Shown: positions 1 through 64,000 of the stretch, piece by piece
Layout: each line of letters begins with the position of its first letter
Numbering within the stretch: the stretch's first letter is position 1
Notes under the pieces: model-generated
What the model saw: the letters and a program-made list of their open reading frames with translations, nothing else
Databases searched by the model: none
What the model was told of the DNA's origin: nothing
Assembly (NCBI GenBank): GCA_041653835.1
Contig: JBAZEP010000006.1
Coordinates: 37-64,036, forward strand
Length of the DNA stretch: 64,000 nucleotides
Source: Candidatus Omnitrophota bacterium
Lineage (GTDB): Bacteria > Omnitrophota > Gorgyraeia > Gorgyraeales > Gorgyraeaceae
Reading direction: 5' to 3'
Program-made: the position numbers and the translations under genes

Positions 1-17
1 TTTCGGTAAGCGGCTAC

Positions 18-875
18 ATGGATAAAAACCTGGTAAAGATAGCGTTTTTATTCATCATCGTGGGATATGGCACAAAGGCGGGCCTGGCGCCTATGCATAC
101 CTGGCTTCCGGACGCGCACAGCCAGGCGATATCGCCGGTAAGCGCGCTTCTCTCGGGGGTGCTTTTAAAAACCGCGATGTACGCTATATTACGATTTAGC
201 ATAATAACGAATAACTGCGTAGGGGCGGATTTTTCCTCTAAATTATTCATCATATTCGCCCTTGTGTCACTGGCTGTCTCCGCCGGATTTATTATCATAC
301 AAAAGCACATGAAAAGGCTCCTGGCGTACAGCAGTATCGAGCATATGGGCATTATATCGCTGGGCATCGGTTTCGGGGGGCCGATCGGCACATACGCGGC
401 GCTCTTCCATATACTGAACCACGCTATTACAAAGCCCCTGATGTTCTTCGGAGCGGCGAACATCATCAAAAAATATAAAAAAGACAATATGAATATGATA
501 AAAGGCGTCATAAGCTCGATGCCTTTCACCGGGGTCATATTCGCGCTTGGTATGTTCAGCCTCATAGGCATGCCGCCTTTTTCGATATTTTTCAGCGAAC
601 TTCTGGTGCTGATGGCGGGCTTCGGAAGAGGCCTTTATCTGGCGTCCGGGCTGTATCTGTTCTTTCTCGCGCTTATATTCGCGGGGATCCTGTATCATTT
701 CAGCAGGGCACTGTTCGGCAATAGACCCGAGGGCATGAAGACAGCCGAAGAAAGCCTGTCGATAAAAACAGTTTTCATATTCCTGTTTGTGCTTATGGTT
801 ATCCTGGGCATCGCGATGCCCGCGTTTTTGAATAAGGCCATCACGGCAGGCGCGATGATCCTGGAGGGTATTTAG
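18..875 (+). CDS. Antiporter-like membrane subunit (NuoL/M/N, HyfB family) of a group-4 hydrogenase/Ehr-type complex; C-terminal part, 5' end outside window
   Basis: HTWLPDAHSQAISPVSALLSGVLLKTAMYAILRF motif typical of NuoL/M/N-HyfB proton-pumping subunits; multiple TM helices; directly precedes the NuoCD-like and NuoB-like genes. Confidence 0.6.
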   Translation: MDKNLVKIAFLFIIVGYGTKAGLAPMHTWLPDAHSQAISPVSALLSGVLLKTAMYAILRFSIITNNCVGADFSSKLFIIFALVSLAVSAGFIIIQKHMKRLLAYSSIEHMGIISLGIGFGGPIGTYAALFHILNHAITKPLMFFGAANIIKKYKKDNMNMIKGVISSMPFTGVIFALGMFSLIGMPPFSIFFSELLVLMAGFGRGLYLASGLYLFFLALIFAGILYHFSRALFGNRPEGMKTAEESLSIKTVFIFLFVLMVILGIAMPAFLNKAITAGAMILEGI

Positions 876-2384
876 ATGGACGAAGCGCATATATATGTAA
901 AACCAGAGAATTTCAAAAAGGCGTGTTTATATTTTCATAAAAAACTCGCTTCTCCCGTAGTAATGATGTTCGCGTGCGACGAAAGGCCTGAACGCGGCTC
1001 TTTCAGGATTTACTGCGTTTTTATGGGGATAAAATACAGGAAATGGGTTTTCGTGGCAATGGATATAGCCGGCGATAAGCCCGGGTTCGAGTCGATAGCG
1101 AAGGAGATATATTCGGCGGGGCTTTTTGAAAGGGAGATAAAAGAGATGTTCGGGATATCGCCGCTGGGAAACCCTGATACGAGAAGGCTTCGCCTGCACG
1201 ACGAAGTATGGCCGGAAGGGTATTTTCCGCTCAGGAAAGATTTTAAAAAACCCGGGCACGCGGAAAAAGAAAAGAAAGAATATGTTTTTAATAAAATCGA
1301 CGGAGAAGGGATATTCGAGGTTCCGGTGGGACCTGTACACGCGGGTATCATACCGCCCGGCCATTTCAGGTTCAGCGTCGCGGGAGAACCTATTATAAGC
1401 CTGGAAGCCAGGCTTGGCTGGCTCCACAGGGGTATCGAGAAAATATTTGAGGGTAAAGACCCTGGTTTTGGCGTCAAGCTTTCGGAATGTGTCGCGGGCG
1501 ATTCAGCGTTTTCCAACAGTATGGCGTTCTGCGCCGCGGTCGAGAGAATATGCGGGATCAGCGTCCCGGAAAAAGCGCTATTTTTAAGGGCGGTATTTCT
1601 CGAACTCGAAAGGATGTATAATCACGTAAATGACATAAGCGGCATAGCGATTGATGTAGGTTTTAGTTTTCCCGCGATGTACGCCGCTATCATGAAAGAA
1701 AATATCCTGTCTTTGAACGAGAACCTGACAGGCTCAAGATATCTTAAAGGTGTTAATGTAATAGGAGGTGTTTCAGCGGATATAGGTGAGGAGAAAAAAG
1801 CAGTTTTGTTAAATAAACTCGATGCGCTGGAAAAGGATTTTAGGGAACTCAAAGAAATGCTCTATTCGAGCGCCTCTTTAATGGACAGGCTTGACGGTAC
1901 CGGGATACTCAAGAAAAAAACAGCGGAAGACCTGGGTGTCCTGGGCCTCGCGGCAAGGGCAAGCGCTATTGAAAGAGATATGAGGAAAGATTTCCCCGGG
2001 ATTTATAGCAAGGTTAAATTCAATATATCGAAGGAAGCGGGCGGGGATGTGATGGCAAGGCTTAATATAAGAGTAAGCGAGTTTGAAGAGTCTATCGACT
2101 TGATAAAGCAGTTTGCCGGGAAGATAGGACAGGGGAATATAATTGTACAGGGAAAAATTGGATATGAGAAAGGTTCCGCTCTCGGATACATGGAATCATG
2201 GAGAGGGCCTTTATTGTACTGGGTTAAATTGGGAGATAACGGCATTATCGAAAGGTGCAAGATAGTAGACGTGTCGTTTCACAACTGGGAAGGGTTATGT
2301 TATTCAGTACTTGGAGACATCATCCCTGATTTCCCTGTGTGCAACAAAAGTTTCGACCTGTCTTACTCAGCCAACGACCTGTAG
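876..2384 (+). CDS. Fused NuoC-like/NuoD-like large subunit related to group-4 [NiFe]-hydrogenase (Ehr-like; Ni-binding Cys motifs degenerate)
   Basis: N-terminal 30-kDa (NuoC/HycE N-term) like region followed by large-subunit region with RLGWLHRGIEK; L1 motif reads RICGIS instead of RxCGxC and C-terminal DPCxxC is replaced by DFPVCNKS. Confidence 0.65.
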   Translation: MDEAHIYVKPENFKKACLYFHKKLASPVVMMFACDERPERGSFRIYCVFMGIKYRKWVFVAMDIAGDKPGFESIAKEIYSAGLFEREIKEMFGISPLGNPDTRRLRLHDEVWPEGYFPLRKDFKKPGHAEKEKKEYVFNKIDGEGIFEVPVGPVHAGIIPPGHFRFSVAGEPIISLEARLGWLHRGIEKIFEGKDPGFGVKLSECVAGDSAFSNSMAFCAAVERICGISVPEKALFLRAVFLELERMYNHVNDISGIAIDVGFSFPAMYAAIMKENILSLNENLTGSRYLKGVNVIGGVSADIGEEKKAVLLNKLDALEKDFRELKEMLYSSASLMDRLDGTGILKKKTAEDLGVLGLAARASAIERDMRKDFPGIYSKVKFNISKEAGGDVMARLNIRVSEFEESIDLIKQFAGKIGQGNIIVQGKIGYEKGSALGYMESWRGPLLYWVKLGDNGIIERCKIVDVSFHNWEGLCYSVLGDIIPDFPVCNKSFDLSYSANDL

Positions 2385-2385
2385 C

Positions 2386-2424
2386 TAATGTTACATTGTG
2401 ACAGTGTCATAATGTAACATTACA
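2386..2424. repeat. Near-perfect palindrome taatgttacattgtgaca-g-tgtcataatgtaacatta (variant of the CTAATGT...ACATTAG family)
   Basis: Inverted repeat read directly, one mismatch; starts 2 nt after stop of large subunit. Confidence 0.5.
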
Positions 2425-2433
2425 GATAAAATT

Positions 2434-2937
2434 ATGATTAATATGCTTAAAAATAGAATGATAAAAGGGATTGTTACAAGGCCTATTGAAGCGGACGCGG
2501 AGATAGAGAAAATAGGCGGCGAGCTAAAAAAGCTTATACATGAAAAATTCGGCAGGTCTTTTCATATAAGGGAAGTCGACGCCGGCTCCTGTTATGCCTG
2601 TGAATCCGAAATAATAGCCACTACTAATCCCATATACGATATACAGAGATTCGGTATTAATTTTGTGGCATCACCCAGGCACGCGGACGCGCTTCTGGTC
2701 ACAGGCCCTGTCTCGAAGAATATGGCGCTCGCTCTCAAAAAGACCTATGACGCCATGCCTAGCCCGAAGTTCGTTATTACCTGCGGCGACTGCGCTCTTG
2801 ATGGCGGGATATTCAAGGACTCCTATTATGTAGAAAACGGCGTCGGTAGCATCTTGCCGGTTGATTTGCATATACCTGGCTGTCCGCCCAGCCCCACAGC
2901 GATAATAAAATCTATCCTGTATTTTCTGGAAAAGTAG
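2434..2937 (+). CDS. NuoB-like / group-4 hydrogenase small subunit (4Fe-4S)
   Basis: CYAC ... VITCGDCAL ... HIPGCPPSP cysteine pattern of NuoB/HycG family. Confidence 0.7.
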   Translation: MINMLKNRMIKGIVTRPIEADAEIEKIGGELKKLIHEKFGRSFHIREVDAGSCYACESEIIATTNPIYDIQRFGINFVASPRHADALLVTGPVSKNMALALKKTYDAMPSPKFVITCGDCALDGGIFKDSYYVENGVGSILPVDLHIPGCPPSPTAIIKSILYFLEK

Positions 2938-2959
2938 CCTTGGGCGTTTTCTAATTTAC

Positions 2960-2987
2960 TTGACACAACGGAAAAACATGGTATAAT
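2960..2987 (+). promoter_or_regulatory. Sigma70-type promoter TTGACA-16-TATAAT for the pyr operon
   Basis: ttgaca at 2960-2965, tataat at 2982-2987. Confidence 0.5.
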
Positions 2988-3009
2988 TCAAAATTAACAG
3001 ATACCTTTA

Positions 3010-3050
3010 AATCAGCACAGAGAGGCTGAAAAGGGAGCGAAAAGTGGATA
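3010..3050 (+). promoter_or_regulatory. PyrR-binding RNA loop (pyr attenuator anti-antiterminator element)
   Basis: AGCACAGAGAGGCUGAAAAGG resembles PyrR box consensus ARUCCNGNGAGGYU; located in leader of pyrR. Confidence 0.5.
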
Positions 3051-3090
3051 TTTCAGATAGAGTTTTGTTAAATATATTGTGCCAACACAA

Positions 3091-3132
3091 CCTCGCAGAG
3101 GGCATAAAAGCCTTTTGCGAGGTTTTTTATTT
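3091..3132 (+). terminator. Intrinsic terminator / attenuator hairpin in pyr leader
   Basis: cctcgca...tgcgagg stem followed by ttttttattt, immediately upstream of pyrR RBS. Confidence 0.6.
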
Positions 3133-3141
3133 GAGGTAAAC

Positions 3142-3681
3142 ATGCCCATAAAACAGGTTTTTACCAGGGAAGAGATCGAGCGCGCCATTACCAGGATAAG
3201 CCACGAGATCATAGAAAATAATAAAGGCGTCAAAAGCCTCGCCATAGTAGGCATCAGGACCAGGGGGTATGTCCTGGCGGAGCGTATCGCCAAAGTAATA
3301 GACAATCTGTACGGGACTAAATTGGATGTAGGCGCTCTGGATATAACATTTTACAGGGATGACCTCAGTGTCATATCGGAACAGCCCGTAATACACAATA
3401 CGGAGATAGATTTCGACATAGAGAATAAGAATATAATTCTAGTGGACGATGTTTTATATACAGGCCGGACTATCAGGTGCGCGCTGGATGCCCTGATAGA
3501 CTTTGGCAGGCCCGGGACTATACAATTGGCAGTGCTGATCGACAGGGGCCATCGTGAGCTCCCTATACGGGCTGATTATGTGGGGAAAAACCTTCCTACA
3601 TCCCGGAAAGAGCTTGTGCAGGTCAAATTGCAGGAAATAGACAATGAAGACAGTGTAAGTATAGAGGAAAACGGGGAATGA
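3142..3681 (+). CDS. pyrR: Bifunctional pyrimidine operon regulatory protein / uracil phosphoribosyltransferase PyrR
   Basis: [25 protein letters not shown]..., PRTase motif [13 protein letters not shown]; start moved to ATG 3142 with GAGGT RBS. Confidence 0.85.
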
Positions 3682-4646
3682 CAAAAAAGAAAACAACAAA
3701 ATGGGCGCACAAAGACCTCCTGGGGCTGGAAGAGCTTTCAAGAGAAGATATCGAACTCATACTTGACACAGCCGTGTCTTTCAGGGAGATATTGGACAGG
3801 AAGATAAAAAAGGTGCCTGCCCTGCGCGGAAAAACCGTGGTCAATCTTTTTTACGAACCATCCACAAGGACAAGGGTATCTTTTGAGGTGGCGGCGAAAA
3901 GGCTTTCCGCGGACGTAATAAATATCGCGGTGGAATCTTCAAGCGTGAGAAAAGGCGAGACATTGAACGATACAGGCAAAAATATAGAGGCATTGAAAGC
4001 TGATATAATTATATTAAGGCACAATTGTTCGGGCGCGGCCACGATGCTGGCGCGCAATGTGAACATAAGCGTGATTAATGCCGGGGACGGATGGCACGAA
4101 CATCCTACGCAGGCGCTCCTGGATATGTTTACGCTGAGGCAGAAGACAGGAAAGTTAGAGGGCTTGAACGTAAGCATAGTCGGGGATATCGCGCATTCCC
4201 GCGTAGCCCGCTCGAATATATGGGGGTTGACCAAATTCGGGGCAAATGTAACTGTGTGCGCGCCCAGGATATTGATCCCCCCGGGAATAGAAAAAATGGG
4301 CGTCAGGGTTACGGATGATATCGACGAGGCGCTGAAAGAATCCGACGCCGTGAATGTGCTTAGGATGCAGTTTGAGCGCGATGACTCAAAGGCGTTCCCA
4401 AGCCAGCTGGAATATTTCAAAAATTTCGGGATTACGGAAGAGAGGATCGAAAAAGCCAGGAAAGGCATTATCGTGATGCACCCGGGACCGATAAACAGGG
4501 GTGTTGAGATCTCCAGCGGGATCGCGGACGGGGAAAATTCCGTGATACTCGAACAGGTCACGAACGGCATCGCGGTCAGGATGGCGGTGCTCTTCTGGGT
4601 ATCCCAGGCAAAAGACAAGGATATAAAGAATGAAATTACTTATTAA
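3678..4646 (+). CDS. pyrB: Aspartate carbamoyltransferase catalytic subunit
   Basis: [21 protein letters not shown] motifs. Confidence 0.9.
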
Positions 4647-5904
4647 AAACGGGCATATGGTAGATCCTGCCAACAAGATAGACGGGATAGCGGATATCCT
4701 TGTGGAAAACGGGAAAATAGCTAAAGTGGGCAAGGATATAAATACCGCGGCTGAGACAGTTATCGACGCCTCCGGTAAAATAGTAATACCCGGCATAGTG
4801 GATATGCATGTGCATTTGAGAGAGCCGGGCAGGGAAGACAAAGAGACTGTCGCGAGCGGCACAAAGGCAGCCGCGAAAGGCGGGGTTACGAGCGTCCTTG
4901 CCATGCCGAACACCCTGCCGAGCCTTGATTCACAGGATATAATCAGGACACTCAGGGATATTATAAATAAAACAGCGAATATAGATGTATTTATATGCGG
5001 GGCGATAACAATAGGAAGAGAAGGCAAGGCATTAACGAACGCGGCAATGTTAAAAAAAGAAGGCATAACCGCGCTCTCCGATGACGGCTCCTCGGTTGAC
5101 AGCGATGAATTGATGTTAAAGGCATTAAAGGCCGCCAAAAAAGAAAATCTCCTTGTTATATGCCACTCCGAAGATAAAGCCCTTGCCGCGAAAGGCGTGG
5201 TCAACATGGGATTCACATCCACAAGGCTGGGCTTGAGAGGCATATCAAAAGAATCCGAATATGAAAGAATAGCCAGGGACATAAAACTGGCGGAAGAGGC
5301 GGGCGCGGCAGCGCACATCGCCCATGTAAGCACGCTCGAGGGTGTGGAGATAATAAGAAAAGCCAGGAAAAAAGGTTTTAAAGTGACCGCGGAAACAGCG
5401 CCGCATTATTTCAGCCTGAGCGACGAAGATCTTCTGGACTATAATACAAATATGAAGGTCAATCCTCCTTTAAGGACAAAAGATGATGTCCTGGCGATAA
5501 AAGAGGGATTGAAAGACGGCACAATAGACATTATCGCGTCCGACCACGCCCCTCATACCGAGAGCGAAAAAGAAATAGAATTCGAACGCGCGGAATTCGG
5601 GAGCATAGGGTTAGAGACAGAACTCAGCGTGGTTATCACGGAACTCGCGGGCACGGGATTATTGACATGGAATGATATCGTAAAAAAGATCTCTCTTAAC
5701 CCGGCAAAGGCGCTGAATATAGACAAAGGCACATTGGGGCAGGGAAAAGACGCTGACATTACTATTATTTCTCCTGACAAAGAATGGGTAGTCAAAAAAA
5801 GCGATCTTGTTTCCAAGTCCAGGAATTCCGCGTTTTTGGGCAGGAAATTAAAAGGCGTAGTCGAATATACTTTGTGCAAAGGAAAGGTCGTGTATAAGGC
5901 ATGA
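4630..5904 (+). CDS. pyrC: Dihydroorotase
   Basis: DMHVHLREPG metal-binding motif, amidohydrolase fold signatures. Confidence 0.85.
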   Translation: MKLLIKNGHMVDPANKIDGIADILVENGKIAKVGKDINTAAETVIDASGKIVIPGIVDMHVHLREPGREDKETVASGTKAAAKGGVTSVLAMPNTLPSLDSQDIIRTLRDIINKTANIDVFICGAITIGREGKALTNAAMLKKEGITALSDDGSSVDSDELMLKALKAAKKENLLVICHSEDKALAAKGVVNMGFTSTRLGLRGISKESEYERIARDIKLAEEAGAAAHIAHVSTLEGVEIIRKARKKGFKVTAETAPHYFSLSDEDLLDYNTNMKVNPPLRTKDDVLAIKEGLKDGTIDIIASDHAPHTESEKEIEFERAEFGSIGLETELSVVITELAGTGLLTWNDIVKKISLNPAKALNIDKGTLGQGKDADITIISPDKEWVVKKSDLVSKSRNSAFLGRKLKGVVEYTLCKGKVVYKA

Positions 5905-7133
5905 AATTCATAGCGGATTTTCATATACACTCTAAATACAGCCGGGCTACAAGCCCTGATATGAACGTAAAGACGCTTTCGGAATACGCGAAACTTAAGG
6001 GCATATCTTTGCTGGGCACGGGAGACTTTACGCACTATCTGTGGCTGGAAGAGCTGAAAAATACGCTTAAGGATTCAGCCAACGGCTTATTCGAATATAA
6101 CGGCGTGAATTTTATGCTTACAGGAGAGATATCGAGCATATATTCCAAGAACGGCAAAGTAAGAAAGATACATAACGTAATCTTTGTCCCGAGCTTTGAT
6201 ATCGCGGATAAGATAAACTCGGTTCTTTCGGGTTACGGCAATATCGCGTCCGACGGACGGCCCATCATAGGCATTGACGCGAAAGACTTGGCGGAGATAT
6301 TATTCGGCATCAGTAAGGATATCTGCTTGGTGCCGGGCCATATCTGGACCCCCTGGTTCTCGCTCTTCGGCTCCAAGTCTGGCTTTGATTCGATAGAAGA
6401 GTGTTTTGAAAAATACGCGAAAGACATCTACGCGCTTGAGACAGGGCTTTCTTCGGACCCGTCAATGAACTGGCAGTGGAGCAAATTAGACAGGTTCAGC
6501 CTGATATCGAATTCCGACTCTCACAGCGCGCGGAAAATAGGCAGGGAAGCCAATGTGTTTAATACCGAGATGAGTTATAACGCGGTATTGGACGCGCTCA
6601 GGAAAAAAGACAAAAAGAAATTTTTATCCACTATCGAATTTTTTCCCGAGGAAGGCAAATACCATTACGACGGCCACCGTCTCTGCAATGTTAGGTTCAG
6701 TCCACAAGAGAGCAAAAAAAATAAAAATATCTGTCCAGCATGCGGAAAACCACTTACAATAGGGGTTATGAACAGGGTAGCGGAACTGGCTGACAGGCCC
6801 GAAGGTTTTGTCCCGGAAAACAGCATCCCCTACAAAAGGATGATACCTTTGGCTGAGATAATCGCCGATGTATTGGACGTGGGGGACGCGTCCAAGGCGG
6901 TTGACACGGAATACCGCGCGATAGTCCCAAGGCTTGGCACTGAACTTGAAGTGCTCATTGAGATAAACGAGGACAAACTTTTAAAGGAACTGCCTGCAAA
7001 GATAGCGAAGGCGATCATAAACGTAAGGAACGGTAATGTTAATATCCTGCCGGGCTTTGACGGCGAATACGGCACAATAGAGATATTGAAAGAAAAAGAC
7101 GCCTCAGGCGAAAAGCAGATGGATTTATTTTGA
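5901..7133 (+). CDS. PHP-domain protein with C-terminal Zn-finger, endonuclease Q-like
   Basis: N-terminal FHIHSKYSRA PHP motif, GHRLC...CPACGKP zinc ribbon, C-terminal ILPGFDGEYG; embedded in pyr operon. Confidence 0.45.
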   Translation: MKFIADFHIHSKYSRATSPDMNVKTLSEYAKLKGISLLGTGDFTHYLWLEELKNTLKDSANGLFEYNGVNFMLTGEISSIYSKNGKVRKIHNVIFVPSFDIADKINSVLSGYGNIASDGRPIIGIDAKDLAEILFGISKDICLVPGHIWTPWFSLFGSKSGFDSIEECFEKYAKDIYALETGLSSDPSMNWQWSKLDRFSLISNSDSHSARKIGREANVFNTEMSYNAVLDALRKKDKKKFLSTIEFFPEEGKYHYDGHRLCNVRFSPQESKKNKNICPACGKPLTIGVMNRVAELADRPEGFVPENSIPYKRMIPLAEIIADVLDVGDASKAVDTEYRAIVPRLGTELEVLIEINEDKLLKELPAKIAKAIINVRNGNVNILPGFDGEYGTIEILKEKDASGEKQMDLF

Positions 7134-7134
7134 T

Positions 7135-7914
7135 ATGAAAGACATCAGGGCAAAAATTTTATCCAATAAAAAGACCGGGCACGCTTATTATAAGATGGTT
7201 ATCGACGCCCCTTATATAGCGAGGGCGGCGAAGCCGGGCCAGTTTGTGCAGATTAAGTGCGGGGAGAATTCCGGGCCGCTTTTAAGAAGGCCGTTCAGTA
7301 TCCATAAGGTGGAAAGAGGGATAGAGATTTTATATGAAGTGGTCGGTATCGGCACAAGGATATTAGCGGGTAAAAGACAAGGGGATTTTATAGATGTTTT
7401 AGGGCCTCTGGGGAACGGATTTTCTGTGCCGCGGGCACAGGGCTTAAAGCCCAGGGCCATTATTATCGCGGGCGGCATAGGCGCCGCGCCGCTCGTATAT
7501 CTGGCGGAAGAATTGAAGAAAAAAAAGATAAAAACGATTGCGTTGATAGGCGCAAAGACAAAAAATCTTATTTTATGCGAAAAGGATTTCAAAAAGGCCG
7601 GGGCAGAGGTCTATATCTCCACCGATGACGGCAGTTATGGCTGTCATGGGTTTGTGTCAAAACTGTTCCACAAGATTTTAAAGACCTCGGAAAGTAAATT
7701 CATGACCGTAGTATATGTCTGCGGGCCGCATGGGATGCTCAGGTGCATCGCGGATATATGCAAGGAAAGAAATTTTGAGTGCCAGTTGTCGCTGGAAGAG
7801 AGAATGGCTTGCGGGATCGGCGCGTGCCTGGGATGTGTAGTCAATACGATATCAGGCAATAAACTTGCCTGCAAAGACGGCCCGGTCTTTAACGCCTCTG
7901 AACTAACCTGGTAA
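7135..7914 (+). CDS. pyrK: Dihydroorotate dehydrogenase electron transfer subunit
   Basis: FAD/NAD-binding fold, C-terminal CGxGxCxxC 2Fe-2S motif (MACGIGACLGCVV). Confidence 0.85.
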   Translation: MKDIRAKILSNKKTGHAYYKMVIDAPYIARAAKPGQFVQIKCGENSGPLLRRPFSIHKVERGIEILYEVVGIGTRILAGKRQGDFIDVLGPLGNGFSVPRAQGLKPRAIIIAGGIGAAPLVYLAEELKKKKIKTIALIGAKTKNLILCEKDFKKAGAEVYISTDDGSYGCHGFVSKLFHKILKTSESKFMTVVYVCGPHGMLRCIADICKERNFECQLSLEERMACGIGACLGCVVNTISGNKLACKDGPVFNASELTW

Positions 7915-7923
7915 ACTTAGGAA

Positions 7924-8850
7924 ATGACGGGAACAAAAATGGCGATTTTGGACATAAAAATAGGGAAGATTAAATTAAAGAATCCTGTGATGGCCGCTTC
8001 AGGCACTTTCGGGTATGCCAGGGAATTTGAAAAGTTAACCGACCTTTCTCTTATAGGAGCTATTATCACAAAAACGATTACCCTTAATCCGCGGCAGGGA
8101 AATCCCATGCCCAGGATATGCGAGACCTCGGCGGGGATGCTTAACGCGATCGGGCTCCAGAACGAAGGGTTCGATAATTTCATAAAAGAAAAAATGCCGT
8201 ATCTCTCCAGGCTCGGCGTGCCGGTTATCATAAGTATATCCGGGAACAATATAGACGAGTTCTTTATCCTCGCGAAACGGCTCGATAAAATAAAAAGCAT
8301 AGCCGGCATAGAGCTGAATATATCCTGCCCGAACATCAAGTGCGAAGGCCTGGTGGCGCAGGACGCTAAAGAAACTTACGAGGTTGTAAAGGCTGTCAGG
8401 AAAATAACAGGAAAGACTGTTATCACAAAACTTTCCCCGAACGTGACGGATGTAGTCAAGATTGCCGGCGCCGCGGAGGACGCGGGTTCGGACGCGGTAA
8501 GCTTGGTCAATACATTCTTAGGCATGGCGATAGACATTGATACAAGAAAACCGAAATTAGGGAATATCACAGGCGGCTTAAGCGGCCCGTGCATAAAACC
8601 TATAGCCGTGAGAATGGTATACGAGGTAGCGAGAAATATAGATATCCCTGTCATAGGTATAGGCGGTATAATGGCGAGCGATGACGCTATAGAGTTTATG
8701 CTGGCAGGCGCCACAGCTGTCCAGATAGGTACCGCTAATTTTGTAGATCCGGGTATTTGTGTTAAGACAGTAAGAGGGATAGAAAATTATTTGAGAAAGC
8801 ATAAGATAGAAAAAATCGAAGATATTATAGGCGGCATGGAGCAAAAGTGA
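7924..8850 (+). CDS. pyrD: Dihydroorotate dehydrogenase catalytic subunit (class 1B)
   Basis: TIM-barrel DHODH motifs (AASGTFGY, NISCPN, IGIGGI). Confidence 0.9.
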   Translation: MTGTKMAILDIKIGKIKLKNPVMAASGTFGYAREFEKLTDLSLIGAIITKTITLNPRQGNPMPRICETSAGMLNAIGLQNEGFDNFIKEKMPYLSRLGVPVIISISGNNIDEFFILAKRLDKIKSIAGIELNISCPNIKCEGLVAQDAKETYEVVKAVRKITGKTVITKLSPNVTDVVKIAGAAEDAGSDAVSLVNTFLGMAIDIDTRKPKLGNITGGLSGPCIKPIAVRMVYEVARNIDIPVIGIGGIMASDDAIEFMLAGATAVQIGTANFVDPGICVKTVRGIENYLRKHKIEKIEDIIGGMEQK

Positions 8851-9539
8851 AAGACAAAGTCATTGTAGCGCTGGATGTGAATAGTCTTAAAGAAGAACAG
8901 CGGCTCCTGGATATCTTAAGCCCGCATGTCAGGGTTTTTAAAATAGGCATGGAATTATTTTATTCATGCGGGGCGAAGGCAGTGGAGCTTGTCAAAAAAT
9001 ATGACAGGGACATATTCCTGGACCTGAAATTCCACGATATCCCAAATACAGTTTACGCCGCGGCTAAAGCCGCTGTAAGGTTCGAGGTGTTTATGTTCAA
9101 TGTGCACGCCTCAGGCGGCGCGGATATGATGAAAAAGGCGCTGGAAGGCGCGGAAGAAGAAAGCGAAAAGCTTGGTATAGCCAGGCCGAAAATTTTAGGC
9201 GTGACAGTCCTTACCAGCATGGACACAGAAGCGCTTAAAAAGACAGGCATCAATAAATTACCTGAAGAGCAGGTGTTGAATTTAGCGAGACTGGCTAAAG
9301 AAGCGGGATTGGATGGCGTGGTGGCATCTCCCGAAGAAATAACCGCAATAAGAAAAAATATCGGGAAAGATTTTTTAATAGTTACCCCGGGCGTCAGGCC
9401 GTTAGGTTCGGATACCGGGGATCAAAAAAGGGTGGCTACGCCGAAAGAGGCATTTGAGCGGGGCGCGGATTATATTGTGGTCGGAAGGCCTGTCACAAAA
9501 GCCAAAGATCCTGTTAAGGCGCTCGAAACAATCATATAA
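8847..9539 (+). CDS. pyrF: Orotidine 5'-phosphate decarboxylase
   Basis: DLKFHDIPNTV motif. Confidence 0.85.
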   Translation: MKDKVIVALDVNSLKEEQRLLDILSPHVRVFKIGMELFYSCGAKAVELVKKYDRDIFLDLKFHDIPNTVYAAAKAAVRFEVFMFNVHASGGADMMKKALEGAEEESEKLGIARPKILGVTVLTSMDTEALKKTGINKLPEEQVLNLARLAKEAGLDGVVASPEEITAIRKNIGKDFLIVTPGVRPLGSDTGDQKRVATPKEAFERGADYIVVGRPVTKAKDPVKALETII

Positions 9540-9543
9540 AAAT

Positions 9544-9588
9544 CCCTAATGTCACATTTAAGACACTGTCTTAAATGTGACATTAGGG
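9544..9588. repeat. 45-nt perfect palindrome containing 41-nt core CTAATGTCACATTTAAGACACTGTCTTAAATGTGACATTAG (copy 1)
   Basis: Exact inverted repeat read in sequence; identical 41-nt core at 44028..44068. Confidence 0.8.
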
Positions 9589-9606
9589 AAACAGAAGAGG
9601 GGTTTT

Positions 9607-10173
9607 GTGAAAGAAAAGGATATTTTAAAATTATTTGAGGATACAGGTGCGCTTTTGAGCGGGCATTTCAGGCTTTCGAGCGGGCTTCACAGCGGGAATT
9701 ATTTTCAATGCGCGCTCTTGCTGCAAAACCCTTCTGTAGCGGGAAAGATATGCAAGGAGCTGGCTGACTATTTTAAAGACGATAAACCTACATGCGTGGT
9801 GGCGCCTGCCCTGGGAGGCGTGATAGTCTCTTATGAAACCGCCAGGGCGCTCGGCGTAAAATCCTTATTCACGGAGCGGGTGGAAGGCAAGATGGTCATA
9901 AGAAGAGGCTTTGACCTGAAAAAAGAGGACAGGGTCCTGGTGGTAGAGGATGTTATTACGACAGGTCTTTCCACAGGCGAGGTCCTGGAGGCGGTTAGAT
10001 CAAAGGGATCCAAAGTGATAGGGGTAGGCTGCATAGTAGATAGGAGTGGAAAAACTCCGGATTTTGGTGTAAAATTAAAAAGTCTGGTTAGACTTAATTT
10101 TCCCACCTATAAGCCGGAAGACTGCCCTCTCTGCAAAAAGGGCATAGAGATAAAAAAACCCGGGAGCCGCTAA
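9607..10173 (+). CDS. pyrE: Orotate phosphoribosyltransferase
   Basis: PRTase motif VLVVEDVITTGLST; start assigned to GTG 9607 after AGAAGAGGGG RBS (track start lies inside the palindrome). Confidence 0.8.
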   Translation: MKEKDILKLFEDTGALLSGHFRLSSGLHSGNYFQCALLLQNPSVAGKICKELADYFKDDKPTCVVAPALGGVIVSYETARALGVKSLFTERVEGKMVIRRGFDLKKEDRVLVVEDVITTGLSTGEVLEAVRSKGSKVIGVGCIVDRSGKTPDFGVKLKSLVRLNFPTYKPEDCPLCKKGIEIKKPGSR

Positions 10174-10176
10174 GCC

Positions 10177-10494
10177 ATGAAAGATATCGTTGAAAAGATA
10201 CTAAAGGAAGAAGAAAGGGCCGGCAAGATAGTTCAGGACGCGAAGGAAGAAGCCGGCCGCATTTTAAAAGAGGCCATTAAAGAGAAAGAGAACATCATAA
10301 GCCGCTCGGTCAGCGAGGCGGATGATTTCAGCCGCAGGCAAAAAGAAGATTCCGAAAAAAGAGCTGTATCCGAAAAAGAAAAAGTCCTTGCGGAGGCAAG
10401 AAAGGAAATCGCGCTTGCCCGCGACAATAGAGAAAAGGACATTTCCGGGCTTTCCGCCAAGATATTTTCCCGGATAATAACCATCGAAAATTAA
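10177..10494 (+). CDS. V/A-type ATPase peripheral-stalk subunit G/H
   Basis: 105-aa Glu/Lys/Ala-rich coiled coil at head of V-ATPase operon. Confidence 0.5.
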   Translation: MKDIVEKILKEEERAGKIVQDAKEEAGRILKEAIKEKENIISRSVSEADDFSRRQKEDSEKRAVSEKEKVLAEARKEIALARDNREKDISGLSAKIFSRIITIEN

Positions 10495-10496
10495 AT

Positions 10497-11543
10497 ATGC
10501 GAGAGCTTGCTGCGTATTCTTTCATTAACGCCAAGATAAGGGCCATGATATCGTTCCTGCTGAGCCCGGAGTTTTTTTCCGGCATGCTGGAGGCGGAGGA
10601 TTTTTATAGCGCCCTGGAGCTGTTAAAGGAATCCTCTTCCTACAAGACCGTCATAGATGCCCTGCCAAAAGAAATAAACGACCTGAGGACAATCGAAAAA
10701 CAATTTATAAAAAACGACCTGGATATATACAGGAAGATACTCCGCTCGATCCCGGGAAAAGCGGAAAAAGCGATCATGGAGCTTTTTATAGAAAATTACG
10801 AGATCGAGCAGTTGAAAGCGGTGTTGAGGATATGGAATAAAAAGGCGCCGGTAAGCGCGGAAGAATTCCTTCCTGCGGAAAAAATAAGTTTCGGCATAGA
10901 TTACAAAAAGATCATTTTCGCGCCTAATATAGAAGAGATAATCCTTATCCTGGAAGACACGCCTTACAGGAGGCCTCTTTTAAGCGCCAGGCAGAAATTC
11001 AAGGAAACAGGCTCATCGTTTTACCTGGAGGCCGCGCTGGATATGGATTATTATCAAAGGCTTCTCGCTTGCGCGGAACAGCTCTCCGCCCGCGATAAGG
11101 AGATAGCCAAAGGGATAATAGGCATAGAGATAGATACTGAGAATATAAACTGGCTCATCAGGATGAGGAAATATTACAGCCTTTCCGCGGGCGACATACT
11201 CGAAGGCGTGATACCGGGCGGCACGCGCATAAATAAAGAAAGTATAATAAGGCTTTATACCACCGACGGCCTTACGAATATGGCGGAGAGCGTTTCCCTC
11301 GGCCCGTACGCCAGGATAAAAGAGCTCATTGAGGAAAACGCGCAGCTCATAGAAAACTTCCTTCATGAGGTTTTTATGAGAGAGGTCAAAAGGGCGCTTT
11401 CGGGATACCCTTTTACCATAGGAGTGGTACTGGGATATACGGTGCTGAAAAAGAACGAGACAAAAAATATCGTGTCTATTCTATATGCCAGACATTTCGG
11501 CTGGAAAAAGGATGAGGCGAACAGCCTCCTGAATATATGTTGA
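10497..11543 (+). CDS. atpC: V-type ATPase subunit C (d)
   Basis: ~350 aa alpha-helical protein in canonical operon position between G and I. Confidence 0.6.
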   Translation: MRELAAYSFINAKIRAMISFLLSPEFFSGMLEAEDFYSALELLKESSSYKTVIDALPKEINDLRTIEKQFIKNDLDIYRKILRSIPGKAEKAIMELFIENYEIEQLKAVLRIWNKKAPVSAEEFLPAEKISFGIDYKKIIFAPNIEEIILILEDTPYRRPLLSARQKFKETGSSFYLEAALDMDYYQRLLACAEQLSARDKEIAKGIIGIEIDTENINWLIRMRKYYSLSAGDILEGVIPGGTRINKESIIRLYTTDGLTNMAESVSLGPYARIKELIEENAQLIENFLHEVFMREVKRALSGYPFTIGVVLGYTVLKKNETKNIVSILYARHFGWKKDEANSLLNIC

Positions 11544-13438
11544 GCGCGTCGAGCATGGAATTGATAAGTATAGTTGTCCTGAAAGAAAAAATAGAGGCCA
11601 TAACTCTGCGCCTGCTGAAGCTCGGGATATTCCATCCTGTTGATATACGCCGGATAGAGGATGAGCTGGGGGAGTTGTCAGTTTGCGACATAGACAAGGA
11701 ATATGACGGATGGGACGGCCTGGAGGCGGGGATAAGGGATAACCTGAGAAGGCTTGGCATTTCTCCCGCGTTGAGCCGGGACATAAAGGCGTTTTCGCGC
11801 GAGGACGTCCAGGATATCCTTGCCAGGCTGGAAAAAGAAGCAGGCCCTTTATTTTCCAGGAGAGAAGAGCTGGATTCCGAACTCCAGACGAAAAAATCTA
11901 TTTCCTCGCAATTGAAAGCGTACCCGATGTTTTCCCTGAAGAGGGAATCGGTTTACAGTTTCCTGGAAGTAACACTGGGCAAGGTGGCGGAAAAAAATAT
12001 CACGGTCCTGGAAAAAAGCCTCAAGGATATCCCGTACGTGTTTTATCCTTTCAGAAAAGAAGGGGAGAGAGTCACGGCGCTGTTCATAGGCCTCAGGCGC
12101 GACAGGGTTTTTATAGACAGGGTTTTAAAGGATATATCCTGGGAGAAGATAGCCTTCCCGGAACAGGTGGAGGGGATCTCGAAGGATGTGGAGGCCAAGC
12201 TCTCCGGGGAGATCGAGGTAATAAGAAATAAAATAGAAGAGACAACAGGGGAGATAAAAAAGACGGCCGCGGCGTACCAGGAAGAATTGTCCGGAGCGCA
12301 CTCATTCATCAGGCTCAAAAAATCTTTGCTGGAAGCTAAAAAATATTCGTGCATGACCGATAAGACAGTGCTGCTTTCGGGCTGGGTGCCCAGGGAAGAA
12401 AAAGAAAACGCCATAAAAGAGATAAAGAAAATAGACAAGGAATGTTATATCGAATCGAAAAACGCGGAAGAAGTGAATATCCCCAGGGAAGAGATACCTG
12501 TGAAACTCAGGCACGCGGCGTTCGTCAAGCCGTTCGAATTGCTGATAGACTCTTACGGCATACCAAGATACGGCACCATAGACCCTACGATATTTACCGC
12601 GATAAGTTTCCTCCTTATGTTCGGCGCCATGTTCGGGGATATAGGCCATGGCCTGGTGCTCGGCCTGGGGAGTTTTTTATTGAGGTTCAGCAAAAATGAA
12701 AAAGCAAGACAGGCGTTCGCGCTTATGCTTTACTGCGGCATCAGCTCCATCATCTTCGGGATACTTTACGGAAGTTTCTTCGGGATAGAATTCCATTCCC
12801 TATGGCTCAAGCCCATAGATAATATCATGGAGATATTCAAAGTGAGCATTATATTCGGCATAGTTTTCATGAGCCTCGGTATATTGATAAACATAATAAA
12901 CGCGCTAAGGGACAGGGATTACCTGAAGGTGATTTTTGACAAGGCAGGCCTTGTGGGCGGTATCATCTACTGGTCCGCCATAGGGCTTTTTGTAAAAATG
13001 TCCATGTCCAGGACGCAGGGCCTGAATATTTATTTTATCATAATATCCGCCGGCTTCGCCCTTTTGTTCCTGAAGCCTTTTATAGAAGCGGTTTTTAAAA
13101 AAGAAAAACATAATATTTTTACCGCTGTTATGGAGAGTACCATAGATATACTGGAAGTAGGCATGAGCTATCTGGCCAATACAGTATCCTTTATACGTAT
13201 AGCCGCGTTTGCCCTGGCCCATACGGGATTATTTATCGCCATATTCGAGCTTTCCAGGATAGTGGAGGCCTCTGGCGGGGCGTTCCTGTCTTTTTTGGTT
13301 GTTATTTTGGGAAATATACTTATAATTTTACTTGAAGGGCTTGTGGTAAGCATACAATCGCTCAGGCTGAATTACTATGAGTTTTTCTCAAAATTTTTCA
13401 TGCAAGGGAAGGAAACGTATAAACCGGTGAAATTGTAA
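11537..13438 (+). CDS. atpI: V-type ATPase subunit I (a)
   Basis: Soluble N-terminal half plus C-terminal multi-TM domain, 633 aa. Confidence 0.8.
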   Translation: MLSASSMELISIVVLKEKIEAITLRLLKLGIFHPVDIRRIEDELGELSVCDIDKEYDGWDGLEAGIRDNLRRLGISPALSRDIKAFSREDVQDILARLEKEAGPLFSRREELDSELQTKKSISSQLKAYPMFSLKRESVYSFLEVTLGKVAEKNITVLEKSLKDIPYVFYPFRKEGERVTALFIGLRRDRVFIDRVLKDISWEKIAFPEQVEGISKDVEAKLSGEIEVIRNKIEETTGEIKKTAAAYQEELSGAHSFIRLKKSLLEAKKYSCMTDKTVLLSGWVPREEKENAIKEIKKIDKECYIESKNAEEVNIPREEIPVKLRHAAFVKPFELLIDSYGIPRYGTIDPTIFTAISFLLMFGAMFGDIGHGLVLGLGSFLLRFSKNEKARQAFALMLYCGISSIIFGILYGSFFGIEFHSLWLKPIDNIMEIFKVSIIFGIVFMSLGILINIINALRDRDYLKVIFDKAGLVGGIIYWSAIGLFVKMSMSRTQGLNIYFIIISAGFALLFLKPFIEAVFKKEKHNIFTAVMESTIDILEVGMSYLANTVSFIRIAAFALAHTGLFIAIFELSRIVEASGGAFLSFLVVILGNILIILLEGLVVSIQSLRLNYYEFFSKFFMQGKETYKPVKL

Positions 13439-13442
13439 AGAG

Positions 13443-13508
13443 AGTCCCTCATCTGCCACAGAACTTTGGCGGGCTCGGGACGAATTTTGTTTCACAAAAT
13501 TCGGAGGC
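13443..13508 (+). promoter_or_regulatory. Conserved leader element AGTCCCTC...GGCGGGCTCGGGACGAATTTTGTTTCACAAAATTCGGAGGC (copy 1), hairpin + SD upstream of atpK
   Basis: 37-nt identical to 55355..55391; 8-bp stem cgaatttt/aaaattcg with 7-nt loop followed by GGAGG and ATG. Confidence 0.6.
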
Positions 13509-13512
13509 AAGT

Positions 13513-13833
13513 ATGGAGCGTATCATAAGATGGTCGTGGCGCGTAGTAAAGTTCAGCGTATTTTTTCTATTTGTGTCTTTTTGCGGTTCCGCCTGGGCGC
13601 AGACTACAACCGACCCGGCAATAGTCGGGTGGGCATTTTTAGCGGCTTCTATCGCGACCGGCCTTAGCGCTATAGCGGCAGGCATAGCGGTAGCGCATGT
13701 GGGAGCGGCCGCTGTCGGAGCGATAAGCGAGAAACCCGAGATGGCAGGCAAGGCGCTGATATATGTAGGTCTGGCTGAAGGTATAGCGATATATGGACTT
13801 ATTATAGCTATAATGATATTAGGGAAAATATAA
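13513..13833 (+). CDS. atpK: V-type ATPase proteolipid subunit K (c), two-helix hairpin type
   Basis: GLAEGIAIYGLIIAIMIL with essential Glu; N-terminal extension hydrophobic. Confidence 0.75.
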   Translation: MERIIRWSWRVVKFSVFFLFVSFCGSAWAQTTTDPAIVGWAFLAASIATGLSAIAAGIAVAHVGAAAVGAISEKPEMAGKALIYVGLAEGIAIYGLIIAIMILGKI

Positions 13834-13876
13834 AACTGGGAGCATAGAACTGGGAGTCCGACTCCCAGTAAGACAT

Positions 13877-14179
13877 ATGACTTTTTTTTGCATAGCTGAT
13901 AAAGAATCGAGCCTTGGTTTCAGGCTTGCCGGCATAGAGACAATGGAGGTTTTAAGCCGCTCGGACAGCCTGGAGGCACTGAAGATAGCGCTGGCAACCG
14001 AAGAGGCGGGGGTGCTCCTTGTCACGGAAAAGGCCGCGTCTTTTTTAAGGAACGAGCTTAATAACCTTATGTATAAGAACCAAAGGCCGTTGATACTCGA
14101 GCTTCCCTCAAGAGGCTCGTCCGCCAAGAAAAAGAGCGTGGGGGATTATTTAAAGGACGCGATAGGGGTGAGCGTGTGA
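13877..14179 (+). CDS. atpF: V-type ATPase subunit F
   Basis: 100 aa, SLGFRLAGIE motif. Confidence 0.7.
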   Translation: MTFFCIADKESSLGFRLAGIETMEVLSRSDSLEALKIALATEEAGVLLVTEKAASFLRNELNNLMYKNQRPLILELPSRGSSAKKKSVGDYLKDAIGVSV

Positions 14180-14796
14180 CGGATAAAACACTTTATTCAA
14201 AGGTAAAAATGGAAGATGCCCAGGAGATATGCAAAAGGATAATAGACGACGCGTCATCCCAGGCTGATACGATGCTCTCGAACGCCAATAAAGAAAAATC
14301 CAGGATGATCGAAGAGGCGAATCTGGAAGCGGACGCCAAAAGAAAAGACATCCTGAAGAATAGCGAGCTGGGAACAGAAAAGACGAGGCAGAAAATCTTC
14401 TCCACGCTGAATCTTGAGAAGAAAAAGCTTTTTCTTGAAGAAAAAGGCAGGTTTATAGAAGCGGTATTCGAAAAGGTCAGGCTCGCGGCGGAAGAGTTCA
14501 GGGAAAATCCCGGCTATAAGGCATTTTTGGAAAAGGCCATAAAAGAAGGTATCGATGTCATAGGCGGGGGCGAGGCAGAGGTGTTATATTCTACGATGGA
14601 TGAAAGAATAATAAAAGACGATATCATGAAAAATATAAAAGACAGCGCGATCCAGTTTAAAAAAAGCGATTTTAAGGATATAGGGGTCATTGTGCGCTCA
14701 AAGGATTCCAGGCTTATCTACGATAACACGTTTTCCGCCAGGTTCAAAAGGATGCGCGATGAAATATATATGGAGCTATTGAAGGGAGTGTCGTAA
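14176..14796 (+). CDS. atpE: V-type ATPase subunit E
   Basis: ~200 aa charged coiled-coil N-term, operon position. Confidence 0.65.
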   Translation: MTDKTLYSKVKMEDAQEICKRIIDDASSQADTMLSNANKEKSRMIEEANLEADAKRKDILKNSELGTEKTRQKIFSTLNLEKKKLFLEEKGRFIEAVFEKVRLAAEEFRENPGYKAFLEKAIKEGIDVIGGGEAEVLYSTMDERIIKDDIMKNIKDSAIQFKKSDFKDIGVIVRSKDSRLIYDNTFSARFKRMRDEIYMELLKGVS

Positions 14797-16560
14797 ATGC
14801 TAAAGGCCGCGGGTAAGGTTTACAGGGTCATGGGGCCTGTTGTCGAGGCGGAAGAGGTGTCTTTTTTAAGGATGCTGGATATGGTGGAAGTGGGCCATGA
14901 GCATCTGGTAGGGGAGGTCGTGCGGTTGAAAGAAGACAAGGCATATATCCAGGTCTATGAGGACACCACATCCCTCAAGGCCGGGGATATTGTTTATACG
15001 CAGGGATTCCCGCTGTATGTGGAATTAGGGCCAGGTCTCTTAGGGAATATTTTTGACGGGATACAGCGGCCCCTCGAGGTATTAAAAGAAAAAGAAGGAT
15101 TTTATATATCGAGAGGCGTCCATGTGCCTGCCCTGGACAGGAAAAAGAAATGGGATCTCAGACTTTTAAAAAAACAGGGCGATCATGTAAAGCAAGGGGA
15201 GGCCATAGGAGAGGTCCAGGAGACATTCCTGATAAAACACAGGATCCTTGTGCCTCCGGGTATACAGGGCACGGTAAAGTGGATTGTGCCAGAAGGCGGC
15301 TATTCCCTTGATGAGAAAATAGCGGTGGTAAGCGACAAAGATTCCGAAAAAGAGATCTTTATGTATCAGAAATGGCCTGTGAGGCGGCCAAGGCCTTATG
15401 GCGAAAGGACCCCGATAAGCGAACCTCTTATCACAGGACAGAGGGTCATAGATACCTTGTTCCCTGTCGGCAAGGGCGGGTGCGTTGTGGTGCCCGGGGG
15501 ATTCGGGACAGGAAAGACCGTTGTACAGCACCAGATCGCCAAGTGGAGCAACGCTGATATCGTGATATATGTGGGATGCGGGGAAAGAGGGAACGAGATG
15601 ACGGATATCCTGCTTAATTTTCCGAAACTCATAGATCCCGCTACTAAAAGGCCTATCATGGAAAGGACGATATTTATCGCGAATACATCCAATATGCCTG
15701 TTGCCGCCAGAGAGGCCAGTATTTATACCGGTATTACGCTCGCGGAGTATTATCGCGATATGGGTTATAACGTGGCGCTTATGGCTGACTCGACATCAAG
15801 ATGGGCGGAGGCACTTAGGGAGCTTTCCGGAAGGCTTGAGGAGATGCCTTTGGAAGAAGGATTTCCGGCTTACCTGCCGTCAAGGCTCGCGGAGTTTTAC
15901 GAAAGGGCGGGCCGCGTCAGGACGCTCAATAACGATAACGGCTCTATTACTATCATCGCCTCTGTTTCCCCGCCGGGCGGAGATTTTTCCGAGCCTGTCA
16001 CATCCCACACGAAAAGATTTATACGCTGTTTCTGGGCGCTTGACAGGGATCTCGCGAACGCCAGGCATTACCCGTCCATAAGCTGGATAGACAGCTATTC
16101 CGAATACCTGGATGACGTAAAAGACTGGTGGCATAAAAATGTGGACAAAGACTGGCTTTCCGCCAGGTACGCTATAATGGAACTCCTGCAGAAAGAACAG
16201 AGGCTGCTCCAGGTCGTGAAACTTGTGGGACCGGACGTACTGCCGCACCGCCAAAGGCTTATACTCGAGACGTGCAGCATGTTCAAAAATACGTTCTTGC
16301 AGCAGAGCGCTTTCGATGACATAGACACGTATTCATCGAGCCGCAAGCAGTTTTTAATGTTGAAATCCATAATAAAATTTTACGAAAAAAGCGATGAACT
16401 GATCAAAAAAGGCGTAAACATAGAAGAGATAAGGGGCAGCTCGGCGTACCAGGAGCTCATAAGAATGAGGCATAAATATTCTGAATCAAAAGAGGATATG
16501 GCTAAACTGGCGGAGCTTCCGTCGGAAGTCGAACACTCTCTCGGAGAATTGGAGTTCTAA
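14797..16560 (+). CDS. atpA: V-type ATPase catalytic subunit A
   Basis: Walker A PGGFGTGKT, non-homologous region, 587 aa. Confidence 0.9.
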   Translation: MLKAAGKVYRVMGPVVEAEEVSFLRMLDMVEVGHEHLVGEVVRLKEDKAYIQVYEDTTSLKAGDIVYTQGFPLYVELGPGLLGNIFDGIQRPLEVLKEKEGFYISRGVHVPALDRKKKWDLRLLKKQGDHVKQGEAIGEVQETFLIKHRILVPPGIQGTVKWIVPEGGYSLDEKIAVVSDKDSEKEIFMYQKWPVRRPRPYGERTPISEPLITGQRVIDTLFPVGKGGCVVVPGGFGTGKTVVQHQIAKWSNADIVIYVGCGERGNEMTDILLNFPKLIDPATKRPIMERTIFIANTSNMPVAAREASIYTGITLAEYYRDMGYNVALMADSTSRWAEALRELSGRLEEMPLEEGFPAYLPSRLAEFYERAGRVRTLNNDNGSITIIASVSPPGGDFSEPVTSHTKRFIRCFWALDRDLANARHYPSISWIDSYSEYLDDVKDWWHKNVDKDWLSARYAIMELLQKEQRLLQVVKLVGPDVLPHRQRLILETCSMFKNTFLQQSAFDDIDTYSSSRKQFLMLKSIIKFYEKSDELIKKGVNIEEIRGSSAYQELIRMRHKYSESKEDMAKLAELPSEVEHSLGELEF

Positions 16561-17946
16561 ATGGGAAAAGAATATAATTTAAGGGAATATAGCGGCCTGA
16601 CAGAGATCACAGGGCCTATCTTCGTCATACGCAATATCCATAATGTCGGATATAACGAGATAGTGGAGATAGTCGATGACGAGGGAAAATCAAGGCTCGG
16701 AGTCACGCTCGAAGTCGGAAAGGGTTTCGCGGTGGTGGAGGTGCTGGGCGGCACAAGCGGCCTCGCGATAAAGAATTGCAGGGTGAATTTCAAGGAAAAA
16801 CCGCTTATGATGGGCGTATCCGAAGAGATTCTCGGAAGGGTTTTCGACGGACTTGGTAATCCCCTTGACGGCATGCCAAGGCCTGTCCACGACGAGATGT
16901 TCAATGTGAACGGGCTCGCCATAAACCCGGTGTCCAGGGATTATCCGGAAAATATAATAGAGACAGGTATATCCTCGATAGACGTGATGAACACGCTTGT
17001 AAGGGGCCAGAAGCTCCCGATATTTTCTGGAAGCGGACTGCCCCATGACCTTATAGGCACACAGATCGCGCGCCAGGCGCAGGTAAAAGGCGAGAGTTTC
17101 TGCGTAATCTTCGTAGCCATGGGCGTCAAATATGACACAGCGAGATTCTTCCAGAAAAGTTTTGAGGAGTCAGGGGTCCTGGAGAGGGTAGCCATGTTCC
17201 TGAGCCTGGCTGACAGCCCTTCGATAGAAAGGCTTCTTACGCCGCGGCTCGCGCTCAGCTGCGCGGAATATCTGGCGTTCCGGAAAAATATGCACGTCCT
17301 GGTCATAATGACGGACATGTCTAATTATTGCGAGGCGCTAAGGGAAGTCTCCACAATAAGAGGCGAGATACCTGCCAGGAAAGGTTATCCCGGGTATCTT
17401 TACAGCGACCTGGCAAGCATATATGAAAGGGCGGGCATGGTAAAAGGGGTAAAAGGCTCTATAACCCAGCTTCCTATCCTGACAATGCCCAATGACGACA
17501 TTACCCATCCGATCCCGGATTTAACAGGCTATATCACTGAAGGCCAGATAGTACTTGAGAGGGAAATGTATAACAGGGGCATATATCCTCCCATAGCCGG
17601 GCTTCCTTCTCTATCAAGGCTCATGAAAGATAATATAGGTAAAGGCCTTACACGGGACGACCATCCGTCGCTCGCTTCGCAGTTATTCGCGTGTTACGCC
17701 CACGTGAAGGATGTTCGGGCGCTCGCGTCGATTATAGGAGAGGAAGAACTTTCAGCGCTCGATAAACTTTACCTGAAGTTCGGGGAAGACTTCGAGAAAA
17801 AATTCCTCAGTCAGGGGTATATGGAAAGAAGGACATTAGAAGAAGGGCTGGACCTGGGGTGGGACGTGATATCGGTGGTCCCGGCCGAGGAACTCGTCAG
17901 GATACGCGAAGAAGACCTTAAAAAACATTATAAAAAGAAAACATGA
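16561..17946 (+). CDS. atpB: V-type ATPase subunit B
   Basis: 461 aa, degenerate P-loop region, strong A/B family similarity. Confidence 0.9.
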
Positions 17947-18560
17947 GAATCAATATAGCGGCAACAAAAACAAATCTTTTAAAGTCCAAGAAATTATTAT
18001 CCCTCACGAAGGAAGGGCATAGTCTTCTAGACGAGAAAAGAAGGATACTTATAAACGAATTGACCGCCATCATACATATTGTGGACAGGCTCCAGCGCGA
18101 GGCGGATAAAGCTTTGCAGGAAGCATACGCTATTGTGGACAAGACGATTGTATTGATGGGAAGAAAGAGGCTGGAAGAGATCAGTTACTCGATAAACATC
18201 AAGACAAGCCTTTCTATCTCGGAGAGAAGGGTTATGGGCGTAAGCCTGCCTGTCATAAGCATGAACACGGCAGAGAACCCGCCTTACTACAGCCCGCTCG
18301 ACGTAAGTTTCTATGTGGACGAGGTGATAATAAAGTTCAAAGACGTCTTGAAGGTTATCGCGTCGCTGGCTGAGAAAAAAATAGCGCTTATCAGGATTGC
18401 CAAAGAAGTGCAGAAGACTATAAGGAAGGTAAAGGCGCTTGAGAAGATATACCTGCCTTTTTACGAAGACAGCGTGAAATATATAAGTGACAGGCTTGAC
18501 GAAGATTCAAGAGAGGCATTTTCAATGTTGAAACTCATCAAGGAGAGGATAAGAGAATGA
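17943..18560 (+). CDS. atpD: V-type ATPase subunit D
   Basis: [21 protein letters not shown]... typical D N-terminus. Confidence 0.8.
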
Positions 18561-19033
18561 AGCAGATAATTGTCTCGCTCGCAGGAGGACCAACCTCAAT
18601 AATTACGGCGAAATACGCGATATATCTCGCGAAACTCCTCCAGGTGAAATTGACCGCCATCTATGTTATAGACGAGAACACGTTGCAGGAATTATTGAAA
18701 AGCAGGATATTCGTGGAGATCGAGGCTAGGGAATACGAGATAGACATGGAGCAGCAGTCCAGGCTTTTTATGCAGAGGGTAAGGGCGCTCGCGGAAAATA
18801 AAAAAGTGGAATTCGATTCAGTGATTTTAAAAGGAGAAGTTCATACCGAGATAGCCGCCAAGGCGAAAGAATTGGGCGCGGATCTTTTGGTAATGGGAGA
18901 CCTGAAAGAGGTTTTATCGTGGAAAGAAGCGTTTTACAGCGAAGGCGAAAGGATATTCAGGGAATCGCCATGCCCCGTGGTTGTAGTGAAAAATCCCCAG
19001 GAAGCGGAGAGGCTGTATAAAGAGCTGCAGTAA
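18557..19033 (+). CDS. Universal stress protein family (UspA)
   Basis: 158 aa Rossmann-like; LLVMG and C-terminal VVVVK. Confidence 0.7.
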   Translation: MKQIIVSLAGGPTSIITAKYAIYLAKLLQVKLTAIYVIDENTLQELLKSRIFVEIEAREYEIDMEQQSRLFMQRVRALAENKKVEFDSVILKGEVHTEIAAKAKELGADLLVMGDLKEVLSWKEAFYSEGERIFRESPCPVVVVKNPQEAERLYKELQ

Positions 19034-19051
19034 ATATAGAGGCGGTGAGAT

Positions 19052-19654
19052 ATGTCAGAAAATTTAAAGGGCCTTCTTGAAAAAATAAACCAGGAAGGCA
19101 TAAAATCAGCCGAGGGAAAGGCCAGGGCGATAGAGGACAAGGCCAGGATAGAGGCGGCGAAAATTATCGAAGACGCCAAAAAACTGGCGGACGACATTAC
19201 ACGGAAAGCCGTTCTTGAAGCGGAGAGGGTCAAAAAAGGCGCGGAGGCAGGGCTCAAGCAGGCGTCAAGAGACCTTTTGCTTGGCTTGAAAGAAGACATA
19301 AGAGAGATGCTTAATAAAATTGTATCTGGCGAGATAAATAAGGCGTTATCGAGCGAGGAGATAGCGGTTATATTGGCGGAGCTGATAGATAAATACGCGG
19401 AGAAGAACGGCAAAGAAGGCGACATAAAAGTCCTGGTCAGTAAGGATGCCCTGGAAAAAATAAAAAGCGCTTTTATATCCAGGCTGAAAGATAAGATCTA
19501 TTCAGGAGTGGAGTTCAGGCCTTCCGAGAATATAAACGCGGGGTTTTCCATAAGTTTCGATAAAGGGAAGTCGTTCTTCGATTTCAGCGATGAGGCGCTT
19601 GTGGAGACGCTGTGTGTTTACCTTAACCCCGAAATCGCCAAATTGCTCAAATGA
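19052..19654 (+). CDS. atpE: V-type ATPase subunit E (second operon)
   Basis: Coiled-coil AIEDKARIEAAKIIEDAKK N-term, 200 aa. Confidence 0.65.
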   Translation: MSENLKGLLEKINQEGIKSAEGKARAIEDKARIEAAKIIEDAKKLADDITRKAVLEAERVKKGAEAGLKQASRDLLLGLKEDIREMLNKIVSGEINKALSSEEIAVILAELIDKYAEKNGKEGDIKVLVSKDALEKIKSAFISRLKDKIYSGVEFRPSENINAGFSISFDKGKSFFDFSDEALVETLCVYLNPEIAKLLK

Positions 19655-20151
19655 AAAATAATTATTATTACCTGATCGCGGGACTCCCGATGCTGCAATT
19701 CGGTATGAAGCCCCCGCTTTCGCACAAAGATTTTCTGGAAGAATGCCGGAGACAGCTTAGCGCGGGTGATATGGCCAACCTGGAAAAAAACACAGTGGGC
19801 TTATCGAAAGAGTGGAATATTTTCGATATAAGCCTCAGAAATGAACTGGTAAGGCTGCGCTCGGCAAAGAAGGGCAAAAATCCGGACAATTATTTACGCG
19901 GCACAAAAGAAACAAACCCTTTTACCGAGCCTATGGCGCACTGGGCAGTAAACCAGGATTCTCCCATGGACGCGGAAAAATACCTTGATAAAATAAGATG
20001 GGAAAAAATAGAGGATATTAAACGAGGGCATTATTTTGATACAGACTATCTTGCCGCGTACGGGATCCAACTCAGGATACTGGAACGATGGGACAGGATC
20101 GATTCGGGCGGCGGCATGAAAATTCTGGAAGAATTGACAGGGAAAATATGA
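19651..20151 (+). CDS. Conserved hypothetical of spirochaete/chlamydia-type V-ATPase operons (position of CT309/BB0095-like gene)
   Basis: 166 aa ORF in the E-x-A-B-D-I-K arrangement. Confidence 0.4.
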   Translation: MKNNYYYLIAGLPMLQFGMKPPLSHKDFLEECRRQLSAGDMANLEKNTVGLSKEWNIFDISLRNELVRLRSAKKGKNPDNYLRGTKETNPFTEPMAHWAVNQDSPMDAEKYLDKIRWEKIEDIKRGHYFDTDYLAAYGIQLRILERWDRIDSGGGMKILEELTGKI

Positions 20152-21881
20152 GCGCGGGAAGAACAGGCATACTGACAGGCATAAACGGGAACATGGCGAC
20201 GGTCGAGTTCAAGGACTATGTCATGCAAAACGAGGTCGCTTTTATAATCCACAACGAGGAACGGCTTAAATCCGAAGTCATACGCGTGAGAGGTAATATC
20301 GCGGAGGTCCAGATATACGAAGATACCAAGGGACTTACCCTGGGGGAAAAGGTGGAGTTTACGGGAGAACTTCTTTCAGTGGAACTCGGGCCCGGCCTCT
20401 TGGGCCAGATATTCGACGGATTGCAGAATCCGCTGCCCCAGCTGGCCGAAAAAACCGGGTTTTTCCTGAAAAGAGGCATGTACCTGGAGGCGCTGGACAA
20501 TAAAAAAGAATGGGAATTTACGCCCATCGCGAAGGCCGGGCAAAAATTAAAGGCCGGCGAAAAATTGGGATCTACGCAGGAGGGTATTTTCGAACATTGG
20601 ATAATGGCGCCTTTTATTTTAAAAGGCTCCGCTGTGGTGGAGAAGATAGCCGCAAAAGGCAGGTATAATATAAAATATCCTGTGGCGCAATTGAAGGACG
20701 AGCGCGGCAATATTTATACTGTTACCATGTCACGGACATGGCCGGTAAAAGTGCCTATAACGGGTTTCGCGGAAAAATTAAAGCCTTCGAAGCCTCTCGT
20801 AACAAAGATAAGGATCATAGATACATTAATGCCTGTGGCGCTGGGCGGGACTTATTGCGTGCCGGGGCCTTTCGGGTCAGGCAAGACAGTGTTGCAGCAA
20901 CTGATCAGTAAGCACGCCGAGATAGATATAGTGATCATAGCGGCGTGCGGGGAAAGAGCGGGCGAGGTCGTGGAGACATTGAGGGAATTCCCGCATCTTG
21001 TCGATCCCAGGACAAAGAAAAGCCTCATAGAGCGCACAGTAATTATCTGCAATACCAGTTCAATGCCAGTGAGCGCCAGGGAGTCAAGCGTTTACACGGC
21101 TGTTACGATCGCGGAATATTACCGGCAGATGGGGTTGAATGTGCTTTTGCTCGCGGATTCCACTTCGAGATGGGCGCAGGCGATGCGTGAGATGTCAGGG
21201 AGGCTGGAAGAGATACCAGGGGAAGAGGCATTCCCCGCGTATCTCGAGAACAGGATAGCCTCTTTCTATGAAAGGGCAGGCCTAGTGAGATTGCATGACG
21301 GGAGTTTAGGGTCTGTGACAATAGGCGGCACAGTCAGCCCTGCCGGAGGGAATTTCGAGGAGCCTGTTACGCAGGCTACGCTCAAGGTTGTGGGCGCGTT
21401 CCATGGGCTTTCGCGCGAGAGGTCGGACGCGAGGAGATATCCCGCTATAGACCCGCTCGAAAGCTGGAGTAAATATACCAGTTTCATAGACATTAAGGAA
21501 GTCAAGAGCGCCCAGTCTGTTTTAAAAAAGAGTTACGAGGTAAAACAGATGATGAAGGTAGTGGGAGAAGAAGGTACTCCCCTCGCGGATTTTATAGCTT
21601 TTCTGAAAGGCGAATTCATAGACGACGTGTATCTCCAGCAGAACGCCTTTGACGAAGTTGACGCCTCTACCATAGAAGACAGGCAGAAGCATGTATTCCA
21701 TGCCTTGCATGAAATAACAGAGTCGAGGTTTACTTTTGACAATAAAGACAGCGCCAGGAAATTTTTCCAGGACCTCAGGCAGGCGTTTATTGAATGGAAT
21801 TCATCCGAATGGCAGTCGGATATTTTTTCCAAAAAAGGAAAAGAGATAAAAGAAACATGCAAAAAATATATAACCGCATAA
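20149..21881 (+). CDS. atpA: V-type ATPase catalytic subunit A (second copy)
   Basis: Walker [10 protein letters not shown]; start at ATG 20149 (MSAGRTGIL). Confidence 0.9.
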
Positions 21882-23164
21882 TCCAGATAGCGGGTAATGT
21901 CATCACTGTAGAGGCAAGAGACGTGGGTTACGGCCATCTCGCCGAGATATCTTCCAGGGCCGGTAAGTCGCTCGCCCAGGTAATAAGGATAAGCGGGGAA
22001 AAAGTGTATCTCCAGGTATTTGCCGGGAGCCGCGGCATTTCAACAGAAGACAAGATAAGGTTTTTAGGTCACCCCATGAGGGTGTCGTTCACGGAAAATC
22101 TTTTGGGGCGTTTATTCAACGGGGCGGGCCTTCCCAGGGATAACGGCCCAGCGCTCGAGGAGAATATGATAGAGATAGGCGGGCCGTCCGTAAACCCCGC
22201 TAAAAGGATCATACCAAGAAAAATGATCCGGACCGGCATCCCTATGATAGACGTGTTCAACTCTCTCGTGGAATCCCAGAAACTTCCTATATTCTCGGTG
22301 CCGGGCGAACCTTATAACGAACTCCTGGCGCGCATAGCCATGCAGGCGGAAGTAGATATAATAATCCTTGGCGGCATGGGGCTGAAATACGACGACTATC
22401 TTTTCTTCAGGGACACCCTGGAGAAGAATGGGTCTCTGCCCAGGGCGATATTTTTCGTGCATACCGCCCAGGACCCGACAGTAGAGTGCCTGCTTGTGCC
22501 TGATCTGAGCCTGGCGTGCGCCGAGCAATTCGCGCTGGAAGGAAAGCGCGTGCTTGTGCTTTTGACTGACATGACTAATTTCTGCGATGCCTTGAAAGAG
22601 ATATCTATTACCATGGAACAGATACCTTCCAACAGGGGATATCCCGGGGATCTATACAGCCAGCTCGCGAGCCGCTATGAAAAAGCAGTTGATTTCGATA
22701 CAGCAGGCTCTATAACCATACTCGCGGTAACCACAATGCCAGGGGATGACGTGACCCATCCTGTGCCGGATAATACAGGGTATATAACAGAAGGACAATT
22801 CTACCTGAGGAATAGCTCCATCGAGCCGTTCGGGTCATTGAGCCGCTTGAAACAACTTGTGAACGGAAAGACCAGAAAAGACCACCGCGCCATAATGGAC
22901 AGGATGATACAACTTTTCAGCGATTACAGGGAAACCCTCGAGAAGCAGGCAATGGGTTTTCATATGAGCGGATGGGACAAAAAACTCCTTAAATACGGCC
23001 GTTCGTTCGAGGATAACATGATGAATCTCTCGGTGGATATTCCCCTCGAAAAGGCGCTTGATATGGGCTGGAAGATCCTGTCTGAAAATTTCGAGCCAGG
23101 CGAAATAGGCATGAAAACGGAACTCGTAAGCGAATTCTGGCCAAAAAAGAATGGCGAAAATTAA
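21857..23164 (+). CDS. atpB: V-type ATPase subunit B (second copy)
   Basis: Start ATG 21857 ([15 protein letters not shown]); A/B family. Confidence 0.9.
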
Positions 23165-23768
23165 ATTTACAAAAGGCGAACTTAAGAGACAGCGCGACGC
23201 CCTGAAAAGGTTTGAGCGTTATCTGCCTATACTCCAGCTCAAGAAACAGCAGATGCAATTAGAGATGCAGCGTTCGCACGAAAGGCTTGCCCTGAAGAAC
23301 CAGGAATTGGACGCGCTTGAAGGCGAGATAAACGAGTGGGCCGATCTCCTGGAAGAGAAGCCGGATTATGTAGACAGCAATATAACGCCAAAAAATATTG
23401 TTGTTTCCAGCTTTAATATCGCGGGCGTGGATATACCTGTATTTGAGGGCATAGAATTTGCGGATGTTGATTATGATCTATTCGCGGCGCCTTTATGGGT
23501 TGATAACGCGATAATAGAAGTAAGAAAATTTGTGGCGTTATTGGAAGAAAAAAAGATATTGAGCGAACAGTTGAGGATCCTGGGTGAAGAGCTCAGGATA
23601 ACTAACCAGCGCGTAAACCTTTTTGAAAAAGTAAAGATCCCGGAGTCGAGCGATAACATAAGACGGATAAGGATATATCTGGGCGACCAGCAGGCAGGGG
23701 CTGTGGGCAGGTCCAAAATGGCGAAAAAAAAGATTGAAAAAATGAGCTTAGAGGCGGTCCCGGCATGA
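23151..23768 (+). CDS. atpD: V-type ATPase subunit D (second copy)
   Basis: [35 protein letters not shown]. Confidence 0.8.
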
Positions 23769-25507
23769 TAGTTAAGATGAAAAAAATAATCTTGATTACG
23801 CAGTCAAAAGATATGGAGTCTGCGCTCGAGTCTGTGAGGAAGCTCGGGCTTTTGCACGTGGAGCACGAGAACGCGCCATCCGGGGGTAATATTGCGGCGC
23901 TCAAAGAAAGATTGAGCCGAATTTCAAAAGCCATAGCGGTTTTGCCGGATATAAAAAACCAGGGCGCAGCGGACAGAGATAAGGCAGATTCTCTAGCAGA
24001 CGAGATATCCGCTCTCCTGGATGAAAAAGAAACTCTGGCAGAAGAACTGCAGATACTGAAGAGCGGCATAGAAGAATGGAAGGAGTGGGGTGATTTCGAC
24101 CCGGATATTATCGAGGATATGGAAGATAAAAATGTCTGGGTTAAATTGTGCAAGATCAATGTCAGGGAACTCGGGAAAATTCCAGAAGGCGTTGCAATGG
24201 AAGAGATGTTCAGGAAGGGGAATATCGTTTATTGCGCTGTTATTTCAAAGAAAGAAGTGGAATTGCCTTTTGAGACGCTCAACCTGCCTGGGATGAGCGT
24301 GGGAGAGATGGTTTTTAAAGAGAAAAAAATCGAGGAAAGGTTCGGTTTGATAGAAAAAAGACTTTCAGAGATAGCGGGCCATAAAAACAGCCTGCGCGAT
24401 CATGAAAATTATTTAAAATCGGTCATCGAATTTAACGAAGTGCGCGAAGGTTCGGGCAGGTTCGAAAAATTGTCGTATATAAAAGGGTATTCTCCCGCTG
24501 ATAAAATCAATGTCATTGAAACCGCCGCCTCGATGGAAAAATGGGGGATTGTTATCGCCGATCCTCTGGAGAATGACGTGCCGCCTACGCTGATAAAGAA
24601 TCCTAAATGGGTGGAAATAATAAAGCCGATGTTCAATATCATAAAAACCATACCCGGATATAAAGAGGTCGATATAAGCCTGCATTTCCTGGTATTTTTC
24701 TCTATTTTCTTCGGGATGCTCATAGGCGACGCGGGTTACGGCATGATATACTTTCTCCTGGCCCTTATTGCGCAAAAAAAGGCAAAGGCGGTAAAAGATA
24801 AATCAATATTTTTCCTGATATATGTGCTCAGCTCCTGCGCTATCGCGTGGGGGCTTATGACAGGGATATTCTTCGGGCCTCACCCATGGATGAGGCCGAT
24901 GGTACCCTATTTCGCCGACAATACCAATGTCCAGGCGTTCTGTTTCCTGATAGGCGCTGTCCAGCTCAGCCTGGCGCATGCCTGGAAAATTTTAAGGAGA
25001 TTCCCTTCGCTGAAAATATTGAGCGATGCCGGATGGATATGTGTTTTATGGTCGGTATATTTCCTGGCAAAGACATTGATACTGGGTTTTGAATACCCGG
25101 GTTTTGGAAAATGGCTGTTTATAGCAGGGTCATGCCTTATTATTTTATTCACAAGCCCGGCGAAGAATATATTAGCGGGCATTGGTTCCGGCTTAGGGGA
25201 TTATCTGCTGAAAGTAGTGAATAGCTTCGCGGATACGGTATCTTATATAAGGCTTTTCGCCGTAGGACTGGCAGGCGTGGCAATAGCGAACGCGTTTAAC
25301 CAGATAGCCTCCGGGATCGGCTGTGGAAGTGTTTCGAGCTGTCTATTAAGCGGATTTGTGCTTTTTGCCGGGCATTCATTGAATTTAGCGATGGGAATAT
25401 TATCGATACTTGTCCATGGGGTCAGGCTGAATGTCCTGGAGTTTTCAGGCCATCTGGATATGGAATGGTCAGGCACGGAATACAGCCCTTTTAAGGTGAA
25501 GCAATAA
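23765..25507 (+). CDS. atpI: V-type ATPase subunit I (second copy)
   Basis: 580 aa, N-terminal soluble + C-terminal TM domain. Confidence 0.75.
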   Translation: MIVKMKKIILITQSKDMESALESVRKLGLLHVEHENAPSGGNIAALKERLSRISKAIAVLPDIKNQGAADRDKADSLADEISALLDEKETLAEELQILKSGIEEWKEWGDFDPDIIEDMEDKNVWVKLCKINVRELGKIPEGVAMEEMFRKGNIVYCAVISKKEVELPFETLNLPGMSVGEMVFKEKKIEERFGLIEKRLSEIAGHKNSLRDHENYLKSVIEFNEVREGSGRFEKLSYIKGYSPADKINVIETAASMEKWGIVIADPLENDVPPTLIKNPKWVEIIKPMFNIIKTIPGYKEVDISLHFLVFFSIFFGMLIGDAGYGMIYFLLALIAQKKAKAVKDKSIFFLIYVLSSCAIAWGLMTGIFFGPHPWMRPMVPYFADNTNVQAFCFLIGAVQLSLAHAWKILRRFPSLKILSDAGWICVLWSVYFLAKTLILGFEYPGFGKWLFIAGSCLIILFTSPAKNILAGIGSGLGDYLLKVVNSFADTVSYIRLFAVGLAGVAIANAFNQIASGIGCGSVSSCLLSGFVLFAGHSLNLAMGILSILVHGVRLNVLEFSGHLDMEWSGTEYSPFKVKQ

Positions 25508-25523
25508 AACGAGAGGAGAATTT

Positions 25524-25988
25524 ATGGACGGAAACACATTGGTTCAATTCAAAGATATCGGGATAGCGGGCGCGGCGCTCGCCTTTTCAGCAATAGGCTC
25601 GGCGGCAGGAACAGGAGCGGCAGGCATGGCAGCCATAGGGGCCTGGAAAAAATGTTTCGCGCAGAATAAACCCGCGCCTTTTATATTCCTGTCATTCGTG
25701 GGCGCGCCCCTTACGCAGACCATATACGGCATGATAGTGATGAACGCTCTTATAGACGCGAGTAAAACCGTGCAGAACCTCGGAATATTGAGCGCGCTGG
25801 GTATGCTTTCGGGCGCGGCAATAGGTTTTTCGGCGTGGTTCCAGGGAAAGGCCGCGGCGTCTGCTTCCGACGCGATGGGCGAGACAGGGAAAGGCTTTGG
25901 AAACTATCTCATGGTACTCGGTATAATCGAGACAGTCGCTATATTCACGATGGTATTTACGCTGATGGCAATAGGTAAAGTACAGTAA
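25524..25988 (+). CDS. atpK: V-type ATPase proteolipid subunit K, four-helix (16-kDa) type
   Basis: 154 aa, four hydrophobic helices, GIIETVAIF carboxylate, PLTQTIYG motif. Confidence 0.75.
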   Translation: MDGNTLVQFKDIGIAGAALAFSAIGSAAGTGAAGMAAIGAWKKCFAQNKPAPFIFLSFVGAPLTQTIYGMIVMNALIDASKTVQNLGILSALGMLSGAAIGFSAWFQGKAAASASDAMGETGKGFGNYLMVLGIIETVAIFTMVFTLMAIGKVQ

Positions 25989-26053
25989 GCAGATACAAAA
26001 GAAGTACTTGCAAAATGCAGGCTCGTATAGTATATTAAGAGGCGCTTTAAAAA

Positions 26054-26128
26054 GGGCGATTAGCTCAGTTGGCAGAGCGCTTCGTTTACACCGAAGAGGT
26101 TTCACAGGTTCGAGCCCTGTATCGCCCA
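26054..26128 (+). tRNA. tRNA-Val (anticodon TAC)
   Basis: Acceptor gggcgat/atcgccc, D-arm gctc/gagc, anticodon stem cttcg/cgaag, loop tttacac; my fold gives an unusually long 7-nt variable region. Confidence 0.75.
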
Positions 26129-26130
26129 CC

Positions 26131-26159
26131 GAATTTTACGAAGTAAAATTCGTCCCGAG
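26131..26159 (-). repeat. Inverted copy (copy 3) of CTCGGGACGAATTTT-N7-AAAATTCGG hairpin element, abutting tRNA-Val 3' end
   Basis: rc reads gctcgggacgaattttacttcgtaaaattcgg; loop differs from copies 1 and 2. Confidence 0.5.
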
Positions 26160-26203
26160 CAACCCTGATATTTGGTAAATAGTTGCGAGGGGCAGATTTT
26201 ATT

Positions 26204-26488
26204 ATGACTCAGTGGATTTTGTATATATTGAAATGCGCTGATGGTTCTTTGTATACAGGCATAACAACTGATTTAAAACAACGGCTAAAAAGACATAATC
26301 AAGGCAGAGCTTGTAAATATACCAGATCAAGAAAGCCAGTTAAAGTAGTGTATAGTGAGGTTTTTAACAACGAATCTTCGGTAAGAAAACGAGAGATAGA
26401 AATTAAGAAATTATCTCGTATAAATAAGTTAAGATTGATAGGTTGTTTCCCTCGCCGCATAAGTATAGATAAGGGCGGCTCGGGATAA
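26204..26488 (+). CDS. GIY-YIG nuclease family protein (UPF0213/YhbQ-like)
   Basis: WILYILKCADGSLYTGITTDLKQRLKRHNQG GIY-YIG signature. Confidence 0.7.
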   Translation: MTQWILYILKCADGSLYTGITTDLKQRLKRHNQGRACKYTRSRKPVKVVYSEVFNNESSVRKREIEIKKLSRINKLRLIGCFPRRISIDKGGSG

Positions 26489-26512
26489 AATTTTTTCTTC
26501 AAAAAAATTTCA

Positions 26513-26589
26513 GGGGACGTAGTTCAGTTGGATAGAACGCCAGATTGTCGATCTGGAGGTCGCGGGTTCGACCCCCGTCGTCCCCGCCA
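26513..26589 (+). tRNA. tRNA-Asp (anticodon GTC) with encoded CCA
   Basis: ggggacg/cgtcccc acceptor, anticodon stem ccaga/tctgg loop ttgtcga, T-loop ttcgacc. Confidence 0.9.
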
Positions 26590-26625
26590 GTACTTTTAAC
26601 TAACTTTGTTAGTTGTAATAAATTA

Positions 26626-26664
26626 GGCGTAATTCCTAATAAAATATGGAATTACGCCTTTTCT
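26626..26664 (+). terminator. Hairpin terminator ggcgtaattcc-loop-ggaattacgcc + TTTT
   Basis: 11-bp perfect stem, T-run. Confidence 0.6.
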
Positions 26665-26709
26665 ATTATCTCCGCCATCTCCACTAATTTCATCAAATCT
26701 GTCAAATTC

Positions 26710-26740
26710 CACTATACATTCACTATACACTTACTATACA
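26710..26740 (+). repeat. Three direct repeats of (C/T)ACTATACA at 11-bp periodicity (iteron/operator-like) just upstream of RBS of the 26754 gene
   Basis: cactataca tt cactataca ctt actataca gggagg. Confidence 0.6.
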
Positions 26741-26753
26741 GGGAGGTATTATC

Positions 26754-27209
26754 ATGAACTACCAATACCTCCATTACGACTTCTTCACCACCTGCCGTAA
26801 AAGAAAAATCAATAAAGTCCCCATGCTTCTATTAATCTATCTCCGCGGCCTCTATTCTAGATTTGGCAACATATTTACCTGGAAAGACAAAGTAATCCTT
26901 AGTGACTTGGGCATAAACCGCAAAATGCTCCAAAGATCGCGACTCACTCTGCAAGAAAAGGGCGTTATTGACTTTGTAAGCGGCAAAGGCCAGGAACCTA
27001 CTCAATACCTTATATTAGACAGTGTTCTTGCGCCAGAGAGAGTGGACAAAAAGCAAACAGGACTGGACAGAAATAAACAGAGGTATGGACATATTGTCCA
27101 GTCTATATATAAGAGTTATGAAAATAATAAAGATAAAATACCTATCAAAATATTTCAAGGCATGTCAGAGCAAGATAGAGTTTTTTTAAAGAGTAAAGGC
27201 CTTCTTTAA
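26754..27209 (+). CDS. Winged-helix DNA-binding protein, possible replication-initiator/replisome-organiser N-terminal-like
   Basis: LSDLGINRKMLQRSRLTLQEKGVIDF wHTH-like segment; iteron-like repeats upstream. Confidence 0.35.
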   Translation: MNYQYLHYDFFTTCRKRKINKVPMLLLIYLRGLYSRFGNIFTWKDKVILSDLGINRKMLQRSRLTLQEKGVIDFVSGKGQEPTQYLILDSVLAPERVDKKQTGLDRNKQRYGHIVQSIYKSYENNKDKIPIKIFQGMSEQDRVFLKSKGLL

Positions 27210-27211
27210 CT

Positions 27212-27427
27212 ATGGATTTTAGACTCAAGAACCTAATATATCCAAAAACATGCTTCTGGATAAACGCCTTTCTTCTCAAAGAGACCCGGAAAGCTATTTT
27301 AATCATGTTTGATGGCAATAAAGTCTGGTTACCTAAAGCATGGATTTTAAGGATTCGGCGAATTAAAGACAACAATGCCATCAGAATTAAAATATCTGAG
27401 TACTACTGGATTATGAAATTTTTTTAA
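27212..27427 (+). CDS. Small hypothetical protein (71 aa)
   Basis: ORF only; no recognisable motif. Confidence 0.25.
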   Translation: MDFRLKNLIYPKTCFWINAFLLKETRKAILIMFDGNKVWLPKAWILRIRRIKDNNAIRIKISEYYWIMKFF

Positions 27428-27438
27428 TAAAATAATAG

Positions 27439-27467
27439 TTGACAAGAAATAAATTGTTGCATATAAT
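27439..27467 (+). promoter_or_regulatory. Perfect consensus sigma70 promoter TTGACA-17-TATAAT
   Basis: ttgaca 27439-27444, tataat 27462-27467, followed by AAAGGAGG RBS and ATG 27549. Confidence 0.65.
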
Positions 27468-27548
27468 TCAGCTTAGTCGACACATCCTTCCCTAGCAGGG
27501 TGCTAGAGGACTTGAGTGGATGGTCGTACAATTAAAAGGAGGTGCTTT

Positions 27549-28727
27549 ATGCAGGGCCAGTCTGCGCGTCAGCGCGAAGTAGTTCATTTTCCTTTCTACA
27601 ACGTAAGAAACATAAGTTGTCCGGACGACAATAATAATTGTCGCAAGATTTATGTAGGACACGCTCCCGTATCTTCTATTATAGACATACCAACGGATGA
27701 AGATGTTCGTGGTTATCTTATAGGAGCGGAAGGCAAAAAGAAAAAAGTTCCTTCTCAGGTGCATCGAGCCATTCGTTCAACAATATCAGACAATCCAGAA
27801 AATTTTTCTGTTCTAAACGGAGGGGTTGTTATTGTAGCTCGTGAATGCACTATTGATGAAAATGAAAAAACGTTGCTATTAAAAAATCCAAGTATTATTA
27901 ATGGTGCACAAACCCAGGGTATTGTTTCTGATTTTTTCAAAGATAATAGCGAAGAGTTAAAGGCTCAGGAATTTTCTTGTCATGTCAAGTTTGAAATTGT
28001 CGTTACCAATGACGACGACTTGATTGCTGAAATTTCTATTGCTAGAAATTTTCAAAATGACGTTATGACACTATCTATTGTCGGACGCAGAGGATACTTA
28101 GATGAACTTGAGCAAAGTTTTCAAGTTAAATCACCTGGTACGCAATTACAGAAGTCTGAAACTAAATTATCGGAAGATTATATTAAAACAGAAAGGCTTC
28201 TTCAAGTAATCGCGGCTCTTATACCGGAAGAATTATGGGTTAAAAAGGAAGATATTAATAAAGTTTATACTTATAGCATGAAAGCAAAATGTTTAAAAGA
28301 ATTTCAGGAAATTTACTTGAAAGCAAAGAAAAAAGAAGACCCTGAGCATCATAAATACCTAGAACTTTATCAATTTTATCTAGATATTTCCGCAATAGCA
28401 TGGGAGCTATACAGCAAATGGAAAACTCATCAGGGATTTGCAGGTACTGGGCTACATTCAATTAAACGCGAAGGTAGCACTATCAAAGAAGTGCCGGATG
28501 GTATAGTTTTTCCGATCCTAGCTGCTTTATCAGTTTTTGCTAAAAAGACGAATGAAGGATGGACAATTAAACTACCCAATTCATTTAGCGAAAAAGAGCT
28601 GATTAAGTCTGTCAAATCAATTTATCAAGAGATAGCTGATAGAAATCCTAATGTTATGGGTAAGAAAAAAGCCTGCTATTCTTCCTTAATTCAGATAACT
28701 TCAATATATAAAAGATTATCAAAATAG
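27549..28727 (+). CDS. Island cargo protein, possible abortive-infection (AIPR-like)/ParB-like-nuclease-fold protein
   Basis: 392 aa; INGAQTQG motif reminiscent of DGQQR/DGQHR of DUF262/DndB-like proteins; strong promoter and RBS; call by resemblance only. Confidence 0.35.
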   Translation: MQGQSARQREVVHFPFYNVRNISCPDDNNNCRKIYVGHAPVSSIIDIPTDEDVRGYLIGAEGKKKKVPSQVHRAIRSTISDNPENFSVLNGGVVIVARECTIDENEKTLLLKNPSIINGAQTQGIVSDFFKDNSEELKAQEFSCHVKFEIVVTNDDDLIAEISIARNFQNDVMTLSIVGRRGYLDELEQSFQVKSPGTQLQKSETKLSEDYIKTERLLQVIAALIPEELWVKKEDINKVYTYSMKAKCLKEFQEIYLKAKKKEDPEHHKYLELYQFYLDISAIAWELYSKWKTHQGFAGTGLHSIKREGSTIKEVPDGIVFPILAALSVFAKKTNEGWTIKLPNSFSEKELIKSVKSIYQEIADRNPNVMGKKKACYSSLIQITSIYKRLSK

Positions 28728-28742
28728 GAAGAAAAACTACTA

Positions 28743-28769
28743 CCGGGTGCTCTTTTAAAGAGCGCCCGG
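28743..28769. terminator. Bidirectional hairpin between convergent genes (ccgggtgctcttt / aaagagcgcccgg)
   Basis: 13-bp stem with one G-U position. Confidence 0.5.
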
Positions 28770-28808
28770 TACAGTTCATTTTATTAATTATTATATAAAA
28801 ACCAAAGG

Positions 28809-29585
28809 TTAACTTAATTTCGGAGGATAAAAAACGCCCAGTACCATAAAGGTCGAAGGGAAACGGTGCGTATTACCTACATAGAAATAAACATCATTCT
28901 TTGTGGCACATATCAACTCGAGCCATCTTTTACGTATCATCTCAAGTAAGTGTTCTTCAGGTTTATACTTATGCCTCCACTCCCGATATGATTGCCCAAT
29001 CTCCCAATCAATTATCATCAGATCATGACCTGGGCAAGAAGATTCACCTTCACAGAAAAATTTATATCTAAATTCAAATGGTATTAGTTCGATGGCTTGC
29101 TTCTTTTTATCAAAAAATGATAATTGCGCATAGCAAGCCTCTCTTGCTGCTTCATCTTTGGGCTTTGCTTTGCAAGAGACGAAATCAATATTCTTAGGTT
29201 TGAACATTCCGAGAGATTTCTTACTATCCGTATTTTGTTTTACTATTTCACAGAATGACTTTTCAACAGTTGTTAAAACAATGTTTTTTCTTTTTTCCCA
29301 TTTATCAGTAGTATCAAGATAATCTATTTTCTTGATACTCCCGGCATCTGCCCTAAAACTTTCAGGCCGCTTATCATCTTTCGGCCTAATGGTTTTAACT
29401 TCTATTATTGTATATTTCTTGAACTTTTGGCTTTCATCTAAATCTCTGAAAGGTATAGGATAAAGTCTAATCCAACTTTTCGTATCAAGATCAATGCCTG
29501 CAACGCATATGGTTTCTCCATATTTTTTACTCGGATTAGGATATGCCTTGACGGTGACTAATATACGCTTTGTTTGTCCGTTCAT
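28809..29585 (-). CDS. Hypothetical protein (258 aa), no recognisable domain; downstream gene of DUF488 operon
   Basis: Long ORF, 9-nt gap to DUF488 gene, Cys/His cluster CEGESSCPGHD. Confidence 0.55.
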   Translation of the reverse strand: MNGQTKRILVTVKAYPNPSKKYGETICVAGIDLDTKSWIRLYPIPFRDLDESQKFKKYTIIEVKTIRPKDDKRPESFRADAGSIKKIDYLDTTDKWEKRKNIVLTTVEKSFCEIVKQNTDSKKSLGMFKPKNIDFVSCKAKPKDEAAREACYAQLSFFDKKKQAIELIPFEFRYKFFCEGESSCPGHDLMIIDWEIGQSYREWRHKYKPEEHLLEMIRKRWLELICATKNDVYFYVGNTHRFPSTFMVLGVFYPPKLS

Positions 29586-29594
29586 AGAAAACTA

Positions 29595-30056
29595 TTAGAT
29601 ATGCTTTACCTCGAAAGAAATGCCATTTATTCTGCTGACTCTATTAGCAACTGCGCTACGATGACAATTGGTATATTCTTTCTCGAAACATAAAAGGCAG
29701 GATAGCTTTTCATTTACGATCTCGTATAACTCCTCCAACTCTTTACTGCAAGTCTCTAAGTGTTCCCCATACTTCTCAAAAAAATAGTCAAAGTCTTTAT
29801 CTTGATAAACCTTCTTTCGTAAATACGAAGGACTTCCAAGTGCTTTTATATGAATGTAATCAATGTCATTGTCTGCCAGGCGCTGTCGTAAAACGCTTTT
29901 AGAAAAACCTTTTTTACGGCTCAATGGAATTTCTCTGACATCGACTATTCTCTGGATATTATAGGCATTAAGATATTCTATGAATTCTTCTATCTTTCTT
30001 CCTTCATATCCGGTAGTATAAACAGTCTTATATGATGAAATAGATAAGTTTTCCAT
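29595..30056 (-). CDS. DUF488 family protein
   Basis: TVYTTGYEGRKIEEFIEYLNAYNIQRIVDVREIPLSRKKGFSK matches DUF488 N-terminal signature. Confidence 0.55.
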   Translation of the reverse strand: MENLSISSYKTVYTTGYEGRKIEEFIEYLNAYNIQRIVDVREIPLSRKKGFSKSVLRQRLADNDIDYIHIKALGSPSYLRKKVYQDKDFDYFFEKYGEHLETCSKELEELYEIVNEKLSCLLCFEKEYTNCHRSAVANRVSRINGISFEVKHI

Positions 30057-30121
30057 CGCTCTTTCCTGAAATTATACCCCAGTATATAGAAAAAAGCAAA
30101 TCTTTCTGATTAAGAGAAAAT

Positions 30122-30143
30122 TGTCTTGACAATTGTCAAGACA
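30122..30143. promoter_or_regulatory. 22-bp perfect palindrome TGTCTTGACAATTGTCAAGACA (operator) overlapping -35 of promoter TTGACA-17-TATACT for HTH regulator
   Basis: Palindrome read directly; tatact at 30149-30154; regulator ATG at 30163 (near-leaderless). Confidence 0.6.
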
Positions 30144-30162
30144 TCGGGTATACTTATTTTAG

Positions 30163-30342
30163 ATGACGGAAAGGGAAATACTTTCTAAGATCGAAGACTA
30201 CATGCGAAAACATAACCTCCGTCAGTGGGAATTCGCGAAAAAGATCGGAATTCCTGATGGCACGCTTAATAGGTGGCTTAGAGGCAGGTCAAATATCTCA
30301 AATGCCTATCTGAAGCTGCTAAAAAAAGAAGGGGTTATATAA
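30163..30342 (+). CDS. Small HTH (XRE/Cro-CI-like) transcriptional regulator, 59 aa
   Basis: MTEREILSKIEDYMRKHNLRQWEFAKKIGIPDGTLNRWLRGRSNISNAYL; below ORF-track size cutoff. Confidence 0.55.
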   Translation: MTEREILSKIEDYMRKHNLRQWEFAKKIGIPDGTLNRWLRGRSNISNAYLKLLKKEGVI

Positions 30343-30362
30343 AAATATTTTTTTATTCAAAA

Positions 30363-30378
30363 TCTTGACAATTGTCAA
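30363..30378. promoter_or_regulatory. Second copy of operator palindrome CTTGACAATTGTCAAG upstream of excisionase-like gene
   Basis: 16-bp perfect palindrome identical to core of 30122..30143. Confidence 0.6.
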
Positions 30379-30404
30379 GCCAGTTGTTCAGTGAGGAGGT
30401 AAAA

Positions 30405-30590
30405 ATGACTTATCTAACACCAAAAGAAATTAGCGTAAAGACAGGTTTGAAGTACTCAACTGTTCTTGAATGGGCTAAAGACGGCATCATCCCTGCCCGG
30501 ATAATACAGAACAGGAAGAAAAGCAAGTATTTCTTTGTGGAAAAAGAGGTTGAGGCAGTAATAGAAAGACATAAAATAGCGGCGTTCTGA
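30405..30590 (+). CDS. xis: Excisionase-like HTH protein (AlpA/Xis family)
   Basis: MTYLTPKEISVKTGLKYSTVLEWAKDGIIPA; stop overlaps integrase ATG. Confidence 0.5.
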   Translation: MTYLTPKEISVKTGLKYSTVLEWAKDGIIPARIIQNRKKSKYFFVEKEVEAVIERHKIAAF

Positions 30591-31681
30591 TGAAAAAAGG
30601 ATATATATTCAAAAGAGGAAACAGCTGGTTTATTGCGCTGCCGGACCCATCTTATGCCTCAGGTTATAGGATTAAAGCTCCCTCCTACAGCACAAGATCC
30701 GCTGCTCAAAAGGCACTTAGAGAAAGAAAAAACGCCATAGGGTCCAGCCAAGCCGGATGGCTTAGCGAAGGCGACACATATTATGCTGATTACATTAAGG
30801 ATTATCTACAATTTGTTTTAACCAATCATAGCCAGGAGACCCTAAAAACATACAAAGGCGTGTTAAAAGATTTTAACCTCTTCCTTCAAGAGAAATACCC
30901 GCGAATGCAGCGCCTTAAGGAATTTTTTATCAGGCTTTTTGAAGAATACAAAATATGGCTTAAAGAAACAGGTCATAAGGACAATACAGTAAATAACCAT
31001 ATTAAGGTATTAAAGACTATATTTAACCAGGCAATAAGGTGGGAATTATTAAAAAAGAACCCTGTAAAGGATGTGCATAATATAGGCGTGGAAGATGAAA
31101 AGCCGATCGTCAGCCTAGATACGCCGGAAAAATTCGAATTATTCTTTGAAAGATGCAAAATTATAAGACCGGAATACTATAATCATTACTACTGCACGGC
31201 AAAACTTGGCCTTAGATGGAAAGAAATGATAAGTCTTGAATGGGATGATGTTGATTTTGAGAATGCAGTTGTAATTATAAGGAAAAAGAAAGGATTTATC
31301 CCGAAAGGCAGGACTCAAAAAGACCGTAAGCCCAAAACCAGGATAATTTCTGCGCCTCAAGATGTTTTGGATATATTAAAATCAATGGAACATAAACATG
31401 GGAAAATATTTCTTAAAGATGACAGCCCAATAAGTCCTAAGGATAAGAGTTTTAGAAGATGGATTATCGCGATAGTCAGGGGGACGCAATTAGAGGGGAT
31501 GTCGCGAATGCATGAATTAAGGCATACCACAGGCCGTATATTAGGACTAACTCACAGCCTTCATGAGATAAAAGAATTTTTGGGCCATACTGATATCAGG
31601 ACTACCGAAAGATATGTACGGGTAGGAGATGCGGCTAAGAAAAGTATGGCTAAAAGCTTAGAACAGTTTGGGAGGAAATAA
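30590..31681 (+). CDS. int: Tyrosine recombinase / phage-type integrase
   Basis: C-terminal HELRHTTGRIL...GHTDIRTTERYVRV catalytic R-H-R-Y motifs. Confidence 0.85.
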   Translation: MKKGYIFKRGNSWFIALPDPSYASGYRIKAPSYSTRSAAQKALRERKNAIGSSQAGWLSEGDTYYADYIKDYLQFVLTNHSQETLKTYKGVLKDFNLFLQEKYPRMQRLKEFFIRLFEEYKIWLKETGHKDNTVNNHIKVLKTIFNQAIRWELLKKNPVKDVHNIGVEDEKPIVSLDTPEKFELFFERCKIIRPEYYNHYYCTAKLGLRWKEMISLEWDDVDFENAVVIIRKKKGFIPKGRTQKDRKPKTRIISAPQDVLDILKSMEHKHGKIFLKDDSPISPKDKSFRRWIIAIVRGTQLEGMSRMHELRHTTGRILGLTHSLHEIKEFLGHTDIRTTERYVRVGDAAKKSMAKSLEQFGRK

Positions 31682-31790
31682 TATGAATTTATTATACATT
31701 TCACTACACAAGCTATATAATAAAAACTGTAACTTATTAAAAATAATGGCGTTGAGGATTAGGGGGAATTTATCCCCGTCGTCCCCGCCA

Positions 31791-33259
31791 ATATACCTAA
31801 GATACTCAAGTTTTGCATGTTTTAGGTATTTTTTTATGCTTTTTCACTCTTACCGCAGCACACTTTGAAGTCTAAAAATGCCAGATTTTAGGGTAAAAAA
31901 CAATATCGTAATGTCGGTTTGTTCTTTATTTGTCGCCCTATTAATTATAGAAATAGTTATTTTTAATTTTTCAAGTCTTTCCAAGGATGAGAAAAAAGTT
32001 TGGACAACAACGAGCAAAGGCTATGGAAATTGTTATTCATCCGATACAAAAGGCTATTTTCCGATATCTTTAAGAATATCGAAAGATAGAGAAGTCTTTC
32101 GAAAAATTCTGCTTAGTCCCACCATAGAATATCTTGTTGATAAAACCCCTTATTGCATTGTTTATGATGGACAAAAAAGGAGAGAGGGATTTTTTGCTGA
32201 CAGAGAACGTGAGGTGGCTATAGTAGGAGATTCTTTTGTTTTCGGAGAGGGAGTCAAAGAAGAAGATACATTAGGGTATTTACTGGGGTTAAAATTCACC
32301 AAAGCCAATTTCAAAAACTATGGGAGCACGGGGCTAATATCGAGTCACTCTTTACGCTCACCTTAGATATGTTTGAATGGGAAAAAGATATAGATGCAGT
32401 AGTCTATTTTTATAATCTCAACGATATATTAGTATGTCCTGAGATTGAAAGCCGGAGAAAATATATAATAGATTTTCAGAATATTAAATTGGAAAACGTT
32501 AAAAGATCGCGCAACTCCATAACAAAGTTATTATCAAAAAGCAATATCTACCGCTTGATAGAAAACTTGCTTATCCTTAGCAGAGAAACTCATTTGACAG
32601 TTGAAAATTATTTAGATATGTATTTTAATCCTATAAACTCAGATGAATTTGAAAAGACAATAGGATTTTTAGTGTCTATGAGTAATGTGGCAAAAGAAAG
32701 AAACGTTAATTTTTATGTTGTCATTTACCCTCTTTTATATAAAGATATCTATGGAAGATATTCGTTCCTTCAGGTTCACGAGCTCCTAAAAAATATCTGT
32801 GAGAAGCATAACATTCCCTGTATAGATGCTTATCCTGCTTTTGCAAACAGGTACTCTTTAAAGAAATTTACAGTTCATCCGATAGATTATCATCCGAACC
32901 GGATCGCTAATGAGAGAGTGGTTGAGTATTTGTCAAAAAAGGATGATTTCTTACAAGGTTACAAATAATCTTAAGAGTCTCCAAAAGTCCTTAAAATCCC
33001 GATAGTTGGTTACCCTCAGTTTTTATACTTGCGTAGTTATTTTGGATCAAATTTTGAGATTTTGTGTGCCAGATTTGTGCCAAGAATTAATAGGTTGGCA
33101 ATTTATTGAAGATAGAACAGAGAGAGGGTGCGAAAGAACAATATACCCAAGATATATCATATAGCACATTTTTAGCACACTTCAGATCTTGACTTATATA
33201 ACCCATGTATTTATAATGTACTAGGGATATGGGGAATGGTTCCCTGTCCGTCCCCGCCA
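31791..33259 (+). mobile_element. Remnant island 2 (older tandem insertion) ending in degenerate tRNA-Asp 3'-half copy
   Basis: 33225..33259 gggatatggggaatggttccctgtccgtccccgcca resembles tRNA-Asp T-arm+acceptor with last 10 nt identical. Confidence 0.4.
31878..32968 (+). pseudogene. SGNH/GDSL hydrolase disrupted by a frameshift near 32330-32366 (ORFs 31878..32366 and 32369..32968)
   Basis: Block I VAIVGDSFVFGEG in first ORF; block III YFYNLND and block V DYHPN in second ORF; frames differ by 1. Confidence 0.5.
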
Positions 33260-33268
33260 TAAACTTAC

Positions 33269-33302
33269 AAGCCATAATCTGATAAAGATTATGGCTTTTT
33301 TG
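33269..33302 (+). terminator. Intrinsic terminator aagccataatc-loop-gattatggctt + TTTTTT (likely native tRNA-Asp terminator)
   Basis: 11-bp stem, T-run. Confidence 0.6.
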
Positions 33303-33307
33303 TTACC

Positions 33308-33336
33308 TTGAAATAGCCTGTTTTATATGGTATAAT
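33308..33336 (+). promoter_or_regulatory. Promoter TTGAAA-17-TATAAT
   Basis: Sequence read directly. Confidence 0.5.
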
Positions 33337-33405
33337 TATATAAATATCGGATATTTGAACCATATAGCCTTAATAAAAGGACAAGGCTATTTTTTTGGAC
33401 TAATT

Positions 33406-34815
33406 ATGACGAAGATTAAAAAAGTATTAATCCTGATCCTGGTGGCCCTTTTTATTTCTACCAATATCTTGGCAGAAGACAAGGGTTTACCGCCTTCATC
33501 AGAGGCTTTTTTACGTATTCCTCTGGGGACAGCCCAGGTTTCAGACCGTTTCCAAAGGATACTCGAGCTAAGAGCTAAACATACAGATGTCATAAAAGAA
33601 AATATAGGGCGGCTTGAAAAAGAACTCAGTAAATTATACATAGACCTGGAAAAAGTTTTTTCAAAGGCGCTTATGCCGCTCGAAAAAGGCGAAATCGGCA
33701 TAGAAAATATCCGGAAGAGGTTCGGTATCAAAAATACACAAAATATGTATAATACTATAACAAGGATAAGAAAAAGGGAAATTAAACTCTCGATTTTAAA
33801 AAATGACAGGGATTCATTTCTCAATTTAAATTCTCACGGAGAGGGATATCCGGCAGCTGATCTGAGCGTGAATATTGAGCAGTGTTTTTCCAGGGCGGCC
33901 AATAAGATAGGCCTAACCGCATCTCTTTATAGGCATTATGATAACCGGACAGGGAGTATTGCACATAGTTATCTTATCCTGTCCGCAGACAATAAAGCTA
34001 TATCTATAGATTTCGCCGCAGGCCGGTTTATCCCTGAAAACGCGAAACAGGTTGTTGTCGAAGAATTTTCCGCATACCGGGATAAAATACAGCAGGCCAT
34101 AGATAACGCGTACTCCGCAGAACGATACGCGGATGATATGGAAAAAATAGAAAGCGGCAAGGAAGATTTTTTAAATAAAACCGAAGACAATATAAACATC
34201 GCGGCGGAAACCTCGGATGTCTCCGTGGAAATGGCATCTTTTTCCGATTATTCACGCCTGGTAAAGGAGTTGTATGATATCCCGGAGCGGGAACAAGAGG
34301 ACGCCGATTCCACGGTATATCTTAGCGATATGACAAAAGATATAGAGATGGATATCTATAAAAAAGAAACTGAAAAGGTTTTACTGTCTGTTTTTGTCGC
34401 GAGGGGCGTATCCGGTAAAATACTGGGAATAAGGGTGCTAGATAAACCGCACTATGTTCCGGAATTTGGGATAAAAGTGGTGTTCGGGGAAGACTTTGTA
34501 TTAAAAAAATACAGAGAACTGGGGGTAGGCACCAAGCTTAGAATGGCGGCGTTGGCCTATCTGATAGAAAACAAGTACGAAGCTTATGAGGTGGGCGTAA
34601 AAGAAAATAATGCAGCCAGTTATAATAATTTCATAAGTATATGCAATAGCCTCGGGATCCCCAGAAAAAATATTGTACCGGTTACGCATAAATTATATCC
34701 GGAAAGCGTAGGCAGCTTTAAGCATTATCTTCTATTGTTGAAACCCGGAGAAGATCTTTTCGAAAAGCTGCATGATAACGTGATCGCTGCCAGGGGAATA
34801 AAAACCAATATTTAA
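33406..34815 (+). CDS. Secreted protein with C-terminal GNAT-like region
   Basis: Signal peptide MTKIKKVLILILVALFISTNILA; C-terminal ...RELGVGTKLRMAALAYL... resembling acetyltransferase motif A. Confidence 0.4.
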   Translation: MTKIKKVLILILVALFISTNILAEDKGLPPSSEAFLRIPLGTAQVSDRFQRILELRAKHTDVIKENIGRLEKELSKLYIDLEKVFSKALMPLEKGEIGIENIRKRFGIKNTQNMYNTITRIRKREIKLSILKNDRDSFLNLNSHGEGYPAADLSVNIEQCFSRAANKIGLTASLYRHYDNRTGSIAHSYLILSADNKAISIDFAAGRFIPENAKQVVVEEFSAYRDKIQQAIDNAYSAERYADDMEKIESGKEDFLNKTEDNINIAAETSDVSVEMASFSDYSRLVKELYDIPEREQEDADSTVYLSDMTKDIEMDIYKKETEKVLLSVFVARGVSGKILGIRVLDKPHYVPEFGIKVVFGEDFVLKKYRELGVGTKLRMAALAYLIENKYEAYEVGVKENNAASYNNFISICNSLGIPRKNIVPVTHKLYPESVGSFKHYLLLLKPGEDLFEKLHDNVIAARGIKTNI

Positions 34816-34864
34816 AGATGCGCGCGTCTTATGGCATTAAAGAACGCCGCGATAGTAAATTCTT

Positions 34865-36865
34865 ATGAAGATCAAAATAAACCATAATTCCATGAAGACA
34901 TTATTAATAGCAGGTTTTATATCGATTTTTTCCTGCGCTTATCCGTGTTTTGCGCCTGCCGAGGAAAATCTCAGAGTGCCGATCAACAGTTATGATAGGA
35001 TAACCAAAATCTTCGAGCGTTTCAGCGAGGCAGATCGGTTAAAAATGGAAGCGGAACTATCTATGTTATCTCAGGATTGGGCAGGATTCAATGAGATAGT
35101 AAAAAGGCTTAAGGCCATGGATAATATTGAAGTTTTTGTCGCGGCAGGTCCGGAAATGAAAGAAAAAGATATTGCTGTGGACATTATCTTATCTTCACTG
35201 GTCAAACAGGACAGATTGACAGAATATCTGTCCAAAATAAATTTTGAGCACACTAATGACGAGCGCGCGTTTTTAGAGCATACTTTAGATAATATTTATC
35301 AGCATGTCAAAGAAGGGGTAGGCCTGATCATAAAACAAAAAATAGTTTTAGATACGGGCGACATGTATTCGGAAATATCGGTTATTGATAATGGCCCGGG
35401 CTTTATAGATAGAAGCGGCAACCGGGTATCAATAGAAACAGCGCTTGAATTGGAAAAGAGCCCGGGCAAAGGAGGAAGAGAAGGCCTTGGCTTACCAGCC
35501 GCAACAAAATTTTATACAGATTTTTCCACGATTCACATACCGGGCAGCAGCCAGCTTTCCAATGGATCATGGAAGAGCTCGAACAAGAAATCTTTCGGCA
35601 CGACTATCACGGGATATTTCCTGATAAATACGGTAAGATGGGAAGCTGTTAAGAAGGATATAATAAAAAGAGCTGTTTTGTATGTGGAGGATATGGAACT
35701 CGCGTCAGCCATAGAGAATACATCGCCTCCGGATACGGATATTCGAAAGGTATATGATTTTATTGCCGCTAGATTTGGACAACAGCGCGATGAAGCGCTG
35801 TCTATGATGGGAAGGCATCTGTTGGATCCGGCAAGATGGGAACTTATCGATGAGGCATTGGACCGCAAACTTTCCATAACTTCGATAGCCGATCTGCTTT
35901 ATTACAAAGCTCTGGACGGAGAAGTTCGGATGGAGACGTTCCCTGCCTGGTTCAGGGAACTTGTTTTGACGCAAAGCGGGTTTAGCAGTACAGGTATGCA
36001 CCGGCATGTGGTGGATATATTGTGGTCGGTTTACTATAGGCAAAAACATCTGGACCTGGCCTCGGGATCGCCGTTACTCGACAAACTTGTTAAGATAACA
36101 GAGCAGGACCGAATGTCGGGAGAAATATTAGGCGCGATCCAGGGGAAGATGCCGGATTATTCAGCCCGTGATATTACAAAATTTATTGTTTCAAAGCTTA
36201 GAGATATCAATGTAGTGGATTCCGCGTATAATTTCGGGGGCATTAATAGGTTATTAAGGGATGATATAGTTGTAGAAGAGGAATCTGCCGGAGGCGCTCC
36301 GCTTAGACTGAATAATTTAAGATTAAAGCATGAATTGAAAAAATCTCAATTAGCGTTTACCAGCGCCGATCTTGGTTCCCGAAAAGAAGGTTTTTATGTA
36401 TGGTTGACAGATATGCCGTTATGCCGTGAATTATCGCAATATATTAGAACTAAATATGGGTCCAAAGGACCGGTGCTTTTGAGTTCAGTGGAATTTGAAC
36501 TTATTAGCGGGGACGGCACGGCTCAGGTGGATATGCTGCAGGGATGGCTTCGTATTGACAGCAGGTTCCCTAAAGGTATCCGGGAAAAAATAGGTCCTGT
36601 AAGTTCTGCTGAAGAGATAAGCGCGGAGGCCTTCTACGCTTATGCCGTACAACGCGGTTTCAACAGGATCCGCGCGCCAGCCGGCAGTCAACTATTCGCG
36701 AGCGACACTGAACTCCCTATGCATAGAAACACTATAGAACGCCTTAATAATTTATACCGCAGGCTGGGATATAAATTGATATGTGAAAAAGATAAATGGT
36801 GGTGGGAACTTGAAATGCCTTACAATAAGTACGCAGGTTTGGATAGCAGAAGGACTGATTTATAA
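34865..36865 (+). CDS. Secreted protein with GHKL (HATPase_c-like) ATPase domain
   Basis: Signal peptide; N box EHTLDNIYQH, G1 VIDNGPGF, G2 GKGGREGLGL, G3 GTTITG; no HisKA or receiver seen. Confidence 0.45.
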   Translation: MKIKINHNSMKTLLIAGFISIFSCAYPCFAPAEENLRVPINSYDRITKIFERFSEADRLKMEAELSMLSQDWAGFNEIVKRLKAMDNIEVFVAAGPEMKEKDIAVDIILSSLVKQDRLTEYLSKINFEHTNDERAFLEHTLDNIYQHVKEGVGLIIKQKIVLDTGDMYSEISVIDNGPGFIDRSGNRVSIETALELEKSPGKGGREGLGLPAATKFYTDFSTIHIPGSSQLSNGSWKSSNKKSFGTTITGYFLINTVRWEAVKKDIIKRAVLYVEDMELASAIENTSPPDTDIRKVYDFIAARFGQQRDEALSMMGRHLLDPARWELIDEALDRKLSITSIADLLYYKALDGEVRMETFPAWFRELVLTQSGFSSTGMHRHVVDILWSVYYRQKHLDLASGSPLLDKLVKITEQDRMSGEILGAIQGKMPDYSARDITKFIVSKLRDINVVDSAYNFGGINRLLRDDIVVEEESAGGAPLRLNNLRLKHELKKSQLAFTSADLGSRKEGFYVWLTDMPLCRELSQYIRTKYGSKGPVLLSSVEFELISGDGTAQVDMLQGWLRIDSRFPKGIREKIGPVSSAEEISAEAFYAYAVQRGFNRIRAPAGSQLFASDTELPMHRNTIERLNNLYRRLGYKLICEKDKWWWELEMPYNKYAGLDSRRTDL

Positions 36866-36875
36866 TTAATCCCGG

Positions 36876-37679
36876 CTATTTCATTTTTTTAGATTTACGG
36901 ATTAAGACGTGCGTCGAACCGATGTCTGTCTCCAGGCCCTCATATTGGAGCCAGTCATAGGGCTCCTGGGCGGTGAACCATATAAAGGTAGGGGGTACCA
37001 TGGATTTAGCTATGCCGGTCAGGAGGCCCAGATCAGGTATGAGCCTCAATTTTATCGCTTCTATCTTTCCACCGGCTAGTTCCAGCGTTTCAACGCCCAT
37101 ATCCCGGACATTAACCCTGTATAAATGCGCCCTATCCGATATCAGATAGAAAGCCCTGTATTCTTTTTCGTTTCGATGAGCGGCGAATGTCTTTAAAAAA
37201 TGTATCAGGGTGGGGCCGTCAACAGTCTTGCCTTTTATTGGAAATACGGCTTTTTTAATAATATCTCCTCCGGTATCGAGGATAATGTATTGTATCCTCC
37301 GCCCGCTATAATCAAAAGTTTTTTCATGCTTTACGATCAAATCGCCGTTTTTGTCTTTAATTGAATTAGAGCTGTAGATGGGATAAAGAAATCCATCCCG
37401 CTCTTCCATCTCAGCCTCCATATCAAAAGTTACATCTTCGTATTCGTCATAATCGCCTTTGCCGTTAGCCGTGTATTTATATATCACGCGATTATCCCGC
37501 AATATGCGTTCGGTGAAAAAAGATGACGCTGAACGCCGTTCCGAAGTCTTTTTATCAAAATAAATAACTTCGCCGTTTTCGTGTTCAGGCATAAATGCCC
37601 TTGATATCTCCGCCGCGGATACCCACACGGGCATAAATAAAAGGCATAAGATTAAAACTTTCTTAAAAAGCGCGTTCAT
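36876..37679 (-). CDS. Secreted hypothetical protein (267 aa)
   Basis: Signal peptide MNALFKKVLILCLLFMPVWVSAAE. Confidence 0.5.
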   Translation of the reverse strand: MNALFKKVLILCLLFMPVWVSAAEISRAFMPEHENGEVIYFDKKTSERRSASSFFTERILRDNRVIYKYTANGKGDYDEYEDVTFDMEAEMEERDGFLYPIYSSNSIKDKNGDLIVKHEKTFDYSGRRIQYIILDTGGDIIKKAVFPIKGKTVDGPTLIHFLKTFAAHRNEKEYRAFYLISDRAHLYRVNVRDMGVETLELAGGKIEAIKLRLIPDLGLLTGIAKSMVPPTFIWFTAQEPYDWLQYEGLETDIGSTHVLIRKSKKMK

Positions 37680-37769
37680 ATTTTTATTATATAGCTTTGC
37701 ATGATATTTGTAAAGTTGTAGAAACTATATTAAAAAATGTTATAATGTATCACAGAAAAGAGGTGAGAG

Positions 37770-38264
37770 ATGGCTGATTTTTCGTTTGATATTACTTCGA
37801 AGGTGGATCTTCAGGAGATAGACAATGCCGTGAACCAGGCGAAGAAGGAACTTGCCAACAGGTATGATTTCAGGGGCGCGAAATTTTCCATAGATTATAA
37901 CAGGGAAGAAAAAAAGATAACGCTGGTCGCGGGAGATGATTTTAAACTCCGCGGTATCCGGGACTCGCTCGGCATGAGATTATCTAAAAGGGGCATCTCG
38001 CTCAAATCCATCAAATACCTGGAACCTGAAAAGGCTTTCGAGGGCAATCTCCGACAGACAGTGGAGATCACGGACGGCATACCAAAAGAGAGGGCAAGAG
38101 AGCTGGTGCAGATAATCAAAGACCTGAAGCTGAAGGTCCAGGCAAGGATCGAGGAAGATAAGATAAGGGTCAGCGGAGCTAAAAAAGATGATCTCCAAAC
38201 GGTTATGACGCATTTAAGAGGTATAGATTTCCCTGTATATTTACAATTTGGTAATTACAGGTAA
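37770..38264 (+). CDS. yajQ: YajQ family nucleotide-binding protein (UPF0234)
   Basis: MADFSFDITSKVDLQEIDNAVNQAKKELANRYDFRG. Confidence 0.75.
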   Translation: MADFSFDITSKVDLQEIDNAVNQAKKELANRYDFRGAKFSIDYNREEKKITLVAGDDFKLRGIRDSLGMRLSKRGISLKSIKYLEPEKAFEGNLRQTVEITDGIPKERARELVQIIKDLKLKVQARIEEDKIRVSGAKKDDLQTVMTHLRGIDFPVYLQFGNYR

Positions 38265-38285
38265 TAGAATAAAGGAGATTGCTGG

Positions 38286-38726
38286 ATGAAATATACAAAG
38301 GGCAGGCTCGGCAGGGTATTTTTGATCAAATTCAGCGATAAGGATATTTTTCTTAAAGAAATAGAAAAAATCGCGAAAAAAGAAAAGATAAAAGCCGCCG
38401 CCATGATTTTCCTGGGGGCGTTGAGAGAAGGGGATCTGGTAACAGGGCCCAAGAAGACAGTGATACCGCCTGAGCCGAACTGGGTAAAATTCAGGGACGG
38501 CTGGGAGGTATTCGGGATAGGCACAATATTTACAAATAAAAAAGGGCCGCAGATACATATCCACGCGAGTTTGGGGAAGAAGAAAAAGGTTTTCACAGGT
38601 TGTGTGCGCGGGGATTCGAAGGTTTTTCTTGTGATCGAGGCGATTGTGTTGGAGCTGAAAGGCGTGAAGGCGTCAAAAGACATAGATCCCGCCACAGGCC
38701 TCAACCTGCTCCGGATATATTCTTGA
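38286..38726 (+). CDS. PPC-domain (DUF296) predicted DNA-binding protein
   Basis: GRLGRVFLIKFSDKDIFLKEIEK... pattern. Confidence 0.5.
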   Translation: MKYTKGRLGRVFLIKFSDKDIFLKEIEKIAKKEKIKAAAMIFLGALREGDLVTGPKKTVIPPEPNWVKFRDGWEVFGIGTIFTNKKGPQIHIHASLGKKKKVFTGCVRGDSKVFLVIEAIVLELKGVKASKDIDPATGLNLLRIYS

Positions 38727-38765
38727 CGTTGGCGGAAAAGCGCGTTTATGGTATAATACGGTTAA

Positions 38766-39848
38766 ATGATGAAAGAATATTCAAGAAAAAAACTGAATAA
38801 ATCAGGAGCGATCCTCAAAAAAAAGATATTATCTTTGCCTGTGGAGCCTGTAAAAATAGAGCCTGGCTCCAGGATATCAAGCCTCGTAGGCAGTTTCAAA
38901 AACAGCTCCATACAGGCCAGGAATATTTATCAATGCGCGAATGTATTCAGGAAAATGCTTGTGGACAAGAAACAGCCTACCATATACCTGGGCCTGGCAG
39001 GGCCGCTTATAGCAGCCGGCCTCAGGGATATTATAAGGAATATGATAAAGTTCAGGATGGTGGACGTGGTTGTTTCCACCGGAGCGATAATATACCAGGA
39101 CATATACCAGGCAAGAGGTTATAAGCATTATGTGGGTAATCCCGACGCGGATGACAGGGTATTGGATAAACTATATATAGACAGGATATATGATACATAT
39201 GTGGACGATGAAAAGTTCTGGGATACGGATAACTGGATAGGACGCGTCGCGGATACCATGGAACCTGGCAATTATTCTTCCAGGGAGTTTGTAGCCGGGC
39301 TCGGTTCGCGCTTAAGCGACGAAAATTCCATTGTACGGACCGCTTATAAGTACGGCGTGCCTGTTTTCGTGCCTGCCCTGAACGACAGTTCGATAGGTAT
39401 CGGCCTTACCGGGCATTACCACAGGTGCAAAGAAAATAAATTACCGGGCGTGCATATCGATTCCATACAGGATAATTACGAGATAACGCAGACCATAGTG
39501 CGCTCGAAAAAGACAGCGGCCATATATATCGCGGGCGGGGTCCCGAAGAATTACATAAATGACGCCGTCGTTATGGGGTATATTTTCAATAAAGATACGG
39601 GCGGGCATTCATACGCCTTCCAGCTTACCGTGGATGTGCCTCACTGGGGAGGACTGAGCGGCAGTACCTTAAAAGAGGCCACGTCATGGGGCAAGATCAA
39701 CAACGACGCCGATTACGCCATGGCATTCGTGGAACCGAGCGTAAGCATGCCGCTTGTTTATTCATACGCGTTCCAGGAAAAGTTCTACAAGGCCCGCAGG
39801 AGAAAAAAATTCAACTGGAATAAGGATATCCTCGAAAGCATTAGATAA
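38766..39848 (+). CDS. Deoxyhypusine synthase-like protein (possible homospermidine synthase)
   Basis: AGPLIAAGLRDIIRNMIKFRMVDVVVSTGA DHS family. Confidence 0.8.
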   Translation: MMKEYSRKKLNKSGAILKKKILSLPVEPVKIEPGSRISSLVGSFKNSSIQARNIYQCANVFRKMLVDKKQPTIYLGLAGPLIAAGLRDIIRNMIKFRMVDVVVSTGAIIYQDIYQARGYKHYVGNPDADDRVLDKLYIDRIYDTYVDDEKFWDTDNWIGRVADTMEPGNYSSREFVAGLGSRLSDENSIVRTAYKYGVPVFVPALNDSSIGIGLTGHYHRCKENKLPGVHIDSIQDNYEITQTIVRSKKTAAIYIAGGVPKNYINDAVVMGYIFNKDTGGHSYAFQLTVDVPHWGGLSGSTLKEATSWGKINNDADYAMAFVEPSVSMPLVYSYAFQEKFYKARRRKKFNWNKDILESIR

Positions 39849-39850
39849 AA

Positions 39851-40189
39851 ATGGCGGATCTTTCCAAAGTAAAGATAATTAAATTGGTTCCCGGCTCAAA
39901 GTATCAGAGGCTTTTCAATAAAGATTCCGGGACCAGCGGCATTAAGGCGGGGCATGTTATATTGAAGCCCGGCGAAGAAATAGGCGAACACTCTACGAAT
40001 GAGTTCGAGGAGGCGCTTGTCATACTCAATGGCTCAGGCAGGGTGAATATAGATAAAAAAGATACCGCTGAAATAGAGAAAGATATGGTTTTATATATAC
40101 CGCCTTATACGCTCCACGACGTAAAAAATACCGGTCAAGGCGCGCTGGAATATGTATTCATAACATCTTATGCTGAAAAAAAAGAATAG
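39851..40189 (+). CDS. Cupin-domain protein
   Basis: VILKPGEEIGEHSTNEFEEALVILNGSGRV. Confidence 0.6.
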   Translation: MADLSKVKIIKLVPGSKYQRLFNKDSGTSGIKAGHVILKPGEEIGEHSTNEFEEALVILNGSGRVNIDKKDTAEIEKDMVLYIPPYTLHDVKNTGQGALEYVFITSYAEKKE

Positions 40190-41042
40190 ACCGGATTTAA
40201 GATTCTGCGGCCTGGAAGAAAAATTTTCCTCATGGGAAAATTCCGGGATAGTGGTGCTGCCTGTGGCATACGACCTGACAACCTCGTACGGGCACGGTGC
40301 GATAGACGGTCCAAGGGCGATAATAGACGCGTCAAGGTACCTTGAGACATATGACGAGGAAACCGGAAAAGAGGTTTTTTTGTCCGGCATCCATACCGCC
40401 GAAGAGATAAGATCGTCGAAACTTCCTCCCGAAGCCATCATAGAAAAGGTAGAGGAGAAAACAACTTCCATACTGGAAGCAGGCAAGTTCCCCGTAATAA
40501 TAGGGGGGGAACATTCCATAACTCTGGGAGCTGTAAATGCCTGCAAGAAAAAGACCGGGGATTTTTCGGTTTTACAGCTTGACGCGCATAGCGATATGAA
40601 GGATGTCTTCCAGGGATGGAAATACAGCCACGGCTGTGTCGCCAGGCGGATAGCCGAGGTTACGGACATTGTCCAGGCAGGCATACGGAGCCTTTCAAAG
40701 GAAGAATCCGGACTGCGCCTCGAGAACGTAACGACATTTCTCATGAAAGACATGGTCAGGGACCAGGGCTGGCTCGACAGCGTAATAGGAGCCATAAAAA
40801 AAGAAAAGGTTTATGTTACCATAGATATGGATGCGCTGGACCCTTCCATAATGCCAAGCGTAGGCACGCCTGAGCCCGGGGGCTTAGGCTGGTATGAGAC
40901 GCTGGCACTATTAAAAAGGCTCTCGGAAAAAAAGAAGATCATAGGATTCGACGCGGTAGAACTGGCCCCTGTGGCGGGCAATGCGGCGCCTGATTTTTTG
41001 ACCGCCAAGCTGATATATAAGTTTTTAACCTATATATTTTGA
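40170..41042 (+). CDS. speB: Agmatinase / ureohydrolase family
   Basis: IIGGEHSITLG, LDAHSDM, VTIDMDALDPS Mn-binding motifs. Confidence 0.8.
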   Translation: MLKKKNRPDLRFCGLEEKFSSWENSGIVVLPVAYDLTTSYGHGAIDGPRAIIDASRYLETYDEETGKEVFLSGIHTAEEIRSSKLPPEAIIEKVEEKTTSILEAGKFPVIIGGEHSITLGAVNACKKKTGDFSVLQLDAHSDMKDVFQGWKYSHGCVARRIAEVTDIVQAGIRSLSKEESGLRLENVTTFLMKDMVRDQGWLDSVIGAIKKEKVYVTIDMDALDPSIMPSVGTPEPGGLGWYETLALLKRLSEKKKIIGFDAVELAPVAGNAAPDFLTAKLIYKFLTYIF

Positions 41043-41056
41043 AATAATATATTGTA

Positions 41057-41084
41057 TTGCAAAAAAAGTTTTTTATGCTATAAT
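41057..41084 (+). promoter_or_regulatory. Promoter TTGCAA-16-TATAAT
   Basis: Read directly; AAGGAGG RBS before 41128. Confidence 0.5.
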
Positions 41085-41127
41085 TTACTTTATTCATATA
41101 TCTGAAAGTCAAAAGGAGGAGAAGGGT

Positions 41128-41583
41128 ATGATCAAGAAATTGGTAATGACGGTATTTTTACTCGGAGCGTTGGCACTATTGCCGGCTTATGTGTTCAGCG
41201 AAGACGCCGCGGTACCGGCAGACACATCCGCGTCTGATACAGAGGCAGCGCCCGTTACAGAGGGCGAGATGATGGACGAAGAAATGATCCCGGCGGAAGA
41301 AGGGGTGGGAGAGGGAGTTGTCACAGGCGATATTACCGCTTTGGATGCGACGGCGGGTTCCGTAACCATAAAAGCCGCGGACGGCGTAGAAAAGGTTTTT
41401 AGCGTAGTGGACGGCGAAACCATACTCTGGAAAGGCATAGAAGACATAAAGCTGGCGGATATAAAACAAGGCGATAAAGCGGAAGTCGGTTATTATACCA
41501 ATGACGCTGGAAAACTTATAGCGAGCTGGGTGGATGTCATAGTTCCTGAAGTTCCTGCCGCGCCTGCAGCGACCCAAGAATAA
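41128..41583 (+). CDS. Secreted acidic hypothetical protein
   Basis: Signal peptide MIKKLVMTVFLLGALALLPAYVFS then Asp/Glu-rich stretch. Confidence 0.5.
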   Translation: MIKKLVMTVFLLGALALLPAYVFSEDAAVPADTSASDTEAAPVTEGEMMDEEMIPAEEGVGEGVVTGDITALDATAGSVTIKAADGVEKVFSVVDGETILWKGIEDIKLADIKQGDKAEVGYYTNDAGKLIASWVDVIVPEVPAAPAATQE

Positions 41584-41586
41584 CTG

Positions 41587-42165
41587 ATGAATGGTCAGCA
41601 GCTGACGCAGTCAGGCAAGATGGTCCCCACAAAAGTATTTTTTACCAAAGGCGTAGGCACGCATAAAGAAGAACTGCGTTCGTACGAGCTTGCTTTAAGG
41701 GACGCCGGTATAGAGAAATGCAACCTGGTGCATGTATCGAGCATTTTCCCGCCCGGATGTAAAATCATATCCAAAAATGACGGTATAAAAGAGCTTATAC
41801 CGGGTATGATAACTTATTGTGTTATTGCCAAGTGCAGTTCCAATGAGCCGAGGCGTCTGATAGCGTCTTCCGTGGGCACCGCGATACCCGCGGACGAGAA
41901 TATGTACGGCTATATGAGCGAACACCACGCGTACGGCCAGACAGACGAATTCGCCGGAGATTACGCGGAAGACCTGGCAGCTAAGATGCTCGCTTCCACA
42001 ATGGGCTTCCCGGATTTCGACGATTCCAAAGACTGGGATGAGATAAAGATGGTATACCAGGTCAAGGATAAGATAGTAAAGACCATGAACGTGACCCAGT
42101 CCACGATAATCGATTCAAACGGTAACTGGTCCACTGTAGTGGCAGCCGCAGTATTTTTATTTTGA
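41587..42165 (+). CDS. pdaD: Pyruvoyl-dependent arginine decarboxylase
   Basis: [12 protein letters not shown]..., HVSSIFPPG self-cleavage Ser-Ser; alternative start ATG 41620. Confidence 0.8.
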
Positions 42166-43163
42166 ACCATATGATTTTTAGATCAATCCCGCGTCTTTTC
42201 GCGATGAAGAGACGCGGGATTTTACTTTTTCTGGCATTTATCCTGGCTGGATGCGCGGGCGAGGTATCGATAAAAGAAACAAGGCTCGTGATGGATACTT
42301 TCTGCGAGATATCCTGCTTTTCTGTTGATAGGGATAAAGCTGCCGCCGCGATAGAAGACGCGTTCAAAGAGATCGAGCGCGTAGAAAAGGCATTCAGCAA
42401 GTTTGACGAAAATAGCGAGGTGTCGAGATTAAACAGGCTCGCCGGTTACGAAGGCGTGAATGTGAGCGAAGAAGTGTTCAGTTTGACAGAAAGGTCTTTA
42501 AATTACAGTGTTCTTTCAGGAGGCGCGTTCGATATAACAATAGCGCCGCTTATGGAGATATGGGGTTTTACCTTCAGGGAAGGATCGATCCCGGATAAAG
42601 GGGCTATTGAAAGCGTCCTGAAGATCGTAGGATACAAAAAGATAGCGTTGGATCCGGAAAATTCATCGATAAGATTTTTGAATAAGGACGTAAAAGTAGA
42701 TTTTGGGGGGATAGCCAAAGGTTACGCGGTTGACAGGGCGAAAGATATGCTGGTTTCACACGGCATCAAGAACAGTCTTGTGAATCTTGGCGGCAATATA
42801 TTCGCTTCCGGTAATCCGCCCGGCAGGACCGCCTGGAAAATAGGCGTCGAGGATCCAAGGAACAAAGAAAAACTGCTCCATAGTTTTGAATTAAGCGGCA
42901 AAGCCATAAGCACATCAGGAAATTATGAAAGATTTTTTGAGATAAACGGCAAAAGATATTCCCATATAATGAATCCTCTTACGGGAGAGCCTTGCCGGGG
43001 CATTATAAGCGTTACAGTAATAGCCGTGTCCGCGGAAGAAGCGGACGCGCTTTCCACGGCTATATTCGTGATGGGAGAAGAAAAAGGCATGGAGTTTGCC
43101 GGATCCGTCAGGGATATAAATGTCCTGATACTTAAAGAGGACGGCGGACTAATTTTATATTGA
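42162..43163 (+). CDS. apbE: FAD:protein FMN transferase ApbE (lipoprotein)
   Basis: Lipobox LAGCAG; ApbE family motifs ([10 protein letters not shown]). Confidence 0.8.
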
Positions 43164-43210
43164 CATAATAAGAAGGTTTGCTAAAATAAGGTAAATCTTG
43201 ACTTTAAAAC

Positions 43211-43285
43211 GCCGAGGTAGCTCATTGGTAGAGCGCGGCCCTGAAAAGGCCGGCGTAGGAAGTTCGATTCTTCTCCTCGGCACCA
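43211..43285 (+). tRNA. tRNA-Phe (anticodon GAA) with CCA
   Basis: gccgagg/cctcggc acceptor, anticodon stem cggcc/ggccg loop ctgaaaa. Confidence 0.9.
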
Positions 43286-43304
43286 TTGAAAAAGGAGGCA
43301 GTAA

Positions 43305-44021
43305 ATGAGAAAATTCCGCATAGCCTTTTTTGCAGTGATCGGAATCTTATGTTTGACTGCTTTTATATACGCCGCAATACCAAGGGTAATAAACTACCAG
43401 GGACGGCTCACCGATAAAGACGATAATCCGCTGACAGGCAATTTTCTGGTGACATTCAGGTTCTATGATGCGGAAAAGCAAGGCCAGCCTATCTGGGAAG
43501 AAGGCCACATCCTCAATATAAAAGACGGTATGTTCAACGTGCTTATGGGCTCCGTGAAGCCGCTGGAGATAGATTTCAATAAAGACCTCTGGCTTGGCAT
43601 GGAGGTCTCGAGCGACGGTGAAATGACCCCCAGGATAAAACTGGCCAGTTCTGTTTACGCGCTGAACGCCAAATCCATAGACATGATAAGTTCGAGCCAG
43701 CTTGTGAGGAACGACATGGATTCGATAATGTCCGGGTCGCTCACTTTAAAAAAAGACCTTATTTTAAAAGGCGATATGGCCGGGCCGAGCAAGATAGTAC
43801 TGTCCGATGTCCAGGGCAGGGAATATCGTTTATGGATCGATACTATGGGCAACCTGAGGCTGAAACAAGGCGCGCCTGTTTCCGATACAGACGGCGCGGT
43901 TGTGCTGAAAGAGAGGCAAGGCAAACTCTCGACTCATTTTATACAAAGCATTACCTTATTACTTCTCCTTATAGCGCTTTTCATCCTGGCGCTCATCCTA
44001 TACTCCTCAAGAAAGAAATAA
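43305..44021 (+). CDS. Membrane-anchored hypothetical protein (N-terminal signal/TM and C-terminal TM)
   Basis: 238 aa, AIPRVINYQGRLTD... and C-terminal LLLLIALFILALILY. Confidence 0.5.
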   Translation: MRKFRIAFFAVIGILCLTAFIYAAIPRVINYQGRLTDKDDNPLTGNFLVTFRFYDAEKQGQPIWEEGHILNIKDGMFNVLMGSVKPLEIDFNKDLWLGMEVSSDGEMTPRIKLASSVYALNAKSIDMISSSQLVRNDMDSIMSGSLTLKKDLILKGDMAGPSKIVLSDVQGREYRLWIDTMGNLRLKQGAPVSDTDGAVVLKERQGKLSTHFIQSITLLLLLIALFILALILYSSRKK

Positions 44022-44027
44022 ACAAGG

Positions 44028-44068
44028 CTAATGTCACATTTAAGACACTGTCTTAAATGTGACATTAG
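44028..44068. repeat. 41-nt perfect palindrome CTAATGTCACATTTAAGACACTGTCTTAAATGTGACATTAG (copy 2)
   Basis: Identical to core of 9544..9588. Confidence 0.8.
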
Positions 44069-44131
44069 AGGCCTTTATGTCCGTATTTTTCGTTGACGCA
44101 TATAATCTATATATGGTATATTAGAATCCTT

Positions 44132-45424
44132 ATGATACCAAGATATTCGCTTCCCAGGATGTCAGCGATATGGTCTGAACAGAATAAGTTCCAAAAAATG
44201 CTGGATGTAGAGATCCTCGCCTGCGAAGCCTTAACCAATTTAGGCAAAATCCCCCAAAAAGAGCTCAAAAAGATAAAATCCAAAGCGAAATTCGACGTAA
44301 AACGTATCGAGGAGATAGAAAAAACCACCCGCCACGACGTGATAGCGTTTCTGCACAATATAGCGGAATATATAGGCGATTCTTCCAGGTTCGTGCACCA
44401 GGGCCTTACATCGAGCGATGTCCTGGATACGGGCCTGTCGGTCATGATGAAAGAGTCCGCGGATATCATACTGGAAGACCTTAAGGCGCTGAAAGAAGAA
44501 TTGAGAAAGAAAGCGGATAAATATAAATACACCATAATGGCTGGAAGGAGCCATGGCGTACACGCAGAGCCTACGACGTTCGGCCTGAAAATGGCATTGT
44601 TTTTCGACGAGATAAACAGGGATATCATAAGGATCGAGAGGGCAAGGGATATTATATCCGTGGGGAAGATCTCAGGGCCTGTAGGAACATATTCCAACAT
44701 AGAGCCTTATGTAGAAGGATATGTCTGTAAAAAATTAGGGCTCATGCCCGCCAATATCTCCACCCAGGTGCTCCAGAGGGACAGGCACGCGGAATATTTA
44801 TCCGAAATAGCTATTGTGGGCGCGACCCTTGAAAAGATAGCCGTTGAATTCAGGAATCTTCAGAAGACAGAAGTACGGGAAGTCGAAGAGCCTTTCGGAA
44901 AAGGCCAGAAGGGTTCCAGCGCCATGCCGCACAAGAGAAACCCTGTTATGTGCGAAAGGATCACGGGGCTGGCGAGGGTTTTACGCTCGAACGCGCTTAT
45001 TGCCATGGAAAATATAACATTATGGCACGAGAGGGATATAAGCCATTCGTCGGCGGAGCGCATTATAATACCCGACAGCTCGATATTGCTGGATTATATG
45101 CTGAACCAGATGATCGAGATAGTAAAAGGGCTCCTGGTCTATCCGGAAAACATGAAGGCAAATCTTTACAAGACAAAGGGGCTTGTATTTTCCGCGAGGA
45201 TACTGGTGGAGCTCGAAAAAAAAGGAGTCGAACGCAGGAAGGCGTATGACATTATCCAGCGCTGCGCCATGAAGGTCTGGGAAAAAGGCGTGGATTTCAA
45301 AGACACATTGAAAAAAGACCCTGATTTCATGAAATTCGTTAAGCACAGGGAATTAGAGGACCTCTTCGATATAGAATATTACACTAAGCACGTAAATACC
45401 ATTTTCAAAAAAACCGGCATCTGA
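44132..45424 (+). CDS. purB: Adenylosuccinate lyase
   Basis: [34 protein letters not shown]; start set at ATG 44132. Confidence 0.9.
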
Positions 45425-45440
45425 CGAAGGAAGGAATGTT

Positions 45441-46145
45441 ATGGATAAAGGCAATAAGATATACGAGGGCAAGGCCAAGATTTTATACGATACGGATAAC
45501 CCGGACCTGGTGATACAGGAGTTCAAGGACGACGCGACCGCGTTCGACGCTACCAAGAAAGGTACAATAAAGGGAAAAGGCGTGATAAACAACGAGATAT
45601 CCTGCGCTATTTTCCAGCTCCTGGAGTCGAAAGGCATCCCCACGCATTTTGTAAAAAAATTAAACGACAGGGAAATGCTTGTCAAGAGATTGCAAATAGT
45701 GCTTATAGAAGTCACCGTAAGGAACATATCAGCGGGCGGGATATCCAAGCTCCTCGGGATGCCGGAAGGTATTGTCCTGAAATCCCCGGTCCTGGAATAC
45801 CATTACAAAAACGACAGCCTGCATGACCCTTTGATAAACGATTATCACATAGACGTGCTTAAATTAGCCACGCCCCAGGAATTGAAAAAGATAAAGGATT
45901 ATTCGTTCAGTGTGAACCAGATCATGAAGGATTTTTTCGATAAGGTAAATCTGAAACTGGTAGATTTCAAGCTGGAATTCGGAAGGCATAAAGGCAAGAT
46001 ATTGCTCGGGGACGAGATCTCTCCTGATACATGCAGGTTATGGGACAAGGTCACCAATGAGAAACTGGACAAGGACCGTTTCAGGCGCGATTTGGGAAGG
46101 ATTGAGGAAGCCTACCAGGAAGTCCTCAAGAGAATAAAGGCATAA
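45441..46145 (+). CDS. purC: SAICAR synthetase
   Basis: [10 protein letters not shown]-terminus, SAICAR synthase family. Confidence 0.9.
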
Positions 46146-46174
46146 TGTAGGGGCTGGTCGCGACCAGCCCCCTA
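46146..46174. repeat. Palindrome GTAGGGGCTGGTCGCGACCAGCCCCCTAC (family 2, copy 1)
   Basis: Near-perfect inverted repeat around TCGCGA core right after purC stop. Confidence 0.6.
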
Positions 46175-46217
46175 CAGAGATTTCTCCGGGTTTTGTTCAA
46201 AAAGGACAAATATTATT

Positions 46218-49076
46218 ATGGAATGGAAGATAGAGATAAAAAACAGGAAAGGTGTTTTTAATCCGCTGGGGAACGGTGTCAAAAAAGACATCCTTGACCT
46301 GGGTATTAGTTCCGTCAAAAAGGTCGATGTCAGCCATGTGTTTATTATTTCCGGGGATATTACCGAATCTGACGCTAAGAGGATAGCGGGAGAACTGCTG
46401 GCGGATCCTATTACCGAAGAATACGCGATCGGTCCGGTCAAGGGCCCGAAGGGCAGGGTCGTGGAAATAGCGTATAACCCGGGCGTAATGGATCCCGTGG
46501 AAGAGAGCGCGAAAAAAGCCATAAGGGATATGGGGATATATGGGGTAAAGTCCCTGAGGACGGAAAAGAAATATTTTATAGAGGGGAAGATCACGGAAGA
46601 GGATTTTAAGAATATATGCGAAAAGCTGCTTTACAATAAAGTTATACAGCATGTGGCGAAAGAGCGAAGCGTAAAAAATGGCCTTCGCGGCAGCGCGTAT
46701 AAATTTAAATTGATAACAGTCGATATGCTCGGCGCGGATGATAAGAAACTGATGAACATCAGTAAATCGGGACAACTTTTCCTGAATCTCAAAGAGATGC
46801 AGGAGATAAGAAAATATTTCAGGAAATTAGGCAGGAACCCGACAGACTGTGAGCTTGAGACGATCGCGCAGACATGGTCCGAACATTGCGGGCATAAGAC
46901 ATTTCGCGGGATCATAGAGTACGAGGAAGAGGGCAAGAAAAGAATAATAGATAATCTCCTTAAGAACACGATAATCAAGGTTACCAATGAGCTGAAAAAG
47001 CCGTGGTGCGTATCGGTTTTCAAGGACAACGCCGGGATCATCAGGTTTGACGAGGATGACAATATATGCTTCAAGGTGGAAACGCATAATCACCCTTCGG
47101 CGCTTGAGCCTTACGGCGGCGCGGGCACAGGCATAGGCGGGGTTATCAGGGATATACTGGGAGTGGGGCTGGCCGCGAAACCCATAATGAATACGGATAT
47201 ATTCTGTTTTGGGCTTCCGGACGCGGAGCATAAAAAAGTCCCCAGGGGCATGCTCCATCCGAAACGCATAATGAAAGGCGTGGTAAGCGGGGTAAGGGAT
47301 TACGGGAACCGCATGGGCATACCTACGCTGAACGGCGCGGTTCTTTTCGATGAACGCTATACCGGAAATCCTCTGGTGTATTGCGGCACAGTGGGCATAA
47401 TGCCAAAAAATAAATCTTTCAAGTCCACCAGACCGGGGGAGTTGATCGTCGCGGTAGGCGGCCGCACAGGAAGGGACGGTATCCATGGCGCCACGTTTTC
47501 TTCCGGAGAGCTTACCCATGAATCAGGGACTGTATCAGGCGGGGCAGTACAGATAGGAAATCCCATTACCGAGAAAAAAGTTACGGATACGCTTTTAAAG
47601 GCGCGCGACAGGAGTTTATACACCGCCATCACCGACTGCGGCGCGGGCGGGTTTTCAAGCGCTGTAGGCGAGATGGGCCAGGGTATCGGTGCGGAAGTAG
47701 ATTTGGAAAAAGCGCCCCTTAAATATCAAGGCCTTAACTATACCGAGATCTGGATATCTGAGGCGCAGGAGAGGATGGTACTTTCCGTGCCGAGAGAGAA
47801 TCTCGCGGAACTTTTAGATATTTTCAGGAAAGAAGATGTCGAGGCGGTTGTGATAGGATGTTTTACGTCGAATAACAGGCTGAAATTAAGATATAACGGA
47901 AATGTGGTGTGCGACCTTGACATGGGTTTTTTACACGACGGCACCCCGAGGTTCGAACGTAAGGCCGTCTGGTCAAAACCTGTGCATAAAGAATGCCGGT
48001 ATAAAACCAAGAGAAATTTCAACCCTGATTTATTGAAGCTCCTTTCAAGCTGGAACGTCTGCAGCAAGGAATGGGTGATAAGGCAGTATGACCATGAAGT
48101 CCAGGGCCAGAGCGTTTTAAAACCTCTTGTAGGCGTAAAAAATGACGGGCCTGGTGACGCGAGCATCATAAGGCCGAAATTCAATTCTAAAAAAGGGATT
48201 ATAATTTCAAACGGGATAAATCCCAGGTTCGGCATGATCGACCCATACCTGATGGCGGGTTCGGTGATAGACGAGGCACTGCGCCAGGTAATAGCGGTAG
48301 GCGGGTCGCTGAAAAGGACAGCGATACTCGATAATTTCTGCTGGGGCAACACCGACAAGCCTGACAGGCTAGGAGGCCTGGTCAGGGCGAGTTTCGGCTG
48401 CTATGATACTGCCAAGGCTTATGGAATACCTTTTATTTCCGGCAAGGACAGCCTTAATAACGAATATTCCGTGCACGGTAAATCAGTCTCCATACCCGGC
48501 ACTCTCCTGATCTCCGCGATATCGGTGATGGATGACGTAACAAAGGCAATCAGCATGGACCTGAAAGAAAAAGGCGATCTTCTTTACGTCATAGGCGAGA
48601 CAAAAGACGAAATGGGCGGGTCTCATTATAACCTTATAAATAATTGCGTCGGGAATAACGCGCCCGTGGTGGACGCTAAAAAAGGGTCGAGGATCTTTGA
48701 CAAATTGAGCGAGGCAGCGGATTTCGGGCTGATACGCGCGTGCCATGACCTGTCCGAGGGCGGCATGGCGGTAGCGCTGGCGGAGATGGCGTTCAGCGGC
48801 GGGAGCGGGATAAAAGTGTCGCTCAAAGAAGCGCCGTCCCAGGTAAAAAAAGACCATGTAATTTTATTCTCAGAATCCAATACCAGGTTTATCGCTGAAG
48901 TAAGGAAAGAAGATAAGAAAAAATTCGAGACACTGATGAAAGGCGCCGCCGTAGGATTATTAGGCGAGGTTTCCGGGTCAAAAGATTTTGAGGTCTATGG
49001 AGTTAACGGGGATAAAATTATAGACATAAGTATCGATAAATTAAAAGAGGCGTGGCAGAAACCTTTGCGTTGGTAA
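46218..49076 (+). CDS. purL: PurS-PurL fusion (FGAM synthase PurS domain + synthetase subunit)
   Basis: N-terminal ~80 aa PurS-like, then PurL AIR-synthase-related domains, 952 aa. Confidence 0.8.
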   Translation: MEWKIEIKNRKGVFNPLGNGVKKDILDLGISSVKKVDVSHVFIISGDITESDAKRIAGELLADPITEEYAIGPVKGPKGRVVEIAYNPGVMDPVEESAKKAIRDMGIYGVKSLRTEKKYFIEGKITEEDFKNICEKLLYNKVIQHVAKERSVKNGLRGSAYKFKLITVDMLGADDKKLMNISKSGQLFLNLKEMQEIRKYFRKLGRNPTDCELETIAQTWSEHCGHKTFRGIIEYEEEGKKRIIDNLLKNTIIKVTNELKKPWCVSVFKDNAGIIRFDEDDNICFKVETHNHPSALEPYGGAGTGIGGVIRDILGVGLAAKPIMNTDIFCFGLPDAEHKKVPRGMLHPKRIMKGVVSGVRDYGNRMGIPTLNGAVLFDERYTGNPLVYCGTVGIMPKNKSFKSTRPGELIVAVGGRTGRDGIHGATFSSGELTHESGTVSGGAVQIGNPITEKKVTDTLLKARDRSLYTAITDCGAGGFSSAVGEMGQGIGAEVDLEKAPLKYQGLNYTEIWISEAQERMVLSVPRENLAELLDIFRKEDVEAVVIGCFTSNNRLKLRYNGNVVCDLDMGFLHDGTPRFERKAVWSKPVHKECRYKTKRNFNPDLLKLLSSWNVCSKEWVIRQYDHEVQGQSVLKPLVGVKNDGPGDASIIRPKFNSKKGIIISNGINPRFGMIDPYLMAGSVIDEALRQVIAVGGSLKRTAILDNFCWGNTDKPDRLGGLVRASFGCYDTAKAYGIPFISGKDSLNNEYSVHGKSVSIPGTLLISAISVMDDVTKAISMDLKEKGDLLYVIGETKDEMGGSHYNLINNCVGNNAPVVDAKKGSRIFDKLSEAADFGLIRACHDLSEGGMAVALAEMAFSGGSGIKVSLKEAPSQVKKDHVILFSESNTRFIAEVRKEDKKKFETLMKGAAVGLLGEVSGSKDFEVYGVNGDKIIDISIDKLKEAWQKPLRW

Positions 49077-49081
49077 AAGAG

Positions 49082-49849
49082 ATGAAAAAACCAAAAGTAA
49101 TAATTTTAAGGACAGCGGGCACAAATTGCGACAACGAGACCGCGGCGGCGTTCAGGATGGCTGGCGGGGAACCGGAGTTCGTGCATATAAATGAACTCGC
49201 GCGCGCCGAGAGATCCCTTAAAGATTATCAGATACTAGCCATACCCGGAGGATTTACCTACGGGGACGATATAGCGTCAGGCAAGATCCTTGCCAATGAG
49301 ATAAAATACAAGCTTAACGAGGACCTTAAGAATTTCATAAACAGCGGTAAGCTTGTGATAGGGATATGCAATGGTTTCCAGGCGCTCGTTAAAGCCGGAA
49401 TTTTACCCGGCCTGGACAACGGCGTCATGGAAGCGACGCTCAGTTTCAATGATTCCGGGAGTTTTATCGATAAATGGGTGGAATTAAAATCGCATAGCGC
49501 AGATCGCATAGCGCAAAGATGCATCTGGACTAAAGGTCTTCCTGAAACCATATATCTACCCATTGCGCATGGAGAAGGTAAATTTATACCGCGTGATAGC
49601 GATATCCTGAAACGCTTAAGAAAAAATGATCAGATCGTATTCAGGTATATCGACAACCCTAATGGATCCATAGACGATATAGCGGGTATATGCGATACAA
49701 CCGGAAGGGTGCTGGGCTTGATGCCCCACCCTGAAAGGCATTCTCTTGGCACCCAGCATCCGAGATGGACGCGTGAAGGCCTGAAGGAATACGGCGACGG
49801 CTTCGCGATCTTTAAAAACGGCATTGATTATGTAAAGGAGAAGTTATGA
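49082..49849 (+). CDS. purQ: FGAM synthase glutamine amidotransferase subunit
   Basis: KVIILRTAGTNCDNETAAAF; catalytic Cys in GICNGFQ. Confidence 0.85.
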   Translation: MKKPKVIILRTAGTNCDNETAAAFRMAGGEPEFVHINELARAERSLKDYQILAIPGGFTYGDDIASGKILANEIKYKLNEDLKNFINSGKLVIGICNGFQALVKAGILPGLDNGVMEATLSFNDSGSFIDKWVELKSHSADRIAQRCIWTKGLPETIYLPIAHGEGKFIPRDSDILKRLRKNDQIVFRYIDNPNGSIDDIAGICDTTGRVLGLMPHPERHSLGTQHPRWTREGLKEYGDGFAIFKNGIDYVKEKL

Positions 49850-50835
49850 TAGACTATAAAAAATCAGGCGTTAATATAGATACAGCCAATGATTTTGTGA
49901 AGACCATCGGGCGCCTTGCGGCTTCAACCAGGCGCAGGGAAGTGATCTGTGATATAGGGGGTTTCAGCGCGCTTACGAGCATACCGAAAAAATACAGGGA
50001 ACCTGTACTCGTTTCTTCGACAGACGGCGTAGGTACGAAATTAAAAGTGGCTGACGCGCAGGATAAACATGATACTATAGGCATAGACCTGGTGGCGATG
50101 TCGGTGAACGACGTGCTGGTTACGGGAGCGGAACCGCTTTTATTCCTGGATTATTTCGCGACAGGCAGGCTCAATAATAAAAAAGCCGTGGAGATAATGA
50201 AAGGGATCGTGAAGGGCTGTAAGCAGGCAGGGTGCGCCCTTGTAGGAGGGGAGACAGCTGAGATGCCCGGTATTTATAAAGGTGAGGAATATGACCTGGC
50301 CGGCTTCTGCGTGGGCATAGCGGAAAAAAACAAGATCATAGACGGAAGATCTGTAGCAAAAGGCGACATGATCATAGGCATAGGTTCAAGCGGCCCTCAT
50401 TCCAATGGGTTCAGCCTGATAAGAAAGTTGTTTTCCGAAAGCGAATTAAAAGGAAGATTCGGAAAAATCCTTTTGACCCCCACTATCATTTACGTAAAGG
50501 CAGTGCTGGGACTGATGAAAAAAGTAAAAATCAAATCCATGGCGCACATTACAGGCGGCGGGTTTTATGATAATATCCCCAGGGTCATGCCCGCCGGCAA
50601 ATCCGTTCTGATATATAAAGAGCTCTGGGAGGTGCCCGGGATATTTGATGTTATCAGGAAGAGGGCGAATATAAGCGATAAAGAAATGTACAGGACATTC
50701 AATATGGGAATAGGCATGGTGCTCGTGGTGTCAAAAGGCGATGTTAAAAAAGCCCATGCGGTACTGAAAAGATTCAGGTTGAAGTCCTGGACAATAGGCG
50801 AGATCATCAATGGCAATGGGGAAGTTATAATATGA
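49846..50835 (+). CDS. purM: AIR synthase
   Basis: PurM family motifs (GGETAEMPG). Confidence 0.9.
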   Translation: MIDYKKSGVNIDTANDFVKTIGRLAASTRRREVICDIGGFSALTSIPKKYREPVLVSSTDGVGTKLKVADAQDKHDTIGIDLVAMSVNDVLVTGAEPLLFLDYFATGRLNNKKAVEIMKGIVKGCKQAGCALVGGETAEMPGIYKGEEYDLAGFCVGIAEKNKIIDGRSVAKGDMIIGIGSSGPHSNGFSLIRKLFSESELKGRFGKILLTPTIIYVKAVLGLMKKVKIKSMAHITGGGFYDNIPRVMPAGKSVLIYKELWEVPGIFDVIRKRANISDKEMYRTFNMGIGMVLVVSKGDVKKAHAVLKRFRLKSWTIGEIINGNGEVII

Positions 50836-52109
50836 GAGTTTTGGTCATCGGCTCGGGCGGCAGGGAGCACGCCATAGTATGGAAATTATCTCAAAGCGCG
50901 AAGGTGGAAAAGATATTCTGCGCTCCGGGTAACGGCGGCATAAAAGAGTCGGCGGAATTAGTTGATATAAAAGCGGACGATATCCCGGCCCTCCTGGATT
51001 TCGCGAAAAAGAATAAGATAGATTTGACCGTGGCAGGCCCGGAGGTCCCGCTTGTAAAAGGCATAGCGGACATATTCAAGGAAAACGGCTTGAAGGTGTT
51101 CGGGCCTTTTAAAGAGAGCGCGATGCTGGAAGGGAGCAAGGTTTTTTCAAAAAATATGATGAGAAAGTTCGGGCTCCCCACAGCGGATTTCAGGGTTTTC
51201 GATGACGCCGCCTCCGCGAAAAAATATTTAAGGGAAAAAGGCGTGCCTATAGTGATAAAGGCGGACGGCCTCGCTTCAGGCAAAGGCGTGATATTGCCTA
51301 AGACCATAGAAGAAGGGGATAACGCGATAGACGCCATAATGGTAAAAAAGGTTTTCGGCTCGAGCGGGGATAAAATTATACTGGAGGATTGCCTGGAAGG
51401 CGAAGAAGCGTCTGTGCTGGTTTTTACGGATGGGAAAAATATCGCGCCCCTGGAACCGGCGCAGGACCACAAAAGGATCTTTGATAACGATAAAGGGCCT
51501 AATACAGGCGGCATGGGCGCTTATTCCCCGGCGCCGGTGGTTACAAAGGAGCTATTGGATGAGGTAATGAAAACCGTATTCAGGCCCATGATAGACGGGC
51601 TTGGGAAAGAGGGCAAAGTTTACAGAGGCGTTTTATACGCGGGCCTCATGATAACCGAACACGGGCCCATGGTGTTGGAATTTAATGTGAGGTTCGGGGA
51701 TCCCGAGACACAGGCGATACTCCCAAGGCTGAGATCAGACCTCTTAGATGTAATGACAGCATGCATAGACGGGACGCTTGATAAAATAGATATCAAATGG
51801 GATAGATCATCGTGCATATCCGTGGTCTGCGCCTCAAAAGGATACCCGGGAGAGTATGAAAAAAATAAAGAGATCTTCGGCCTGGAAGAGGCAGGGAAAA
51901 TAAAAGACGCGATTGTGTTTCACGCGGGCACAAAGAATAAAGATGGGAAGATTTTTACGGACGGCGGCAGGGTGCTTGGCGTGACAAGCCTGGGCAAAGA
52001 CATTAAGTCAGCCAGGGACAACGCGTATAAAGCCGTCAAAAAGATAAAATTCGAAGGCATGCAGTACAGGAAAGACATAGGCGACAAGGCAATTAAAAGG
52101 CAAAGTTGA
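50832..52109 (+). CDS. purD: GAR synthetase
   Basis: MRVLVIGSGGREHAIVWKL ATP-grasp. Confidence 0.9.
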   Translation: MRVLVIGSGGREHAIVWKLSQSAKVEKIFCAPGNGGIKESAELVDIKADDIPALLDFAKKNKIDLTVAGPEVPLVKGIADIFKENGLKVFGPFKESAMLEGSKVFSKNMMRKFGLPTADFRVFDDAASAKKYLREKGVPIVIKADGLASGKGVILPKTIEEGDNAIDAIMVKKVFGSSGDKIILEDCLEGEEASVLVFTDGKNIAPLEPAQDHKRIFDNDKGPNTGGMGAYSPAPVVTKELLDEVMKTVFRPMIDGLGKEGKVYRGVLYAGLMITEHGPMVLEFNVRFGDPETQAILPRLRSDLLDVMTACIDGTLDKIDIKWDRSSCISVVCASKGYPGEYEKNKEIFGLEEAGKIKDAIVFHAGTKNKDGKIFTDGGRVLGVTSLGKDIKSARDNAYKAVKKIKFEGMQYRKDIGDKAIKRQS

Positions 52110-52137
52110 CACTTGTGACATTGTCAAAAGTGTCAAC
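52105..52137. repeat. Inverted repeat GTTGACACTT-gtgacattgtcaa-AAGTGTCAAC overlapping purD stop (terminator-like, TGTGACATT motif)
   Basis: 10-bp perfect arms. Confidence 0.5.
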
Positions 52138-52150
52138 TTAGGGAGGGGTT

Positions 52151-52576
52151 ATGCCGGGCAAGAAAAAAATCCTGATAGGAATATTGATGGGAAGTGTTTC
52201 GGATAGCGAGACAATGGCGGAGACCGGGAAGATATTGAAAGAGAATAAAGTTCCTTATGAGATAAATGTGCTTTCGGCTCACAGGAACCCGGACGAGGTG
52301 CGTAAGTACGCCTTGGCAGCCAAGAAAAGAGGCGTAAAGATCCTGATATGCGGGGCAGGCATGGCTGCCGCGCTCGCGGGCGTTGTAAGTTCTCATACGG
52401 ATCTGCCGGTCATAGGTGTGCCTATCGAGACAAAATCGTTGAAAGGCATGGATTCTCTTTTATCAACGGTCCAGATGCCGGCTGGTGTGCCGGTGGCGTG
52501 TATGGCGATAGGCAGGGCAGGCGCAAAGAACGCAGCTATATTCGCGCTCAGGATGCTGAAGGCCTTTAAAAAATAA
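52151..52576 (+). CDS. purE: N5-CAIR mutase
   Basis: ILIGILMGSVSDSETM PurE motif. Confidence 0.85.
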   Translation: MPGKKKILIGILMGSVSDSETMAETGKILKENKVPYEINVLSAHRNPDEVRKYALAAKKRGVKILICGAGMAAALAGVVSSHTDLPVIGVPIETKSLKGMDSLLSTVQMPAGVPVACMAIGRAGAKNAAIFALRMLKAFKK

Positions 52577-52582
52577 TAAATA

Positions 52583-53635
52583 ATGCGGACAAAGATAATA
52601 AAATTAGATCCTTGTTCCCCTGAAGAAGCCCTTATAAACGAGGCGGCCGGTATATTAAAAAACGGCGGGCTCGTAGTGTTTCCCACTGAAACGGTTTATG
52701 GCATAGCCGCGGATATATCGAACAAAGACGCTATAGCCAGGCTGTACGAAATAAAAAAAAGGCCCAAGGACAAACCGTTCAGCGTGCATATATCGGATTT
52801 CGGTTCGTTGAAAAGACTGGGGGTAGCGCTTTCGAAAGACGCTGAAAGGCTGGCAAAGAGATACTGGCCCGGACCATTGACGCTGGTGGCATTCAATAAT
52901 AAAAAAGAAAAGATAGGGCTCAGGATGCCCGATAATAAGATAGCGCAGTTATTGATAAAAAAATCCGGGGTGGATGTGGCGGCGCCCAGCGCGAACATCT
53001 CGGGCAATAAACCGCCTGTTTCAATAGAAGAGGCGGCCGCTCAGATGGACGGCCTCGTGGATATTATATTGGACGGCGGCAGGGCAAGAGTAGGCATAGA
53101 GTCCACGGTCGTGGATGTGACGGGAAGGCCTTTTAAGATACTGAGGCAGGGCGCCATACCCGAAAAAGAGGCATTAACGGATTATACCCTGCTCTTTGTC
53201 TGCACGGGCAACAGCTGCAGGAGCGTGATGGCAAAAGCGCTGATGGAAAAGTTTGTAAAAGAAGCGGGCTTAGCCGCAAAGGTGCATATAGATTCCGCGG
53301 GGACATCGACATTCGCCGGGATAGGGCCCGCGCCCAATACGCTTTTCGTCATGAAAGAGGAAGGCGTAGACGTCTCAGGGCATATAGGCAAGAATATCAA
53401 TAAAGATATTCTAAAAAGGTCGGACATGATATTTGTGATGGAAAACTCCCAGAGAAATGTTATCATTAATATGATGCCTGAGGCGGGAAGCAAGGTCAGG
53501 CTGCTGCAAGAAGGCCAGGACATACCGGATCCGATAGGCAGGCCTGTCGAAGAATACAGGAATGTCAGGGAAGCCATAAAACGCGAGATCGAGAATATAT
53601 TTCTGGAAATTTTTAAAGAGGAGAAGAATGGATGA
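52583..53635 (+). CDS. Fusion: L-threonylcarbamoyladenylate synthase (YrdC/Sua5 domain) + low-molecular-weight protein phosphatase (YwlE-like)
   Basis: N-terminal VVFPTETVYGIAAD YrdC fold; C-terminal CTGNSCRS P-loop (CX5R) and DIPDP motif. Confidence 0.75.
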   Translation: MRTKIIKLDPCSPEEALINEAAGILKNGGLVVFPTETVYGIAADISNKDAIARLYEIKKRPKDKPFSVHISDFGSLKRLGVALSKDAERLAKRYWPGPLTLVAFNNKKEKIGLRMPDNKIAQLLIKKSGVDVAAPSANISGNKPPVSIEEAAAQMDGLVDIILDGGRARVGIESTVVDVTGRPFKILRQGAIPEKEALTDYTLLFVCTGNSCRSVMAKALMEKFVKEAGLAAKVHIDSAGTSTFAGIGPAPNTLFVMKEEGVDVSGHIGKNINKDILKRSDMIFVMENSQRNVIINMMPEAGSKVRLLQEGQDIPDPIGRPVEEYRNVREAIKREIENIFLEIFKEEKNG

Positions 53636-54078
53636 GAATAGCTATAGGCGCGGACCACGGCGGATTTAAATTAAAAGAGAGCTTAGTAAAATACCTGAAA
53701 TCAAAAGGCCATATCGTTAAGGACGCGGGGACTTTTTCCGAAGAAGGCTGCGATTATCCCCTGATAGGTTATGAGGTGGCAAGGCTTGTGGCCAAAGGGT
53801 CTTACCGGCGGGGGGTCCTTATCTGCAAGACAGGCATAGGCATGTCTATGGTGGCGAATAAGGTAAAAGGCGTGAGGGCGGCGTTATGCGACAGGCAGGA
53901 TATCGCGCGTTCGAGCAAAGAACACAATGATTCCAATGTGCTTGTGCTGGCCGCGAATATCGTTACGCCCCGGAAGGCGAAAATGATATTAGAAACATGG
54001 CTCGCAGCGAGGTGCCTGGGAGGCAGGCATGCCAGGAGAGTCAGGCAGATAAAACAGATAGAGGGTTTTCGAAGATGA
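53632..54078 (+). CDS. rpiB: Ribose-5-phosphate isomerase B
   Basis: [18 protein letters not shown]. Confidence 0.85.
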
Positions 54079-55319
54079 AAGCGTTAAAAAGAACAGATCC
54101 TGAGATTTATAACCTGATACGCAAAGAGCTCAAACGCCAGCAGGATAATATAGAGCTTATCGCGAGCGAGAATTTCACCAGCGTTGCCGTGCTGGAAGCG
54201 GCAGGGTCGGTATTGACGAATAAATACGCGGAAGGGTATCCTTCCAAAAGATGGTATGGCGGGTGTGTTTATGTGGATGATGTCGAGAGCCTGGCAATAG
54301 AAAGGGCGAAAAGGCTCTTCTGCGCCGAGCACGCTAATGTCCAGCCGCATGCCGGGAGCCAGGCGAATATGGCGGTATATTTCGCGCTTCTTCAACCGGG
54401 AGACACTGTCCTGGCAATGGATCTTGCTGCGGGAGGGCATCTTACGCATGGGCTTAAGCATAATTTTTCCGGGAAATTGTTCAACGTGATCCCGTACGGG
54501 CTCAACAAAGACACAGAGATGCTGGATTATGACGAGATAGAGGCGCTGGCGAAAAAACATAAGCCCAGGATGATACTCGCGGGCGCGTCCGCTTATTCAC
54601 GCGTGATGGATTTCAAAAGATTCAGGGATATAGCGGACAAGGCCGGCGCGTATCTTTTCGTGGATATGGCGCACATAGCCGGGCTTGTAGCGGCGGGCCT
54701 GCATCCTAATCCGGTGGAATATGCCCATGTTGTAAGCACCACTACCCATAAGACATTGAGAGGGCCGCGCGGCGGCATGATACTCTGCAGGCAGGAGTTT
54801 GCCAAAAAGATAGACATGGAGGTCTTCCCCGGAGAGCAGGGCGGGCCTTTGATGCATATAATAGCAGCGAAAGCGGTGGCGCTCAAAGAAGCGGAGACAG
54901 CCGAATTCAGGGAATACCAGCGGCAGATCATAAAAAACTCAAAGGCGCTTGCGGCCGGATTGGATAAATTCGGATTCAGGATAGTTTCAGGTGGCACGGA
55001 TAATCATTTATTCCTGGTTGACCTGACCTCGAAAAATATTACAGGAAAAGAAGCCAGCGAAATACTTGACAAGATACATATAACGGTCAACAAAAACCTC
55101 ATACCTTTCGATCCGAATCCCCCCGCCCTTACAAGCGGCATAAGGCTGGGCACGCCCGCTGTTACCACGCGCGGGATGGAAGAGAATGACATGAAAAAAA
55201 TAGCGCAGCTCATCGACTGCGCGGTCAAATACAGGGAGGATGCGGGTAAGCTGGAAGGATGCGCCAAAGACGTGGCAAAGCTGATAAGAAGGTTCCCGTT
55301 GTACCCGGAACTGGATTAA
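54075..55319 (+). CDS. glyA: Serine hydroxymethyltransferase
   Basis: PLP Lys motif [13 protein letters not shown]; start at ATG 54075. Confidence 0.9.
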
Positions 55320-55323
55320 AGAA

Positions 55324-55391
55324 AGTCCCTCGCCGCGATTTTTAGATATACGGCGGCTCGGGACGAATTTTGTTTCACAAAATTCGGAGGC
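55324..55391 (+). promoter_or_regulatory. Conserved leader element (copy 2) AGTCCCTC...CGGCGGCTCGGGACGAATTTTGTTTCACAAAATTCGGAGGC upstream of nrdR
   Basis: 37-nt identical to 13472..13508; hairpin + SD 5 nt before ATG. Confidence 0.6.
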
Positions 55392-55395
55392 CCAT

Positions 55396-55857
55396 ATGAA
55401 ATGCCCGTTCTGCGGACATAACGAAGACAAGGTTATCGATTCCCGTTCAAGCGAGGAAGGCCGTTCGATAAGAAGGCGCAGGGAATGCCTGAATTGCCAG
55501 AGGCGTTTCACGACATACGAGAACATAGAAGAATCCAGCCTCATGGTCGTAAAAAAAGACGGCCGCAGGGAGCCGTTTGACAGGAAAAAGATATTAAGCG
55601 GGCTTACAAAGGCATGCGAAAAAAGGCCCATAGGCACGGAACAGCTTGAAGCGCTGGCGGATAAAATAGAATACACCCTCCAGAGTAAATTCGAAAAAGA
55701 AGTGCCTTCCAGGGAAGTAGGGGAGTTATTGATGGAGCTTTTATATAAGCTTGACGAGGTTGCTTATGTGAGGTTCGCTTCCGTGTACCGCCAGTTCAAG
55801 GATATAAACCAATTTATGAAGGAATTGAAAGACCTGCTGAACCACGATAAATTGTGA
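55396..55857 (+). CDS. nrdR: Transcriptional repressor NrdR
   Basis: [42 protein letters not shown] zinc ribbon + ATP-cone. Confidence 0.9.
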
Positions 55858-55859
55858 TT

Positions 55860-55887
55860 GTAGGGGGCGGTCGCGACCGCCCCCTAC
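55860..55887. repeat. Perfect palindrome GTAGGGGGCGGTCGCGACCGCCCCCTAC (family 2, copy 2) between convergent nrdR and ppiD-like
   Basis: 28-nt perfect inverted repeat. Confidence 0.7.
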
Positions 55888-57302
55888 TTGGATGTATAGC
55901 TTACAAATCCCGCCTTTTTCTGCAGATCCTGGAAATATTTATCGAATTCTTTTTCTTTTTTATCCGACAGGATCCCCTCTTTGAATTTTTCTTTTTCTTC
56001 TATAAATTTCGATTCGTCTATGGTTATTAATTCAAGAGGCTGGATAATGACCCAGCCCGCGGGGCTTTTCAAGGGTTTCGAAACAGCGCCTGTCTCCAGC
56101 GACAAGGCCATGTCCACGAATTCCCTGGCAGGGCCGATCTCCGGTACATAGCCGTCCCGGCCTATATAATCTGTTTCTTTTGCCTCAAGAGCGTATTCTT
56201 TTAAAATATCCACGAATTTTTCGTTGTTTTTGACCCTCGCGTCCGCGTCAAGATATACCTTTTCAGCTTTTTCTTTGGCAAGCCCGATTGCGGCGTTTTT
56301 TATAAACGCGTTTTTAACCGCGTCCTTGACTTCCTCATAACCAGGTATATAAGGCCCTTTCTTTTCTTTTAATTGTATAATGTAGAACCCTTTGTCTGTT
56401 TTTATCAGCGCCTCGTTTATCTGATCTTTTTCCAGCCCAAAGCTTATTTCCATAAAATCATAGGACCAGCCTATGGCAGGGACTTCCTGGTCAACGGAGA
56501 AAAACCCGGTTTCCTTTATTTCCAGGGAATTGGATTTCGCGGGTTCTTCGAGACCTTTTTTCAGTTTTACCTGGTCCAGGACCTTGTAAGCTAGGTCTTC
56601 CGCGCCCTCCGCGGAAACAGGGATCTCGATGTACCGGACATTCGCCTGTTCTCCTTTTCTGAAAGAGGTCTTATTTTTTTCATAGAAATCCACAAGCCCG
56701 GTGTCCGTATATTGGACATCTTTTTCAAAATCGGTAAATGGTATGAGGGCGTACGATGATTTTATTTTTTCAAATTTCTTTTTATACTCATTTTTCACTT
56801 CTTCGTCGCTGACATTGACCAGGGAAGTGATCCGTTCCCTGAGTCCGGATATCAGCAGGTCGTCCCGCAGTTTTTCTTCGAATGCCCTGGCGGTATCCTG
56901 AAGCATGGATTTGTACAATTTCCTATCAAAGGCGCCGTCTCTCTGAAACGCGGGGATCGAGGCGATCCTTTCCACAACCTCGCGGTCCGTCACGGTTATT
57001 TTTTCCCTCCTGGCGGTTTCGATGAGTATTATGCGTGTCCACGCCAGCTGGTCTATGAACTCCTCAGGGACGTTATTGCCGAAGGATTTCACGGCGTAAT
57101 CCCTGGCAACGTTCCACATATCATAGTAATCATCGTAAGATATCTTTTTGCCGAAAAGCTTCCCGGCATAATCAGGTTTGCCGTCCTTATCTTTGCCGGA
57201 CGTGCCGGCGCCCCATATAACAAAAGCGGGTATTATCAATATCGCCAGCGCCCACATGATGCGCCTCATATTTTTGCGTTTGCGTAAGAATTTTAACAGC
57301 AT
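55884..57302 (-). CDS. Periplasmic chaperone / peptidyl-prolyl isomerase (PpiD/SurA-like)
   Basis: N-terminal membrane anchor, SurA-N-like region and parvulin-like segment, 472 aa. Confidence 0.6.
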   Translation of the reverse strand: MLLKFLRKRKNMRRIMWALAILIIPAFVIWGAGTSGKDKDGKPDYAGKLFGKKISYDDYYDMWNVARDYAVKSFGNNVPEEFIDQLAWTRIILIETARREKITVTDREVVERIASIPAFQRDGAFDRKLYKSMLQDTARAFEEKLRDDLLISGLRERITSLVNVSDEEVKNEYKKKFEKIKSSYALIPFTDFEKDVQYTDTGLVDFYEKNKTSFRKGEQANVRYIEIPVSAEGAEDLAYKVLDQVKLKKGLEEPAKSNSLEIKETGFFSVDQEVPAIGWSYDFMEISFGLEKDQINEALIKTDKGFYIIQLKEKKGPYIPGYEEVKDAVKNAFIKNAAIGLAKEKAEKVYLDADARVKNNEKFVDILKEYALEAKETDYIGRDGYVPEIGPAREFVDMALSLETGAVSKPLKSPAGWVIIQPLELITIDESKFIEEKEKFKEGILSDKKEKEFDKYFQDLQKKAGFVSYTSK

Positions 57303-57378
57303 AGACAGCTCCTTTTTGTTTTGTGAAAGATATTATAATCTTTATATCCAAAAAAAGCTATGGTAAAATGATTTTGTC

Positions 57379-59088
57379 ATGAAAAATAAACTTGTCGCGG
57401 ATATCTTCAGGGAAATAGCCGAGATACTGGAAATCAAGGGAGAGAATCATTTCAGGATCAGGGCGTACGAACGGGCGGGGCTTAACATAGAGTCGCTTCC
57501 GGAAGACGTGGAGGTGCTGGCAAAAGAAGACAGGCTCAAGGATATTGAAGGCATAGGCAAGGACCTGGAAGGGAAGATAAAGGAGATAGTGTCTACGGGT
57601 AAGCTGAAATATCTCGAGGAATTGAAAAAAGATGTGCCCTCCGGCCTTATAGAGATGCTGAATGTCCCGGGTATAGGGCCCAAGACAGCGAAGCTGTTGC
57701 ATGAAAAACTCGGCATACAGGACGTAATTATGTTAGAGAGGATGGCGCACGCGGGGAAGATAAGGAATCTCGAAGGCCTGGGAGAAAAGACTGAGGAAAA
57801 TATACTGCGTGGTATAGAACTTTTCAAAAAAGGCAGGGAGAGGCTTGATTTGAAAACAGCCTCGGATGTGGCCGCCGGTTTCGTGGAAGAACTTAAAAAA
57901 TTAAAAGAGGTGAAAAAAATAAACCCGGCCGGCAGCCTCCGGAGGATGAAGGAGGCGGTCAGAGATATAGATATCCTTATTTCTTCGGGCAATCCCGGGA
58001 AAGTAATGGACGCGTTTATCTCGGCAAAGGACGTAAAGGACGTGATCGCTAAGGGCGATACAAAATCAGCCGTCCTTACGAAAGATAACGTGCAGGTGGA
58101 TGTGCGGGTAGTGGATGAGAGGTCCTACGGAGCGGCGCTGTTGTATTTTACGGGTTCCAAGGAGCACAATATAAAACTCAGGCAGCTCGCGATAAAAAAA
58201 GACCTGAAACTGAATGAATACGGGATATTCAGGAAAGACAAAAAAATAGCCGGAAAAACCGAGGAAGAAATGTATAAGGCGTTGGGTTTGGCGTATGTAG
58301 AGCCTGAATTAAGGGAAGACAGGGGAGAGCTCGAAGCCGCGGCGCGAGGGAGATTGCCGGATCTTATAGAATTAAAGGATATAAAAGGAGACCTGCACGC
58401 GCATTCTACCTGGTCTGACGGCGGCAGTTCCATGGAAGAAATGGTGATAAAAGCCAGGAAGCTGGGATATGAATATATTGCCATTACAGACCATTCACAG
58501 GGACTGAAGATAGCTGGCGGGCTGGGCATCCATGAATTGGGACTCAAGAGGAAAGAGATGGAGAGGTTGAGAAAAAAATATAAAGACATAAAGATCCTTT
58601 TCGGCTCGGAGGTAGATATAGATTCGGACGGGAACCTGGATTATCCTGACAGCGTATTGAAGGAGATGGATGTTGTGATAGGCGCGATACACGCGGGATT
58701 TAAACAGCCCAGGGCCGTGATCACGAAACGCCTTATAAAGGCATGCGGTAATAAATATGTAAGCGTGATAGCGCATCCTACAGGCAGGCTCTGGGGTTCA
58801 AGAGACGCGTATGACATGGATTTCGAGGAGGTTTTTAAGGCGGCGAGGGATACCAATACGGCATTCGAGATAAATAGTTTTCCGCAGAGGCTGGACTTAA
58901 ATGATATCAACGCCAGGATGGCGAAGGACGCTGGCGTAAAACTCGTCATAAATACGGATTCGCATCTGGCGGACCAACTACCCATGATGCGGTTCGGGGT
59001 GGCGGTAGCTAGGCGGGCATGGCTTGAAAAAAAACATGTATTGAACACCGCAAGTTTAGGCAAGTTGAAGCTAAAAACTTGGAATTGA
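57379..59088 (+). CDS. polX: DNA polymerase X family protein with C-terminal PHP domain
   Basis: HhH GIGxK motifs, Pol beta palm, C-terminal DLHAHSTWSDG PHP. Confidence 0.85.
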   Translation: MKNKLVADIFREIAEILEIKGENHFRIRAYERAGLNIESLPEDVEVLAKEDRLKDIEGIGKDLEGKIKEIVSTGKLKYLEELKKDVPSGLIEMLNVPGIGPKTAKLLHEKLGIQDVIMLERMAHAGKIRNLEGLGEKTEENILRGIELFKKGRERLDLKTASDVAAGFVEELKKLKEVKKINPAGSLRRMKEAVRDIDILISSGNPGKVMDAFISAKDVKDVIAKGDTKSAVLTKDNVQVDVRVVDERSYGAALLYFTGSKEHNIKLRQLAIKKDLKLNEYGIFRKDKKIAGKTEEEMYKALGLAYVEPELREDRGELEAAARGRLPDLIELKDIKGDLHAHSTWSDGGSSMEEMVIKARKLGYEYIAITDHSQGLKIAGGLGIHELGLKRKEMERLRKKYKDIKILFGSEVDIDSDGNLDYPDSVLKEMDVVIGAIHAGFKQPRAVITKRLIKACGNKYVSVIAHPTGRLWGSRDAYDMDFEEVFKAARDTNTAFEINSFPQRLDLNDINARMAKDAGVKLVINTDSHLADQLPMMRFGVAVARRAWLEKKHVLNTASLGKLKLKTWN

Positions 59089-59113
59089 CTAGGATGGCAG
59101 GATTTGTTATAAT
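59085..59113 (+). promoter_or_regulatory. Promoter TTGACT-17-TATAAT
   Basis: Read directly, overlapping polX stop. Confidence 0.5.
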
Positions 59114-59140
59114 GCATATTTGGAAAAGAGGTAATCGACA

Positions 59141-59368
59141 ATGAGAAAGATTTGGATCTTATCGCTGGCAGCAGCGATTCTTGTGTCTCTGAGCTTGTTT
59201 ACGTTTAATATCTTCGGCAAAGGCGATGTCTTTGGCCAGGATAATGAAACGAAACAGCTTTCAGAGAAGATAGACAGGATATTGAAAAACCAGGAAGATA
59301 TAATCGCACGGCTCGCTGAGATACGCCAGGAGCTGGATATTATAAGAGTAAGGGCTTCGCGCAGGTGA
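59141..59368 (+). CDS. Small membrane-anchored hypothetical protein (75 aa)
   Basis: N-terminal hydrophobic helix, AAGGAGG RBS downstream for ccdA. Confidence 0.4.
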   Translation: MRKIWILSLAAAILVSLSLFTFNIFGKGDVFGQDNETKQLSEKIDRILKNQEDIIARLAEIRQELDIIRVRASRR

Positions 59369-59383
59369 GTCAAAGGAGGACGT

Positions 59384-60100
59384 ATGGTTGCTGGAAGCGA
59401 AGTCTCTATTCTTATAGCTTTTTCCGCGGGTGTATTGACATTCCTTTCCCCCTGCATATTACCGCTTTTACCGTCGTACATTACCTATATCACGGGCAAG
59501 TCTTTCGATGAGATAAAATCATCGGAGAGGCCAGGCAGTATAACCAGGCTTACCGCCATAAACTCTTTATTTTTTATCCTCGGGTTTTCAATAGTTTTTG
59601 TTGCCCTCGGCATCGCGCTCTCGTATTTCGGGAGTTTTTTCGGCATAAAGAGGATATGGCTTGAGAGGGCGGGCGGGCTCCTGATAATCATCCTGGGGCT
59701 TAATATAGCCGGGTTTTTGAAAATAAATTTTCTAAGCCTCAAAAAAGGGATAGGCTTAAAAGGCAAGCATACCGGTTATCTCGGGTCTCTGTTTGTAGGC
59801 ATGGCATTCGCGTTTGGATGGACGCCGTGCGTGGGGGCGATATTATCGAGTATCCTCATATACGCCTCGACGCTTGAAAGCCTGCCTAAGGCAGCAATGC
59901 TTTTATCAGCTTATTCGCTGGGCCTGGGCCTGCCGTTTTTTATGGCGGGACTCGCGATAAATCAGTTCCTGTTCCTTTTTTCCAAGTTCAGGAACTTCAT
60001 GAAGTATGTACCCCTGGTTTCAGGGATATTCCTGATATTGGCGGGCGTAGTTTTGTTCTCGGGCCAGTTTTCCAGGGTCGCAAGTTTATTTGTAAGATAA
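59384..60100 (+). CDS. ccdA: Cytochrome c-type biogenesis protein CcdA (DsbD family)
   Basis: FLSPCILPLLPSYI and second Cys in GWTPCVG. Confidence 0.8.
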   Translation: MVAGSEVSILIAFSAGVLTFLSPCILPLLPSYITYITGKSFDEIKSSERPGSITRLTAINSLFFILGFSIVFVALGIALSYFGSFFGIKRIWLERAGGLLIIILGLNIAGFLKINFLSLKKGIGLKGKHTGYLGSLFVGMAFAFGWTPCVGAILSSILIYASTLESLPKAAMLLSAYSLGLGLPFFMAGLAINQFLFLFSKFRNFMKYVPLVSGIFLILAGVVLFSGQFSRVASLFVR

Positions 60101-60110
60101 AGGAGGAAAT

Positions 60111-60620
60111 ATGAAAAAAATACAGATGGTTATTTTAGGAACTCTGGCTTTGCTCGTGGCCGGATTTGTTTTATCCGGACAGCCGGCGTTATGCAAGGGC
60201 GCGGGCCCTGTAAAAAAGGCCCCGGAGTTCTCTCTCAAAGATATCAACGGAAAACAAGTAAGCCTGTCTGATTTCAAAGGCAAAGTCCTGATAATAGATT
60301 TTTGGGCAACGTGGTGCCCTCCATGCAAGCAGGAGGTACCGCATTTCATAGAACTCTACGATCAATATAAAGATAAGGGCCTGGAGATTATAGGCATCGC
60401 GCTGGATTGGCAGGGAGAAAAAGTAGTACCAAAGTTTGTTTCGGAATATAAAATAAACTACCCCGTAGTCCTGGGCAATGATGAGGTCAGCGGTTTATAC
60501 GGAGGCATAGCGGCTATCCCCACGACGTTCCTTGTGGATAGGGAAGGCAATATAATCAAAAAATATATAGGGTACAACGCTAAAGAAGTATTCGAGAAGG
60601 ATATGAAGGAACTTCTTTAA
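60111..60620 (+). CDS. TlpA/ResA-like thiol:disulfide oxidoreductase (thioredoxin fold)
   Basis: WATWCPPC active site, signal/anchor. Confidence 0.8.
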   Translation: MKKIQMVILGTLALLVAGFVLSGQPALCKGAGPVKKAPEFSLKDINGKQVSLSDFKGKVLIIDFWATWCPPCKQEVPHFIELYDQYKDKGLEIIGIALDWQGEKVVPKFVSEYKINYPVVLGNDEVSGLYGGIAAIPTTFLVDREGNIIKKYIGYNAKEVFEKDMKELL

Positions 60621-60637
60621 ATTACCGGGGCGGATAT

Positions 60638-61300
60638 ATGATAGTTACGAAAAAAAAGCCGGCCGAGGAGGTATTAAAAGCGCTTGGTTCCGTGTCAAAG
60701 GTTTTTATAATAGGATGCGGAGATTGTGCCACTACCTGTAAGACGGGCGGAGAAAAAGAAGTCATGGAAATGAAGGCATACCTGGAGGCGAACGGAAAAA
60801 GAGTGACAGGGTGGGCGATACCCGATTCCCCGTGCATAGCGAGCCAGGTAAAACTCCACTTCGCGAAAAATAAGAAAGCGGTAGATGAGGCTGAGGTTTT
60901 TTTGGTGCTTTCATGCGGGCTGGGCGCGCAATCCGTGCTCGAAAATGACAGGAACAAAAGGCCGGTCTATATAGCCTGCGACACCGTGTTCAGTTCCATA
61001 TTAGACGCTACGGGATACGGGTTTTTCGAGAGATGCGCCATGTGCGGCGAGTGTGTGCTGAATGCCACGGGAGGCATATGCCCGGTAACAAGATGCGCGA
61101 AAGGGCTTCTGAACGGGCCGTGCGGGGGCTCCAACAAAGGCAAATGCGAGGTCGATAAAAATAAGGATTGCGCGTGGCTCTTGATCTACAACAGGGCAAA
61201 GGACTTGAACAGGCTCGAAGATTTCAGGAAAACGAAACCTGCCAAGGATTATTCGAAGGTAAACAGGCCGAGAGAACTTATTCTCGGGAATCAAGCTTAG
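60638..61300 (+). CDS. Cys-rich zinc-ribbon protein, methylene-THF reductase C-terminal domain-like (MetV-like)
   Basis: GCGDCATTC..., CAMCGECVLNATGGICPVTRC...NGPCGG cysteine pattern. Confidence 0.4.
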   Translation: MIVTKKKPAEEVLKALGSVSKVFIIGCGDCATTCKTGGEKEVMEMKAYLEANGKRVTGWAIPDSPCIASQVKLHFAKNKKAVDEAEVFLVLSCGLGAQSVLENDRNKRPVYIACDTVFSSILDATGYGFFERCAMCGECVLNATGGICPVTRCAKGLLNGPCGGSNKGKCEVDKNKDCAWLLIYNRAKDLNRLEDFRKTKPAKDYSKVNRPRELILGNQA

Positions 61301-61313
61301 CAAAGGAGTAGGT

Positions 61314-61703
61314 ATGGAAAGTTTTCACACTGAGTACAGCGAAAAAGTAATGGATCATTTTAAGAATCCGAGGAATGTGGGGGAGATCCCGGACGCGGAC
61401 GGCATAGGGAATGTGGGCAACCCTGTGTGCGGCGACATCATGAGGCTCTACATAAAGGTGGAAGATGAGAAGATCGTGGACGCAAAATTCAAGACCTTCG
61501 GCTGTGGCGCGGCAATAGCCACGAGTTCTATGGTCACTGAGCTTGTCAAAGGCAAGACCATAGACGAGGCGTTGAAGGTTTCGAACAGGGCTGTCGCCGA
61601 AGCGCTCGGCGGTCTTCCGAAGATAAAGATGCATTGTTCTGTTCTCGCGGAAGAGGCGCTGAAGTCGGCGATAGATGATTATTTGAAAAGAAAAAAGAAA
61701 TAG
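61314..61703 (+). CDS. nifU: Fe-S cluster assembly scaffold NifU/IscU N-terminal domain protein
   Basis: NPVCGDIMRLYIKV...FKTFGCGAAIA...MHCSVLAEEA three conserved Cys. Confidence 0.85.
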   Translation: MESFHTEYSEKVMDHFKNPRNVGEIPDADGIGNVGNPVCGDIMRLYIKVEDEKIVDAKFKTFGCGAAIATSSMVTELVKGKTIDEALKVSNRAVAEALGGLPKIKMHCSVLAEEALKSAIDDYLKRKKK

Positions 61704-61712
61704 AGTGTTTTT

Positions 61713-62270
61713 ATGGAAGCAAAAGAGATAGTCAGGCGAAGAATGAAAATAAAATTGAAAAACCAGAAAGGACTGGAAAGGAGACAAAGAAGTTCGAGAG
61801 TACATAAAAAATTGTTCCTTAGCGAAGATTTTTTGAAGTCTAGATGCGTGATGCTTTATGTTTCCAAGGGGACCGGCGAGGTAGAAACCGGGCCGATAAT
61901 AAAAAAAGCCCTTCGAATGGGCAAAAAAGTAGTTTTACCGGTTACATCGGAGAGGAAAAGGGAGCTAAGACCTGTGTATTTAAGGGATATAAGAAGACTG
62001 GAAAAAGGGCTGTACGGTATTTATGAACCGGAAGGGCCCTCCAATAGAAAATCAGCAGAGATGAGAGATATAGATCTTGTAATAGTGCCCGGAGTTGCTT
62101 TTGACAAAGGCAATAACCGCCTCGGGCGGGGAAAAGGCTATTACGATAATTTTCTGAGGCGCCTTCCAAAAGGCAGGCCTGCGATAGGCCTCGGCTTCAG
62201 CTTCCAACTGCTGGACAATATCCCTACCACAAAAAGAGACGTCCCTCTCACCGGTGTAATAACCGGCTGA
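61713..62270 (+). CDS. 5-formyltetrahydrofolate cyclo-ligase
   Basis: GRGKGYYD motif. Confidence 0.8.
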   Translation: MEAKEIVRRRMKIKLKNQKGLERRQRSSRVHKKLFLSEDFLKSRCVMLYVSKGTGEVETGPIIKKALRMGKKVVLPVTSERKRELRPVYLRDIRRLEKGLYGIYEPEGPSNRKSAEMRDIDLVIVPGVAFDKGNNRLGRGKGYYDNFLRRLPKGRPAIGLGFSFQLLDNIPTTKRDVPLTGVITG

Positions 62271-62310
62271 ACATCACTTTTTATATAAAATAGCTTAGGG
62301 AGGTGTCGGT

Positions 62311-63882
62311 ATGACGTCAAATGTTAAGATAATAATCTACATAGCAGAGGTAGTGCTTTTTATCCTGATATTTTTCGCCGGATATTTCATAAGGAAATTT
62401 TTCGCGGAAAAATATCTCAAGGAAATGGAGGACAGGGCGAAAAAAAGCCTCGAGGATTCCAGGAAGGAATTCGATAACAGGAAGAAAGAAATGGAACTGG
62501 AAGTAAAAGACCTGAGATTCAAAATACAGTCGGATTTCGAGCAGACGACCAAAGACAGGCGGCAGGAACTGTCCAATCTTGAAAAAAGGCTGGTGCAGAA
62601 AGAAGAGAATATAGACCGCAAGGTCGATATCCTTGACAGGAAAGAGAAAGACATAGCGAGGCGCGAGGGCCTCCTGGCAGACAAGGAAAGGTCCCTTGAG
62701 ACAAGGCATAATGAGCTCTCGAAACTTATAGACGAAGAAAAAGTAAAACTGCAGAGGATATCCGGCCTGAGCGTAGAAGAGGCCAAAAAGCTTTTCCTGC
62801 AGAGGATAGAAGCTGACGCGCAAAGAGAGGCGCAGATACTCTTTAAAGAGATAGAGGACAGGGCAAAGGAGTCCGCGGATAAAAAGGCGAAAGAAATACT
62901 TTCGCTCAGTATGCAGAAATGCGCCGCGGAGCATGTTACCAATACAACTGTATCTGTGGTTAACCTGCCGAACGACGAAATGAAAGGCAGGATCATAGGC
63001 AGGGAAGGCAGGAATATCCGCGCGCTTGAAATCGCTACCGGGGTGGATGTAATAATCGATGATACCCCTGAGGCGGTAATACTCTCCGGTTTCGACATAG
63101 TGAAACGCGAGATAGCGAGGATAAGCCTTGAACGGCTACTGCAGGACGGCAGGATCCATCCGGGCCGCATCGAAGAGGTAGTCACTAAAGTCAAACAGGA
63201 AATGGAAACCACTATAAAGGAAGAAGGGGAGCGTACGATTTTTGAATTAGGGCTTCAGAAGGTGCACCCTGAGATAGTAAGGCTCATAGGCAGGCTGAAA
63301 TACAGGACCAGCTACGGCCAGAACGCGCTGCAGCACATGAAAGAAGTCAGCATTATCATGGGCGTGATGGCAGGGGAACTCAACCTGGACGTGACCCTCG
63401 CGAAAAGGATAGGGCTTTTGCATGATATAGGAAAGGCCGTAACTCATGAAGTGGAAGGCCCGCACGCCAAGATAGGCGCGGATCTGGCTAAAAAATACGG
63501 GGAATCCGCGGACATCATAAACGCTATAGCGTCGCATCACGAGGAAGAAGCGCCTAACTCTATTTACGCTGTCCTTCTCCAGGCGGCGGATGCGGTAAGC
63601 GCCACGAGGCCGGGCGCGAGGCGCGAGACACTCGAGAATTATATAAAACGCCTCGAGAAGCTCGAGTCCATCGCGGATTCATTCAAGGGTGTTGAAAAAG
63701 CGTACGCGATCCAGGCGGGCAGGGAGATAAGGGTTGTTGTCCAGCCTGACAAGATAAGCGATCTCCAGGCAATGGGCCTGGCAAGGGAGATAACGAAGAA
63801 GATAGAAGAAGGCCTCGAATATCCCGGCCAGATAAGGGTTACGGTGATACGCGAGACAAGAGCGGTGGAATACGCCAAATGA
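62311..63882 (+). CDS. rny: Ribonuclease Y
   Basis: N-terminal TM, coiled coil, KH ([11 protein letters not shown]) and HD (LHDIGKA) domains. Confidence 0.9.
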
Positions 63883-64000
63883 GAATATTATTGATAGGCG
63901 ATATAGTAGGCAGTCCGGGCAGGGACGCTGTTAAAAAGATAGTGCCGAAACTGCGCAGGGAGAAGTCTATCGATTTTGTGATCGCTAACGCGGAAAACGC
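63879..64000 (+). CDS. YmdB-like metallophosphoesterase (2',3'-cyclic-nucleotide phosphodiesterase family), 5' part only
   Basis: [20 protein letters not shown]; overlaps rny stop (ATGA). Confidence 0.6.

What the first reader, a model, noticed from the sequence alone, without database searches (positions are those of the whole stretch)
10177..25988. Two complete V/A-type ATPase operons in tandem with different gene orders
Operon 1 is G-C-I-K-F-E-A-B-D (Thermus/Enterococcus-like) with a short two-helix proteolipid. Operon 2 is E-hyp-A-B-D-I-K, the arrangement known from Borrelia/Treponema/Chlamydia, with a 154-aa four-helix proteolipid. They are separated only by a uspA gene and follow pyrE without a gap. 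This suggests two functionally distinct rotary ATPases, possibly differing in coupling ion or direction, and possibly different evolutionary origins.
Basis: partly seen in the sequence, partly recalled or inferred. Interest (0 to 1): 0.55.

Follow-up and report, generated by a model that had tools for sequence, protein, structure and literature searches.

The report
Two different rotary ATPase operons in tandem
An uncultured Omnitrophota bacterium carries two complete but anciently diverged V/A-type rotary ATPase operons back to back, one with a proton-type rotor and one with a full sodium-binding rotor; both types are already known, and the pairing arose when one operon was inserted next to the other.

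Summary
Window 10177-25988 (a Candidatus Omnitrophota MAG contig) holds 17 co-oriented, tightly packed genes.

- **Operon 1:** G/H-C-I-K-F-E-A-B-D plus a translationally coupled Usp gene.
- **Operon 2:** E-DUF2764-A-B-D-I-K, the 'atpEXABDIK' layout of Bacteroidota, Chlamydiia and Spirochaetes.
- **Not recent duplicates:** A/A 44%, B/B 38%, D/D 26% and I/I 23% identity. They match different NCBIfam equivalogs and fall in separate clades of an A-subunit tree.
- **Rotor sites differ:** K2 (154 aa, four helices, one carboxylate) has every Na+ ligand of Enterococcus hirae NtpK (T64, Q65, Q110, E139), conserved in all 42 orthologs checked. K1 (two helices, signal-like N-terminus) keeps only the carboxylate (V for Q110, G for T140), so it is proton-type.
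- **How the tandem arose:** across Omnitrophota, operon 2 normally follows the pyr genes directly (35 of 64 loci). Operon 1 plus Usp (~8.9 kb) sits between pyrE and E2 only in one close clade (7 loci plus the window). A close relative inside that clade (L086) lacks it, with a clean junction.
- **A second, independent pairing:** four other loci carry a different, Thermus-order operon downstream of K2.

Pumping direction is unresolved. Both operon types, and two V-type ATPases in one genome, are already known, so this is a new member of a known kind.

The parts
9607..10173 (+). pyrE (orotate phosphoribosyltransferase), last gene of the pyr cluster; left flank of the inserted cassette
   Evidence: Pfam Pribosyltran. 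188-aa orthologs in L081/L082. GTG start at 9607 behind an RBS.
10174..19033 (+). Inserted cassette of about 8.9 kb: operon 1 plus Usp, between the pyrE stop and the E2 ribosome-binding site
   Evidence: L086 has pyrE, 22 nt, then E2 with no cassette. The TAAATATAGAGG junction motif is shared. 35 of 64 operon-2 loci have pyrE/pyrF directly upstream and 7 have Usp/operon 1.
10177..10494 (+). Operon 1 peripheral-stalk subunit G/H-like (105 aa, coiled coil)
   Evidence: Weak matches only: TIGR02926 AhaH 24.7 bits (cut-off 48.5) and vATP-synt_E N-terminus. Its position as first gene is conserved in relatives.
10497..11543 (+). Operon 1 subunit C (d / AC39)
   Evidence: PF01992, 204.8 bits
11537..13438 (+). 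Operon 1 subunit I (a), stator with ion half-channels
   Evidence: PF01496. Aligns to E. hirae NtpI at E=1.3e-31, with the Arg of S-x-x-R-[IL] conserved (SFIRIAAF).
13513..13833 (+). Operon 1 proteolipid K1: 106 aa, one two-helix hairpin, signal-like N-terminus (..SAWA|Q), GLAEGIAIYGL motif, no Na+ ligands
   Evidence: PF00137. Alignment to 2bl2 NtpK: Q110 becomes V, E139 is kept, T140 becomes G.
13877..14179 (+). Operon 1 subunit F
   Evidence: PF01990, 59.9 bits
14176..14796 (+). Operon 1 subunit E
   Evidence: PF01991, 54.2 bits
14797..16560 (+). Operon 1 catalytic subunit A1 (587 aa)
   Evidence: Four A-subunit Pfam domains. NF003220, 880 bits. Walker A GGFGTGKT.
16561..17946 (+). Operon 1 subunit B1
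   Evidence: NF003235, 708 bits. It scores below the cut-off of the operon-2-type model NF002555.
17943..18560 (+). Operon 1 central-stalk subunit D1
   Evidence: PF01813, 155.8 bits
18557..19033 (+). Universal stress protein family gene, the tenth gene of operon 1 (4-nt overlap with D1)
   Evidence: PF00582, 61.6 bits. Adjacent after D in 26 of 70 related loci.
19052..19654 (+). Operon 2 subunit E2
   Evidence: NF002424 135.9 bits (below its cut-off of 241). PF01991 22.5 bits.
19651..20151 (+). Operon 2 'X' gene: short DUF2764 protein (166 aa), all-helical; candidate replacement for subunit C/d
   Evidence: PF10962, 59 bits, covering only model positions 202-266 of 271. 190 short homologs. 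AF2 pLDDT 83.6. The link to subunit d is not significant.
20148..21881 (+). Operon 2 catalytic subunit A2 (577 aa)
   Evidence: Pfam A-subunit domains. Walker A GPFGSGKT. 100% match to the database protein.
21857..23164 (+). Operon 2 subunit B2 (start approximate; orthologs are 431 aa)
   Evidence: NF002555 equivalog, 752.9 bits (cut-off 431)
23151..23768 (+). Operon 2 subunit D2
   Evidence: NF002565 equivalog, 223.7 bits (cut-off 189)
23765..25507 (+). Operon 2 subunit I2 (a)
   Evidence: PF01496. E. hirae NtpI E=4e-22. Conserved Arg in SYIRLFAVG.
25524..25988 (+). Operon 2 proteolipid K2: 154 aa, four helices, single carboxylate E136, Na+ ligands T64, Q65, Q107, E136 (+T137)
   Evidence: NF005174 equivalog, 189 bits (cut-off 127). 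Alignments to NtpK. Ligands conserved in all 42 orthologs that cover the positions.

Best explanation
The region encodes two separate, complete V/A-type rotary ATPases of different lineage and different rotor chemistry.

Operon 1 (G/H-C-I-K-F-E-A-B-D-Usp) is a canonical nine-subunit enzyme. Its rotor is built from single-hairpin proteolipids. Each carries one carboxylate and none of the extra Na+ ligands, so it is inferred to be proton-coupled.

Operon 2 (E-DUF2764-A-B-D-I-K, the 'atpEXABDIK' type) is the enzyme that Omnitrophota usually carry next to their pyrimidine genes. Its double-hairpin proteolipid has one carboxylate per four helices and the complete Na+ coordination set of Enterococcus hirae NtpK. 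It is therefore inferred to be sodium-coupled.

The tandem arrangement arose by insertion of the ~8.9-kb operon 1 + Usp cassette between pyrE and E2 in one sublineage.

Only 18 nt, containing an RBS and no terminator, separate Usp from E2. The two operons are therefore probably co-transcribed here. That would give the cell both a proton-coupled and a sodium-coupled ATP-linked ion motor.

What is shown: gene content, divergence, ligand patterns and the insertion history. What is inferred: ion specificity, co-transcription and physiological roles. Which enzyme makes ATP and which pumps is not determined. My weak preference (about 50-55%) is that the high-ratio single-hairpin H+ enzyme is the synthase and the Na+ enzyme is the pump.
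For: - **Subunits:** assigned by Pfam and NCBIfam.
- **Intact machinery:** Walker A and GER(G/A)xE motifs are present in both A subunits. The stator Arg is present in both I subunits.
- **Deep divergence:** 44/38/26/23% identity.
- **Separate families:** B2, D2 and K2 pass different NCBIfam equivalogs from B1, D1 and K1.
- **Tree:** in the NJ tree, A2 groups with Chlamydiia, Bacteroidota, Desulfobacterales and Acidobacteria sequences. A1 groups with the canonical bacterial/archaeal clade.
- **K2 ligands:** T64, Q65, Q107 and E136/T137 align to NtpK T64, Q65, Q110 and E139/T140. They are conserved in all 42 orthologs that cover the positions. The ligand list comes from PMC2359735.
- **K1 site:** V at the Q110 position and E-G instead of E-T. 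The motif GLAEGIAIYGL is conserved across about 60 loci.
- **Known layout:** the atpEXABDIK layout with DUF2764 and Na+ residues is described for Bacteroides fragilis and Margulisbacteria.
- **Insertion history:**
- **Purifying selection:** protein identity to close relatives is 86-95%, against about 80% nucleotide identity.
Against: - Ion specificity is predicted from ligands only. From my own knowledge, not checked here: Na+-like motifs do not always mean exclusive Na+ use, and Thermus has a Q...ET pattern yet is studied as an H+ enzyme.
- The K2 profile matches NtpK only marginally (E=0.009).
- Bootstrap support for the A2 clade is moderate (52-59%) in a simple NJ analysis.
- No transcript data exist. 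The promoter/terminator scans were uninformative.
- Operon 2 lacks recognisable F and G subunits. The role of DUF2764 as the subunit d equivalent is not shown.
Confidence: 0.8

Rival explanations
1. Same coupling ion, different regulation. Both enzymes move the same ion (probably H+, or both are promiscuous). They would be condition-specific isoforms, for example a stress-linked one accompanied by Usp. The rotor-site differences would not translate into different specificity.
For: A Usp gene is tied to operon 1 in many phyla. A tandem-Usp gene lies next to the second operon in L131. Motif-based ion calls have known exceptions (own knowledge).
Against: K1 lacks three of the four side-chain ligands, whereas K2 keeps all of them in every ortholog that covers the positions. 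Such strict conservation of Q65, Q107 and E136-T137 is hard to explain without ion coordination. The 18-nt Usp-E2 gap argues against independent regulation in this genome.
Confidence: 0.15
2. Subunit sharing or a hybrid complex. Operon 2 lacks F and G (and a canonical C). In this lineage it would borrow them from the adjacent operon 1, so the tandem encodes interdependent rather than independent machines.
For: Operon 2 has only seven genes. Tandem placement next to a nine-subunit operon arose at least twice.
Against: The same seven-gene operon stands alone in most Omnitrophota loci (35 of 64 directly after pyr genes; L084, L085, L086). It also stands alone in Bacteroides and Margulisbacteria. 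D1 and D2 are only 26% identical and I1 and I2 only 23%, so the interfaces are unlikely to be interchangeable.
Confidence: 0.05
3. One operon is a decaying or non-functional remnant of a transfer event.
For: L086 lacks operon 1, so the cassette is dispensable in at least one close relative.
Against: All 17 ORFs are intact and of ortholog length. Catalytic motifs are preserved. Proteins are 86-95% identical to relatives, against about 80% at the nucleotide level.
Confidence: 0.03
4. Assembly or binning chimera that joined two unrelated contigs.
For: The source is a metagenome-assembled genome.
Against: The identical pyrE-operon 1-Usp-operon 2 order occurs on seven independent contigs from different samples. 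G+C content is uniform (46-49%) across the region.
Confidence: 0.01

Closest known systems
atpEXABDIK V-type ATPase operon of Bacteroides fragilis, Chlamydiales, Spirochaetes and Margulisbacteria
   Same: It has the same seven-gene order with DUF2764 as the second gene. It has a four-helix K subunit with the NtpK Na+ residues. F, G and C genes are absent. A2's nearest named relatives outside Omnitrophota are Chlamydiia and Bacteroidota.
   Different: The Omnitrophota DUF2764 protein is short (145-190 aa) and matches only the last ~65 positions of the 271-position Pfam model. In Omnitrophota the operon is habitually attached to the pyr cluster. Here it is preceded by a second ATPase operon.
Enterococcus hirae Na+-translocating V-ATPase (NtpK ring, PDB 2BL2)
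   Same: K2 is a double hairpin with one carboxylate and the ligands T64, Q65, Q110 and E139. Both I subunits find NtpI as their best solved relative.
   Different: Sequence similarity between K2 and NtpK is marginal (profile E=0.009). The E. hirae operon encodes the full canonical subunit set in a different order (own knowledge). Na+ dependence is untested here.
Thermus thermophilus V/A-ATPase (H+-coupled ATP synthase)
   Same: Operon 1 has the same nine subunit types. Its single-hairpin proteolipid has an N-terminal extension, and Thermus K is deposited in both 99-aa and 74-aa forms.
   Different: The gene order differs (Thermus: G-I-L-E-C-F-A-B-D, own knowledge). Operon 1 adds Usp. The carboxylate motif is E-G here.
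Tepidanaerobacter acetatoxydans, which has two V-type ATP synthase operons
   Same: It is a bacterium with two V-type operons. Its first operon has exactly operon 1's order: b(G),C,I,K,F,E,A,B,D (PMC4374699).
   Different: Both Tepidanaerobacter operons are of canonical nine-subunit type and lie far apart (loci 557-565 and 2235-2244). Neither is atpEXABDIK.
Treponema species with two V-type ATPase operons (recalled from the T. pallidum genome paper; not verified here)
   Same: A canonical-type and a Chlamydia/Borrelia-type V-ATPase would coexist in one genome. Loci from Treponematales and other Spirochaetes with the operon-1 type plus Usp were retrieved here (L013-L021).
   Different: As far as I recall the two operons are not adjacent. 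I could not check this with the tools.

Membership tests
Canonical prokaryotic V/A-type ATPase, nine subunits (operon 1) | Catalytic A subunit with a P-loop and the A-specific barrel-sandwich insert, plus a non-catalytic B subunit | tested here: met
   A1 matches four Pfam domains including PF16886, and NF003220 at 880 bits. Walker A is GGFGTGKT. B1 matches NF003235 at 708 bits.
Canonical prokaryotic V/A-type ATPase, nine subunits (operon 1) | Central stalk subunits D, F and C(d) | tested here: met
   PF01813 155.8 bits, PF01990 59.9 bits, PF01992 204.8 bits
Canonical prokaryotic V/A-type ATPase, nine subunits (operon 1) | Peripheral stalk made of E plus G/H | tested here: inconclusive
   E is clear (PF01991, 54.2 bits). 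The 105-aa first gene matches AhaH/G-type models only below their cut-offs (24.7 vs 48.5 bits). Its position and size are nevertheless conserved.
Canonical prokaryotic V/A-type ATPase, nine subunits (operon 1) | Membrane subunit I(a) with the essential arginine, and a proteolipid with a membrane carboxylate | tested here: met
   I1 SFIRIAAF aligns to NtpI SYTRLMAL. The K1 Glu in GLAEGIAIYGL aligns to NtpK E139.
atpEXABDIK (Bacteroidota/Chlamydiia/Spirochaete-type) V-ATPase (operon 2) | Gene order E-X-A-B-D-I-K, with a DUF2764 protein as X and no F, G or AC39 genes | tested here: met
   The order is seen. DUF2764 scores 59 bits (cut-off 24.1) but covers only the C-terminal part of the model. 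No other ORFs lie within 19052-25988. Literature description.
atpEXABDIK (Bacteroidota/Chlamydiia/Spirochaete-type) V-ATPase (operon 2) | Subunits belong to the clade-specific sequence families | tested here: met
   B2 NF002555 752.9 bits (cut-off 431), D2 NF002565 223.7 (189), K2 NF005174 189 (127). E2 and I2 have their best hits to the matching models but below the cut-offs. The assignment of these models to this clade is from my memory.
atpEXABDIK (Bacteroidota/Chlamydiia/Spirochaete-type) V-ATPase (operon 2) | The catalytic subunit clusters phylogenetically with Chlamydiia and Bacteroidota sequences | tested here: met
   The NJ tree places A2 with Chlamydiia, Phaeodactylibacter, Sunxiuqinia and Ancylomarina. 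Bootstrap support is 52-59%, which is moderate.
Na+-translocating V-type ATPase (E. hirae NtpK-type ion site) | K subunit with the ligands Thr64, Gln65, Gln110 and Glu139 (Leu61 contributes its backbone) | tested here: met
   K2 has T64, Q65, Q107 and E136 (+T137). They are conserved in all 42 orthologs that cover the positions, with T or S at position 64. K1 fails this test: V at the Q110 position and G at T140.
Na+-translocating V-type ATPase (E. hirae NtpK-type ion site) | Na+-dependent ATPase activity or Na+ transport | not testable with these tools
   This needs biochemistry. The organism is uncultured.
V-ATPase subunit d/C (AC39) as the identity of the DUF2764 protein | Detectable sequence or fold homology to AC39 | tested here: inconclusive

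The most novel reading that the evidence does not exclude
Placing a proton-type V/A-ATPase operon next to the sodium-type atpEXABDIK operon may be selected rather than accidental. It arose at least twice in Omnitrophota with different partner operons, and a Usp gene lies between the operons both times. On this reading the two enzymes are co-expressed and work as a coupled pair. One would synthesise ATP on one ion gradient while the other spends ATP to build the other gradient. Together they would act as an ATP-mediated H+/Na+ gradient converter under Usp control, in cells that also carry an Mbh/Mrp-like hydrogenase.
Probability: 0.12. Interest if true: 0.7.

Novelty: new member of a known kind. 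Interest (0 to 1): 0.4.

Why it matters
Rotary ATPases set the energy budget of anaerobes living near the thermodynamic limit. Omnitrophota are abundant and uncultured, and their V-type ATPases have barely been described. The main phylum survey mentions a V-type ATPase once.

This work shows three things:
- The phylum's usual enzyme is the uncharacterised atpEXABDIK type, with a strictly conserved Na+ site.
- One lineage added a proton-type enzyme directly upstream of it.
- A close relative differs by presence or absence of the whole cassette. That gives a natural comparison for asking what a second coupling ion buys a cell.

It also flags two cheap targets for study: the short DUF2764 protein and the operon-linked Usp. 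The building blocks themselves are known, so the value is incremental rather than conceptual.

Tried and rejected
2. **I subunit as an ion-specificity marker.** Both I1 and I2 find E. hirae NtpI as their best solved relative, so this does not discriminate.
3. **Single-sequence phmmer of K2 against the PDB.** It missed NtpK. A 15-sequence profile was needed, and it gave only E=0.009.
4. **Promoter/terminator scan of 9000-27000.** There was no convincing terminator or promoter at the Usp-E2 junction. The counts were only modestly above the shuffled controls.
5. **Cassette boundary repeat.** I tested whether the 45-bp palindrome at the pyrF-pyrE junction marks a cassette boundary. It does not recur at the Usp-E2 junction. 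Its second copy lies before purB at 44026, and it is absent from all 165 related loci.
6. **Rfam scan.** Only three tRNAs were found.
7. **Compositional signature.** The inserted cassette has the same G+C content as its flanks.
8. **Literature.** I searched for earlier descriptions of tandem V-type operons or of Omnitrophota V-ATPases. Nothing specific turned up.
9. **Usp nucleotide binding.** The G-2x-G-9x-G(S/T) motif is not evident by eye. No formal test was done.

Full report
**Source and gene content**

The exact protein sequences of the window are on record as a 64.6-kb contig of a Candidatus Omnitrophota MAG.

From 10177 to 25988 there are 17 + strand ORFs with gaps of 0-74 nt and several 4-nt ATGA-type overlaps.

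Pfam and NCBIfam assign the first nine to V/A-ATPase subunits G/H-like, C(AC39), I, K, F, E, A, B and D. The tenth is a universal stress protein. The last seven are E, DUF2764, A, B, D, I and K.

The true A2 start is the ATG at 20148, not 20088. The 577-aa product is a 100% database match. B2 probably starts near 21857. pyrE ends 3 nt before the first ATPase gene.

**Are they recent duplicates?**

No.
- A1/A2 are 44% identical, B1/B2 38%, D1/D2 26% (barely detectable) and I1/I2 23%.
- B2, D2 and K2 pass the curated cut-offs of NCBIfam equivalogs NF002555, NF002565 and NF005174. B1, D1 and K1 have their best hits to different models, and B1 fails NF002555.
- Both A types have more than 100 homologs at 70% identity or higher. 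Nearly all that carry a name are Omnitrophota.
- A search of 50%-identity representatives, followed by name look-up, shows A2's nearest relatives outside the phylum (43-52% identity). They are Chlamydiia, Bacteroidota (Phaeodactylibacter, Sunxiuqinia, Ancylomarina), Desulfobacterales and Acidobacteria MAGs.
- B1's relatives are Spirochaetota, Neomarinimicrobiota, KSB1, Chloroflexota, Thermotogae, Clostridia and Crenarchaeota.
- A B-rooted neighbour-joining tree with 100 bootstraps puts A2 in the Chlamydiia/Bacteroidota clade (support 52-59%). It puts A1 in the canonical clade.

This divergent Chlamydia/Borrelia/Treponema/Bacteroides group is a long-recognised entity (PMC2359735). Its seven-gene layout is published as atpEXABDIK (PMC6349859). 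It has also been described in Bacteroides fragilis, with DUF2764 as the second gene (bioRxiv 10.1101/2023.05.11.540287).

Operon 1's order G-C-I-K-F-E-A-B-D is not the Thermus/Enterococcus order. It matches operon 1 of Tepidanaerobacter acetatoxydans (PMC4374699) and more than 50 loci retrieved here.

**Ion-binding sites**

The Na+ ligands of E. hirae NtpK are Glu139, Gln110, Thr64, Gln65 and the Leu61 backbone (PMC2359735).

K2:
- It aligns to NtpK with T64, Q65, Q107 (=Q110) and E136-T137 (=E139-T140). This holds in a MAFFT alignment and in a profile search, where NtpK is the only PDB hit (E=0.009).
- The ligands are conserved in all 42 K2 orthologs that cover the positions, with T or S at position 64.
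- The first hairpin has no carboxylate, so there is one site per four helices.

K1:
- It is a single hairpin preceded by a signal-like N-terminus ending in AWA|Q. This resembles Thermus K, which is deposited in 99-aa and 74-aa forms.
- Against NtpK it has V at the Q110 position and G at T140, and it keeps only the Glu.
- The motif GLAEGIAIYGL is nearly invariant in about 60 orthologs from many phyla.

I conclude that K2 can coordinate Na+ and K1 cannot. This is a prediction from ligands, not a measurement.

**Functional integrity**

Both A subunits keep the Walker A and GER(G/A)xE motifs. Both I subunits keep the stator arginine and a second conserved Arg, as shown in alignments to NtpI and Thermus I. 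All ORFs have the lengths of their orthologs. Proteins are 86-95% identical to close relatives, against about 80% at the nucleotide level, which indicates purifying selection.

**How the tandem arose**

- None of 80 operon-1-type loci from species-representative genomes has operon 2 within 10 kb.
- Of 64 operon-2 loci with 700 nt or more upstream of E2, 35 have pyrF or pyrE immediately upstream. Only 7 have Usp/operon 1 there (L081-L083, L087, L089-L091). All 7 belong to the window's close clade, with A2 at 86-88% identity.
- L086 is 89% identical in A2+B2 nucleotides to the insertion-bearing L082 and is nested among insertion-bearing contigs. It has pyrE, then 22 nt, then E2, with no operon 1.
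- The junctions are clean. L086 reads 'TAG attat TAAATATAGAGGtgagtc ATG'. The window reads Usp-'TAA ATATAGAGGcggtgagat ATG'.
- In other Omnitrophota, operon 1 is not next to pyr genes.

The ancestral layout is therefore pyr cluster followed by operon 2. Window ~10174-19033 is an 8.9-kb cassette inserted in one sublineage and either lost again or never fixed in L086. Its G+C content matches the flanks. Its closest relatives are other Omnitrophota operon-1 copies, which suggests an origin within the phylum.

Four further loci (L131, L132, L135, L137) carry a different second operon about 2 kb downstream of K2. There, a tandem-Usp gene is followed by G-I-K-E-(C,F...), the Thermus/Enterococcus order. 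Pairing of V/A operons has therefore happened at least twice in the phylum.

**Usp**

Usp overlaps the D1 stop by 4 nt. It follows D on the same strand in 26 of 70 evaluable operon-1-type loci. These come from Omnitrophota, Spirochaetota, Neomarinimicrobiota, KSB1 and two Bathyarchaeia. It is absent from the Chloroflexota, Clostridia and Thermotogae versions. It is best read as the tenth gene of this operon subtype, possibly regulatory. The classical ATP-binding motif is not obvious.

**The DUF2764 protein**

The Omnitrophota version is consistently short (145-190 aa; 190 homologs) and matches only the last ~65 positions of the 271-position Pfam model.

AlphaFold2 with a 33-sequence alignment gives a confident all-helical model (pLDDT 83.6, pTM 0.79).

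The idea that it replaces subunit d/C has only hints in its favour. The top Foldseek PDB hit is Thermus subunit d, but at E=0.68. hhalign aligns its C-terminal G-H-Y-F-D-I-D..Y motif to the G-x-P-F-T-I-G..Y motif of subunit C at E~0.17. This is not significant, so the question stays open.

**Mechanism and role**

Shown: two complete gene sets, different lineages, different rotor sites, and an insertion history.

Inferred:
- Operon 1 is H+-coupled and operon 2 is Na+-coupled.
- They are probably co-transcribed here, because only 18 nt with an RBS separate Usp from E2. L082 keeps a 93-nt AT-rich spacer at the same place.

Direction is open. One site per hairpin in K1 gives a higher ion/ATP ratio, which favours synthesis. 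One site per double hairpin in K2 resembles the pump of E. hirae, whose ring has 10 K subunits. From my own knowledge, however, double-hairpin single-site rings can also synthesise ATP, as in Pyrococcus.

The window also encodes Mbh/Mrp-like group-4 hydrogenase subunits and ApbE. The phylum commonly has Rnf (PMC10066038). Both H+ and Na+ gradients are therefore plausible in this cell.

**Comparison and novelty**

Each operon is a member of a known family. Two V-type ATPases in one genome are documented for Tepidanaerobacter and, from memory, for Treponema.

I did not find the following described elsewhere:
- the direct tandem in Omnitrophota;
- its origin by cassette insertion, with a presence/absence polymorphism among close relatives;
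- the second, independent pairing;
- the Usp linkage;
- the short DUF2764 form.

I rate this a new member of a known kind, with moderate interest (0.4).

Noticed in passing
window 18-2937 (+): Genes for an Mrp/NuoL-like antiporter subunit, a fused NuoC-NuoD-like (30 kDa + 49 kDa) subunit and a NuoB-like (20 kDa) subunit. This looks like the end of a group-4 membrane-bound, energy-converting [NiFe] hydrogenase or Mbh/Mrp-type complex. It lies 7 kb upstream of the ATPases and is relevant to H+/Na+ energetics.
   Followed up: partly
window 9544-9588 and 44026-44070: A 45-bp near-perfect palindrome (CCCTAATGTCACATTTAAGAC-3 nt-inverted copy) occurs twice. One copy lies in the pyrF-pyrE spacer and one just upstream of purB, so both precede nucleotide-biosynthesis genes. 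None is expected by chance, and it is absent from all 165 related loci. It could be a genome-specific REP-like element, a terminator or an operator.
   Followed up: partly
window 26054-38300: Directly after K2 come tRNA-Val, a GIY-YIG gene and tRNA-Asp. These are followed by a low-G+C stretch (35-38% against 47%) with an AIPR abortive-infection gene, a DUF488 gene, a tyrosine integrase and several ORFs without Pfam matches. This is probably an integrated mobile or defence island. In relatives L083 and L090 the YajQ-like gene, deoxyhypusine synthase and arginase lie only about 3 kb after K2; in L083 the stretch between holds an ScmC/PqqD/radical-SAM cluster.
   Followed up: partly
L131 15948-21044; also L132, L135, L137: Another Omnitrophota lineage has, downstream of its atpEXABDIK operon, a 299-aa tandem-Usp gene on the opposite strand. 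After it comes a second V/A operon in Thermus/Enterococcus order (G-I-K-E-...). That operon's 103-aa K subunit carries a GIAQSK...IPETM pattern.
   Followed up: partly
window 18557-19033; L001-L030, L046, L078: A Usp-family gene immediately follows subunit D in 26 of 70 canonical-type loci. These come from Omnitrophota, Spirochaetota, Neomarinimicrobiota, KSB1 and two Bathyarchaeia. Such a conserved operon-linked Usp has not, to my knowledge, been discussed as a V/A-ATPase accessory.
   Followed up: yes
window 5901-7133; L084 260-2734: A 410-aa gene sits inside the pyr cluster between pyrC and pyrK. It got no Pfam hit at E<=1e-5 here, but its orthologs are precomputed as MJ0043_C. It is conserved in that position in relatives. 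In L084 the ortholog is 824 aa and carries intein/LAGLIDADG hits.
   Followed up: no
window 19651-20151 and homologs P0267-P0385: All 190 detected homologs of the DUF2764 protein are short (about 128-192 aa). One of them (P0372, 41% identity) is labelled Methanoregula sp. PtaU1.Bin051 on a 253-kb contig. That may reflect mis-binning or transfer.
   Followed up: no
window 42162-43163 (+): An ApbE flavin transferase gene is present (307 bits). This enzyme family flavinylates Rnf/Nqr-type Na+ or H+ pumps, which is consistent with an Rnf or Nqr complex elsewhere in the genome.
   Followed up: no
L028 (Thermotogae MAG) about 5836-6980: This operon-1-type locus has three consecutive K-like genes. 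Two of them have the carboxylate replaced (GLANGVATYGL), which suggests a heteromeric ring with fewer ion sites.
   Followed up: no

What the first reader, a model, noticed from the sequence alone, without database searches (positions are those of the whole stretch)
26513..31790. tRNA-Asp-integrated 5.2-kb island with complete repressor/xis/int module and AT-rich cargo
A 17-bp exact direct repeat of the tRNA-Asp 3' end (CCCCGTCGTCCCCGCCA) recurs at 31774..31790, immediately after a tyrosine integrase. The interval contains an excisionase-like gene, a 59-aa HTH repressor, iteron-flanked wHTH gene and three cargo genes of unknown function. This is the clearest accessory region in the window and the likeliest place for an undescribed system.
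Basis: seen in the sequence. Interest (0 to 1): 0.65.

Follow-up and report, generated by a model that had tools for sequence, protein, structure and literature searches.

The report
Small tRNA-Asp island carrying phage-defence genes
A 5.2-kb mobile island sits in the end of a tRNA-Asp gene of an uncultured Omnitrophota bacterium; it belongs to a previously undescribed but conventional family of islands that keep the same ends and swap candidate anti-phage genes in the middle.

Summary
tRNA-Asp(GTC) lies at 26513-26589. Its last 17 bases recur exactly once, at 31774-31790, 92 bp after an intact tyrosine integrase. No second tRNA lies there. The enclosed 5,184 bp have 36% G+C against 47% for the rest of the window.

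The host is a Candidatus Omnitrophota MAG. A sibling island (L072) sits in the same tRNA-Asp with the same repeat, in a host whose V-ATPase subunit I is only 47% identical. Its end genes are 76-84% identical and its cargo is different. Four further loci carry the left-end gene with yet other cargo. This is therefore a mobile family with conserved ends and exchangeable cargo.

The "unknown" cargo is assignable: an AIPR (Abi-like) protein, and the DUF488 + dual-OB pair that PADLOC lists as the untested candidate PDC-M19. The dual-OB protein models as an SSB-like tandem OB fold.

The 59-aa XRE repressor is flanked by two copies of an 18-bp palindrome. One copy overlaps its own promoter. The "iterons" are three 11-bp repeats before a winged-helix gene, and two more copies lie near attR.

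No precise empty site and no attP circle were found. Verdict: a real, well-built but conventional integrative defence island, a new member of a known kind.

The parts
26513..26589 (+). tRNA-Asp(GTC), the integration target; its 3' end is regenerated by the island-borne copy of the core
   Evidence: ARAGORN; Rfam RF00005, 69.9 bits
26573..26589 (+). attL core: 17-bp direct repeat covering the last T-loop base, the 3' T-stem strand, the 3' acceptor strand, the discriminator and CCA
   Evidence: Exact repeat, 0 of 100 shuffles reach two matches; position within the tRNA read from the sequence
26598..26669 (+). Two hairpins just inside attL. The main stem is 26625-26636 / 26648-26659, followed by TTTTC. 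This is an island-supplied terminator-like structure for the tRNA operon.
   Evidence: MFE -26.6 kcal/mol, z -6.4. The same hairpin is kept in L072 with a different stem sequence (-23.1 kcal/mol, z -6.9)
26710..26742 (+). Three direct repeats (C/T)ACTATACA at exact 11-bp spacing, overlapping a weak promoter and ending at the orf151 RBS. Candidate iterons or integrase arm-type sites.
   Evidence: The triplet with 11-bp spacing is conserved in L072, L073, L075 and L076
26754..27209 (+). orf151: conserved left-end backbone gene. It has an N-terminal winged helix-turn-helix, a disordered linker and a short C-terminal helix. Candidate origin-binding protein or regulator.
   Evidence: No Pfam, PHROG or NCBIfam hit. 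AF2 model has a wHTH at residues 8-87. Foldseek hits CodY, RepA_N initiator 4pt7 and ArsR/MarR. Siblings are 51-94% identical. Remote relatives carry HTH_36, DnaB_2 or Phage_rep_O
27212..27427 (+). orf71: small backbone gene that always follows orf151; function unknown
   Evidence: 50-61% identical copies follow orf151 in L006, L070, L072, L075 and L076; no family hit
27439..27467 (+). Perfect sigma-70 consensus promoter (TTGACA-17-TATAAT) for the AIPR gene
   Evidence: 12 of 12 matches
27516..28727 (+). Cargo 1: AIPR-family (abortive-infection-like) protein. The likely true start is ATG 27549, behind AAGGAGG.
   Evidence: Pfam AIPR 1.7e-24, 87.5 bits against a cut-off of 25; PADLOC AbiU 1.5e-16, partial; phrog_1841 'Abi alpha-like' 2.6e-21; RBS read
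28741..28771 (.). Strong hairpin between the convergent AIPR and DuOB genes; a bidirectional terminator
   Evidence: 14-bp stem; -26.4 kcal/mol, z -6.6
28809..29585 (-). Cargo 2b: dual-OB (DuOB) protein, PADLOC PDC-M19B. SSB-like tandem OB fold with invariant Cys and His residues.
   Evidence: PDC-M19B 4.2e-67 over the full length; phrog_25907 1.9e-58. AF2 pLDDT 85; Foldseek hits LEF-3, CST, RPA and HIN-200. 894 homologues at E<=0.001; the 120 listed are 60-100% identical. Invariant C27, C178, C184, H187
29595..30056 (-). Cargo 2a: stand-alone DUF488 protein, a short form of PADLOC PDC-M19A. It lies 9 bp upstream of the DuOB gene in the same operon.
   Evidence: Pfam DUF488 8.9e-30. PDC-M19A 9.1e-41, matching only the C-terminal half of the model. 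The pair is conserved in order in L065, L066 and L067. Invariant motifs
30124..30141 (.). Operator O1: perfect 18-bp palindrome TCTTGACAATTGTCAAGA. It contains the -35 hexamer of the repressor promoter (TTGACA-17-TATACT, 30126-30154).
   Evidence: (0 expected by chance)
30163..30342 (+). 59-aa XRE/Cro-type HTH repressor
   Evidence: HTH_3 6.3e-8; PHROG repressor families
30363..30380 (.). Operator O2: second copy of the palindrome (17 of 18), between the repressor stop and the xis start
30372..30590 (+). Excisionase-like HTH_17 gene (probable start ATG 30405 behind GAGGAGG). Its stop overlaps the integrase start (TGATG).
   Evidence: HTH_17 8e-8; phrog_66 excisionase 1.5e-7; TIGR01764 at 1.5e-4, below cut-off; 84% identical in L072; sequence
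30590..31681 (+). Tyrosine integrase, transcribed outward towards attR
   Evidence: Phage_integrase 9e-16 and SAM_5 1.2e-13; phrog_1 6e-39; catalytic motifs aligned to Tn1549 Int 6en0; 78.5% identical in L072
31691..31710 (+). Two further copies of the repeat (ATTATACA, ACTACACA; 12-bp spacing) between the integrase stop and attR
   Evidence: conserved at the same place in L072 (19008, 19020), in a block that is otherwise poorly conserved
31774..31790 (+). attR core: second copy of the 17-bp tRNA-Asp 3' end, not part of any tRNA gene

Best explanation
Window 26590-31773 is a small integrative island that carries no visible transfer genes of its own. It belongs to an Omnitrophota-specific family that inserts site-specifically into the 3' end of tRNA-Asp.

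Mechanism, with shown and inferred steps marked:

- **Integration.** A tyrosine integrase of the phage/ICE type recombines a 17-bp core on the circular element (attP) with the identical T-stem/acceptor/CCA segment of tRNA-Asp (attB). The tRNA is rebuilt and the element ends up flanked by the core. The product is shown; the reaction is inferred.
- **Insulation.** Just inside attL the element supplies a terminator-like hairpin, which would replace the tRNA's own terminator.
- **Control.** The operon is promoter/O1 - XRE repressor - O2 - xis - int. It appears to be autorepressed through two copies of an 18-bp palindrome, one of which contains the -35 hexamer. Excision functions would then stay silent until the repressor is relieved. 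This step is inferred. A sibling island has a non-homologous small regulator and different palindromes at the same position, as in the immunity regions of temperate phages.
- **Left-end module.** This is three 11-bp repeats, the winged-helix orf151 and orf71. It is either a minimal origin plus origin-binding protein for replication after excision, or a regulatory/arm-site module. Two more repeat copies lie beside attR, so in the excised circle the core would be bracketed by repeats on both arms.
- **Cargo.** Between the two conserved ends lies exchangeable cargo, here two separately transcribed candidate anti-phage modules. One is an AIPR (Abi-like) protein behind a perfect consensus promoter. 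The other is a DUF488 + dual-OB operon (PADLOC candidate PDC-M19). I infer that the SSB-like dual-OB protein senses or binds phage nucleic acid, probably single-stranded DNA, and that the DUF488 protein is the enzymatic partner.
For: Junctions. The 17-bp repeat is exact and unique, one copy is the tRNA 3' end, and no tRNA lies at the other. G+C is 0.36 against 0.47.

Integration genes.

Sibling island L072. It has the same tRNA-Asp and the same core at both ends (9784-9799 and 19092-19107). orf151 is 76% identical, xis 84% and int 78.5%, while the flanking V-ATPase I, K and D proteins are only 47-64% identical. Its cargo is entirely different and includes PDC-S06 at 1.5e-180.

Other siblings. 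L006, L070/L071, L073, L075 and L076 carry orf151 (all but L073 also orf71), beside tRNA-Asp or a remnant of it wherever the junction lies on the contig (L006, L073, L075, L076). Their cargo is different again: a type I RM methylase, a UvrD-like helicase, Fic, Zeta, DpnI, HipBA and a C5 methylase.

Absence from relatives. Island genes are missing from L004, L008 and L077.

Non-coding features. The hairpin, the 11-bp repeats and the attR-side repeats are conserved. The palindromes overlap a promoter. L072 has a replaced regulator and different palindromes at the same place.

Cargo. The DUF488-DuOB pair recurs as a unit in three unrelated contexts. DuOB has an SSB-like fold. PDC systems were derived from genes embedded in BREX, DISARM and type I RM loci (bioRxiv 10.1101/2024.01.29.577857). 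DUF488 is reported in prophage and defence-island neighbourhoods (bioRxiv 10.1101/2024.05.24.595836).
Against: - No precise empty attB and no attP junction was found in the metagenome scan, so current mobility is not demonstrated.
- The closest island-free relative (L077, V-ATPase I 81% identical) lacks not just the 5.2 kb but the whole 11.1 kb up to about 37710. The comparison therefore does not isolate this element.
- No conjugation, mobilisation or packaging gene is present, so the transfer route is unknown.
- orf151 itself matches no replication family, and its fold hits are generic winged helices.
- No arm-binding domain could be detected in the integrase N-terminus.
- PDC-M19 has never been tested. 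Its A component matches only the C-terminal half of the PADLOC models.
- DuOB homologues sit next to integrases or immunity repressors on many mobile elements. That could point to a role in element biology rather than defence.
- The -10 element for a separate xis-int promoter at O2 is poor (sequence).
Confidence: 0.8

Rival explanations
1. The island is an integrative plasmid-like or satellite-like replicon. orf151 is an iteron-binding initiator. The repeats on both sides of the core form one origin in the excised circle, and integration splits that origin. The element would replicate only after excision and would spread with the help of a phage or a conjugative element.
For: orf151 has a winged-helix fold, and its best TM-score is to the staphylococcal RepA_N initiator 4pt7. 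Among remote relatives of orf151, 3 of 65 carry the DnaD/DnaB replication domain, 1 carries lambda-O-type Phage_rep_O and 7 carry HTH_36. Three repeats at helical-turn (11-bp) spacing lie next to the gene and are conserved in five siblings, with further copies across the core. The position at the end opposite the integrase matches the optional replication module of tycheposons (bioRxiv 10.1101/2020.12.28.424599).
Against: orf151 lacks the C-terminal DnaD-like domain and matches no Rep family directly. No primase, helicase, terminase or capsid gene is present. No relative was found in IMG/VR viral contigs. No circular form was found. Generic transcription factors match the fold equally well.
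Confidence: 0.35
2. The 11-bp repeats are arm-type binding sites for the integrase (P and P' arms), and orf151 is merely a transcription regulator or accessory DNA-bending factor. The island has no replication function.
For: Repeats lie on both sides of the core, about 60-120 bp away, in both the window and L072, while the surrounding non-coding DNA has diverged. This is the layout of arm-type sites in heterobivalent tyrosine integrases; that comparison rests on textbook lambda and Tn916 knowledge, not on a test here. About 65 integrase residues precede the SAM-like core-binding domain.
Against: No arm-binding domain family matches the N-terminal 71 residues, even at E<=10. The left-hand repeats overlap the orf151 promoter and RBS, which also fits autoregulation.
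Confidence: 0.4
3. The island is a fixed, no longer mobile remnant. The repeat marks an old insertion, and the genes persist only because the cargo is useful.
For: No attP or empty site was recovered. The region downstream, 31791-33259, looks like an older decayed insertion with a degenerate core. Sibling L073 has lost its integrase.
Against: Both cores are 17 of 17 identical. Integrase, xis and repressor are full-length with catalytic motifs, and both operators are intact. The near-identical module in a distant host (L072) shows that the family has moved recently relative to host divergence.
Confidence: 0.15
4. DUF488-DuOB is not a defence system. It is a mobile-element maintenance or exclusion function linked to integration, such as single-strand DNA handling during recombination or replication.
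For: DuOB homologues lie beside tyrosine integrases or immunity repressors in Gordonia phage Nymphadora (gp43, after repressor gp44), in Sulfolobus plasmid pSOG2, in Burkholderia plasmid pYS1 and in L066. The fold is SSB-like.
Against: Sibling island L072, with the same integrase module, lacks the pair, so it is not needed for the backbone. The pair also occurs away from any integrase, in L065 and L067. PADLOC derived the candidate from genes embedded in BREX, DISARM and RM loci. The repressor-to-integrase interval of temperate actinophages is a known site for prophage defence genes (my own knowledge, not tested here).
Confidence: 0.25

Closest known systems
tRNA-targeting genomic islands and integrative mobilizable elements with tyrosine integrases (T-loop / 3'-end sublocation)
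   Same: The direct repeat is the 3' part of the tRNA, from the T-loop to CCA. The tRNA is regenerated. An integrase and an excisionase lie at one end. Base composition is deviant and the cargo is variable.
   Different: The island is very small (5.2 kb), with no relaxase, oriT or mobilisation gene. The integrase is transcribed outward at the tRNA-distal end. The left-end genes (orf151, orf71) are specific to this family.
Tycheposons of Prochlorococcus (bioRxiv 10.1101/2020.12.28.424599)
   Same: Both occur in small-genome environmental bacteria. Both have a tRNA-specific tyrosine recombinase, partial-tRNA repeats, a small module at the end opposite the integrase, exchangeable cargo in between, and tandem accretion that builds larger variable regions.
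   Different: The integrase is outward-facing here, whereas the definition says inward-facing. No primase, helicase or polymerase is present. The cargo here is defence-type rather than nutrient-type. Whether the integrase falls in the tycheposon clade was not tested.
Phage-inducible chromosomal islands and minimalist satellites (PICI; PICMI, about 6 kb; recalled from memory)
   Same: Both have an integrase, a small repressor, an excisionase and a possible replication initiator with iterons. The size is close to that of minimalist satellites, and the cargo interferes with phages.
   Different: No terS, capsid, cos/pac or primase genes were detected. No helper is known, and there are no relatives in IMG/VR.
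PADLOC phage defence candidate PDC-M19 (bioRxiv 10.1101/2024.01.29.577857)
   Same: It is a two-gene cassette. The B protein matches over its full length (4e-67) and the A protein contains DUF488 (9e-41). The genes are adjacent and co-oriented.
   Different: The A protein here is a 153-aa stand-alone DUF488 that lacks the 90-145-residue N-terminal part of the PADLOC and PHROG models. All 120 listed homologues are this short form.
AIPR / AbiU-type abortive infection proteins
   Same: A complete AIPR domain is present, well above Pfam's threshold, and the gene is a single-gene unit with its own promoter and terminator.
   Different: The protein is short (392-403 aa) with only about 80 residues before the domain. 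It matches only about 115 of 537 positions of the PADLOC AbiU model and is far below the NCBIfam MzaE cut-off.
Tn1549 / Tn916-type integrases
   Same: This is the closest solved structure by sequence (6en0, E 1e-8). The core-binding and catalytic motifs align.
   Different: Tn1549 is a conjugative transposon with loose target choice. This element is tRNA-site-specific and has no conjugation genes.

Membership tests
tRNA-integrated tyrosine-integrase island | Direct repeats at both ends, derived from the 3' part of a tRNA gene, with the tRNA left intact | tested here: met
   17 of 17 repeat at 26573-26589 and 31774-31790. The tRNA is complete by ARAGORN and Rfam, and no tRNA lies at the second copy.
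tRNA-integrated tyrosine-integrase island | Full-length tyrosine recombinase with the catalytic Arg / His-x-x-Arg / His / Tyr residues | tested here: met
   Pfam Phage_integrase and SAM_5. GLRWKEM, HELRHT and GHTDIRTTERY align to Tn1549 Int motifs.
tRNA-integrated tyrosine-integrase island | Recombination directionality factor (excisionase) | tested here: met
   HTH_17 8e-8, phrog_66 excisionase 1.5e-7. TIGR01764 is below its cut-off.
tRNA-integrated tyrosine-integrase island | Presence/absence polymorphism: an exact empty site (attB) in a close relative | tested here: inconclusive
   Island genes are absent from L004, L008 and L077. These relatives are only 59-81% identical in V-ATPase I and differ over 11 kb. 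The junction-pattern scan found no exact attB.
tRNA-integrated tyrosine-integrase island | Independent insertion of the same backbone at the same site in another genome | tested here: met
   L072 has the same core at both ends of a 9.3-kb island in tRNA-Asp. Integrase is 78.5% identical against 47% for host V-ATPase I.
tRNA-integrated tyrosine-integrase island | Excised circular form (attP junction) | tested here: inconclusive
   The degenerate junction pattern covering attL, attR, attB and attP returned only attL-type and island-free tRNA loci in JGI metagenome contigs. Raw reads could not be searched.
PADLOC PDC-M19 | Component B (DuOB-type protein) present | tested here: met
   PDLC04508 4.2e-67, residues 5-256 against model positions 3-262 of 269.
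PADLOC PDC-M19 | Component A present and adjacent, on the same strand | tested here: met
   PDLC04505 9.1e-41, but only model positions 146-294 of 294 are matched. The gene lies 9 bp upstream of B. This is a short-form variant.
PADLOC PDC-M19 | Protection against phage | not testable with these tools
   The PDC systems are described as untested candidates.
AIPR / AbiU abortive infection | AIPR domain above the curated threshold | tested here: met
   PF10592 87.5 bits against a cut-off of 25, model positions 13-301 of 308.
AIPR / AbiU abortive infection | Full-length similarity to AbiU or MzaE | tested here: not met
   The AbiU model is matched only at positions 257-371 of 537. MzaE scores 30.6 bits against a cut-off of 1050.
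Tycheposon | [quoted passage not shown] | tested here: not met
   The integrase (30590 to 31681, + strand) is transcribed towards attR, that is, outward.
Tycheposon | Integrase belongs to the tycheposon-specific clade; shared hallmark replication genes | not tested
No primase, helicase or polymerase lies in the island.
PICI / phage satellite | Packaging or capsid-redirection genes (terS, capsid, cos/pac) and a primase-replicase | tested here: not met
   None of the eight proteins hits such families in Pfam or PHROGs.
Prophage | Virion structural and lysis genes | tested here: not met
   There are only eight genes and none is structural. No DNA match in the phage or plasmid collections.
Iteron-type replication initiator | Winged-helix DNA-binding domain with adjacent tandem direct repeats | tested here: met
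   AF2 wHTH model, fold hits, and three repeats at 11-bp spacing conserved in five siblings.
Iteron-type replication initiator | Sequence membership in a known Rep, DnaD or lambda-O family | tested here: inconclusive
   orf151 itself matches nothing. Among 65 relatives from a profile search, 7 match HTH_36, 3 DnaB_2 and 1 Phage_rep_O.

The most novel reading that the evidence does not exclude
The island family is a helper-dependent, satellite-like replicon of Omnitrophota. Its origin (the 11-bp repeats on both sides of the core) is assembled only in the excised circle and is split by integration. Its middle section acts as a swappable slot for defence cassettes. One of these, the DUF488 + SSB-like dual-OB pair, would be a genuine and mechanistically new anti-phage system that senses single-stranded phage DNA.
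Probability: 0.15. Interest if true: 0.6.

Novelty: new member of a known kind. Interest (0 to 1): 0.36.

Why it matters
Omnitrophota are uncultured, small-celled bacteria, and the literature I could search describes their mobile elements only as very large elements (bioRxiv 10.64898/2026.05.20.726742). This locus gives a compact, fully delimited example of how defence genes move between distant Omnitrophota lineages. It has two conserved ends, a replaceable immunity-type regulator and a cargo slot.

It also supplies a clean natural context for two poorly understood cassettes: a short stand-alone form of the untested DUF488-DuOB candidate, and a minimal AIPR protein. Its integrase has a defined 17-bp tRNA-Asp target that could be tested directly.

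None of this would surprise a specialist in mobile elements. The value is as a well-annotated member of a known class and as a pointer to the DUF488-DuOB pair.

Tried and rejected
- **Exact-protein look-ups.** The GIY-YIG protein and the integrase are not on record, probably because different starts were called. The V-ATPase K look-up gave only 1.5-kb contigs.
- **Empty site and attP.** One degenerate pattern covering all four junction types was scanned over JGI metagenome contigs. It returned two sibling attL junctions and two island-free tRNA-Asp loci, but no exact attB or attP.
- **Viral contigs.** Neither the integrase nor the orf151 profile has relatives in IMG/VR.
- **Whole-island DNA.** No match in the plasmid or phage collections.
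- **Solved structures by sequence.** Nothing significant for DuOB or AIPR. DUF488 gave only a marginal local match (72-122 of 147 profile positions) to the DnaI N-terminal domain, E 0.038 with the single sequence and 5.9e-4 with the 34-sequence profile, which I do not treat as homology.
- **Literature.** No paper holds 'PDC-M19', and none holds both 'DuOB' and 'OB-fold'. A first DuOB search was swamped by unrelated words. DUF488 and YeaO have no functional literature.
- **Gordonia phage repressor.** I tested whether the immunity repressor upstream of the phage DuOB homologue is an HTH-DUF488 fusion. It is not: HTH_31 only, with no similarity to DUF488.
- **Role of the 59-aa HTH.** I considered that it belongs to the DUF488-DuOB module, and rejected this. 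No HTH neighbour is conserved in L065-L067. In L072 a different small regulator occupies the same place before xis, with different cargo.
- **Integrase N-terminus.** No Pfam match to any arm-binding domain.
- **Rfam.** Nothing in the island apart from the tRNAs.

Full report
**1. The observation**

ARAGORN places tRNA-Asp(GTC) at 26513-26589 on the + strand, 383 bp after tRNA-Val. Rfam agrees.

The 17-mer CCCCGTCGTCCCCGCCA occurs exactly twice in the window, even with two mismatches allowed: at 26573-26589 and at 31774-31790. None of 100 dinucleotide-preserving shuffles gave two matches. The identity extends to 20 nt with one mismatch.

Read against the tRNA, the 17 bases are the last T-loop base, the 3' T-stem strand, the 3' acceptor strand, the discriminator and the encoded CCA. 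Neither ARAGORN nor Rfam at E<=1 sees a tRNA at the second copy. The repeat is therefore not part of a second tRNA gene.

The 5,184 bp between the cores have 36.0% G+C. The rest of the window has 47.0%. No 5.2-kb window elsewhere falls below 45.6% (sd 0.8 points).

**2. Gene content**

Eight genes fill the interval.

| Gene | Coordinates, strand | Assignment |
|---|---|---|
| orf151 | 26754-27209, + | No family hit |
| orf71 | 27212-27427, + | No family hit |
| AIPR | 27516/27549-28727, + | Pfam AIPR 1.7e-24 |
| DuOB | 28809-29585, - | PADLOC PDC-M19B 4e-67; weak Pfam DuOB |
| DUF488 | 29595-30056, - | Pfam DUF488 9e-30; PDC-M19A 9e-41 |
| Repressor | 30163-30342, + | 59-aa XRE HTH |
| xis | 30372/30405-30590, + | HTH_17 excisionase-like |
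| int | 30590-31681, + | Tyrosine integrase |

The integrase aligns best to the Tn1549 integrase among solved structures. It keeps the Arg, His-x-x-Arg, His and Tyr motifs.

**3. Signals between the genes**

- A perfect TTGACA-17-TATAAT promoter precedes the AIPR gene.
- A 14-bp-stem hairpin separates the convergent AIPR and DuOB genes.
- An 18-bp perfect palindrome, TCTTGACAATTGTCAAGA, lies at 30124-30141. It contains the -35 hexamer of an 11-of-12 promoter for the repressor gene.
- A second copy of the palindrome (17 of 18) lies at 30363-30380, between the repressor stop and the xis start. Chance expectation is zero.
- The xis stop overlaps the integrase start.

The simplest reading is one autorepressed operon: repressor, xis, int.

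Just inside attL there is a strong hairpin followed by TTTTC (-26.6 kcal/mol, z -6.4). A weaker terminator-like hairpin followed by T7 sits just outside attR.

**4. Host and neighbours**

The DuOB protein is identical to an NCBI entry from a Candidatus Omnitrophota MAG, on a contig of 64,630 bp.

The arrangement V-ATPase, tRNA-Val, tRNA-Asp is conserved in related Omnitrophota genomes, in either orientation. What follows the 3' end of tRNA-Asp differs in every relative examined.

The closest relative found is L077, with V-ATPase I 81% identical. There, tRNA-Asp is followed by a terminator, a small PilZ-like ORF and then the DUF520 gene that lies at 37770 in the window. The window's lineage therefore carries about 11.1 kb of extra DNA here. 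The repeat-bounded island is the first 5.2 kb of it.

The next 1.5 kb (31791-33259) is even more AT-rich, at 33%. It ends at a degenerate core, CCTGTCCGTCCCCGCCA (13 of 17, with the last 11 exact). This may be an older, decayed insertion.

**5. A family of islands**

The decisive comparison is L072.

- Its host is distant: V-ATPase I is 47% identical, K 64% and D 58%.
- Its tRNA-Asp is followed by an orf151 homologue (76%), an orf71 homologue, about 7 kb of unrelated cargo, an xis (84%), an integrase (78.5%) and then the same core sequence again.
- The core lies at 9784-9799 and 19092-19107, so the island is 9.3 kb.
- Homology to the window stops at the core on the right, and a different host gene follows.
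- Its cargo includes a PADLOC PDC-S06 ATPase (1.5e-180).

Other loci carry orf151, followed by orf71 in all but L073, beside tRNA-Asp or a remnant of it wherever the junction lies on the contig (L070/L071 begin about 280 bp upstream of orf151 and show neither). Each has different cargo.

| Locus | orf151 identity | Cargo seen |
|---|---|---|
| L006 | 51% | Serine recombinase, UvrD-like helicase, type I methylase |
| L070/L071 | 79% | YhcG nuclease, Fic, Zeta toxin, IS3, DpnI |
| L073 | 84% | HipBA; no integrase |
| L075 | 94% | C5 methylase |
| L076 | 93% | 3.1-kb contig; cargo not examined |

The backbone is much better conserved than the host genes around it. It has therefore moved horizontally among Omnitrophota, always into the same site.

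The regulator is part of the exchangeable set. In L072 the position before xis holds a 45-aa ORF that looks ribbon-helix-helix-like by eye, with a different pair of palindromes.

**6. The repeats**

ACTATACA occurs three times at exact 11-bp spacing (26711, 26722, 26733), immediately before the orf151 ribosome-binding site. The same triplet with the same spacing is present in L072, L073, L075 and L076.

Two further copies (ATTATACA, ACTACACA) lie 12 bp apart between the integrase stop and attR. They are conserved at that place in L072 inside otherwise diverged DNA. In an excised circle the core would be bracketed by repeats on both arms.

That layout fits integrase arm-type sites. I could not detect an arm-binding domain in the integrase N-terminus.

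It also fits iterons.

- orf151 models as an N-terminal winged helix, a disordered linker and a short C-terminal helix (pLDDT 70).
- Its fold matches generic winged-helix regulators and the staphylococcal RepA_N initiator about equally.
- A profile search of 1.84 billion representatives found only 138 relatives.
- Of 65 relatives scanned, seven match HTH_36, three match the DnaD/DnaB replication domain and one matches lambda-O.

I leave both readings open at roughly equal weight.

**7. The cargo**

*DUF488-DuOB pair.* The search returned 894 DuOB homologues at E<=0.001, and the 120 listed are 60-100% identical to the window protein. The sources name several phyla, and all hits are about 256-260 aa. 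In three unrelated contexts the protein is preceded by a 146-154-aa DUF488 gene in the same order.

The AF2 model (pLDDT 85) is a tandem OB fold. Its best matches are single-strand DNA binders (baculovirus LEF-3, CST, RPA, telomere end-binding protein) and the HIN-200 DNA sensors. TM-scores are low, 0.3-0.36. Four Cys/His residues are invariant.

DUF488 homologues of this type are all stand-alone. They share the invariant motifs TxGYxG, DxRE-P-SRK-GFSK, GSP, CxxCFE and CHR. No solved structure is detectable by sequence. The literature I could search says nothing is known about the function beyond association with prophages and defence islands.

PADLOC's PDC systems are explicitly untested candidates, derived from genes embedded in BREX, DISARM and type I RM loci. 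My mechanistic proposal is that DuOB is a nucleic-acid sensor and DUF488 its enzymatic partner. This is inference only.

One caution applies. DuOB homologues sit next to integrases or immunity repressors on a Gordonia temperate phage, a Sulfolobus conjugative plasmid, a Burkholderia IncP plasmid and L066. A role in mobile-element biology is therefore not excluded.

*AIPR protein.* It has a complete domain but is short. It is not a full-length AbiU or MzaE.

**8. What was not found**

- No exact empty site and no attP junction.
- No relatives among IMG/VR viral contigs.
- No DNA similarity to known plasmids or phages.
- No transfer or packaging genes.

Current mobility and the route of transfer therefore remain inferred.

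**9. Comparison and verdict**

In logic the element works like other tRNA-targeting tyrosine-integrase islands. It is most like cargo-carrying tycheposons: a tRNA-specific integrase, partial-tRNA repeats, a small module at the opposite end, swappable cargo and tandem accretion.

It fails the tycheposon definition on integrase orientation, and it has no recognisable replication enzymes. It lacks every packaging hallmark of PICIs.

I file it as a new member of a known kind: a compact integrative defence island of a family not described in the papers I could search. The only Omnitrophota mobile elements that turned up there are very large ones.

Interest is moderate to low for the island itself. 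The DUF488-DuOB pair and the possibly split origin are the parts that could repay experiments.

Noticed in passing
window 31791-33259: A very AT-rich stretch (33% G+C) lies directly after attR. It holds two adjacent ORFs in different frames (31878-32366 and 32369-32968; GDSxxxG and DxxH motifs seen by eye, no Pfam hit). It ends at a degenerate core, CCTGTCCGTCCCCGCCA (13 of 17, last 11 exact). This may be an older decayed island in tandem, carrying a frameshifted gene.
   Followed up: partly
window 26590-37710, compared with L077: In the closest relative found (V-ATPase I 81% identical), tRNA-Asp is followed by only 1.1 kb (a terminator and a PilZ-like ORF) before the DUF520 gene. The whole 11.1 kb of the window up to about 37710 is therefore lineage-specific. 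It includes three genes with no confident Pfam match (33355-34815, only sub-threshold hits; 34865-36865 and 36876-37679, none).
   Followed up: partly
window 26054-26589, compared with L003, L004, L007, L008: The tRNA-Val/tRNA-Asp pair is inverted relative to the V-ATPase operon in some related Omnitrophota genomes and direct in others. This suggests recurrent inversion of the segment that carries the integration hotspot.
   Followed up: no
window 26183-26488: A GIY-YIG (URI-type) nuclease gene sits between tRNA-Val and tRNA-Asp in the window and in L011 (81% identical). In most other relatives examined the two tRNAs are only about 10-130 bp apart, and no homologue was detected at E<=1e-5 in any of them. 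It may be a separate small mobile insertion.
   Followed up: partly
L075 (reverse complement), positions 73-133: The closest sibling island (orf151 94% identical) is preceded by only 28 nt of the tRNA-Asp 3' end and then by unrelated AT-rich DNA. This looks like a tandem-island junction or an attP-type junction of a different integrase. Only 100 nt of flank are available.
   Followed up: partly
L072 9930-10000 and L075 (reverse complement) about 280-330: A short GC-rich hairpin is inserted between the 11-bp repeats and the orf151 start in two siblings, but not in the window, L073 or L076. It looks like a miniature inserted element.
   Followed up: no
L078 (Gordonia phage Nymphadora) 3018-4822: A 35%-identical DuOB homologue (gp43) is translationally coupled to the annotated immunity repressor gp44 (HTH_31, no DUF488). 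It lies in the repressor-integrase interval, next to a HipA-like toxin. DuOB therefore also pairs with partners other than DUF488.
   Followed up: partly
L072 17340-17600: At the position of the window's XRE repressor, the sibling island has a 45-aa ORF that looks ribbon-helix-helix-like, with its own consensus-like promoter and a different pair of palindromes (ATGAGTAAATACTCA / ATGAGTATTTACTCAT). This is an immunity-type module replacement.
   Followed up: partly
window 27439-27467: A 12-of-12 sigma-70 consensus promoter lies in front of the AIPR gene. This is notable in a phylum whose promoters are uncharacterised.
   Followed up: no

What the first reader, a model, noticed from the sequence alone, without database searches (positions are those of the whole stretch)
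27439..28727. Island cargo gene with textbook consensus promoter and ParB-like/AIPR-like motif
A perfect TTGACA-17-TATAAT promoter plus AAAGGAGG RBS drives a 392-aa protein whose INGAQTQG motif resembles the DGQQR/DGQHR motif of DUF262/DndB/AIPR-type proteins implicated in abortive infection and DNA-modification-dependent defence. A consensus promoter this strong is rare in this window and suggests constitutive high expression, as for single-gene Abi proteins.
Basis: partly seen in the sequence, partly recalled or inferred. Interest (0 to 1): 0.55.

Follow-up and report, generated by a model that had tools for sequence, protein, structure and literature searches.

The report
Solo AIPR defence gene with RNA leader
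The gene is a real but already annotated member of the AIPR "abortive infection" family riding on a small tRNA-inserted island, and the new result is a structured RNA hairpin between its promoter and ribosome-binding site that accompanies this gene across many bacterial phyla and probably controls it.

Summary
TTGACA-17-TATAAT (27439-27467), AAAGGAGG (27535-27542), a 392-aa ORF (27549-28727) and a terminator (28741-28771) are all present. The protein matches Pfam AIPR (PF10592, 87 bits against a cut-off of 25), and NCBI already calls it "AIPR family protein" in a Candidatus Omnitrophota MAG. It belongs to a compact ~390-aa subfamily that lacks the ~250-aa N-terminal domain of AbiU1 and MzaE. 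It has no conserved gene partner in 80 genomes.

Here it is cargo of a 5.2-kb tRNA-Asp integrative island, next to a PDC-M19-like candidate defence pair. The ParB/DUF262-like fold is supported only moderately, by Foldseek against viral models and by the literature, not by sequence profiles.

The new result is a 54-nt hairpin (27476-27529) that starts about at the predicted transcript 5' end. Its architecture is conserved upstream of the gene's relatives:
- 17 of 18 base pairs show compensatory changes.
- G.U pairs outnumber A.C 47 to 11.
- Covariance-model hits occur only at this position.
- Four independent viral-contig loci confirm it.
- Rfam has no match.

So "constitutive high expression" is unsafe. 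The leader probably mediates post-transcriptional control, possibly by binding AIPR, as RCd22 does for AbiF. Function is untested.

The parts
26513..26589 (+). tRNA-Asp (GTC), the integration target. Its 3' end is the attL side of the island.
   Evidence: ARAGORN; Rfam tRNA, 69.9 bits.
26573..26592 (.). attL direct repeat (CCCCGTCGTCCCCGCCAGTA), made of the tRNA 3' end plus 3 nt.
   Evidence: the repeat finder family D1; alignment.
26754..27427 (+). Two island ORFs of unknown function: 151 aa (26754-27209) and 71 aa (27212-27427).
   Evidence: the ORF listing. No Pfam, PADLOC or PHROG hit. No homologues in the 80 related loci.
27439..27467 (+). Sigma-70 consensus promoter, TTGACA-17-TATAAT.
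   Evidence: In related loci a -35/-10-like pair sits at the same distance from the hairpin.
27476..27529 (+). Conserved structured 5' leader hairpin. P1a is 27476-81 paired with 27523-29. A27482 is a bulge. P1b is CATCC 27483-87 paired with GGATG 27518-22. P2a is TCC 27489-91 paired with GGA 27508-10. A27507 is a bulge. P2b is CTAGCA 27492-97 paired with TGCTAG 27501-06, with loop GGG. The 3' internal loop is 27511-17.
   Evidence: MFE -22 kcal/mol, z=-2.5. The same architecture appears in independent folds of related loci. Covariation is shown. Covariance-model hits fall only at this position. G.U outnumbers A.C 47 to 11. No Rfam match.
27535..27542 (+). Shine-Dalgarno sequence AAAGGAGG, 6 nt before the ATG and 5 nt after the hairpin base.
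   Evidence: Sequence.
27549..28727 (+). Short AIPR-family protein of 392 aa. Residues ~10-200 form a ParB/Srx-like domain carrying ENVR, NGxQT and ARNFQN motifs. Residues ~210-392 form a helical domain.
   Evidence: Pfam AIPR; homologues; alignments; AF2 model; Foldseek against BFVD.
28741..28771 (.). Terminator hairpin with a 14-bp stem, lying between the convergent AIPR and PDC-M19B-like genes.
   Evidence: scan_promoters_terminators.
28809..30056 (-). Second cargo: a pair resembling the PADLOC candidate system PDC-M19. The 258-aa gene (28809-29585) resembles PDC-M19B. The 153-aa DUF488 gene (29595-30056) resembles PDC-M19A.
   Evidence: PADLOC 4.2e-67 and 9.1e-41; Pfam DUF488 8.9e-30. Not linked to AIPR elsewhere.
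30163..31681 (+). Island mobility and regulation module: HTH_3 regulator (30163-30342), HTH_17 excisionase (30372-30590) and tyrosine integrase (30590-31681).
   Evidence: Pfam; PHROGs.
31774..31793 (.). attR direct repeat (CCCCGTCGTCCCCGCCAATA), matching attL at 19 of 20 positions.

Best explanation
The gene encodes a genuine AIPR-family protein of a compact ~390-aa subfamily. The subfamily keeps the AIPR domain, which is ParB/Srx-like and carries the near-invariant NGxQT pocket. It lacks the N-terminal effector-type domain of AbiU1 and MzaE. The gene travels as a self-contained single-gene module: sigma-70 promoter, then a 54-nt structured hairpin at the very 5' end of the mRNA, then SD, ORF and terminator. 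In this window the module is cargo of a 5.2-kb integrase-bearing island inserted in tRNA-Asp, next to a PDC-M19-like candidate defence pair. The most likely function is a stand-alone abortive-infection or toxin-like defence protein. Its ParB-fold domain would bind a nucleotide or nucleic acid. Its output from the strong promoter would be held in check after transcription by the leader, most plausibly because the AIPR protein binds its own leader beside the SD. That binding could give translational autorepression, neutralisation of the protein, or both, as in AbiF-RCd22. Shown here: family membership, island structure, promoter, solo-gene status, and the conservation, covariation, strand specificity and positional exclusivity of the leader. 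Inferred: defence function, ligand binding, and protein-leader binding.
For: Family membership is shown by Pfam AIPR at 87 bits, by partial AbiU, MzaE and Abi-alpha matches confined to the AIPR domain, and by all 110 relatives scanned hitting AIPR. For distribution, one search found 1328 homologues, and the near-full-length relatives listed are mostly ~370-450 aa, and the 80 genome loci come from many phyla. For solo status, the 555 neighbouring proteins fall into 525 clusters, none present in more than 5 of the 80 loci, and the immediate neighbours are mostly housekeeping genes. The island is defined, and its PDC-M19-like neighbours. The leader has the same two-helix, two-bulge architecture in independent MFE folds. 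A strict architecture pattern matches 45 of 80 leaders, against 1 of 800 shuffles, 0 of 769 random windows and 0 of 80 reverse complements. In an unfitted gapless alignment 88% of cells pair, against 27-48% when partners are slid, and 13 of 18 pairs change on both sides. In the 29-sequence covariance-model alignment 91% of cells pair and 17 of 18 pairs are compensatory, with a score of 0.673 against 0.265 for shuffles (0 of 500 reach it). The alphaproteobacterial class shows 99% pairing. Covariance models hit 29 and 18 loci respectively, all on the + strand immediately upstream of the gene, with no comparable off-target in 1.19 Mb searched on both strands. Four of four unseen viral-contig homologues at 44-59% identity have the leader. 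A similar hairpin persists at 31% identity. G.U outnumbers A.C 47 to 11. The hairpin starts 7-9 nt after the -10 element. As precedent, the AbiF toxin is neutralised and down-regulated by the structured RNA RCd22 encoded in its own leader (PMC12373285).
Against: No experiment exists for any short AIPR. The short form lacks the domain usually proposed as the effector in AIPR proteins, described as HEPN in PMC3506569 and as nuclease-like in PMC13064643. In other genomes the neighbours are housekeeping genes, not defence islands. The family is rare on phages and plasmids. The ParB-like link rests on Foldseek TM-scores of only 0.35-0.53 and on the literature. No sequence profile or PDB hit supports it. 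Unpaired leader nucleotides are poorly conserved. No terminator lies between the hairpin and the SD, so the RCd22-type attenuation and RNA-excess mechanism is not reproduced. A generic 5' stabiliser hairpin is not excluded.
Confidence: 0.55

Rival explanations
1. The leader RNA is itself a functional partner of the protein. It would act as a cis-encoded antitoxin or cofactor that binds and neutralises the ParB-fold AIPR protein, in the manner of type III toxin-antitoxin systems or AbiF-RCd22. When phage shuts off host transcription, the RNA would decay and free the toxin.
For: The gene is always solo, so any neutralising partner must lie inside the module. The hairpin is conserved down to 31% protein identity and is found only with this gene. 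The bulged helices resemble a protein-recognition site. AbiF-RCd22 provides a precedent.
Against: There is a single hairpin, with no tandem repeats. No terminator gives the RNA a stoichiometric excess over the protein. Toxicity of the short AIPR is unknown. ParB-fold proteins are known mainly as DNA and NTP binders (own knowledge).
Confidence: 0.2
2. The hairpin is only a 5'-terminal mRNA stabiliser or expression element. Together with the consensus promoter it gives high constitutive expression of AIPR.
For: The hairpin begins within about 0-3 nt of the predicted TSS. It is stable at -22 kcal/mol. Its loops are not conserved in sequence. By general knowledge, 5'-terminal stem-loops protect mRNAs from 5'-end-dependent decay.
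Against: A generic stabiliser would not need a fixed architecture. This one keeps a 1-nt 5' bulge, a 1-nt 3' bulge, a 4-8-nt 3' internal loop, and conserved CAYCC/GGRUG and GCC/GGC steps across phyla and sequence classes.
Confidence: 0.15
3. The element works as double-stranded DNA. It would be a palindromic, parS-like operator at +1 to +54, bound by the ParB-fold AIPR protein for transcriptional autorepression, as DndB binds the dnd promoter.
For: AIPR is DndB/ParB-like. DndB is a DNA-binding negative regulator (PMC4507180, listed). The element abuts the promoter.
Against: G.U cells outnumber A.C cells 47 to 11, so pairing is maintained on the transcribed strand only. The structure is asymmetric, with bulges on opposite strands and a one-sided internal loop. 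The reverse complement never gives the same architecture (0 of 80). Helix sequences vary freely with compensation.
Confidence: 0.07
4. The protein is not a defence gene. It would be a DndB-like regulator or a selfish addiction gene with some other role, and the Abi label is only an inherited family name.
For: The anti-phage effect reported for the family prototype AbiU1 is modest, with a 10- to 100-fold reduction in efficiency of plaquing (PMC13064643). The short form lacks the putative effector domain. The neighbours in 80 genomes are housekeeping genes.
Against: The distribution is patchy and cross-phylum with 45-67% identity, which indicates horizontal transfer. The gene carries its own promoter and terminator. 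Here it sits on an integrative island beside a PDC-M19-like pair. No target operon is linked to it.
Confidence: 0.1

Closest known systems
AbiU1 (Lactococcus lactis pND001) / Pfam AIPR PF10592
   Same: They share the AIPR domain, with a full-length Pfam match. PADLOC AbiU aligns to residues 70-194. Both are single-protein systems. AbiU1 gives modest phage resistance and delays phage transcription (PMC13064643).
   Different: AbiU1 is about 540-590 aa, with an additional ~250-aa N-terminal domain described as nuclease-like or HEPN. The window protein is 392 aa and starts about 68 residues before the AIPR domain. Long AIPR proteins are reported as linked to R-M operons (PMC2292703, PMC3506569). 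The short form is solo. No leader RNA has been described for AbiU.
MzaE of the MZA (MzaABCDE) system
   Same: It is an AIPR-family protein. NCBIfam MzaE and PADLOC MzaE give weak partial matches.
   Different: The score is 30.6 bits against the equivalog cut-off of 1050. The alignment covers only MzaE positions 256-375 of 593. No MzaA-D-type partners are present.
DndB / DUF262 (GmrS N-terminal domain, SspE N-domain) ParB/Srx-fold proteins
   Same: The NGxQT motif sits at a strand-to-helix junction like DGQQR/DGQHR (secondary structure; motif comparison from own knowledge). Foldseek hits GmrSD-N, DndB-like and ParB/Srx models. Published analysis groups AbiU1/AIPR with COG1479 in the ParB superfamily (PMC3632139).
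   Different: There is no Pfam DUF262, DndB or ParBc match in any of 110 members. The motif is N-G-x-Q-T rather than D-G-Q-[QH]-R. No HNH or DUF1524 nuclease domain is fused, and no dnd or ssp genes are nearby.
AbiF-RCd22 (abiF RNA motif RF03085) and type III toxin-antitoxin systems (ToxIN, AbiQ)
   Same: A consensus housekeeping-sigma-factor promoter drives a structured RNA encoded in the leader of a single abortive-infection gene. In AbiF the RNA binds and neutralises the protein in cis and in trans (PMC12373285).
   Different: The protein fold is different: ParB-like rather than HEPN/Abi_2 or an endoRNase. There is one hairpin rather than two motifs or tandem repeats. No terminator separates the RNA from the ORF. 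There is no match to RF03085 or to any other Rfam family. RNA-protein binding is untested here.

Membership tests
Pfam AIPR (PF10592) | HMM score above the gathering threshold over most of the model. | tested here: met
   87.2 bits against 25, covering residues 69-363 and profile positions 13-301 of 308. All 110 of 110 relatives also match.
Pfam AIPR (PF10592) | Conserved polar motifs of the domain: ENVR, NGxQT and ARNxQN. | tested here: met
   N52, R54, N118, G119, Q121, R166 and N167 are invariant or at least 90% conserved in alignments A2 and A3.
AbiU (AbiU1-type, PADLOC/DefenseFinder sense) | Full-length architecture: an N-terminal ~250-aa domain plus a C-terminal AIPR domain. | tested here: not met
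   The PADLOC AbiU match covers only profile positions 257-371 of 537. The PHROG 1841 match covers 248-405 of 567. The protein is 392 aa.
AbiU (AbiU1-type) | Confers abortive-infection-type phage resistance. | not testable with these tools
   This needs a phage challenge of a clone.
MZA system (MzaE) | NCBIfam equivalog score and neighbouring MzaA-D genes. | tested here: not met
   30.6 bits against a cut-off of 1050. The neighbours are PDC-M19-like, HTH, integrase and unknown ORFs.
DUF262 / DndB (ParB-like, DGQQR/DGQHR) | Match to Pfam DUF262 (PF03235), DndB or ParBc. | tested here: not met
   None of 110 members hits these families at E<=1.
ParB/Srx fold superfamily | Structural similarity of the N-terminal domain to ParB, Srx or DUF262 structures. 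| tested here: inconclusive
Type III toxin-antitoxin | Tandem antitoxin RNA repeats followed by a terminator upstream of an endoRNase toxin. | tested here: not met
   There is no tandem repeat in 27430-27548. No terminator-like site lies between the promoter and the ORF.
AbiF-RCd22 / abiF motif | An RF03085 motif in the leader and an Abi_2 protein. | tested here: not met
   No Rfam hit at E<=10 on 27430-27560. Pfam finds only AIPR.
Any described RNA family (Rfam 15) for the leader | A covariance-model match. | tested here: not met
   Searches give only tRNAs or chance-level hits.
tRNA-targeting integrative island | A tyrosine integrase, a tRNA 3'-end target, flanking direct repeats and deviant composition. 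| tested here: met
   Integrase at 9e-16 (Pfam) and 6e-39 (PHROG 1). Direct repeats at 26573-92 and 31774-93. GC 0.35-0.38 against 0.47.

The most novel reading that the evidence does not exclude
The conserved 5' hairpin is not just a regulatory leader but an RNA partner of the ParB-fold AIPR protein. It would act as a cis-encoded antitoxin or cofactor that forms an RNP. This would define a new RNA-protein (type III-like) abortive-infection module, with a toxin or sensor that is a ParB/Srx-type NTP-binding protein rather than an RNase.
Probability: 0.22. Interest if true: 0.75.

Novelty: new variant of a known kind. Interest (0 to 1): 0.55.

Why it matters
AIPR is a widespread defence-associated family that is often cited but has no worked-out mechanism. 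This analysis separates out a minimal, solo subfamily that contains only the AIPR domain. That makes it the simplest system in which to ask what the domain does. The analysis also shows that the gene always travels with a specific structured RNA at the 5' end of its mRNA, and this RNA matches no Rfam family. If the protein binds this RNA, it would extend the recently shown AbiF-RCd22 principle, in which an abortive-infection toxin is controlled by an RNA in its own leader, to an unrelated protein fold. It would also give a direct experimental handle on AIPR: RNA binding, toxicity with and without the leader, and NTP dependence. More generally, a consensus promoter in front of a defence gene should not be read as constitutive expression without checking the leader.

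Tried and rejected
- **Solved-structure searches.** phmmer and a profile hmmsearch against PDB sequences found nothing meaningful. Foldseek against the PDB found no hit at E<=1e-3.
- **Conserved partner gene.** None of the window's island genes recurs near the homologues. Neighbour clustering found no family present in more than 5 of the 80 loci. Pfam on 126 immediate neighbours shows mostly housekeeping genes. An operon or multi-gene system was therefore rejected.
- **Sequence-level link to DUF262, DndB or ParBc.** No member gave a hit.
- **Plain MAFFT alignment of all leaders.** It mixed the sequence classes and RNAalifold recovered only the apical helix. I replaced it with gapless class-specific seeds and covariance models.
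- **Anti-SD pairing upstream of the hairpin.** This appeared in several MFE folds. I judged it probably spurious, because those bases overlap the -10 element or lie upstream of the predicted TSS.
- **Riboswitch reading.** Rejected as unlikely because the unpaired nucleotides are not conserved.
- **Integron attC, dif-like or other DNA recombination site.** Rejected on position (between promoter and SD), the absence of R'/R'' boxes and the strand-specific G.U bias.
- **Type III antitoxin repeats.** None were found.
- **Rfam.** Nothing matched.
- **Phage and plasmid collections.** Only distant or rare matches were found.
Full report
**Observation.** TTGACA lies at 27439-27444, followed by a 17-nt spacer and TATAAT at 27462-27467. 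AAAGGAGG lies at 27535-27542. The ATG is at 27549 and the stop codon ends at 28727, giving 392 aa. This is the only 12/12 promoter match between 20 and 36 kb. It is one of two perfect sites in the whole window, where 0.08 are expected by chance. A strong hairpin terminator follows at 28741-28771. The SIINGAQTQG motif lies at residues 115-124.

**Identity of the protein.** Pfam AIPR (PF10592) matches at E=2.1e-24, 87.2 bits against a cut-off of 25, over profile positions 13-301 of 308.
- PADLOC AbiU (1.4e-16), NCBIfam MzaE (30.6 bits against a cut-off of 1050) and PHROG 1841 'Abi alpha-like' match only the first part of the domain. They align to positions around 250-400 of proteins 540-590 aa long.
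- The window protein is therefore an AIPR domain preceded by only 68 residues. It lacks the ~250-aa N-terminal domain of AbiU1 and MzaE, which the literature describes as HEPN or nuclease-like (PMC3506569; PMC13064643).
- The exact protein is already in NCBI as 'MAG: AIPR family protein [Candidatus Omnitrophota bacterium]'.
- It belongs to a well-populated subfamily. The near-full-length relatives listed are mostly ~370-450 aa. One search found 1328 homologues. One search found 707 clusters at 50% identity with E<=1e-3. In the 80 genome loci, members at 44-64% identity occur in Acidobacteriota, Bacteroidota, Verrucomicrobiota, Cyanobacteria, Planctomycetota, Desulfobulbaceae, Alpha-, Beta- and Gammaproteobacteria and others.
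- The invariant or near-invariant residues are N52/R54 (ENVR), N90/G92, N118-G119-x-Q121-T122 (NGxQT), R166-N167-x-Q169-N170 and E204.

**Fold.** An AlphaFold2 model built on 110 sequences is confident, with pLDDT 94.8 and pTM 0.89. NGxQT sits at a strand-to-helix junction.
- Foldseek against the PDB gives no hit at E<=1e-3. The pNOB8 ParB-N domain is rank 4 at E=0.42. Sequence and profile searches of the PDB are empty.
- Against BFVD the top hit is a 371-aa phage 'AIPR protein' at 7e-12. It is followed by several GmrSD-N/DUF262, DndB-like and ParB/Srx proteins at E of about 1e-4 to 1e-2, with probability up to 1.0 and TM 0.3-0.53.

**Context in the window.** The gene lies in a low-GC stretch, 0.35-0.38 against about 0.47 in the flanks.
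- tRNA-Asp is at 26513-26589. Its 3' end is repeated at 31774-31793 with 19 of 20 matches. This delimits a 5.2-kb island.
- The island carries two unknown ORFs, the AIPR module, a convergent gene pair, an HTH_3 regulator, an HTH_17 excisionase and a tyrosine integrase.
- The convergent pair matches the PADLOC candidate defence system PDC-M19: B at 4e-67 and A (DUF488) at 9e-41.
- The flanks are host housekeeping genes: a V-type ATPase operon, DUF520 and deoxyhypusine synthase.
- 'Island cargo' is therefore correct, and the island is a small mobile element carrying defence-type cargo.

**Context elsewhere.** In 80 loci from species-representative genomes, none of the window's island genes recurs.
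- The 555 proteins within four genes of the homologue fall into 525 clusters. The largest cluster is present in 5 loci.
- The gene is usually separated from its neighbours by tens to hundreds of bases. The downstream gene is most often convergent.
- The immediate neighbours are mostly unrelated housekeeping genes.
- The family is rare on sequenced phages and plasmids. It occurs at only 6 loci in IMG/VR.
- The short AIPR is therefore an autonomous single-gene unit, unlike the R-M-linked long AIPR proteins described in the literature (PMC2292703, PMC3506569).

**The new result: a conserved leader RNA.** While checking whether relatives also have strong promoters, I found that the best sigma-70-like site sits at a nearly constant distance from the start codon. 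The bases before the SD also share motifs.
- *Architecture.* Independent MFE folds of the upstream 80-90 nt give the same architecture in locus after locus. An outer helix P1 is interrupted by a 1-nt bulge on its 5' strand. A short linker follows, then an inner helix P2 with a 1-nt bulge on its 3' strand and a 3-5-nt loop. A 4-8-nt internal loop occurs on the 3' side only.
- *In the window.* The hairpin spans 27476-27529, with -22 kcal/mol and z=-2.5. It starts 8 nt after the -10 element, at about +1 to +3 of the transcript. It ends 5 nt before the SD.
- *Specificity of the architecture.* A strict dot-bracket pattern for this architecture matches 45 of 80 leaders. It matches 1 of 800 dinucleotide shuffles, 0 of 769 random windows from the same loci and 0 of 80 reverse complements.
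- *Covariation in an unfitted alignment.* A gapless 12-sequence alignment gives 88% paired cells, against 27-48% when partners are slid. Thirteen of 18 pairs change on both sides.
- *Covariance models.* A model built on that seed, and its iterate, found 26 and then 29 matches in 1.19 Mb searched on both strands. All were on the + strand directly upstream of the AIPR start. The iterate had no off-target at E<=1.
- *Covariation in the model alignment.* In the 29-sequence alignment 91% of cells pair and 17 of 18 pairs have compensatory changes. The covariation score is 0.673 against 0.265 for shuffles (0 of 500 reach it) and 0.04-0.18 for slid controls. This alignment is fitted to the model, which favours pairing. 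The unfitted result points the same way.
- *Second sequence class.* An alphaproteobacterial class has the same architecture, with 99% pairing and 10 of 16 pairs changed on both sides. Its model finds 18 loci, again only upstream of the gene.
- *Coverage.* The covariance models or the MFE pattern detect the element in 64 of 80 loci. Most of the remainder show it by eye.
- *Strand specificity.* G.U cells outnumber A.C cells 47 to 11. This is expected for an RNA of the gene's strand and not for a DNA palindrome.
- *Independent test.* The four viral-contig homologues at 44-59% identity were not used in any model, and all carry the element immediately upstream. A homologue at 31% identity still shows a similar hairpin.
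- *Prior description.* Rfam 15 has no match, in the window or in eight related loci. No paper in the library combines AIPR with 'RNA motif'.

**Interpretation.** The consensus promoter is part of a conserved module: promoter, 5'-terminal hairpin, SD, ORF.
- The leader's conserved shape includes bulges on opposite strands, the CAYCC/GGRUG and GCC/GGC steps, and variable loops. This looks like a protein-recognition element rather than a ligand pocket.
- Its base lies about 0-12 nt from the SD, as inferred from a distance of 11-27 nt to the ATG.
- I infer that it mediates post-transcriptional control of a potentially harmful protein, most plausibly through AIPR binding its own leader.
- A direct precedent exists. 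The AbiF toxin of C. difficile is transcribed from a consensus SigA promoter behind the structured RNA RCd22. That RNA lowers abiF expression and neutralises the protein by direct binding, in cis and in trans (PMC12373285).
- There are differences here. The module has a single hairpin with no tandem repeats. No terminator lies between the RNA and the ORF. The protein fold is unrelated.
- Alternatives remain open: a plain mRNA stabiliser, a true RNA antitoxin or cofactor, or a DNA operator. The operator is disfavoured by the G.U bias and the asymmetry.
- The defence role itself is inferred from family membership, horizontal mobility and the island context. It is untested, and the short form lacks the domain usually proposed as the effector.

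**Verdict.** The additions are twofold. First, it belongs to a minimal, solo AIPR subfamily. Second, that subfamily carries a conserved structured leader RNA that matches no Rfam 15 family and that I found in no paper in the searched library. This argues against reading the promoter as simple constitutive expression, and it offers a tractable route to the mechanism of AIPR.

Noticed in passing
window 28809-30056 (- strand): The convergent gene pair next to AIPR matches the PADLOC candidate defence system PDC-M19. The 258-aa protein matches PDC-M19B at 4e-67. The 153-aa DUF488 protein matches PDC-M19A at 9e-41. The pair does not co-occur with short AIPR in the 80 other loci.
   Followed up: partly
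window 31794-33262 (third repeat at 33243-33262): A third, degenerate copy of the tRNA-Asp 3' end (70% identical) lies 1.5 kb past attR. The sequences preceding attR and this copy resemble each other. The segment between them holds two unknown ORFs (162 and 199 aa) and no integrase. It may be a decayed second island inserted in tandem. Low GC continues to about 34.8 kb.
   Followed up: partly
window 30119-30141 and 30363-30385: Two copies of the palindrome TCTTGACAATTGTCAAGA flank the small HTH_3 gene. The first overlaps the -35 of an 11/12 promoter at 30126-30154. They look like operators for autoregulation of the island's regulator, excisionase and integrase genes.
   Followed up: no
window 26710-26740: An 11-nt unit (CACTATACACT) is repeated 2.8 times just inside attL, upstream of the 151-aa ORF. 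It could be integrase arm-type sites or iterons.
   Followed up: no
window 2960-3068: The only other perfect consensus promoter in the window (TTGACA-16-TATAAT, with TG before the -10) precedes a pyr operon: a PyrR-like PRTase, aspartate carbamoyltransferase and dihydroorotase. Its leader gives a sub-threshold Rfam PyrR-binding-site match at 3000-3068 (31 bits against 54, E=0.0065). Both consensus promoters in this window are thus followed by structured leaders.
   Followed up: partly
window 26183-26488: A 101-aa GIY-YIG domain ORF (1.3e-19) sits between tRNA-Val and tRNA-Asp, just outside the island.
   Followed up: no
window 27483-27491 / 27518-27526 and related loci: The 5' strand of P1 is pyrimidine-rich (CAYCC, and GACUCACCC in relatives) and the 3' strand is purine-rich (GGRUGGUC). 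From memory, these resemble the 16S anti-SD tail and an extended SD. In several loci the MFE also pairs a CUCC-like stretch upstream of the hairpin with the real SD. Both may be coincidence. Neither was tested.
   Followed up: no
L082, L085, L086, L087 (IMG/VR contigs): In the longer viral contigs the short AIPR gene lies within a few kb of a contig end. This is as expected for prophage-end cargo or flanking host DNA rather than a core phage gene.
   Followed up: no
window 33355-36865: Two large ORFs (486 and 666 aa) follow the island region and have no convincing family match. There are only weak Cas10-like, GNAT and DUF5028 hits at E of about 1e-3 to 1e-4.
   Followed up: no
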